A stretch of DNA of 26,425 nucleotides from IMG/VR virus record IMGVR_UViG_3300035396_000576, positions 1 to 26,425 of that record; one strand, 5' to 3'. Below the pieces are notes generated by a model. It had not been told where the DNA came from, searched no databases, and was given only the letters and a program-made list of their open reading frames with translations. Positions 1-26,425 of the stretch are shown here, piece after piece; within the stretch, counting starts at the first letter, position 1, and the number at the start of each line of letters is the position of its first letter. The stretch comes from a virus (Duplodnaviria; Caudoviricetes). The position numbers were made by a program, and so were the translations under genes.

Positions 1-404
1 CATTTCTCCTCTGGACTCACTCTGGAGTATGAAGAATTGTTTATACTGGCTAGTTTCTTTGTAGGATATAGTGAATGGATGTAGTGTCAAATTTCATGCA
101 AAAGCAAGTATCTATACTCTTTTTCTGTACATACATTCATCACGATGACCTCTATTTTTGTATCTTTTCCTTCACCTTCAAAGGTTATATATCAGTTTGA
201 TTTCTTTTTACAATCTCTAGTCACTTCTAGTACGCTATGGATCTGTTTGGCTTCATGGATGTTTAGTACTTTGTAAGTGATCAAATCTTTGTATACTTGT
301 TGCTCTGTGCTGTAGGCATGAGTGCATCAAGGCAAAAGAATTATTCAGGCTATTATTGCTATTACTACAACTCGCAACGGTCGGTTCTCTTTGTCTGGTC
401 GCAT
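1..404 (-). CDS. Membrane-anchored or lipoprotein zinc metallopeptidase (HEXXH), 3' end outside the window
   Basis: Recoded translation MWPDKENWPLWVVVIAIIAGIILLPGCTHAYS...YLLLHEIGHYIH...YSRVSPEEK. It has a hydrophobic N-terminus ending in a lipobox-like LPGC. The HEIGH motif at 84-98 needs TGA=Gly. Confidence 0.75.
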
Positions 405-494
405 TGTTTATCTATAGGAAATAAATTTCTTGACTCTTGGAGTATACACATTTTCTTTCAAAAAGCTAGTGAAAATCAAAAGAAAATGCAAAAC

Positions 495-518
495 AAAAAA
501 GACCCCTTTCAGGATCTT
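495..518 (-). terminator. Rho-independent terminator
   Basis: Minus strand AAGATCCT-GAAA-GGGGTCTT followed by a T-run, downstream of the peptidase gene. Confidence 0.7.
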
Positions 519-624
519 GTTTTGGCGATTGGATGATACGCTCATCCAGAAACGTAAGTATATTGTCCACAATGCCAGTGGAATGCTTTCATATTACAAT
601 AATTCTCCCAAAATTCAACAGATT

Positions 625-1401
625 TTACACGGTTCTATTGATGTATTTGATCTTATCCTCACAGAGACTATTGAAATATTTGTCATTGCTCAGTGTGATC
701 ACCTCTTTCAGTAGCACAAGCAATCTTGATTTTCTGGCTATCTCTAGTTTCTTCTCGTCAGTCGTAGCTAGGAACACATACCCCTGACCACTGAACGTCC
801 CTTTGTCTACCATTTTTGAGTAGTTAGGTAATCAGTATACATTATATTTGTTTCAGAAATAGCTATCTACCACTTTTACCATCTTGTCATATATAGTAGT
901 TGTAGCATGTCAGAATGTACTAGGTTTGAACTCTACGCCATTGACTACTCCGTTATCGTTCTTGTCCGCTCAGTAAATTTTATTGCCTTTGAATGTCGTT
1001 GCTATGAGATATCATTTCTCCCAATATTTGCTAGCCTCAGATAACATCTGAATCTGAACTGAAACGACCTTTCTTTCTGGATACTTAGCATTCCACCAAT
1101 TACGTACGCAATCGACCGCTTTCCATAAATATCGACCATCGTTAGCGGGTTTTCATTGCTTTATTGATAGCTCTTTTATTTCTTTGAAGTCAGAATCTGA
1201 AAATTTATAGTTCATTGTCGCCCCAAGTGATGTTATTGAAGCGTACAGTGTACAGTCCGAGCTTCATCCTTGATTGTATTCGTATCGTACTTTATCTTGT
1301 TGTTGCAAGTTTGGTATTTCTGAGACGGCTCATGCTATGTAGTCGTTTGGACTGATCTGGTCTATTAGTTCTCATAATAGTCAATTGGTTTGGTTTTCCA
1401 T
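625..1401 (-). CDS. Papain-like cysteine peptidase, candidate endolysin (258 aa)
   Basis: Open from ATG 1401 to TAA 625 with TGA=Gly. Motifs YNQGGSSDCTLYA (Q...C), FGHATT and VVDSY match the papain-fold Cys/His/Asn(Asp) arrangement. It lies near a holin-like gene. Confidence 0.7.
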
Positions 1402-1423
1402 TTTTTTCTTTGGTAAAAAGATA

Positions 1424-1456
1424 AAAACAAAAGAGTACTGGTTTTACCCAGTACCC
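1424..1456 (-). terminator. Rho-independent terminator or attenuator upstream of the peptidase gene
   Basis: Minus strand GGGTACTGG-GTAAAA-CCAGTACTC followed by TTTTGTTTTT. Confidence 0.65.
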
Positions 1457-1514
1457 CATGCAAGACGCCGTTGTCGGCACCCTGTTTGTATATATAATAC
1501 ATGGTTTTTCAAGA

Positions 1515-1883
1515 CTACTTTTGGGTAACTACTCTGTTTATTGATAGTATTCATACTGGAGTCGTATACGAAGATGTAGACGATCGTGTCACCCTAAAAT
1601 CATAATTGAAATCTCAGAATCAGATTTGTTCTGTATCAGCTGGTGTCAATGATAGTGTGAATTTTCATTCAGTCGGCGTATCATTAGGGATCACCTTTTG
1701 CAACAAAGCGTTTTCATCCAATGGTTCAATGTCCTCTATGTCCTTTGTCCTTTTCACTGTGAAAAGAATGTCGGCTCATGTAAGATCTATTGGCTGGTCG
1801 GATGAGTTTGTAAGCTCGATAAAGAAATTACCAGAATTTCAGTATCAGATTTCCATAGTGATATTTCAAACAGCTTTTAGCAT
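1515..1883 (-). CDS. Ig-like / BppU N-terminal-like virion protein (122 aa)
   Basis: MLKAVGNITMEIGYGNSGNFFIELTNSSDQPIDLTGADILFTVK...GKFTLSLTPADT...FNYDFRV. The PIDLTG-x-I-x-F-T-V-K pattern is typical of these domains. Its start overlaps the upstream stop (TAATG). Confidence 0.55.
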
Positions 1884-2080
1884 TATAGATTTTTGATATT
1901 AGTTAAATCTGGATCAGAGGGAACTTTTTCACCTAGTTTACTATAATAATAAAACTGAACTATAAGAGCAGCAATATACATAAAATCTTTTGACTCTAGT
2001 TTTCATGTTATAAATCATATGCACATTGTTAGTAATACCATGAGCATTCAGATTCTCCTCGAGCTTTTAAATATATTCAT
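1883..2080 (-). CDS. Small two-TM holin-like protein (65 aa)
   Basis: MNIFKSSRRIGMLMVLLTMCIGFITGKLESKDFMYIAALIVQFYYYSK... has two hydrophobic segments and sits in the lysis region. Confidence 0.6.
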
Positions 2081-2104
2081 GTTTTTATTGTTATAGAAAT
2101 AAAA

Positions 2105-2416
2105 TTATTTCATCTTATCTAGTATTCTATATTTTATATCTAGATCTTCTACTCCCATAGACATAGCATCCATCCTGATCCTGATCAAGTCTTTTTGTGG
2201 TTCTGAGAACTCTAATTCAGCATCTAAAACATTGGATACACCATTTTCTGTTTTGATAGCTTTCTTGAATTCTCTGAATACCATCAAGGCTGTCAGCTCG
2301 TCCTCTTTTTGGTATACGAATGTGGTCTTGTCGGAGATGTTTACAAACATCATAGCGAATCTAATCAGTGCGATCTCGACCGCATCGAATTTAATCTTTT
2401 TAGTTTTTTCAGTCAT
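2105..2416 (-). CDS. Hypothetical phage protein (103 aa)
   Basis: Intact ORF even in the standard code, co-oriented with its neighbours and preceded by a promoter-like sequence. Confidence 0.7.
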   Translation of the reverse strand: MTEKTKKIKFDAVEIALIRFAMMFVNISDKTTFVYQKEDELTALMVFREFKKAIKTENGVSNVLDAELEFSEPQKDLIRIRMDAMSMGVEDLDIKYRILDKMK

Positions 2417-2449
2417 TGCATGTGAATAATAAAGTAAAAAAATACATTG

Positions 2450-2479
2450 ATTGTATAATCATAATACTGTATTTTTCAA
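2450..2479 (-). promoter_or_regulatory. Putative sigma70-like promoter
   Basis: TTGAAA-N18-TACAAT on the minus strand, in the intergenic gap upstream of 2416. Confidence 0.4.
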
Positions 2480-2487
2480 GTTTATTA

Positions 2488-2787
2488 TTACTTGCTATTT
2501 TTCTGATCCTGTCTTATGTCAAGCAACATAGCTTTTATCCACTGAATATCTACTTGCATTTGAGCAAACTTCACTTCGTTTCAGTCGACCTTTCTCTCTA
2601 GAGATTTTATAGTCTCCCGTATTTTCTCTTCATCTTTGATGTGTCAGTTTATACCTTTTATGGCTTCATCTACTTTAGCCTTGTAGTTACTAACTATCCA
2701 CGTATTACGAACAATAAAAGCAATAACAGTTATGATAGTTCATAATGAAGTTAGTAACATACCTCGTGATAATTGCATTTGATTCAT
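2488..2787 (-). CDS. N-terminal TM plus coiled-coil protein, possible lysis accessory (99 aa)
   Basis: MNQMQLSWGMLLTSLGTIITVIAFIVRNTWIVS...KFAQMQVDIQWIKAMLLDIR. A membrane anchor followed by a coiled coil, as often seen next to holins. Confidence 0.55.
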
Positions 2788-2845
2788 TTTTGTTTATGTA
2801 TTAAATTGTAGCCCCGAAATTGGAAAGCCACCTTGTTATAGAAGA

Positions 2846-3574
2846 TTATTTCACATACCTTTGACGACTTCATAGCGTATTTTTATATATCATTTCTATA
2901 AGTTCTAGGAACTCATTTTTAGATAAAGTAGATTTTGCCTTATTACACCGCTTACAACAAGGAACTATATTATCTTTTTCATATCACCTACTATTGTCTA
3001 CCCTATCAATTCAATTATACTTATATACAGCTCGCGATGTTTTTATATTTGTCGATGATATTTGATGCCTTCAACAATAAATACATTCTTTTTGTGTTAT
3101 CTCTAAAAAGTCATCAAAAGATATTTCAAAATTTCTTCATTTATCATTAGCGTTTCTTTTATACCCTCTGTAAATCTGGTACGCTGGTGCTAATCATTCG
3201 GGCTTTCTTATGTTTTCTTTCCATAAACATCAACAACTCTTTATTATTCATCTTGTTAGTTTTGAAGAACTGACTACTTTAGTATTTCAGCAATCACATC
3301 TACATTCTCGATAGTATGTATCTTTTTCTTTTCTATCTAATTTTATTGCGGTTAATTTGTTAATTTTTTTTCATTTTATATCTATGATTGGAGATGAACG
3401 TTTACATCAACAGCTTACTGTTTGTTTGTTAATAAGATGGGAAGAAGATATAAGCTTTTCATTTCAACAATCACACAAACATTTCCAAAGCTTATTTCAA
3501 TTTTTTGTTAATCACTGCTGGTCTAATACTAATAATCTTCAGAATCTCTTCCATTTCAAGTCAAGTATTTTCAC
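2846..3574 (-). CDS. HNH homing endonuclease with two N-terminal W-x-C-x-CDCG...SCGC repeats (242 aa)
   Basis: GTG start. DLKWKRFGRLLVL...LWKCLCDCGN...SCGC, then a second repeat YWECRCDCGN...SCGC, then CIYCG...NGIDRVDNSRGYEKDNIVPCCKWCNKAK. Confidence 0.85.
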
Positions 3575-3642
3575 TTTATGTAGTAAGATATAAAAAATAA
3601 TGTTATTTTATATATACTTGACTACTTTATATTTTCAAGTGA

Positions 3643-5952
3643 TTATTTCGAGTATCTTGCACGGCTTCAAAGTGTATCTACCTGTACGTGCATTGCTATT
3701 TGTTCTAGCAGTGCATCTCAGGCGTATGTATCTTGTGCATCTGATGGAGTCCTTCTAAGATTGAATCAGATTTTATCTCATATTTGATATCATAGATTTG
3801 GCAATACTCACAGACTAATAATGTGATGATAGTATTGAGTGCTAGCTACTACGGTGTCGACTACAGAGATTGTTGTTTGTGCTGATGGTCATAATTGTGC
3901 TGGTGAATGTTCCCAATCAAAGAATCGTTTTACAGCTCAACTTCATGTCGTATTTGGTCTCCAATGTACATGAATCTCTATCACACTTCAGTACATATAA
4001 TCATGTGGTATTTCAAAGCTTCAAGATAATCTTTCTTGTGTTGCTCCTCAATCAAAGGCGTACATTTGTCTAGCTACTCATCATATTGTAGCTCCAACGC
4101 TATCAGGTGCAGTTGCTCAGGAAGCAGGTACAAGTATTGCAGGGTATTCATCTCTATAGCAAGAAGCATCACCATTAGCTACGTATGTTCAATCAGCTTC
4201 AAAACTTGAATAATTCACTGGTCATCATATACGAGCCGTTCAGGCTTGTATTCATTGTTGAAAAACAGGTACTCAGTTGATTACCGTTTGTGGTGTCGTC
4301 TGGTCTATTTTGAGAAAGTCTGATATTTTACTAGTAAAATCAAAGTATTTTCAAATGTTATTCCATACTGGAAATTGTCAGTCTAATGTTAATGGAGTTC
4401 AGTTTATATCTGAAAGTTCTTCTAGTGTTTTATGTCTTTGGATATTTACTAATATGCTACCTATTCAAGCACCTCATACAATAGCCACCGTTCAAACGAT
4501 GTCTGAATGGTGTGGTGCTGATGGTTCAATATTGGTTAATTGTCAAGCCACTGTTTTACTTACATAGAGCAAGTCTCATTCTGCCCAAGTAGTTCACCGA
4601 TCACCAGCTCAGCTATAGTTAGTTTTTATTTGTCTTACATATCATAATATCGTAACAAATCACTCATCATCATTAAGTATATCTTGTGTAAGTATTCAAA
4701 CAACCTTACTTGTAGAGTCAGAATCTGAACTTGCCAATAAAGCCTTTGGACGATTTCATTGTCTTCCAGAAAAATAAACAGGACTACCATTAGGGAGTGT
4801 TGAACCTGTTTTGTTTATGCATTTAATAAATAGCTCTTGTCAAATTTGTTGCATTACTCCAAAAGGCATACCCAGATCCATAGTTCAATCTGTACTATTC
4901 CACCTCATTTCTCATGGATTCAAGGCATCAACTGAGGCTGGTGTTTCGTCAAATACCAATGTATCTATATTGGAGTTGCTTCAGTCTGAATTTATGTAGC
5001 TTCAGGCAGGTTGTTTGCTATTAAAAAGATTCCAATCTGATCAACTCAAATATCAGTCTACTCACGCCGAAGCGACTCATAGCTTAGTTTTTATTGACGA
5101 TTGTGTTTCATCACCTGTATTTGTTCAAGAAACAAGATCCAAATATGATCTATTTGTATGTGTAATTGCTATCTTTTCGGCTGGTGTCACGAATACTCTG
5201 GTCAAGCTTTCTGTGATCTGGTCAGCTGTATAGTCACCACTCTGTGCAGAGATAGCTCAGGTTCTTCAAAATACTGAGACTACTCAGTTTGCGGTTGGTG
5301 ATCTCTCTCGGATAGTTCCATTGTATATCACAAAATCACCTATATAGAACTTTATAGCTCATGATCATAGGTTTTGTGTTCACTCTACGCTAGTCCTATA
5401 AGTATCTCACGTATCACCAGTTCAGTCAGCTAGGGTTGGCGTATTTGTCAATGCGTTCCATGCTCCTTTGTATTCCATTATAGAAGTAGGGAGTTGTGCC
5501 ATTGGCACCTTTCATCATGAGTCAAGCGAAGCGTATCAGTTTGCCACTCATCTATTTGCCACATTTTCTGGAGTAAATCAGAGTGCATTTTGCTTTGAGT
5601 TGAATGTATTCCAGTCCGCAGAAGACAACGCCCCATTTATGCTATTTGTCGCCAGTCATAGACTGAGAACTTGCCCTAGTATTGATAGTCAGTTTCATGT
5701 TCAGATTGTCACTGGATTGTGTAAGTCAGAAAGTTTCGCATCTACTTGTGCTGATGTATAATAATCTAGCAGTATAGCATCAGATTCAGTCTTTGTATAG
5801 ATATTACCAAAATAACCATTTCAAGCAGAGATGGAGTGTGGTCATAGGTTAACATCTTTGAAGGCACCAGTATATGGTACAAATTCTACAGGGATGTCTG
5901 CGAATTTGTATATGATTGGTTCTTCAGCCTCTAGCTTGAATTTTATATCCAT
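3643..5952 (-). CDS. Tail fibre / receptor-binding protein (769 aa)
   Basis: 2310-nt frame open with TGA=Gly. Fibre motifs include GVANGYASLDSGGKVP, YKGAWNALTNTPTLADG, VVSVFGRTGAISAQSGDYTADQI and a repeated DWN-x-FNSKQ. Confidence 0.8.
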
Positions 5953-5981
5953 CTCTATTTTATAAAAAAATTAAATCTGAT

Positions 5982-6344
5982 CTATACACTCTTGGGATAT
6001 TTATGTTTTACTTCCATTACTCTTGCCTTCATATCTTCCATATCCTGTCATCATTTCCATATAGCATCTAATTGGTCTCAAATACTTGGATATTCTGCAA
6101 GTCTTTTACTTTGATATTCATATTTTTTATAATTCAAATATTCATCATTATCTGATACCACCAGTTCTCATTCTACTATTTCAAATAAGCATCCAAATTT
6201 TTCGATCTTTTCCATATCAATATCGGAAATCTCAAATTCTTGTAAGTTGTCTTTCATTTTTTCGTAAGTGTCTTGTCTCCACTCGACCACTCATATGTAT
6301 TTTGTAGTTCAATTCTTTTCTTGTATCAGTGTGACTTTCTTCAT
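5982..6344 (-). CDS. Tail fibre-associated (assembly/chaperone-like) protein (120 aa)
   Basis: The C-terminus KRLAEYPSIGDQLDAIWK...VMEVKHKYPK matches the widespread phage R-xx-EYP-x-I-x-DQLD...VK-x-KYPK motif found next to fibre genes. Confidence 0.7.
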
Positions 6345-6366
6345 GATAATGAATTTTTATATAAAA

Positions 6367-7065
6367 TTATACAGACTCATAAAAATTACAAATAAGCGAG
6401 GATGAAAATGTACCTAGAACTGCTTTATAGTATTGATCTGGTAAAATCGGACAACTCAATGTCATCTGTGGAGTTTGAGAACTTGCCACTAGATGTCAGT
6501 AAGCCACTATTGTCGTTGGTGTTGAATTCGAGTCACTATAAATTCGTGCATCGTTTCAAGGATTAGAAGCACTTCATTGGAACGAGAAAACTAAAAGTCA
6601 TCACTTACCTGATGCTTGGTATGTTGTACCTGCTGTTTTTGGTGTTTTTGTATTATAGGAAATTGATGCTGATAATATAGCACCTCCTACAACATCGTAT
6701 CTGAAATCAGAAATAGATGTTATGACTCATCAAGAACAAACAACAGTAGCTAATCTAGCGTAGTCAGAATTCCACGTAGTGGTATTTATTTGTATTACTC
6801 ATGATCCATCTATCTGCACGTAATTTGTTGCGGAGTCTGTGACTGAAATATCTATTCATCAGGCGTATTGTCATATAATAGCACCTACTACATAGTTTCA
6901 TGCTCCAATATCTATTTTTAATGCTATCCCACTTATAGCAAGAAAGACTTTCAGTCTATCGTCTCAATTTGCATAAATATCGTCAATATCTTCATTGATA
7001 TCTTGCATTCTTGACGCCTGTAGTTCGTCTTCTGGTGATCGATTCTGGCTGTTTTTTCTTGGCAT
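6367..7065 (-). CDS. Tail tip or short fibre structural protein (232 aa)
   Basis: MPRKNSQNWSPEDELQASRMQDIN...NYVQIDGSGVIQINTTTWNSDYARLATVVCSGGVITSISDFR. Beta-rich and in tail context. Confidence 0.6.
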
Positions 7066-7075
7066 AGTTTACTTT

Positions 7076-7627
7076 TTAGTAGCTAAAGTTACGCTCGGGG
7101 AATATCAATTTCAGATGCAATCTCTTATGGTCTTTTATGGTCATAAGTCTTAAATTTTCAAGGTCATTATTTGCTTTATCAAAATCAATATGATGTACAC
7201 ATTCCTTTGATTTATCTATTTTTCTTCATATCTGTGTTTCTATCAAATGGATATGTTCACGTGCCCAATTTCATTCTCAAAGTTTTATCAAGATATATCA
7301 TTGTGCATTTTTTCTTCTAGTTCATATTTCTGTATAGTTTGGGTTGTCTTTTGATTTCCATATTATAGACATCTTATCCATAAATTCTTTAGAATGATTA
7401 TTTCATCTTTTGATTGCACTATCTGACATCTTTTTTCTAGATTCTTCAGAAAAAACGCCAGTCTTTCATTTATTCCATCATATTCTACCTTTGCAACTTT
7501 CAGATATTTTCTTTCTTTGTTCATCAGTAAAATGTTTTCATAATCTTGCAGGCTTTCTACCTTTACATCCTAAACGAATTTTTTTCTTAGATTCCTCTGA
7601 CATTTTAGATCATTTTCTCATAGTCAT
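7076..7627 (-). CDS. HNH homing endonuclease with NUMOD3 repeats (183 aa)
   Basis: NUMOD3-like repeats SEESKKKI, TDEQRKKISES and SEESRKKMS plus WNKGK. HNH core EHIHLIE..IGRK...VHHIDFDKANNDLENLRLMTIKDHKRLH. Confidence 0.9.
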
Positions 7628-7687
7628 ATTAGTTATAAATTAAATATGATTATGATACGTATTTTATTCTAAAACTCAAGTTAATCG

Positions 7688-8206
7688 TTATCACAGTATA
7701 GTGAATGAAATATTTATACTCAAATCCTCGAGTCAGTTCAATGACTGATCCATATTTATTCTACTCAATAAAAATCATGTATTCAGCGTTGCGGTTCCAT
7801 CAATAAAGACTCATATTTCTTGGAGGTTTAGCGTTCATATATTTGCTTTGTCATAGTATACATCCAAGTATGCCACGTTATCTATGGAGTACCTACTATC
7901 AAATAGATCTCTTCTTGTCTCAGCTCAGAGTTTCACGTCTCAGTAGTTGGCTGGTGTATCGTCAGTACCTAGAGCCACATAGTTTGCCTTCAATGTCGGA
8001 GTGATACTTGATCCACTTATCAATTGTGCAATGCTACTCCTTATTATCAATGGTACCAGATTATGTCACTCCCGTATTTCTACGCCTTCTACTTTATTAT
8101 TTTTCAGATATTCTATTTTCTCCTTGTTTGATTTTAGAAAATCTAAGGTACCAGCTGGTATCTTTGTGATCTTGTAATTGCATATTGTTTGGATGTCTTT
8201 TTTCAT
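7688..8206 (-). CDS. Tail tip/baseplate protein (172 aa)
   Basis: WEGHNLV...YVALGTDDTPA..GDVKLGAE...LQEIGVF...LLSR resembles phage tail-collar/baseplate modules. It follows the large tail protein. Confidence 0.6.
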
Positions 8207-8207
8207 A

Positions 8208-10877
8208 TTAGCTTGCAGAACTAAAAGAAGCTATTCAAGGAGATGTCACGGTCTCTACTGAGTTGTCTCTTACATAAAATCAAGCTAATCTTACGGTCGC
8301 CACCAATTCGTCTATCTCTATCTTCAAGTCGTAGTTTACAGTGTTTGCATTCGTAGTGAAGTTCACTGATTGTATGTTGAAATCTCCTACTACGTTTGGT
8401 ATTGTGAACGTTTGGGTTGCCAGAATTGTGTCGTTACTATCATACTCTCTTATATAGGCTTTTATTGTTCAACTTCAAGAAGTAATTGACAAATTTTTCA
8501 GCCAAAAAAAGAAATCAAAGTTCCTACTATTTGGTATTCAAGATTTCATCAGTGTGATACTTGATTTTTTTCAAGCCGTAGCGTATAGGTTCTGGAGTTC
8601 CAAAATTCTTCCCGTAGAATAATTTGAATCTGAAACAAACGAAGCCTGTCAGTCACCATTTGCGGACGTGATCATGAACCATCTATTTCCTGATTTACCT
8701 CAAATATATTGTGTGTTTGTAGATACTCCACTTTCATTATAGAACCAATAGAATTTATTGTACTTAGAACCCGCATAGTATGGTCATGTATTGATAGCTG
8801 GGACGATCATGTCGGCTATTGTGATGTCTTCGTCATCGTTTACTGGTATTATCACTTCTACACTATCGTCTATTAGTAAGTTAGATGATTTCTTGAAAAG
8901 TAATTGAAAGAATTCTACGTAGTCAAAGAATCTAGTGGTGATATCAACTTTATATGAGAATAGGTTTCAGATTAAACATTTTGTTGATATCTTTTGGACC
9001 TGGAAATACTTTGCAACTCCTCTTGCAGGATCATTTACATATACCATTTGTCAGAGTCCTATTCAGTTTATATCAGTAGTGAATGTATAGGATACCAATG
9101 GATCCTTTCTCATTGCTACTTCTATGTATGCCCTTTGCCTAGCAACCTCAATCGTATCTATATTTTTATCAATAATAATCTGACCGTCAAAAATTCAGTC
9201 ACCTCCTACCAATAGCTTCATTGCATTGATTGCGGTCTGGTCAGCGTATCTTACGGATATTGTTTTGTATGGATAGTATGTCCAGATGATCTCAGTACCC
9301 GATGCTACTACTCATGCACTGGCGTTCTTTACTACCTTTTCACTAAAATTATATATAAAATCTACAGTCGTAGGGTCAGTGATTCACTCTGGTCAGATTG
9401 TTTTTTCTACTCATCAAACAAAGATTTTCAATCATTGCAATATTACTCATCCTGCAGTTGTCCTTACTCATACTGGCTTATAATCAAGGTTGAATGATGT
9501 TTGTACTCAATCAGCTTTCCTTTTTTGGGTATAGAGTGCGTTCACTGGAGCTTCGTTTCACTCCACTAATTGTCTATTTGTGATCTGGCTTGTATCTATT
9601 TTTATATCCAAATCTGAGTACTTTCTTTCAGTACTGAGCGGATCAGTGTATAGTTGGAATGTACTGATGCCTTCACCGTCAGAATAATAATAATGCAAAT
9701 CTCTATCATAGTCTATGTACCAGAAATGATTCAGTTTTTTGGTGATATCTTCAAAACAGAAACTGACACTTTTCCCCTTGTAGCGGACCTGTGCAAATTT
9801 TTGTCATCATTTTTTGGCGTTCACCATGGTTATTCAACCAGTGGTTATATTAGAGTAGTCAAAAAGTACGTAATCTATAGCATCGGATCCTATGATTTCG
9901 TATTGCAACCATACCACTCCAGTCAATGTCGGACTTCATACTGTATTATCTGGACTGGCTATCTTGAAACTTTCATATAATCGTAGATCGTCTCGTGTAT
10001 TTCAGGTGTGGGTATTATTTCGTTCAAAATAATTGCTAGAATCCTGTCAGAGTCTGACTTTGAAACTTGTTATATTTATTCACTGGCCAGCTTTAGCTTT
10101 CCGCCAATAACGAAAATCTGAATAGCTTGTCAGATCAACACTGGTCACGGCTTTTGTCCATGTCGCAGTTCATGCTCATGTCGTAGTAGCTTTTTGGCAG
10201 AATGTTCACTGGATCCTATCAGCAGAATAATTTGTAGTTGAATTTCCAACGCCCGCACCAGTCATAGAACTACCGAAATCAAACACATCTGTTTGGGTAT
10301 CGTTTGCCACAAAGTTGTATATCATTCTCGCCAATATTTCTCTAGTGTACATATCCTGGTATGTATCGATCACAGTCTTTCTATCGATGAATTTCTCAAA
10401 TGATATTATCTGGTATGAGTACCTTGTATCGTTTGTAGACTTTGACATCAGCTCCTGGTCTACTCTATCTATTACTCAACTGAAAAATCTCTTACCACAG
10501 TTTGTCTTTATGGTATAGTCTCTTTTTAGGTTTGTTGAAAATGTTATTTTTTTGGTGACTGGATCAACGTCACTTATGATTTTTTCTTCCTGGTATCAGT
10601 TCACGTCGATAACAAATTTTAATCAGATTTGATACTTTTGTTCTATGTCGTATACATCGTTGAAGTACATGAAATTTTCCCCAACATTTCATTGGATAAT
10701 ATTGTATATTGTATCTCGGATGTATACCACTGATTCTTGTGATAGATATACGTTATTTAGTGAGAATGAACATGTATTTTTGTTATTGTTCAAAGCCTCT
10801 TGCTTGCCAAGAGTTTTCATGACTAAAGCTTCGGAGTAGTCAACTCAGTTATTGATTATTTGTATTCATTGTCTCAT
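8208..10877 (-). CDS. Large minor tail (hub/tail tip) protein (889 aa)
   Basis: 2670-nt frame open with TGA=Gly directly after the tape measure gene. Contains FWYIDYDRDLHYY and DTSQITNRQLVEG, and includes track fragment 10206-10448. Confidence 0.75.
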
Positions 10878-12692
10878 TTAGAATGCTTCAATCATAAATT
10901 GTCTCCTGAATTGTCCAACCATTTCGTTGGCAAAGTTCAATGCTGTCTCTCTATCAGTTCCATATAGGTTTCCGATGTTTATGGTCACTCCTTGTTGTCA
11001 TCTCATATCTACAGGGATTCTTCTACCATCTGGCAAAGGTACCACCGCTTCGTTCATGCCACCTTCTCAGATCATAGCCATTGTAGGAGACGTCACCATT
11101 CCACCATTTGCGAATGCTGGCATTTCCAATCTAGGGATAGATACGTTTCAGATGGTTCATACATTGAACCCTGGGATCTTGTTTGCATATCCTATCATTT
11201 TATTTATTCAGCCTATTGTCGTATTTATCAGTCACTCTATCACCGCAATTACCGCATTTACTGGAGCCAATACTATCTTGATTATTCATCAAAACATTTG
11301 CTTGAATCATGCCCGTATTGCAGTGGTTCCTTCTCCATTGATGAAGGCAGTGATCATTTTAGTACCACCGACTATTATATCTTTTATTCACCCAAAAACA
11401 CCTCACACATAGGTTTTTATAAAATTCCATGCAGTGGTGAATAGTCATTTTATGATCTCAAATGAGATTCATAGATATATTTTTATAGCTTCAAAAGTTA
11501 CTTGTAATACTGTCAAAAATCAACTAAAAAATTCTGAATTAGTTATTCATAATGCAGATAGAAATTCGTTCCAAGCCGATTTCAACGCCGTCACCACACT
11601 CATTACGACTTCTTTTATTCCAGTCCAGGCTATTTGTATTCATTGCCAAATCTCTTCTACTATTGGCATTGTAGCATCTCTTATTCACAAGAAGTTTGTT
11701 GCCCATGCAGTGGCCAGGAGAGCCACTCAGGCGATCACCAATCATATAGGAGAAAGCAGTGCGGTCACTCATGCCACTATCGGACCGATTGCAAGTCAGA
11801 CCATTCATAAAACTGTAACCAATCATGCTAGTCATCCAGCCATTAGAAATATATTCTTTGTCATTTCTGGGTTAGCTGCAGTCCAGTCAATGAATTTCTG
11901 TATTATAGGAGTTATCGTCTGCATTAAAGAAGTTAGTATTGGTGTCAAAGATTGTCAGAGACTCTCTGATAGATTCCCCATCTGTACTCTAACTTTAGCC
12001 ATCTGTCAATCAAAACCCTGTAGAGCTACTTCATTTGTATATTTTAAGTTTTGTGCAAAACCTTCGTTTATTGCTTTCACCTTTTCCATTTCTGATCAAA
12101 ATTCTATCATTTTTTGTTGTGCATCAGTGAATCTGATACCACTCTTTTCGAGTATTCAAAATTGTCAGTTCAACGCCTTTGCAATCATATTTGCAGAGTC
12201 AGCCATTTGTTCTCAGCTTGCAGACACTCAAAACTGGTTGACAGAAAGATCCGCAAGACTTCATCATAATGCTTGTACGGCTTTATTACTCAGTCAAAAC
12301 GTAGATAATTGAGCAAGTCACATCTTTATATTGTCTCAGTCTAGGACTCACTTTTTTTCTAGTGTATCCGCTAGATCGGATGTGGCTTTGAGTTGTTCTT
12401 TCGTTGCCTTTGTTACCTTTAGCACTGCATGTTCCAACATTATAGATGATTTCTGTGCATCAGCGTAATCGGCAATTGATTTAATTGCAAAAGCTGATAT
12501 AGCACCAAAAGCTACAATTCAGTAATTTCTCATATTTGTGAATGTCTGTTTATTCCTTTCTCATCGTGCTGTGATCTTATCTCATGAGGATTTGATTGTT
12601 TTTGTAGTATCGTCAACAGATTTCTGTACCCCTTTAAGTACCGATGTGGCATTATCCTCAGCTAGTACCTCGAGCTTCATAATATCTGACAT
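10878..12692 (-). CDS. Tape measure protein (604 aa)
   Basis: Ala/Gly-rich helical protein: IAKALNGQFGILEKSGI, amphipathic repeats, and a C-terminal PAFANGGMVTSPTMAMIGEGGMNEAVVPL. It follows the tail chaperones. Confidence 0.9.
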
Positions 12693-12693
12693 A

Positions 12694-12952
12694 CTATCTC
12701 TTTGTTAAATCGTTAAAAATCTGATCCTTTTGGCTTGCTATTTTATCTTCTTGTTGTCTAATATATTCTTGGTTGCTTTTTTCTGTTAAATATAGCCGAC
12801 AATCATTACGAAAAGGCAGAGTAGTTTTCATCAAATCTTTTTCGGATCGTCAGAAATTTTCACAAAGAACGATATTCATGTATTGATCAAACCATCATAG
12901 TTTTATTTCTTTAGTCTTTCAAGATATTAGTTCGCCTCGGTATTTTTTTTTT
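12694..12952 (-). CDS. Tail assembly chaperone gpT-like extension, reached by -1 frameshift
   Basis: The -1 frame after the A10 run reads KKKYWGELISG...LCENFGWSEKDL...LTKR-TAG and ends 1 nt before the tape measure ATG. Confidence 0.75.
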
Positions 12953-13277
12953 GCTTATCAATCAATGTTTTGAACGATTCACAAGATGTGAAAATATTCT
13001 CTATATCACTGAGTCATATAGGCAATGAATTGAATGTCTCTTCAGTCACTGGGAGGATTTCGCCATCGTCAGAAGTAATGTTCCATGACACTATCAATTT
13101 CAATGCGATATCTACTTCTTTCCTTATCAAGTCATTTCATGATAGATCTGATATTTCTGTTAGTCATAGTTCGAGTTGTTCTTCTACTCTCAAAATGTTT
13201 CTGATTGTTACTTTGATTCATTGTCATAGTTCCACTTCCTTCAAAAAAGACTTATTCAGCTCTGTTAATTTAACCAT
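12927..13277 (-). CDS. Tail assembly chaperone gpG-like (116 aa)
   Basis: MVKLTELNKSF...LIVSWNITSDDGEILPVTEETFNSLP...KQKKNTEAN. The I-x-x-WN...G-x-x-LP motif and the position between tube and tape measure genes support the call. Confidence 0.8.
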
Positions 13278-13302
13278 CTTGCATAGTTATTATGTTATAA
13301 AA

Positions 13303-14769
13303 TTAGGCCGTATAGTATGTTCATGCGTTGTCGTTTACTATCTCTATTTGTGTAGAGTAGTTTGTTGTGAATGAATATTTTGCAATACCAAGTATCTTTT
13401 CCTTTATGACTTCACCTGATTGATCAGTGATTTCATATGTTTGTGATACTACTTCAGGCAATGTTATTCTCATTGAGTAGAATGCGTTGTTCGTATCAGT
13501 TGGAGATACCACTTTTGGTATTTCCAAATCTATAATATATGCGAGTGCTGATGTTTTTCTTTGTGCATCTCTATCTTGATTATTTTCGTAAGCTTTGTTG
13601 ATTTCTACCTTCACATCCAATCAAGTTGGAGTTGCTAGATTCTTCAAGTTCTGTACTGATTCAGCAACCTTCTTGTCGAAAGTCAGATTTATGTTTTCAA
13701 AATCTATAGGATCTGATGCCAATGCCAATGCGATAGTTGTTCATCTTCTTAATGTTACGTTTGAGAAAGAGAAGAAATCTACTGGAGTGATCACGGCTGT
13801 TTGTTGCACCAATTCAACCTTATTCTCATTCGCCACAGTCATTGCGGTGGAGGTAATAGTATCGAATCAGATTACATCATTTGCATCGTCAACATATCTT
13901 ACGGTTACATCTTCAGTTGCTCATAGGTTATTTGATAGTCTTACTATATCAGTAGCAAGTACACCCTTCACAGTCCTTTCTCCAAAAAACATCATAGAAA
14001 TCTGATTGATTGTTCATCCTGTACCTACTCCAGATGAGAGCGTACATGATAGATCAACAGTTGTACCGTTTACTACGGTCACTACTTTCCAGTATCCATT
14101 GTATTCACTTACGCTATTTCATGTCACTTTTACTAGATCGTTCACTGCTAGTCAGTGTGTTGCAGATACTACCCTCAAAAGTCAGTTTGTAGGAGTTGCA
14201 CTCGTTACTGCTTTCGTCACAGCCTCTACCTTCTCATTTGCTATCAAGAAAGCGACATCGAACATTCATTGTCCTTTGACTTCGTTTTCCATCTTTACGA
14301 TAGCGTTTGATTCTATTCAGAGTTTTGTGCTGTTTGGCACTATTCAGTACGTTCTTTGTACTATGATATTTGTCTTATCAGATGATGATTCACATCAACC
14401 TTTTTTGTTCTCCATAGTCACTGATTTGTATCCACATACTTGATCCATCAAGGTATGTTTGTATACTGATCCATCCAATAAAGATGAGATATCAGCAGAC
14501 GTCAAGGATCCTAACAGCATATAAAATCGAGCCAAAGAGTTCTTTGAATCTACTTCAACATTTACTGATCATTCAATCTTGTTTGCTCATTTCGCCATGA
14601 ATACGACGTTATTCAGCGTATTGAAACGACTCTCAGACTGGATGTTCTCAATGTTTTTACTCAATGAGTTCTCCATTTCTGGTATAAATTTATTAGGGAT
14701 TCTTGGAGTACCGTTTGTGTTTTCTAATATCCAGGCGGTATAGACCGCTTTTGAAGAAACTGCTGACAT
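13303..14769 (-). CDS. Major tail (tube) protein with inserted beta domains (488 aa)
   Basis: Joins track fragments 14587-14769 and 13321-13620 in one frame. KIEGSVNVEV...MLLGS...VYKHTL is tube-like. Insert THGLAVNDLVKVTG....YNGYWKV. Confidence 0.75.
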
Positions 14770-14795
14770 GATTGTTTTTTGTAAATAGTTAAAAG

Positions 14796-15017
14796 TTATT
14801 TTTTAGCTCTTTTTACTTTGGTTGGTTCTTCTTCCACAATACTTTTTTCTTCAACCTTGTCAATTGAAATTTCTTCTATTTCAAATTGCCTTGACAACCT
14901 TTGTACCAAGTCTGGTGATATCATTGTCTTTCATTTTGCGGGTATTTTAATACCTAGCTCAGGGAGTGTCTTTTCCCAGTTGTCGTTGTTCACTATGAAG
15001 TACTTTGTTTGTGCCAT
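14796..15017 (-). CDS. Small hypothetical protein (73 aa)
   Basis: ATG 15017 to TAA 14796, fills the gap between the tail completion and tube genes. Confidence 0.6.
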
Positions 15018-15034
15018 TGGTATTTTTATAAAGG

Positions 15035-15553
15035 TTAAAATTGATTTCTTTGTATTTGTTTGTTGAATATCCTGATTATCATGTCCGCTCTGTATCATAC
15101 GAATCATGCTCAGGATAGGTTCTGGTATTGCACGCTATCCATATAGAGATCATTTCACATTGTACATCAGTCAATCACTATACATCAAATATTTTGGAGT
15201 ATTCATGCAATGCTGTATGGGTTATAGAAACAAGTTGTATCTGATTTTCCTTCCATGATCTTTTGTACCTGTTTTTTCACTTTTACTACTCACTGATCCT
15301 CCGCTCAGTAGAATTGCTTTGTTGCAATCACCACACTTATTTTTATTCTCCGAGTACTTTCGTAGTATTGGTTCATTTTAGACAAGGCAGAGTCCATTCC
15401 TTCTATAATTATTGCAGGCAGGTTTTGTTGTACGTAGTTCATCGGATCTCAGTCAAACACAGTTTCTATCAAACTCAAATCAGAGCCTTCAGGTGAGGCT
15501 TGTACTTTTGTTTCAAATAATCATTTCAAATAGGTTGTTAATACTGGTAGCAT
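15035..15553 (-). CDS. Putative tail terminator/completion protein (172 aa)
   Basis: ...VFDGDPMNYVQQNLPAIIIEG... The LPAI motif and synteny in the neck module support the call. Confidence 0.6.
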
Positions 15554-15570
15554 GGTTTTTTTATTTATGG

Positions 15571-16050
15571 TTAAGATTTGCGAGCGTTCCATATACCTAT
15601 TTCGTCATTGAATTGTGTTTGAATAATTCTTACAACCTCAGCTTTGGTTCTAGGGTTGAACTCAAACATTGCTCTATGTTTTGATCCTTTTCCATCCTGG
15701 TGGTATATTGCATACTTGGCGTTCATGACCAACGCACAGCTATATCTATTTTTTATCTTGGTGATGTTATCTTGTAGGTTTCATGTCCAGCGTAGTATTC
15801 CTGGTCTATTTGGTGACTTCTTATAGTATCATGTTCTCCTTGCTCTGGCCTTTGATGTAGATACTGAGAGTGGAGCTCGTTTTGGGTTGATTACCAACTG
15901 TCATCACTCGACTTTCATGTTGTCGTTCTTCATCTCATCTATTTTATCAAGCACTCAATCTCGATAGTTTTCAAAGTTCAATCATTTTTTGATGAAGTCC
16001 TCGAATTGTCTCGAGAGATTTCATCATGATACAAGACTCATTTTTAGCAT
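15571..16050 (-). CDS. Virion morphogenesis / neck protein, Mu gpG-like (159 aa)
   Basis: NPKWAPLSVST (W=CGA), ILRWTGNL (G=TGA) and KYAIYHQDG match the family motifs WAPLS, L-xx-TG-x-L and YA-x-x-HQ-x-G. Confidence 0.85.
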
Positions 16051-16072
16051 CAGAATCTTTTTATTTATAAAA

Positions 16073-16564
16073 CTACCATCTATCACTTGTCCTAAAGTCT
16101 CTAGGTACACAGTTATTATCGAATGAACTTGATATACTTGATGGAGGGGTTTTGTTTGGTGATAATGGTAGGAGATCAAACTCGTCATTGTTTACATCTA
16201 ATAGTCTAGTATTTCACTTTCTCAAATCATCTAGTATTGCCATTTGCTGGTCATACTTTTTTCAGGATCCATTATCCTCTTCTAGTCTTTGTGATCAGTA
16301 TCATTCGTTCATGATATACGATGAAGCCAATAGAATCTGACAACCTCTCAATATTGCGAATGATAGACTCTTCATGAATCTCTCTTCAGTGAAAGACTTC
16401 AGGTCATATCTTCATGCAACATACGTCCAGACGTCTCAGCGAGCTTTCTCCCTATATGTCTCTATGTACTCGTCATCTATATCAGTATTTCAAGTTAGTC
16501 ATGCAGACTTTCTTATTTCTTTTACAGTGGCTAGGTTATCTCATCCTTTGAATGTTTGGCTCAT
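16073..16564 (-). CDS. Head-tail adaptor, Mu gp36-like (163 aa)
   Basis: LATVKEIR...AGRYDL...KKYDQQMAILDDLRKGNTRL, located downstream of the capsid gene. Confidence 0.7.
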
Positions 16565-16582
16565 CTGATTTTCAGAAATAAT

Positions 16583-16620
16583 AAAAAAGACCATATAATT
16601 TAGTTATTATATAGCCTTTT
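16583..16620 (-). terminator. Hairpin with T-tract (terminator), overlapping a promoter-like TTGAAT-N18-TATAAT (16606-16635)
   Basis: Minus strand GGCTATATAAT-AACTAA-ATTATATGGTC-TTTTTT. Confidence 0.5.
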
Positions 16621-16637
16621 ATTTTGGATATTCAAGA

Positions 16638-16958
16638 TTATTTTGGTGCTTTCTTTTTCAAGGCATCAATTTCATCATCTTTAGCTTTCAATTCTTCAGT
16701 TGCATCAGTCAAATCATTTGTAAGCTCTTCAACCTGAGCTTTCAATTGTTTGATCTCAACATTTGCCTTGTCCAATTCAGTTGCAACAGCAACAGGATTG
16801 TTTTCAGCCAATGCTTTTGAAGAAACTAGAAATCAATCAGCCAAGAATCATTCATAACTTTCGTCGTCCACAGATATTTCTGTACCCTTTAGGAGTTCAG
16901 CTCATTTGGACCGAACGTTAGTATTCAAGAACATAGATTTTCTTTCATTTTTAGACAT
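16638..16958 (-). CDS. Hypothetical capsid-adjacent protein with C-terminal coiled coil (106 aa)
   Basis: MSKNERKSMFLNTNVWSKGAELLKGTEISVDD...IKQLKAQVEELTNDL... Confidence 0.65.
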
Positions 16959-16977
16959 CTTACATGTTTTTTATATA

Positions 16978-17012
16978 ATAAAATAGGGTACACCCCAAAG
17001 GATGCACCCCCT
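16978..17012 (-). terminator. Rho-independent terminator after the major capsid gene
   Basis: Minus strand GGGTGCATCC-TTTG-GGGTGTACCC followed by TATTTT. Confidence 0.6.
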
Positions 17013-17018
17013 TAGAAT

Positions 17019-18026
17019 TTAGCTAATTACAGTAGTGATCAATCTAGCACATTTCTGATCGATGATGTGCATATCGTATTCATCCTGTACAATTACCAAT
17101 GAGTCCAATGAGTTTTTCAATTGCTCAGTCAATGGATAAGCGGCAGATAATACTCTTTGTGATCCTCTTCTTGTGAAAGTTTTTCCGAATCATTTTGAGT
17201 AAAGTCCTGGTGCTTCATTGTAACACATGAACACTTTCTTTTCTACCAAGTATGATAGAGTTCCTTCAAGATCACCAGCTCCATCCCATTTCTGAGCTTC
17301 AGATATAGTTATTTGGGTTCAGAGAGCGTTCTTTAGGTTTTCAGTCAATGATGGTATAGTTGGAGTAGTAGTATACTTGAATCTATCAATCACTTTCGTG
17401 TTGTTAGTGATAGCAACCATTACATCCAAAGACAATACTATTTCTGTAGGCCAGCTTCAACATTTGTCTTTCAATAGTTTTGCTTGTGCATACAAAGTTG
17501 ATATTGGATCTGAATTTGATACTCCAGAAGTCATACTATCGAATCTATCAGTTCCTGACAACGCAACATTATTTGTGATAACGTTCGAATCAAAAATTTG
17601 TGATAGACATGCGTATTCTTTTGCCAAATCGTATGAACCTTTCAAGATGAACATTTTGTCTCTTTGTGCATCGATTGGAGCGTCAGCATTTTCGATATCT
17701 GTTTTGTAGATATCAGTATACAATGCATGTTCTTCAAGAACCCGTTCATCATCCAATCTTACTCAAAATTCGATCTTGTTTGCTCAACCTTTCCAACCTT
17801 TTCTTGTTGTATAGATTGCCATTGCTTGCATTCAAAGATTTGCGATTTTACCCTTTGCCTTTTTCACAGCAACGATTGGGAAAATCTTTGTCCATACATA
17901 CTTGCTATCATCATTTTTGTAAGCCAATAACATTGACTGCAAAAGCTCTGGTATGTAGGCATCTTGGAAGTCACCAGCAGTAAATAAGTTCGTTCCCTCA
18001 GGAAGGGAGAATTGTTTTGCTAACAT
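17019..18026 (-). CDS. Major capsid protein, HK97-fold (335 aa)
   Basis: Joins track fragments 17832-18026 and 17457-17756 through six TGA codons. Motifs KIFPIVAV, EEHAL, SDPI and FGKTF, and the position after protease and cement genes. Confidence 0.85.
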
Positions 18027-18067
18027 TATGATTTTTTAATAAAGATATAAAAAAGTTTTCAGGTCGA

Positions 18068-18481
18068 TTATGGAGTTGGTACTAATATAACTGCAGGAAA
18101 TTTTCTGAATTCTACATAATCACCAGCCACTCATGTAGCCAATGCCGTTGCAACTTGGTATGATCCAGCCGCAGTTCATACTATGAACCCGCTTGCTCAA
18201 TCTGTTTTAACATAATCACCCAAAGTCACTCATCCTGTACCTACCAAACCTACAAAGTATTCCGCTTCATTTACACCAAGTGTATATCAAGCATCTTTTT
18301 GCTCGTTTGTGATACCCATAAATTTTGCAGAGTTTGCTCCACACACAACTACAGTGTTTACATCCGCAGTAGATATTTGAACTGGGATTCATTTTGCCAT
18401 TGTAGTTTTTGCGATCCAAGAAGATTCTTGTGTTGGTGTATTGTGAGTTGTTACTCCAAATACGTCTGTACTATTAGTCAT
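18068..18481 (-). CDS. Capsid cement/decoration protein, DUF2190-like (137 aa)
   Basis: Gly/Ala/Thr-rich: GGVTLGDYVKTDGASG...VATALATGVAGDYVE, between the protease and capsid genes. Confidence 0.7.
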
Positions 18482-18510
18482 GATTGCTTTTTAATAATGA
18501 TATAAAAATA

Positions 18511-19623
18511 TTACTTTTTCTTTTCGATCTCGTAGCCATCCTTCAAAGCTTCATACGCTTTGTTGAAGTCTACATTCTTGTCTTTTGCGTAGTCATTACA
18601 GATTTTATTGAAAGCTGATTCACTCACTACTTTCTTTTTTCAATCTGTAGACATTTTTTCTTCTTCCTTGTCCTCCTTTTTAGCAAAATTTTGTGAAATC
18701 TGACCATTAGTCAAAGTATCAACAACTTTTTGGTAGTTAGAGAATAGTTTCTTAACTTCTTCCACTTCTTCATCGTCCAATTTAGAGAAAGCTTTTAGAA
18801 CTTTTTCAGCTCCTACCTTCTCTTCTTCAGCTTCTTGATTGAATGCGTGGATTGTTGAGAACTTTTGTACTATTTCTGAAAATCTCTTTCCAGCTTTAGC
18901 CTGTGCAAGTTCTTCTTTCATAGCTTCTTTTTCAGGATCTGAGTACTTGTTCAAAGTAGCTTCAGTTTCTGCTTGAAGTTCTTTCTTTTCATCTTCAGTG
19001 GCTTCAGAGAAAGTTTTTGTTAGTTCAACTTTTTCATCGAAGCTTAGAGCCTCTTTAGAAGAGAACTTTAATAGTAAATCTTTAAGCATGACGGTTTCAT
19101 TTTTAGTAGATAAAATTGTATTTGTTTTTGTCTCTTCGGAAGGGTCGCTTGCAACGATTTTGTCCATACCATTGAAGTACGGGTAGTTCGTTAAGGCACC
19201 GCCTACTAGGACGTTTTCAAATCGTTTCATAGTATCAGGATCCTGATACTTATCAGATAGCTCTGCGGAGAAATATTTGTAATGTTTCCCGTTCAAGTTA
19301 TCAGCACCGTTCTTTGTAAGTTCTATGTCAGCCCAGAGTTCGTCTCATTTAGAGTACACTTTTTTGATCCATGCTTGAGCAGCAGTTCTATCGTGTTCAA
19401 GATTGATTGGGATCTCGTCTTTCCTTACGTTGTTTTCAAAATTCCTTATAACATTATTGAAGTATTTCTCATCTATCAATATTTTACCATAGAATGGATG
19501 AGTCCTATTGGCATACTTCAAAATCTGAATAGGGATAATGTCCCCTTGCTTTAGATCTTGTTGCAATGCGAAGATTTTTATTTCAAAATGTTTAACGTTT
19601 TTTGATACTACTTTTTCTGGCAT
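18511..19623 (-). CDS. Prohead protease/scaffold, Mu gpI-like (370 aa)
   Basis: IPINLEHD..AQAWI...LWADIELTKNG...YKYFSAEL...LVGGALTNYPYFNGM followed by an acidic helical scaffold. Joins two track fragments. Confidence 0.88.
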
Positions 19624-19672
19624 TTTTTGTTTGAGAGATGTAAAACATATTCTATATAGTATATTTTGGCAA

Positions 19673-22225
19673 TTATTCAATAGATTTTTTCAATCTATCT
19701 ATTATTTCCTGGTTTTTTTCTTTCCTTTTTCAGTTCAGACTTTCATTCTTTTGCATTCTCCAGTCTATCTCTTTTGTGATCTGTGCTACTGCTGGTGAGT
19801 CTTTTGATAATACTGGAACCTTCAATTCTTCCTTGCTTGTGATCGTATCCTTCACTGGTATGCTAGAAGATACTTCAGTATAATCAGGCTTGTATTCTTC
19901 ATCGTCGTTTATGAACACCCGCATTGATCTACAATGTATATGTTGAGGCGGTGAGTAGTTCTTGTAATCGTCAGAGTCCACCTTCACCACGGTACCATCT
20001 AGGGAAAGACATCTATTTGAAGTCCTTCAGTCTATGATTGCGGAGTACTGAGCACCATATATCTTGCTTGCGTTTGTATACGCTACTGATTTCCTTCAAG
20101 AGTTGAACGCTTGATTGATTCAGATTGTAGATACTATTCAGAATGCTTGATCAAGGTATGGTTTCACTGCTTTCTTCACAGACACCACAACGCCTGAGGA
20201 TGGTGTGTTCTTCAATCAGTCGTTCTTTGTGATTGCTGTCGCTATTATAGCTTTTGTATCAGTAGTCACCTTGCTTATTATTCATTCAGAAACGTTGTCA
20301 GCTTGTATCTTGATCACGTCTTTCAGATCTTTTTTGCTTTCTGGGATCTGTACCCCTATTTCTCTACTCGCTTCATTCTTTCAGTAGTCAAAGTTCTTCT
20401 TGTATGCTAGTGTCACCATAGAAGATATCTCAGCACCGTATTTTGCGGTCAACGCAGATATTGCGGTCATATCGTTTTTTTCTATAAGGGTCTGGACTTG
20501 TGCAAGTAGCTTATTTGTCATTTCATCAGTCACCTCTGAGTATTGTTTTCTAAGTGAGTCAGTCTCTTCGTTCAAATTATCTTTGATTGATTTGATTGCT
20601 ACCCTTCTTTCAGCGAATGTCAGCGGTCTCCAGAATCCATCTTGTATAGGATCAGAGAAGTTTCTTTTTCAAACATCGTCTGATTCTTCTAGTCAGTCAA
20701 TTTGGTGTTGTATGATCGATTCATGGTCAAAGTCTATTCAAGAGAAGTTTATATTTTCACATCCGCAATCTGTATGTTTTTTTGCTTGCTCTTTTGCTAG
20801 TTTATCAGCCTCTTTTTTGGCTTGTCTTTCAGCTTTAGCAGTCTCTACTTCATCTTCTTCTACTGCTGGAGCCATATCTGGACTAGCTTGTTGCTTGGAT
20901 TCGTTGTATTGCTCTTCGGATATCATAGGTAAATGCAATAACTCTCTTACATATCTTTCAGTGTCGTAGTTTGCAGTAATTATTCCACCGCCTACCAACG
21001 CAGACATAGTAGAAGAGAATTCTGATGGATCCACCAATCAGATTTGTCCGAACTTCACCTTTGGCATTCTCTTTGTTTCTCAGAAATTCAACGCCACTAT
21101 TTTTGGGATGAGATATTTGTTGATTACCTCCATGTCTTTTTCTAGCAATCACTTTACGGCTTCAAAGAAAAAAGCCGTAGACTGTCAAGCCATACCGTAT
21201 GATCCTTTCTTGGACTTTCATAGATACAAGAATTGTTGGAAGAATATATCGTTGATATTTTGTGCATAGTGCTGGATAGCATCCTGGAGCTTGTTTGCGT
21301 TATCACCAATATTGGTGTTCATCCAATCATAGCCTACCAATGAAGCTCAGGTCGCAGGATCTATTTGTTCTACAACGTATCAGCTTTCTAGACTTCTCAT
21401 GTTCTCAGCTATGCTCTTGTATTTCTCTATTTCATCATCAGTCGTTCATTGTGGGACTTTCACTTTCAATGGTGGTATTGCCAACCTTTCTTGCAATACT
21501 GCATGATAGTTTTCAAATTTATCTTTGAAAAATCGGTCTTTCGCTATCTTACGATATAGTGATCGACCTTCGTAGTTTATTCATTCAGAGTTGATATTGA
21601 AAAGTATCAATTTATTTGATGGTATATCTATAGTGTTCTTTCCTTCGTTCGCTTCAGGATCGTCAGTTTCCTGAGTAGCTTTCGTGTAGTACGCTATTTG
21701 TTGTATTCATGGTTCTCATGTAGAAGTCAACCATTTGAAAACAGTGTCGGCGTAGATTCTTGTCAACTGTGGATAGAATCAGTCATCTTTCCTTTCAAAA
21801 TATAGTTCGAATAGACTGAATCAGTCCCTTATGTATAAGTTTATATCTTCAATCAGACCCTTGAATCATCTATCGAGATTATCGAACAACGCTTTTTCGC
21901 AGAACTTCGCTATTGCCACATCTTTTGCGTTTGGTTCCATGCCTTCATCAGTGTATGGATCAATGAAAAAGTTTGTAGATGTTTTCATGAGGGTTATTGC
22001 GTTTCTCATTTGGAACACCTGGCCATCGTTGTCCATTCTCATAAACAGCTGATACTTCTCGTATTTGTTCTTGAATCTGTTTGAGTATTCTTCAAACAAA
22101 AATCCTACATTCTGTTTGGTTCAGTATGTAGACTCACGCACAAAAAGAACTTTAGTTTTTTCCAGCTCTTCTTTGTTGATTGAAAACCTCTGGAGAATAG
22201 TTTTGATTGTTTGTGAGATATTCAT
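19673..22225 (-). CDS. Portal protein (Mu gp29/DUF935-like) fused to a MuF/SPP1 gp7-like head morphogenesis domain (850 aa)
   Basis: One 2553-nt frame joins four track fragments. Portal motifs GFSLFE, NYEGWSLYRKIAKDWFFK and GSYGMA. MuF motif YSAIIDGRTSNRCLSLDG...PPQHIHCRSMWV. Confidence 0.85.
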
Positions 22226-22229
22226 TTTG

Positions 22230-23825
22230 TTAGAAATCTTTAGTAAAAAAGCTCTTTTTAGGTGAGTATTTATCTATAAGCTCTTGTGCTTTGCTTTTTG
22301 TTCTTTCTTCTCATGGTATATCATTTTTTGGTTTCGATTCAATAGATTTTGTGTTTTCTTTTTCTATTTTATCAAGATGATATTTGAATTTGAGAATTAT
22401 TGCGGTGAAAGAGTCGACACGATCATCATGCTCAACGTTTGGAAATTTTATTAGTTGGGTTATGAACTTTTGATCGATATCTGGTGAAAATTCAACGGCT
22501 CCGCCTTCGAGATAAGGTTGGCATTCTCTCAATCTACCTATTTTACTTTTCCTTCATGGATCATATAGATGTATTATCCAATTAGGGTGTTTTGTCAACA
22601 GATATTTTCTCAATGTCATTCAACCAGCCTTGTTTTCAATAATAAATTCTGGTTTATCATACTGGTCGTATAGTCGACTGAGTCTTTCATCTATTCTTGT
22701 CAAATCTTTTTGCCTTCATGTCAGCTCCTCCGAGTGTCTCATATTCCACTTTCATGACTCCCTTATTCTAGTACCTATTGTGATACCTATCGGATCTGAT
22801 TTGTCTTTCTCAGACTCTCAGGAGTCGATCGATATATATGTTTTGTCTCAGTATGGGATCTTGTGATACTCCCTATATCTGATCCATTGCTCTTCTATGA
22901 TAGGTACATCGTTTCTCATTGGGATAAGCATATAGTTTGCTCAGTACCAGTCACGTCCTTGCTCTTCTCTAATATCTTCTAGTGATTGGACATAGTTCTC
23001 TATACGATTCTTGTTTATCTTGTCAGCCTCAGCTCTTGTTTTGACGAACCTATCTGGTCGGTGGAGTGTTCAGTCCTCTTTCATAAATCTCGTGTATACC
23101 ACCCTTCGCTTTGGGTTGTCTTTCAGTTCCTCTGCTAGTCTAGGTAGTACTCAGTCCTCATTGATAGTGTTTCAGAGTACTATTTTTTGTCAGAGTGATC
23201 CACCAAAGATTGCACCTTTTATTTTGTTGTATGTCTTTGTGATTATTCTAGGGTTTTGTGTATTCTCGTCATCGTCTATATCATCCAAAACATCTAAATC
23301 TGGTCTCAGTGACTGGTCTCATAGATAGATATTGAGTCATCTTGTAGATTTCTTGACTGAGTTGGCTTTTACGACCACACCGTTAGTAGAAGTGAATCAT
23401 GAAGTCCTTTTTTGTTCTTTCTGTTTGAAGAGTGCATCCATCACCCTATCGTTGTAGTATAGTCTTCAATAATCATGCACAAAAATACTATCACTAGATC
23501 AGATTAGCATATTTGATATGGATGTGATATTATCCTCTGCTTTGTTCACATCATAGGAAGTCCACCTGATGAATTTGTTTCTCTTTGTCGCTATCCTTTT
23601 ACAGAGTCGCTTTCTCAGGATAGACGTTTTGGCACAACCTCTATATCAGAACCGTATCAGATTTCATCAGTTATCTATCCAATCTAGTATTTCTTGATAG
23701 TCAGTCGGTGTATCAAAAAAATCATAGAAGTAAAAATCATTCCAGAGAGTTGGATCGTCAGGAAAAATTATTGATCTCAAAATACTATCATCTTGTATCT
23801 CAGCAATAAGTTTTGGATCTATCAT
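22230..23825 (-). CDS. terL: Terminase large subunit (531 aa)
   Basis: Walker A GYRGCAKTS, STRG...RPDLDVLDDID (Walker B), coupling motif VLGNT, HWPDRF and nuclease motif FPNVEHDDRVDS. Confidence 0.93.
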
Positions 23826-24364
23826 TTCTTCTTTGATTTGTATTTCTCTAAAATAGCTTGTTGCTTTTCATCGAGTTTTTTCTCTTCAGGGACGGGAGTG
23901 AGATCTAGTATTGTTCTAGTTGGCTCTCATTTTTCTGTTTTTACTATTTCCCGAATATTTCTAAGCTCCTTTGATATCCTTGTGGCATTTTTATTTACTT
24001 TATATGTAGTATTCCCATCTTTATCCTTTGATATTATAGTCATGTCATTCAATACAATCTTTCAAATATCCATTGTTCTCCTGTGCATTTCGTTCAATTC
24101 TTTTATAGATGGTTTGTAGATTTTTTCAGCCACTTCCTTCTCTAATTTGAGTACCGCTCTCTGCATTGCTTTTTCTTGGAACTTCTTTTTCTTCTCAGCT
24201 CGTCCTCTAGTCTGAACTTTCATTGCACCAGAATATCCTAGTTGACCTTTCTTTCACGGTTTTACTACTCACTTCTTTCTTAGGAAAGACTCTGCATATA
24301 TTTCGTCATCTGTCAAGTATTCTAAAAATAGAGTCTCTCGATCATATTTTCATTTTTGTGGCAT
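23819..24364 (-). CDS. terS: Terminase small subunit, putative (181 aa)
   Basis: MPQKGKYDWETLFLEY...TRGWAEKKKKFQEK, helical, and overlaps the TerL start. Confidence 0.7.
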
Positions 24365-24397
24365 TTCTATAAGTTAAATTATAAGTTAAAATAGAAG

Positions 24398-24934
24398 TTA
24401 GCCTCTTACTTTGCATTCGTAACCTAATCATTCAATATCAGATTTTACAAGTTCAGCCTCTCACATATCACTACAAAATACCGTAACAGTTATCGGACTG
24501 GGTTTGTTTTCCTCCTCTTCTTCTTCCACTTCCTCATCCCATATTGATAGTGGGACTTCATATTCTGGAAGATCCATAGCCTGTATCTCACCCATAGTGA
24601 AGTTTTGTTTTATGATTTCTATGTCCCATCTTCAATACTCAGTATTATCCTTGAATGCTCTTTTGTTCATAAGCTCTTCGGATATATTATCTTCTATGTC
24701 TATCCACTCATCAGGTATTTCATCGTATCATAAAGCTATGAGTCCTTTGAGTCTCTGGTTTCATGCGTAGACAATCAGAATCTCTTTTTTTCATTGCTTG
24801 GTCCTATTCACGAGCATTTTTCTTTTCTCCAAAAACTTAGGATCCTCTTTTAGTGATCTTTTCAATTTCTCTAGATTTTCATCTGTTATAGATCTTGGGT
24901 TTTTATCCCAGAATGTTAGTAGGTTTGTTTTCAT
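24398..24934 (-). CDS. ParB/Srx N-terminal domain protein (178 aa)
   Basis: KNPRSIT..LEKLKRSL...YAGNQRLKGL..LG...KDNTEYGRWD matches ParB-like motifs commonly found upstream of phage terminases. Confidence 0.85.
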
Positions 24935-25118
24935 TCGATATTTCAAAAAAAATAAATCTGATTAAATCGTCTATAGATATTATTACTTTCTTTCCTTTGA
25001 ATTCCATCTCTATTATTTTTCTACGTTCCAAAAGTCTCTTGGCTGTTTTCCAATTGAGTTCATTTTGTATTGCGTAGGCTAATAGTGATTTGTAGTATTT
25101 TAATGTGTTTTTCTCCAT
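24903..25118 (-). CDS. Small basic hypothetical protein, possibly DNA-binding (71 aa)
   Basis: Intact ORF, basic, co-oriented, overlapping the ParB-like start. Confidence 0.5.
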   Translation of the reverse strand: MEKNTLKYYKSLLAYAIQNELNWKTAKRLLERRKIIEMEFKGKKVIISIDDLIRFIFFEISNENKPTNILG

Positions 25119-25181
25119 TTTTGGGATAGTTTGCGATGTAAGTTGTTATTTGTATAATCATATAGTTTTCTTTTGCAATAC

Positions 25182-25212
25182 AAAAAAACGACCCAAATGG
25201 CAGGGTCGCTTT
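25182..25212 (-). terminator. Rho-independent terminator
   Basis: Minus strand GCGACCC-TGCCATTT-GGGTCGT-TTTTTT after the Dps-like gene. Confidence 0.75.
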
Positions 25213-25231
25213 CTTGCTTTTATATTATACA

Positions 25232-25666
25232 CTACACACCTAATTCAGCGTTGTTATTAAATACGAACATACGCAATTCTTTTTTATAATCGATCAGCTC
25301 AGTGTTCAACACACTATCAAACGGTATCACTGCGGTCTCTCGTGTTCATAGGTACATCATAAGATAGTCCATAGCCTCTTTCATCATTTCTTTCTGTATG
25401 TCTACGTTCTTTTCGATCTCATTGTATGATACTATTTTGCTACTGATCTCTATCTCAGCGTATTGCACTGGTAGGGTGATTCATTGCACCTTTGCACTCT
25501 CCATCAAAAAATCTAGCTTTCAGTCTGCTCGAGTGTACACCTCACTTAGGAATGGATGGTAGTACATCGATCACTTACCTGCACAGTTTACGTGAAGGTT
25601 GTGAGTGTTGTCTCTTAATACAAACAGGGTAGAGAATAGTTGGATGTAGATGTCTTTGAATTCCAT
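25232..25666 (-). CDS. Dps/ferritin-like protein (144 aa)
   Basis: RDNTHNLHVNCAGKGSMYYHPFLSEVYTWADGKLDFLMES aligns by eye with the Dps pattern H-N-x-H-W-N-V-x-G...H..F.E.Y.......D...E. Confidence 0.7.
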
Positions 25667-25705
25667 CGGATTATTGTTTAGTATGTAAAGGTTTATATAT
25701 GTGTA

Positions 25706-26005
25706 TTATCTTTGTGAGTTCAAATTCAATAGATAATCGAAAGTAATCTGATTTCCTTCAGCGAGCATGGACTCTATTACGTGTTTGTTTCCTGAGGTTA
25801 ATCTATCTACTTCTCTGTGACACTCGATACTGCACACCATGATGATATTATTTGGATCGTACTTGTATTTCTTGTGCATACCGTGACCCAACACGTGAGC
25901 GAAGCAGAACGTCTTTGATTCATATATGAAGGTTCCACACACTTCGCATTGGTGATATCTTGACGTCCATACTTTCCAGAATAGTTCTTTCAGACTATTT
26001 ATCAT
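25706..26005 (-). CDS. HNH/NinG-like zinc-binding nuclease (99 aa)
   Basis: CEVCG...FAHVLGHG...KYDPNNIIMVCSIECH. ATG at 26005 is preferred over the TTG at 26017. Confidence 0.7.
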   Translation of the reverse strand: MINSLKELFWKVWTSRYHQCEVCGTFIYESKTFCFAHVLGHGMHKKYKYDPNNIIMVCSIECHREVDRLTSGNKHVIESMLAEGNQITFDYLLNLNSQR

Positions 26006-26288
26006 CCTTCTTTTCAAGTTTATATTTTTGAATCATTGTTGCAAGATATTCTTTGAGATTCATTGGCTGTGCGTTCAATGTAGGATTCTTTAGATCTCGA
26101 TGTTTTAGTACAAACACTACAGATTCAAAAAATTCTTTTGTTCATTTCCCTTTGATCTCTTCTATGGAGTGGAAAACATCAGACATCAATACATCGAATA
26201 TCCTTGTTTTGTTCAACATCTTTTGCACTCTGCACATATTCACTAGAAGGAATTTGTTCAGTTCTTTTTCAGTAGATTTTTTAGTCAT
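25995..26288 (-). CDS. Hypothetical protein (97 aa)
   Basis: ATG 26288 to TAG 25995 with one TGA read-through, overlapping the next start. Confidence 0.6.
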
Positions 26289-26313
26289 AGTAATATATTT
26301 AGTCAAGTAAAAT

Positions 26314-26425
26314 CTAGTCTTTAAATTTTCGCTTATATCATAGTATATATTTTTGTTTTCATCTACATACTGCTGATATACAAGTAGAACTACATCATAA
26401 TTCTCTTTCTATGTCTCTTTGGCTA
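26314..26425 (-). CDS. C-terminal NUMOD1 domain of a probable homing endonuclease (partial)
   Basis: SQRDIERELGCSSTCISAVCRGKQKYILGYKWKFKD*. All three Gly are TGA and the W is CGA. Confidence 0.8.

Follow-up and report, generated by a model that had tools for sequence, protein, structure and literature searches.

Probable use of the complete Absconditabacterales genetic code, with UGA as glycine and CGA and CGG as tryptophan, by a tailed phage

Gene content of the window

The window, as the whole 26,425-nucleotide stretch analysed here is called (1..26425, minus strand), comes from a record classed as virus and is a partial tailed-phage genome. Reading TGA as glycine, CGA and CGG (together CGR) as tryptophan, and TAA and TAG as stops yielded 33 minus-strand genes, mostly late genes, which include those for packaging, head, tail and lysis (Table 1). 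The 258-aa ORF of the putative lysis region was without a family match, and the NUMOD-like ORF at the window end carries the motif C-R-[TGA]-K ... G-Y-K-[CGA]-K-F. Residue 95 of the major capsid protein is encoded by CGG (17744-17742), where two relatives have TGG. No tRNA genes were found in the window; since the genome is incomplete, such genes could sit in the missing part, which by comparison with relatives amounts to about 12-16 kb.

Table 1. Features of the window
Feature	Position	Strand	Basis and remarks
HExxH metallopeptidase-like ORF, cut by window end	3..404	-	weak PF06114, E 0.006; HEI[TGA]H 84-98
Probable lysis region	625..2787	-	two small hydrophobic holin-like ORFs, BppU-like ORF, 258-aa ORF; putative functions
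HNH endonuclease, 242 aa	2846..3574	-	phrog_374; TGA is 15 of 16 Gly codons
Tail fibre/minor tail protein, 769 aa	3643..5952	-	phrog_13892; 64 TGA
Tail-fibre codons on Trp columns	CGA 5310-5308, CGG 4599-4597, CGA 3927-3925	-	W 53/61, 33/33, 12/13
NUMOD3/HNH homing endonuclease	7076..7627	-	PF07460, PF13392
Putative tail protein, 889 aa	8208..10877	-	kept in relatives and in G457 prophage
Tail tape measure protein, 604 aa	10878..12692	-	phrog_1535, phrog_58; 40 TGA
Probable major tail protein, 488 aa	13303..14769	-	position; no informative family match
Major capsid protein, 335 aa	17019..18026	-	phrog_1005
Probable capsid decoration protein	18068..18481	-	no family match; position between protease and capsid genes kept in relatives
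Mu-like prohead protease/scaffold	18511..19680	-	PF10123, phrog_328
Mu-like portal fused to Mu-F head-morphogenesis domain, 850 aa	19673..22225	-	PF06074, PF04233
Portal codons on Trp columns	CGA 21535-21533, CGG 19921-19919	-	homologue alignment
Terminase large subunit, 531 aa	22230..23825	-	phrog_38; 20 TGA, 5 CGR
Terminase CGA on conserved Trp columns	23108-23106, 23060-23058	-	homologue alignment
Probable terminase small subunit	23819..24364	-	position only, no family match; homologues upstream of terminase in relatives
ParB-like nuclease-domain protein	24398..24946	-	phrog_940, phrog_8071
NUMOD-like ORF 3' end, 36 codons, cut by window end	26314..26424	-	weak, below cut-off

TGA as a glycine codon

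The original prediction assigned TGA to glycine (translation table 25), as nearly every minus-strand gene was seen to contain TGA in frame and all to end in TAA or TAG. The description held: in-frame TGA is present in 32 of the 33 genes (355 codons, versus 233 GGN codons), and 32 genes end in TAA (25) or TAG (7), the remaining one running off the window. Coding density was estimated by our own ORF proxy rather than by Prodigal, as the share covered by ORFs of 100 aa or more that do not overlap; it rose from 24% under code 11 to 91% with TGA as sense. Treating TAG or TAA as sense gave 53% and 39%, respectively, and 20 base-shuffled windows with TGA as sense gave 3-18%.

The motifs quoted for the glycine assignment were all found with TGA at the glycine position: HEI[G]H (84-98, TGA 87-89, minus strand), CDC[G]N (3461-3475 and 3284-3298), SC[G]C (3404-3415 and 3227-3238), YA[G]NQR (24752-24769), VL[G]NT (23166-23180) and YPSI[G]DQLD (6066-6092). 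The same is true of C-R-[G]-K (26356-26367), but its NUMOD1 label has to be dropped, the match being a weak I-HmuI NUMOD-like one below the cut-off (E 0.009-0.016). As predicted, GGG 5632-5634 and TGA 5053-5055 (minus strand) occupy equivalent positions in the tail-fibre repeat, the copies around them reading GALSSADWNTFNSKQ and gYLSgSDWNLFNSKQ, respectively. With the query masked, glycine was the top residue at 12 of the 15 TGA sites of the HNH protein, at 48 of the 57 tail-fibre sites with at least five aligned homologues and at 11 of the 24 portal sites; tryptophan was top at none among unrecoded homologues. In the all-codon test described below, TGA scored 303 for glycine versus 29.5 for serine (n = 180). 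Thus, in-frame TGA aligns to glycine and not to tryptophan, and code 4 (UGA = Trp), which gave the lowest profile score of the tested codes in five of five proteins, was rejected.

Recoding had been described as a feature of the late region, and this part of the prediction was not borne out. Two near-complete relatives (CheckV completeness 91% and 100%) are recoded genome-wide, early and replication genes included, and ARAGORN found no tRNA genes in either. The TGA share of glycine codons in non-structural and low-copy structural genes was 62% and 64% in the window, 68% and 64% in one relative and 50% and 48% in the other, so that the early and replication genes of the relatives match the low-copy structural rate. 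The share was lowest in high-copy virion genes (36%, 15% and 18% in the window and the two relatives; p at most 7e-6), which suggests that UGA is a less favoured glycine codon in abundant proteins. Since both relatives are recoded genome-wide without tRNAs, the recoding is best described as adoption of the host code, not as a late-gene switch. No integrase (PF00589) was found in G618, G619 or G620. A capsid alignment search of genome contigs returned no relative, and a terminase-motif scan returned known relatives and one match (L008/L010/L011) that proved to be an unrelated standard-code element.

CGA and CGG as tryptophan codons

The window genes contain 35 CGA and 13 CGG codons. In an all-codon test against three relatives, with TGA, CGA and CGG masked and the near-identical L001 and L003 left out, the standard residue scored best for each codon except TGA, CGA, CGG and CCC, the last being uninformative (n = 1). 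The scores for tryptophan and tyrosine were 31.5 versus 12 for CGA (n = 13) and 52.5 versus 10.5 for CGG (n = 12); CGT and CGC were still arginine, as were AGA and AGG. A relative had TGG at 12 of the 24 alignable CGR sites and an arginine codon at none. In two relatives the partners of CGR were tryptophan in 15 cases and arginine in none, whereas those of AGA, AGG, CGT and CGC were tryptophan once and arginine 135 times (p 9e-20, with pairs of site and relative as the units, which are in part dependent on one another). Partial reading of UGG as glycine was not supported: none of 195 TGG partners in three phages was a glycine codon; the CGA/TGA pairs encountered in the TGG-partner comparison came from off-gene frames.

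Unrecoded homologues gave a similar picture. Database copies of the window proteins (P0001, P0132, P0252) were kept out of all tallies, and the portal tally omits 19 of 149 homologues that are themselves recoded. Three tail-fibre CGR codons fall on tryptophan columns of unrecoded homologues (Table 1), as do two in the portal (W 63/72 and 90/111; 130 unrecoded homologues). The HNH endonuclease CGA 3310-3308 lies on a column with W in 88 of 114 unrecoded homologues, and the terminase CGA codons on conserved columns with W in 13 and 19 of 20. The best PHROG score climbed from code 4 to code 25 to code 25 with CGR = Trp in five of five proteins (for the terminase and phrog_38: 91.3, 124.1 and 135.0 bits). 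Some secondary profile scores were lowered by the last step (phrog_3322 from 56.4 to 53.5, phrog_3118 from 51.1 to 47.9, phrog_241 from 55.2 to 53.9), and two weak Pfam matches were lost. The predicted table 25 is right for TGA and insufficient as a whole: because CGA and CGG are tryptophan, it mistranslates 48 codons.

If plain table 25 applied, with TGA = Gly as the sole change and CGA and CGG arginine or ambiguous, the tryptophan alignments would be mere substitutions. Three CGR sites off tryptophan columns would fit: HNH 181 (N), HNH 209 on a variable column (T 17, R 16 of 115) and portal 221 (V 23, T 21, I 19, R 13 of 109); arginine reassignments are, moreover, described as not yet experimentally verified (PMC13695967). 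Real TGG codons, however, lie off tryptophan columns at about equal frequency, the change from CGA to TGG requires two base changes and is still the most frequent one, and the partner counts of CGR and of the other arginine codons are as different as given above. We consider this explanation very improbable, and prefer the reading of CGA and CGG as tryptophan.

Host, precedents and meaning

According to the published Codetta results (PMC8629427, Fig. 4 source data), CGA was called tryptophan in 10 of 10 Absconditabacterales and in 0 of 15 BD1-5 Gracilibacteria (12 Arg, 3 '?'). The original prediction of a code-25 CPR host is supported, and the CGA change narrows it, favouring Absconditabacterales over BD1-5. 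When terminases were compared in a single alignment, CGA at conserved columns fell on W/Y/F in 8 of 8 cases in prophages of the Absconditabacterales order and on R/K in 7 of 7 in those of the BD1-5 order (Fisher p 1.6e-4). In 48 bacterial GTPase loci, shadow frames included, CGA codons were too few to assign a meaning.

The capsid protein matched 1 of 141 Absconditabacterales-order genomes and 0 of 204 BD1-5-order genomes. The match, G457:C141, is a syntenic prophage module adjoining an integrase and a host gene that is present in 105 of the 141 genomes; the prophage is distant, with 26-36% identity to the window, and the genome bin containing it is incomplete. The proposed search of prophage flanks thus led to a related prophage joined to a host gene. 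The best terminase matches (240, 204, 193 and 192 bits) all belong to the Absconditabacterales order. The proposed CRISPR spacer search yielded no match when both window halves were compared by BLAST with the 141 genomes (two candidates scored per genome): matches were short and AT-rich, and of the 20 candidate loci screened for repeats, two 28/29-nt matches included, none lay within a repeat array; six more loci were matched. A Cas12a-type repeat pattern was found in 0 of the 141 genomes, a result silent on arrays with other repeats.

A host from BD1-5 Gracilibacteria, or from a different lineage with code 25, in which CGA is likewise tryptophan would accord with the terminase homologues in 23 of 204 BD1-5-order genomes (up to 186 bits) and with a quick tree from an unfinished search, in which the window clade sits in an open fork, with Absconditabacterales prophages no nearer to it than those of BD1-5. 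In addition, CGG was called tryptophan in 2 of 15 BD1-5 genomes and CGA was uninferred in 3 (PMC8629427). Against it stand the lack of any BD1-5 genome with CGA = Trp in that published table, the R/K columns of CGA in BD1-5 prophage terminases, the lack of a capsid protein match in the 204 genomes and the rank of the terminase matches, and we regard such a host as unlikely. Still less credible, and the least so of the explanations weighed here, is a standard-code host in which the phage itself switches code for late genes, as proposed for TAG- or TGA-recoded gut phages. Recoded phages with standard-code hosts exist (10.1101/2021.08.26.457843), and the window is incomplete and mostly late; however, the non-structural genes are as TGA-rich as the low-copy structural ones, high-copy virion genes are the poorest, no tRNA was found in relatives 91% and 100% complete, and host proteins would be damaged by a new meaning of two sense codons. 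Such a switch is largely refuted by the fact that the relatives are recoded throughout their genomes.

The alignments establish the three codon meanings and genome-wide use in the family as properties of the sequences. Taken together, the data make it highly probable that the window belongs to a tailed dsDNA phage which infects an Absconditabacterales (SR1) bacterium and has taken over the complete code of this host: UGA is glycine, CGA and CGG are tryptophan, and UAA and UAG are the stops. Decoding would depend on host tRNA-Gly(UCA) and on Trp-charged host tRNA(UCG)/(CCG), and also on RF2 having been lost, as it typically has in these hosts; expression of the phage genes would be impossible in a standard-code cell.

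Code-25 phages have been published before (PMC10746230; 10.1101/2021.08.26.457843; 10.1101/2024.03.08.584096). Liu et al. (mBio 2023) predicted code-25 phages and prophages for Absconditabacteria/Gracilibacteria with hosts from spacers, whereas here the host follows from the meaning of CGA and a prophage; 'CGA' and 'arginine' are absent from the main text of PMC10746230, whose Zenodo tables may contain the window phage or its relatives. RSA-ATP1, a 39-kb code-25 phage of Absconditicoccaceae, resembles the window phage by description: it is of similar size, uses code 25, lacks an integrase and has related prophages in Absconditicoccaceae. However, UGA occurs in 60% of its ORFs compared with 97% in the window, and its genome has genes for four tRNAs, one of them tRNA-Gly(UCA), whereas the window's relatives encode none (10.1101/2024.03.08.584096). 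The words 'CGA', 'CGG' and 'tryptophan' are absent from the available RSA-ATP1 text, and no close terminase relative was found among 50,697 phage records. The code-switching gut phages of Borges et al. (10.1101/2021.08.26.457843) likewise have in-frame stop codons in structural genes; those with standard-code hosts have 26-71% of genes recoded, often with suppressor tRNAs, whereas the window family is recoded genome-wide and least in high-copy virion genes. With 32 of 33 genes in the window, and with the early genes of relatives included, it reaches the level of about 90% given there for code-25 phages.

The three reassignments are identical to those of the Absconditabacterales code of Shulgina and Eddy (eLife 2021; PMC8629427), which also has AGA as the main arginine codon and CGU and CGC as arginine, but was described for bacteria only; the phage precedent in the same paper concerns two phages of Bacilli, in which AGG is Met. 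CGG in its 10 Absconditabacterales genomes was called Trp in 4, '?' in 5 and Arg in 1, so evidence for this codon is denser in the window phage and its relatives than in those host genomes. Code-25 phages and the host code were known beforehand. No account of CGA or CGG as tryptophan in a phage was found in the literature searched, and the full three-codon code is, as far as that literature goes, unreported for phages. The window, G618, G619 and the distant G457 may well represent an undescribed tailed phage/prophage family with this code.

The database copies of the proteins (P0001, P0122, P0252) have Trp at each TGA and Arg at CGA and CGG, and table 25 alone would still leave 41% of the Trp codons (48/118) wrong. 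The comparisons add independent support for CGG = Trp, which is thinly backed in host genomes. Arginine reassignment is still described as unverified in a 2026 paper (PMC13695967). The capsid CGG, if the assignment is true, would offer an abundant peptide with which a change from Arg to Trp in the bacterial code could be examined experimentally for the first time: tryptophan at residue 95 would give the tryptic peptide LDDEWVLEEHALYTDIYK, whereas arginine would lead to cleavage after LDDER. The meaning of CGA would likewise serve as a one-codon host classifier separating phages of Absconditabacterales from those of Gracilibacteria, and hosts could be assigned to code-25 phages without CRISPR spacers.

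Gene content and meaning of TGA

The window (26,425 bases, 35% GC, classed as a virus record) carries 33 mostly abutting genes on the minus strand. Its gene order is common to two near-complete IMG/VR relatives, G618 and G619 (38 and 42 kb; CheckV completeness 91% and 100%), most core proteins being 45-75% identical; the best matches of the terminase among 50,697 annotated phage records were 25-28% identical. The same DNA or close variants occur in a near-identical record and in independent sequencing runs, thus the window is not an assembly artefact.

Features of the window phage, its relatives and the G457:C141 prophage
Feature	Location	Strand	Assigned by
Terminase	window	minus	Pfam or PHROGs
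Mu-like portal fused to Mu-F domain	window	minus	Pfam or PHROGs
Mu-like protease	window	minus	Pfam or PHROGs
Major capsid	window	minus	Pfam or PHROGs
Tape measure	window	minus	Pfam or PHROGs
Tail fibre	window	minus	Pfam or PHROGs
Two HNH endonucleases	window	minus	Pfam or PHROGs
TGG at HNH residue 8	window 3553-3551		
High-copy virion genes	window 17019-19680, 13303-14769		
Inverted repeat, then T run	window 25183-25211	minus	
Extra early ORFs	G619 9645-12753		
Degraded ATP-grasp/MATCAP copy	G457:C141:3473-3718 (L118)		
Prophage integrase region	G457:C141:4711-7114 (L118)		

Coding cover, measured as the share taken up by non-overlapping ORFs of 100 aa or more, rose from 24% under code 11 to 91% with TGA as sense, as the original prediction of TGA=Gly needs; it was 53% with TAG and 39% with TAA as sense, and 3-18% in shuffled windows. 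In-frame TGA is present in 32 of the 33 genes (355 codons, 60% of Gly codons), and 32 genes end in TAA or TAG, the remaining one being cut by the window end. The motifs quoted in that prediction were all present at their positions, but the label NUMOD1 was unconfirmed. In the 22 bases 5' of 32 genes, A and T predominate in most cases, and inspection by eye showed no obvious Shine-Dalgarno motif. The inverted repeat between two small genes resembles an intrinsic terminator. The early region of G619 contains several extra ORFs of 190-350 codons that are missing from the window.

Homologue columns were tallied with TGA, CGA and CGG masked in the query. TGA columns held Gly in 1097 of 1299 aligned residues (119 HNH homologues), 1554 of 2074 (119 tail-fibre homologues) and 653 of 1228 (130 unrecoded portal homologues; next, Ser with 86). 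In an all-codon test against three relatives TGA scored 303 as Gly and 29.5 as the next residue, and code 4 (TGA as Trp) gave the lowest best-PHROG score in five of five proteins. These alignments indicate that TGA is read as Gly in this phage, as had been correctly predicted. At HNH residue 8, where 89 of 100 homologues have Gly, the phage has TGG, which differs from TGA by one base; since a family-wide test detected no TGG/Gly exchange, a single substitution is the probable cause.

Recoding had been described as a late-region feature. This does not hold, as the early genes of both relatives are also recoded and genes of the capsid and tail type use TGA least. In gene classes assigned by us, the TGA share of Gly codons (window, two relatives) was 62%, 68% and 50% in non-structural, 64%, 64% and 48% in low-copy structural, and 36%, 15% and 18% in capsid, protease, decoration and tail genes. 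A late-gene switch would give the opposite pattern. The low share in the last class suggests that UGA is selected against in abundant proteins. High-copy virion genes of the window and their counterparts in G618 and G619 avoid TGA (15-36% of Gly codons versus 48-68% elsewhere) at similar GC3.

CGA and CGG codons

The only departures from the standard code in the all-codon test were TGA, CGA and CGG. Of the window's 48 CGA or CGG (CGR) codons, 24 had an aligned counterpart in a relative: TGG in at least one relative for 12, an Arg codon for none, and CGR or Y, F, M, L, V, E, Q or H for the remainder. CGT and CGC face Arg. Six CGR sites lie on Trp columns of unrecoded homologues (tail fibre 53/61, 12/13 and 33/33; portal 63/72 and 90/111; HNH 88/114) and three others on non-Trp columns, as do several true TGG codons. 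Reading CGR as Trp raised the best PHROG score in five of five proteins and lowered three secondary profiles by 1-3 bits. Judged from these comparisons, CGA and CGG are read as Trp, which the original prediction had missed.

Code 4 was used to translate many database proteins that come from recoded phages (P0121-P0127, P0130 and 19 portal matches). The 19 portals show Arg at conserved Trp columns (6/12 and 6/14), a sign of further phages with CGR as Trp.

Host

CGA and CGG are predicted as Trp in Absconditabacteria (Shulgina and Eddy, PMC8629427), whose source table gives CGA=Trp in 10/10 Absconditabacterales and 0/15 BD1-5 genomes. Prophage terminases showed the same split: at conserved columns CGA was aligned with W/Y/F in 8/8 cases for the order of G001, and with R/K in 7/7 for the order of G005, the names Absconditabacterales and BD1-5, respectively, being inferred from record titles and that table; in the window and its two relatives the terminase CGA columns were W 4, Y 1, L 1, G 1 and R 0. 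CGA is common and aligned to Arg/Lys in two loci with Gracilibacteria titles (L031, L033), in contrast to AT-rich code-25 loci, where it is nearly absent.

A search for the capsid protein gave one hit among 141 Absconditabacterales-order genomes and none among 204 of the BD1-5 order. The single hit lies on contig G457:C141, which has a module in the gene order of the window (26-36% identity): terminase, portal, protease, capsid, three head-tail genes, tail protein, tape measure and the 889-aa protein. The contig begins with an ATP-grasp/MATCAP gene present in 105 of the 141 genomes, followed by an integrase. Between them, the 3' end of the host gene is repeated in degraded form (63% identical, two TAA), possibly as a scar of integration. 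Immediately upstream of the terminase genes comes the integrase, and this side of the prophage has no replication module.

The predicted code-25 CPR host is thus upheld and narrowed, mainly by the code and also by this prophage, to a probable Absconditabacterales host. The assignment is kept at order level, since no CRISPR spacer matching the window was found in the 141 genomes (limited scoring), terminase homologues are present in BD1-5 genomes also, and the terminase tree, from a quick, unfinished search, left the kinship of the window clade as an open fork.

No tRNA genes were found in the window, G618 or G619. Host tRNA-Gly(UCA) would insert Gly at UGA, and host Trp-identity tRNA(UCG)/(CCG) Trp at CGA/CGG, in a cell presumably without RF2 (PMC8629427, PMC13695967). 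As the first TGA is at codon 35-65 in five key genes, a standard-code cell would make truncated products.

Code-25 phages have been published (Borges et al., 10.1101/2021.08.26.457843; Liu et al. 2023, PMC10746230; RSA-ATP1, 10.1101/2024.03.08.584096), as has phage adoption of a host sense-codon change, for AGG=Met (PMC8629427). CGA/CGG=Trp in a phage was not found in a full-text search that reached few subscription journals, nor is it mentioned in the main texts of Liu et al. or the RSA-ATP1 report. The original observation was real; what is gained here is the reading of two further codons as Trp and the narrower, Absconditabacterales host that this phage would have.

Follow-up and report, generated by a model that had tools for sequence, protein, structure and literature searches.

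The window, that is, the whole stretch of DNA analysed here (26,425 nt), is the virus record IMGVR_UViG_3300035396_000576. It is a fragment of a tailed phage (Caudoviricetes) in which PHROG and Pfam matches place genes for the large terminase subunit (TerL), portal, protease, major capsid and tape measure proteins together in one module. Its GC content is 35%, and long ORFs cover 33% of it with translation table 11 and 96% with table 25. The 34 ORFs of the window (8,521 codons) contain 358 TGA, 70 TGG, 36 CGA and 13 CGG codons, together with 205 AGA, 58 AGG, 21 CGT and 5 CGC; these counts bear out a preliminary description of this DNA, according to which Arg is carried mostly by AGA/AGG and in part by CGT/CGC. 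The same description had proposed a reading of CGA and CGG as Trp in the range 2948..26331. All nine codons that it cited, eight CGA/CGG and one TGG, were found at their positions on the minus strand. CGA and CGG do occur within that range, but the feature spans the whole window, also to the left of 2948, with 49 sites in 24 of the 34 ORFs.

Codon exchange was evaluated against two related phages, G001 (91% complete) and G002 (100% complete), which are not independent of each other; a sequence 100% identical in protein to the window (L001) was left out of all swap counts. The metagenome scan returned a further copy of this genome (L003) together with 22 distant matches, the latter unused. The TerL scan of genome contigs gave no relative, and a capsid search of GenBank phages gave only two matches at 22%, also unused. 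From the profiles of distant homologues, rows with at least 45% identity or more than 3% Trp were dropped (1/119 for HNH, 6/19 for portal and 51/151 aligned for TerL).

All the genes described here are on the minus strand. TerL (22230..23825) carries CGG at 23652 and CGA at 23607, 23106, 23058 and 22674. Its distant homologues have Trp in 84/95 cases at 23058, in 34/94 at 23106 and in 34/81 at 23652; sites 23652 and 23106 are TGG in G001, and 22674 is TGG in G002. The portal protein, fused to a MuF-like head morphogenesis domain (19673..22225; PF06074 and PF04233), has CGA at 21563 and 21533 and CGG at 19919. Trp is found in 11/13 homologues at 21533 and in 10/13 at the MuF site 19919, which is TGG in G001; at 21563 distant homologues have Val or Ile, yet G002 has TGG. 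The HNH endonuclease (2846..3574; phrog_374), with two Cys-rich repeats, has TGG at 3485, CGA at 3308 and 3032 and CGG at 2948, and a counterpart is absent from G001 and G002. The contrast noticed earlier between TGG in repeat 1 and CGA in repeat 2 holds, as 97/116 and 90/115 homologues have Trp at 3485 and 3308, respectively; 3032 and 2948 are variable columns giving no support to Trp.

In the other head genes, the major capsid protein (17019..18026; phrog_1005) has CGG at 17742, which is TGG in G001; at residue 192, where the window has TGG, both relatives have CGA. The head maturation protease/scaffold gene (18511..19680; PF10123, phrog_328) has CGA at 19222, also CGA in both relatives. The gene upstream of TerL (23819..24364), with CGA at 24338 and 24200 and CGG at 23951, is probably the small terminase by its position; all three sites are TGG in G002, and a homologue adjoins TerL in a prophage-like region of a genome (G447). 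The neck or tail-completion gene (15571..16188), whose true start is probably further in, has CGA at 15961, TGG in G001, and at 15877, CGA in both relatives. CGG at 15350 in a head-tail region protein (15035..15592) is TGG in both relatives.

Among the tail genes, the tape measure protein (10878..12692; phrog_1535) has CGA at 12564, which is TGG in G002, and CGG at 11313. A small ORF before it (12694..12879), with CGA at 12847 and CGG at 12796, both TGG in G001 and G002, is probably part of a tail chaperone. For this ORF and the probable small terminase no family match was obtained; the codon sites reported earlier at 12847 and 24338 stand, and the names given to the two genes are supported by position only. 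The probable major tail protein, so called by position and size (13303..14769), has CGA at 14527 (TGG in G001, CGA in G002). A large tail-region protein (8208..10877) has CGA at 10716, 10020, 9993 and 9981 and CGG at 10101, and in G002 three of these five sites are TGG and two are Tyr codons. The minor tail protein (3643..5952; phrog_13892) has CGA at 5308 and 3925 and CGG at 4597, three sites unalignable to the relatives.

Elsewhere, a putative DNA-binding protein (25232..25666; phrog_3636) has CGA at 25529 and 25340, each TGG in one relative. CGA at 26097, in a protein without assigned role (25995..26306), is TGG in G001 and CGG in G002. The C-terminal end of a NUMOD-like/HNH gene (26314..26424; PF22083 below cut-off), cut by the window end, has CGA at 26329. 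To the left of 2948 lie a virion-region protein (1515..1883; phrog_1084), with CGA at 1584 (TGG in G002, CGA in G001), and a further protein (625..1401), with CGA at 1285 and 1132, the latter opposite TGG in a homologue from G329.

Of the 49 CGA/CGG sites, 15 are not alignable to G001 or G002. The remaining 34 gave the residue tally that the preliminary description had proposed as a check: 22 stand opposite TGG, 6 opposite CGA/CGG only, 6 opposite other residues and none opposite an Arg codon. Taken separately, CGA is opposite TGG in 16/42 alignments and CGG in 10/17, and neither is ever opposite an Arg codon. In G001, CGA/CGG sites face 12 TGG and 0 Arg codons, as against 2 TGG and 88 Arg codons for the sites with Arg codons; in G002 the counts are 14 and 0, as against 1 and 109 (Fisher p 7e-14 and 1e-17, respectively, for relatives that are not independent). 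Conversely, none of the 156 and 207 aligned Arg-codon sites is opposite CGA/CGG in the two relatives. Gly is the top partner of TGA, and CGC faces Arg codons in 5/7 changed alignments. A screen of the remaining codons against the relatives revealed no further codon change. AGG stands opposite Lys 25 times and Arg 22 times in the relatives. AGG as an additional change was considered and rejected, as profiles put Arg first and AGG of host genomes falls in Arg columns of valyl-tRNA synthetase (ValS) 106 times.

The profile likelihoods place Trp first for CGA, with an lnLR of Trp over Arg of 8.7 at 6 window sites and 21.0 at 12 sites including the relatives, and for CGG, with 9.5 at 3 window sites and 31.6 at 8. 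As a control, Arg comes first for CGT, AGA and AGG, and Gly comes first for TGA (50 sites); CGC gives Lys and then Arg, from 3 sites only. The preliminary description had CGA/CGG occupying family-conserved Trp sites. This is true of 6/11 testable sites, where Trp is the top residue, and fails at the other 5, where another residue is on top; the proportion is similar for TGG itself (6/14). CGT, CGC, AGA and AGG are predicted to remain Arg codons in this phage, CGC being thinly sampled.

Comparing family scores between table 25 and the same table with CGA/CGG as Trp is a weak test, and its outcome was mixed. With Trp the score rises for TerL (phrog_38, 124.1 to 135.0 bits), the minor tail protein (160.1 to 166.0), the tape measure protein (83.9 to 87.3) and the NUMOD-like gene end (phrog_20162, 17.6 to 24.3), and the neck match to phrog_26 (E 3.6e-5) appears only under this reading. 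It lowers phrog_1084 (54.8 to 52.9), phrog_3636 (34.2 to 32.2), phrog_328 (65.7 to 65.0), phrog_241, phrog_3322, phrog_3118 and phrog_5417, by up to about 3 bits, and a weak Pfam HNH match disappears.

The tRNA scan found no tRNA gene in the window, in G001 or in G002, and host tRNAs must therefore decode these codons. tRNAs with UCG and CCG anticodons, which the preliminary description had suggested looking for, are absent from the phages and both present in a genome of the presumed host order (G004). Both carry G73 and U20, as does the tRNA-Trp(CCA) of that genome, and its tRNA-Arg(CCU) and tRNA-Arg(UCU) carry A20, in our own reading by the criteria of PMC8629427. Since tRNA-UCG and tRNA-CCG show Trp-type identity features and lack the Arg feature A20, they are most likely charged by Trp-tRNA synthetase. 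In the literature we found no relevant proteomic or tRNA-charging data on Trp insertion, and no RNA run was among the sequencing runs listed as containing the phage; the one run that contains it in full may be its source, and aligned contigs were uninformative about the code.

A code with UGA as Gly and CGA/CGG as Trp has been predicted for genomes of Absconditabacteria (SR1) by Shulgina and Eddy (2021, PMC8629427), and the text of that paper confirms what the preliminary description had stated for Absconditabacterales. The phage code matches this prediction, and SR1 bacteria are therefore its likely hosts. We evaluated this with ValS genes from 50/141 SR1-order and 70/121 sister-order genomes, a tally that keeps two ORF picks (L143 and L240) apparently wrong or partial. 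In the SR1 order, CGA falls 187 times in Trp columns and never in Arg columns, and CGG 29 times and never; in the sister order the corresponding counts are 1 and 178 for CGA and 3 and 36 for CGG. Judged from these alignments, the predicted reading of CGA as Trp separates the SR1 order from the sister order, in which 30/70 ValS genes have no CGA at all. In addition, G002 (not the window) has a cold-shock protein sharing 66-73% identity with proteins from 11 SR1-order genomes, against 51% at most in genomes of other orders. Terminases in SR1-order genomes have 16 aligned CGA/CGG codons, 9 in Trp columns, 5 in Phe/Tyr, 2 in other columns and 0 in Arg. Both orders contain terminase relatives at about 30% identity, which are therefore uninformative on the choice of host. 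No CRISPR spacer to the window was found in 141 SR1-order genomes, with the best two candidates per genome scored; window positions 1-6600 and 6500-26425 gave 20 and 6 short matches to these genomes, none in a repeat array. The spacer search for the relatives covered G002 1-20000 and G001 19001-38258, and a spacer of G464 matched G002 in 38/44 bases, with 6 mismatches and a repetitive target, which is a hint only. The narrowing of the host to Absconditabacterales proposed earlier is thus supported by the ValS tally and the cold-shock gene, not proven.

On this evidence the window very probably represents part of a tailed phage of SR1 bacteria, translated by host tRNAs with UGA as Gly and CGA/CGG as Trp; the reading proposed in the preliminary description is supported by the swaps in the relatives, by the profiles and by terminases in host genomes. 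The Trp-type tRNA-UCG and tRNA-CCG of the host would read the phage CGA and CGG, and the phage, supplying no tRNAs, would rely on the doubly altered host code. During long residence in such hosts, phage Arg would have shifted to AGA, AGG, CGT and CGC, and CGA/CGG would have turned into ordinary synonyms of TGG.

The same code could also be used in a low-GC host of the sister order, from a clade that is probably Gracilibacteria and in which CGA is hardly used and may be Trp. CGG is reported as Trp in some Gracilibacteria (PMC8629427), it falls in a Trp column in three sister-order genomes of low GC, the lack of CGA in many sister-order ValS genes fits, and three genomes (G030, G076 and G334) contain TGA-rich prophage terminases with about 31-34% identity. 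Nevertheless, these hosts have about 25-30% GC in ValS and avoid CGA, unlike the phage with its 35% GC and 42 CGA per 10,000 codons over all ORFs; four of five terminase loci of the clade have no aligned CGA/CGG, and the cold-shock gene indicates the SR1 order, so that we consider this host improbable. A slightly smaller chance is given to ambiguous decoding, part Arg and part Trp, which would suit a few sites in variable columns where no residue is commoner than Arg, such as HNH 2948 (Arg 16/114) and TerL 22674 (Arg 6/61). Against it, the relatives have TGG and TTT at 22674, exchange with Arg codons occurs at 0/34 aligned sites, and none of 216 host CGA/CGG codons in Trp or Arg columns falls in an Arg column.

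It is very unlikely that the phage imposes the change, by a tRNA or synthetase of its own, on a host reading CGA/CGG as Arg. The window is a fragment and suppressor tRNAs for stop codons are known from phages, but G001 and G002 have no tRNA at 91% and 100% completeness, a host group with exactly such a code exists, and the recoded codons are not confined to late genes, being found in early and virion genes alike (33/44 and 35/44 minus-strand ORFs). RNA editing from C to U, which acts on CGG in plant mitochondria, appears to us extremely improbable: a single edit turns CGG into UGG, but 36/49 codons are CGA, from which one edit gives UGA, Gly in this phage, and the likely hosts carry tRNA-UCG and tRNA-CCG with Trp-type features.

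The phage resembles the SR1 bacteria described in PMC8629427 in the same three codon changes, in Arg mainly as AGA and in low GC, and differs from them as a virus without tRNA genes; the host tRNA-UCG and tRNA-CCG with Trp features recur in G004. Its CGA frequency equals or exceeds the upper limit of the host range in that text (<37 per 10,000 in Pfam-aligned parts), two values measured differently. The same paper predicts phages reading AGG as Met in recoded Bacilli, which likewise follow a sense-codon change of the host with no matching phage tRNA; there the codon and the host are different and, as described, no stop-codon change is added. Code-25 phages of Absconditabacteria and Gracilibacteria (Liu et al., PMC10746230; Borges et al., 10.1101/2021.08.26.457843; RSA-ATP1 in 10.1101/2024.03.08.584096) are similarly tailed, with genome-wide TGA as Gly and a host deduced from their genetic code. 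The authors work with table 25 only, CGA being absent from all three main texts and CGG from the two searched, and RSA-ATP1 has four tRNAs, unlike the lineage of the window. Gut phages such as Lak and crAss-like phages, described as recoding stop codons with suppressor tRNAs, share a non-standard code, but their code differs from that of the host and recoding is limited to some genes, whereas here it is genome-wide and matches the predicted host code. The SR1 code itself and the principle of a phage adopting a sense-codon change of its host are thus already published, and the CGA/CGG case is expected; in a literature search that covered the main texts of the code-25 phage papers, we found no report of CGA/CGG reassignment in phages.

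The SR1 change at CGA/CGG has so far been computational only, and phage genes that swap CGA/CGG with TGG are a separate evolutionary support for it. As a marker read from sequence, with no need for CRISPR data, CGA as Trp would distinguish phages of the SR1 order from other TGA-recoded phages. Annotation is also affected: CGA/CGG make up 41% of Trp codons in the window and 43% and 54% in the two relatives, so that with table 25 alone, as previously warned, 41-54% of the Trp sites are read as Arg, and the neck protein is assigned to a family only when the correct code is applied. Database copies of the terminases of these phages also carry Trp at TGA (P0002 compared with G001).

The finding is relevant to a claim of PMC10746230, a paper considering only TGA in its main text, that CPR phages meet no barrier in host translation. 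We tentatively suggest, as a rather doubtful possibility, that an overlooked second wall to host range arises from the CGA/CGG change, and that the lineage also tunes its use of recoded codons, by gene class, to the tRNA supply of the host; the CGA/CGG share of Trp is 0.56 (G001) and 0.63 (G002) in early blocks, and 0.33 and 0.46 in virion blocks. If there is such tuning, abundant virion genes would avoid TGA and early genes would favour CGA/CGG. If the wall exists, no SR1 phage could keep Arg at CGA/CGG, published 'code 11-compatible' phages that were attributed to Absconditabacteria by TGA alone would be mis-assigned unless they avoid Arg CGA/CGG, and phages such as this one would be untranslatable in any bacteria but SR1, even in the sister order with its recoded TGA.

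It is almost certain that this phage uses a code in which TGA is glycine and CGA and CGG are tryptophan. The second of these recodings, proposed in the preliminary description on top of the first, is supported by codon swaps between related phages, by distant homologues and by terminases inside genomes of the probable host order. The window, which spans an entire virus record of 26,425 bases and 35% GC, carries its genes on the minus strand, and they are open only when TGA is a sense codon; frames of at least 100 codons cover 33% of it under table 11 against 96% under table 25. Family scans recognised a terminase large subunit, a portal-MuF fusion, a Mu-like protease, a major capsid protein, a tape measure, a minor tail protein, HNH nucleases and a ParB-like protein. 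Across 34 frames we counted 70 TGG, 36 CGA, 13 CGG, 26 CGT/CGC and 263 AGA/AGG codons, and all nine codons cited initially were found in place.

Two IMG/VR relatives with terminase identity of about 65%, G001 (38 kb, 91% complete) and G002 (42 kb, 100% complete), were aligned to the window proteins with CGA and CGG masked as X; locus L001 was excluded, being an identical genome. Among the 34 of 49 window CGA/CGG sites that could be aligned, 22 have TGG in at least one relative, six face only CGA or CGG, and six face E, K, Y, Y, T or M, while an arginine codon stands opposite none of the 34 in G001 or G002. Conversely, CGA or CGG stands opposite 7 of the 31 window TGG sites aligned to G001 and 13 of the 42 aligned to G002, and never opposite window AGA, AGG, CGT or CGC (0/156 and 0/207, respectively). 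If CGA meant arginine, CGA-AGA and CGA-CGT would be silent changes of one step, while CGA-TGG takes two. The one-step swaps are absent and the two-step swap is common, which favours tryptophan over arginine as the reading of CGA.

The two relatives also bear on gene content. Of four HNH or NUMOD-type genes (2846-3574, 7076-7627, 25706-26044 and 26314-26424), those at 2846 and 7076 have no counterpart in G001 or G002. The portal and MuF-like head morphogenesis domains form one frame of 850 residues (19673-22225), as in G001, and occur together in many database homologues. Contig depth in run X1 is higher at 26285-26425, in a pattern like that of a repeated element.

Database homologues were also used for the terminase (100 of 151 aligned sequences kept), the portal (13 of 19) and the HNH gene (118 of 119), after removal of close or tryptophan-rich rows. 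The mean shares of W and R were 0.37 and 0.06 at 11 CGA/CGG sites, 0.28 and 0.05 at 14 TGG sites, 0.00 and 0.32 at 6 CGT/CGC sites, and 0.01 and 0.33 at 70 AGA/AGG sites. However, the top residue is not W at 5 of the 11 CGA/CGG sites. A Codetta-like profile likelihood placed W at the top for CGA and CGG; CGT, AGA and AGG came out as R, and TGA as G. PHROG scores under the tryptophan reading moved in mixed directions: they rose for the terminase (124.1 to 135.0), HNH phrog_374 (121.6 to 129.0) and a tail protein (160.1 to 166.0), and the neck protein, previously unmatched, reached E 3.6e-5, but seven matches (phrog_1084, 3636, 328, 241, 3322, 3118 and 5417) dropped by about 3 bits at most.

Genomes titled SR1 or Absconditabacteria were reached from an SR1 primer in PMC4192840; the SR1 order is here the order of G004 (RAAC1 SR1), which also includes G005-G008, and the sister order that of G030, which would correspond to Gracilibacteria. 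In ValS of 50 SR1-order genomes, CGA falls 187 times in W columns and CGG 29 times, neither ever in R columns, and 46 of the genomes carry one or more of these sites. The sister order, with 70 genomes, places 178 CGA codons in R columns and one in a W column; for CGG the counts are 36 and 3, and 30 of the 70 ValS genes lack CGA altogether. The same host pattern described in PMC8629427 is thus recovered with a larger genome set. Within the SR1 order (L159-L188, L229-L248), the conserved ValS tryptophans written as CGA/CGG range from none to most, with 14 of 16 in L176 and L177. A low-GC clade of the sister order (L194, L197, L208 and other ValS loci) has lost CGA from ValS, and CGG stands in a ValS tryptophan column in three of its genomes; this clade may represent an intermediate stage of the codon change. 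Terminases inside SR1-order genomes have 14 of 16 aligned CGA/CGG codons in W or other aromatic columns and none of the 16 in R columns, from which the reading, judged on sequence, would likely be general among phages of the order.

How the codons are decoded can be considered from the tRNAs. Scans found no tRNA gene in the window, G001 or G002. UCG and CCG anticodons are both found among the tRNAs of G004. In our reading of the sequences, these two tRNAs share G73 and U20 with the tRNA-Trp of that genome, while the pair of tRNA-Arg that decode AGR bear A20 and the tRNA-UCA shows a glycine pattern. Host tRNA-UCG and tRNA-CCG, charged with tryptophan, would then decode the phage codons. RNA editing cannot account for CGA, because a single edit gives UGA, read as glycine. 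A switch imposed by the phage is very unlikely: there is no tRNA gene for it in these three sequences and no late-gene bias, CGA/CGG being used in early and virion genes alike.

By rough gene calls, the CGA/CGG share of tryptophan is 0.56 in early blocks of G001 (15000-25700) against 0.33 in virion blocks (nominal p 0.012), and 0.63 against 0.46 in G002 (5800-19300; nominal p 0.051). TGA encodes 36% of glycines in the capsid, protease/scaffold, major tail and a small intervening gene (window 13303-14769, 17019-19680) against 64% elsewhere (p 4e-6); the matching figures are 15% against 65% in G001 and 18% against 47% in G002. These are probably the abundant virion genes, and their low TGA use suggests translational selection against the recoded stop codon.

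The host had been narrowed to Absconditabacterales (SR1), and this assignment gains support from the ValS pattern and from a cold-shock gene of G002 (L030 5313-5528, on the strand opposite to the phage genes). Among 401 genomes of the class, the 11 best matches of its protein (66-73% identical) are confined to the SR1 order, where they fall in a single part, and outside the order identity reaches at most 51%; the gene was likely acquired from a host. No CRISPR spacer to the window was found in 141 SR1-order genomes, with the top two candidates per genome scored. A 44-base spacer of G464, from an array with a 35-base repeat (L286, C25 48-530), agrees with G002 at 38 of its 44 positions, but the target is a repetitive part of a replication gene and the match is only a hint. 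Terminase relatives at about 30% identity occur in both orders. Prophage-like regions inside SR1-order genomes (L278-L279 in G329, L281-L282 in G453, L283-L284 in G447) carry replication, exonuclease, amidase-like or terminase genes that are 23-52% identical to those of the phage group, and in sister-order G076 ARAGORN reports a tRNA with a TTA anticodon (L124 16055-16128) near a prophage terminase. Taken jointly, the altered code and an SR1-order host are very probable.

Shulgina and Eddy (PMC8629427) predicted CGA/CGG as tryptophan for Absconditabacteria and CGG as tryptophan in some Gracilibacteria, and likewise predicted that two phages without a matching tRNA follow their hosts' AGG-to-Met change; the host code was restated in 10.64898/2026.04.02.715157 and PMC13092985. 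Code-25 phages are described in PMC10746230, 10.1101/2021.08.26.457843 and 10.1101/2024.03.08.584096, whose main texts do not mention CGA. We found no published report of this reading in a phage, in a literature that leaves out most subscription papers. A phage that relies on host tRNAs has to keep to the code of its host, and the result is in that sense expected. Database terminases P0001-P0007, from this phage group, have W where the window has glycine, and for P0002 the DNA (G001) has TGA there; these proteins are mistranslated twice, with W for glycine and R for tryptophan. The phage data give separate support to a computational prediction of the host code, and CGA/CGG as tryptophan serves both as a host marker and as a correction to annotation.
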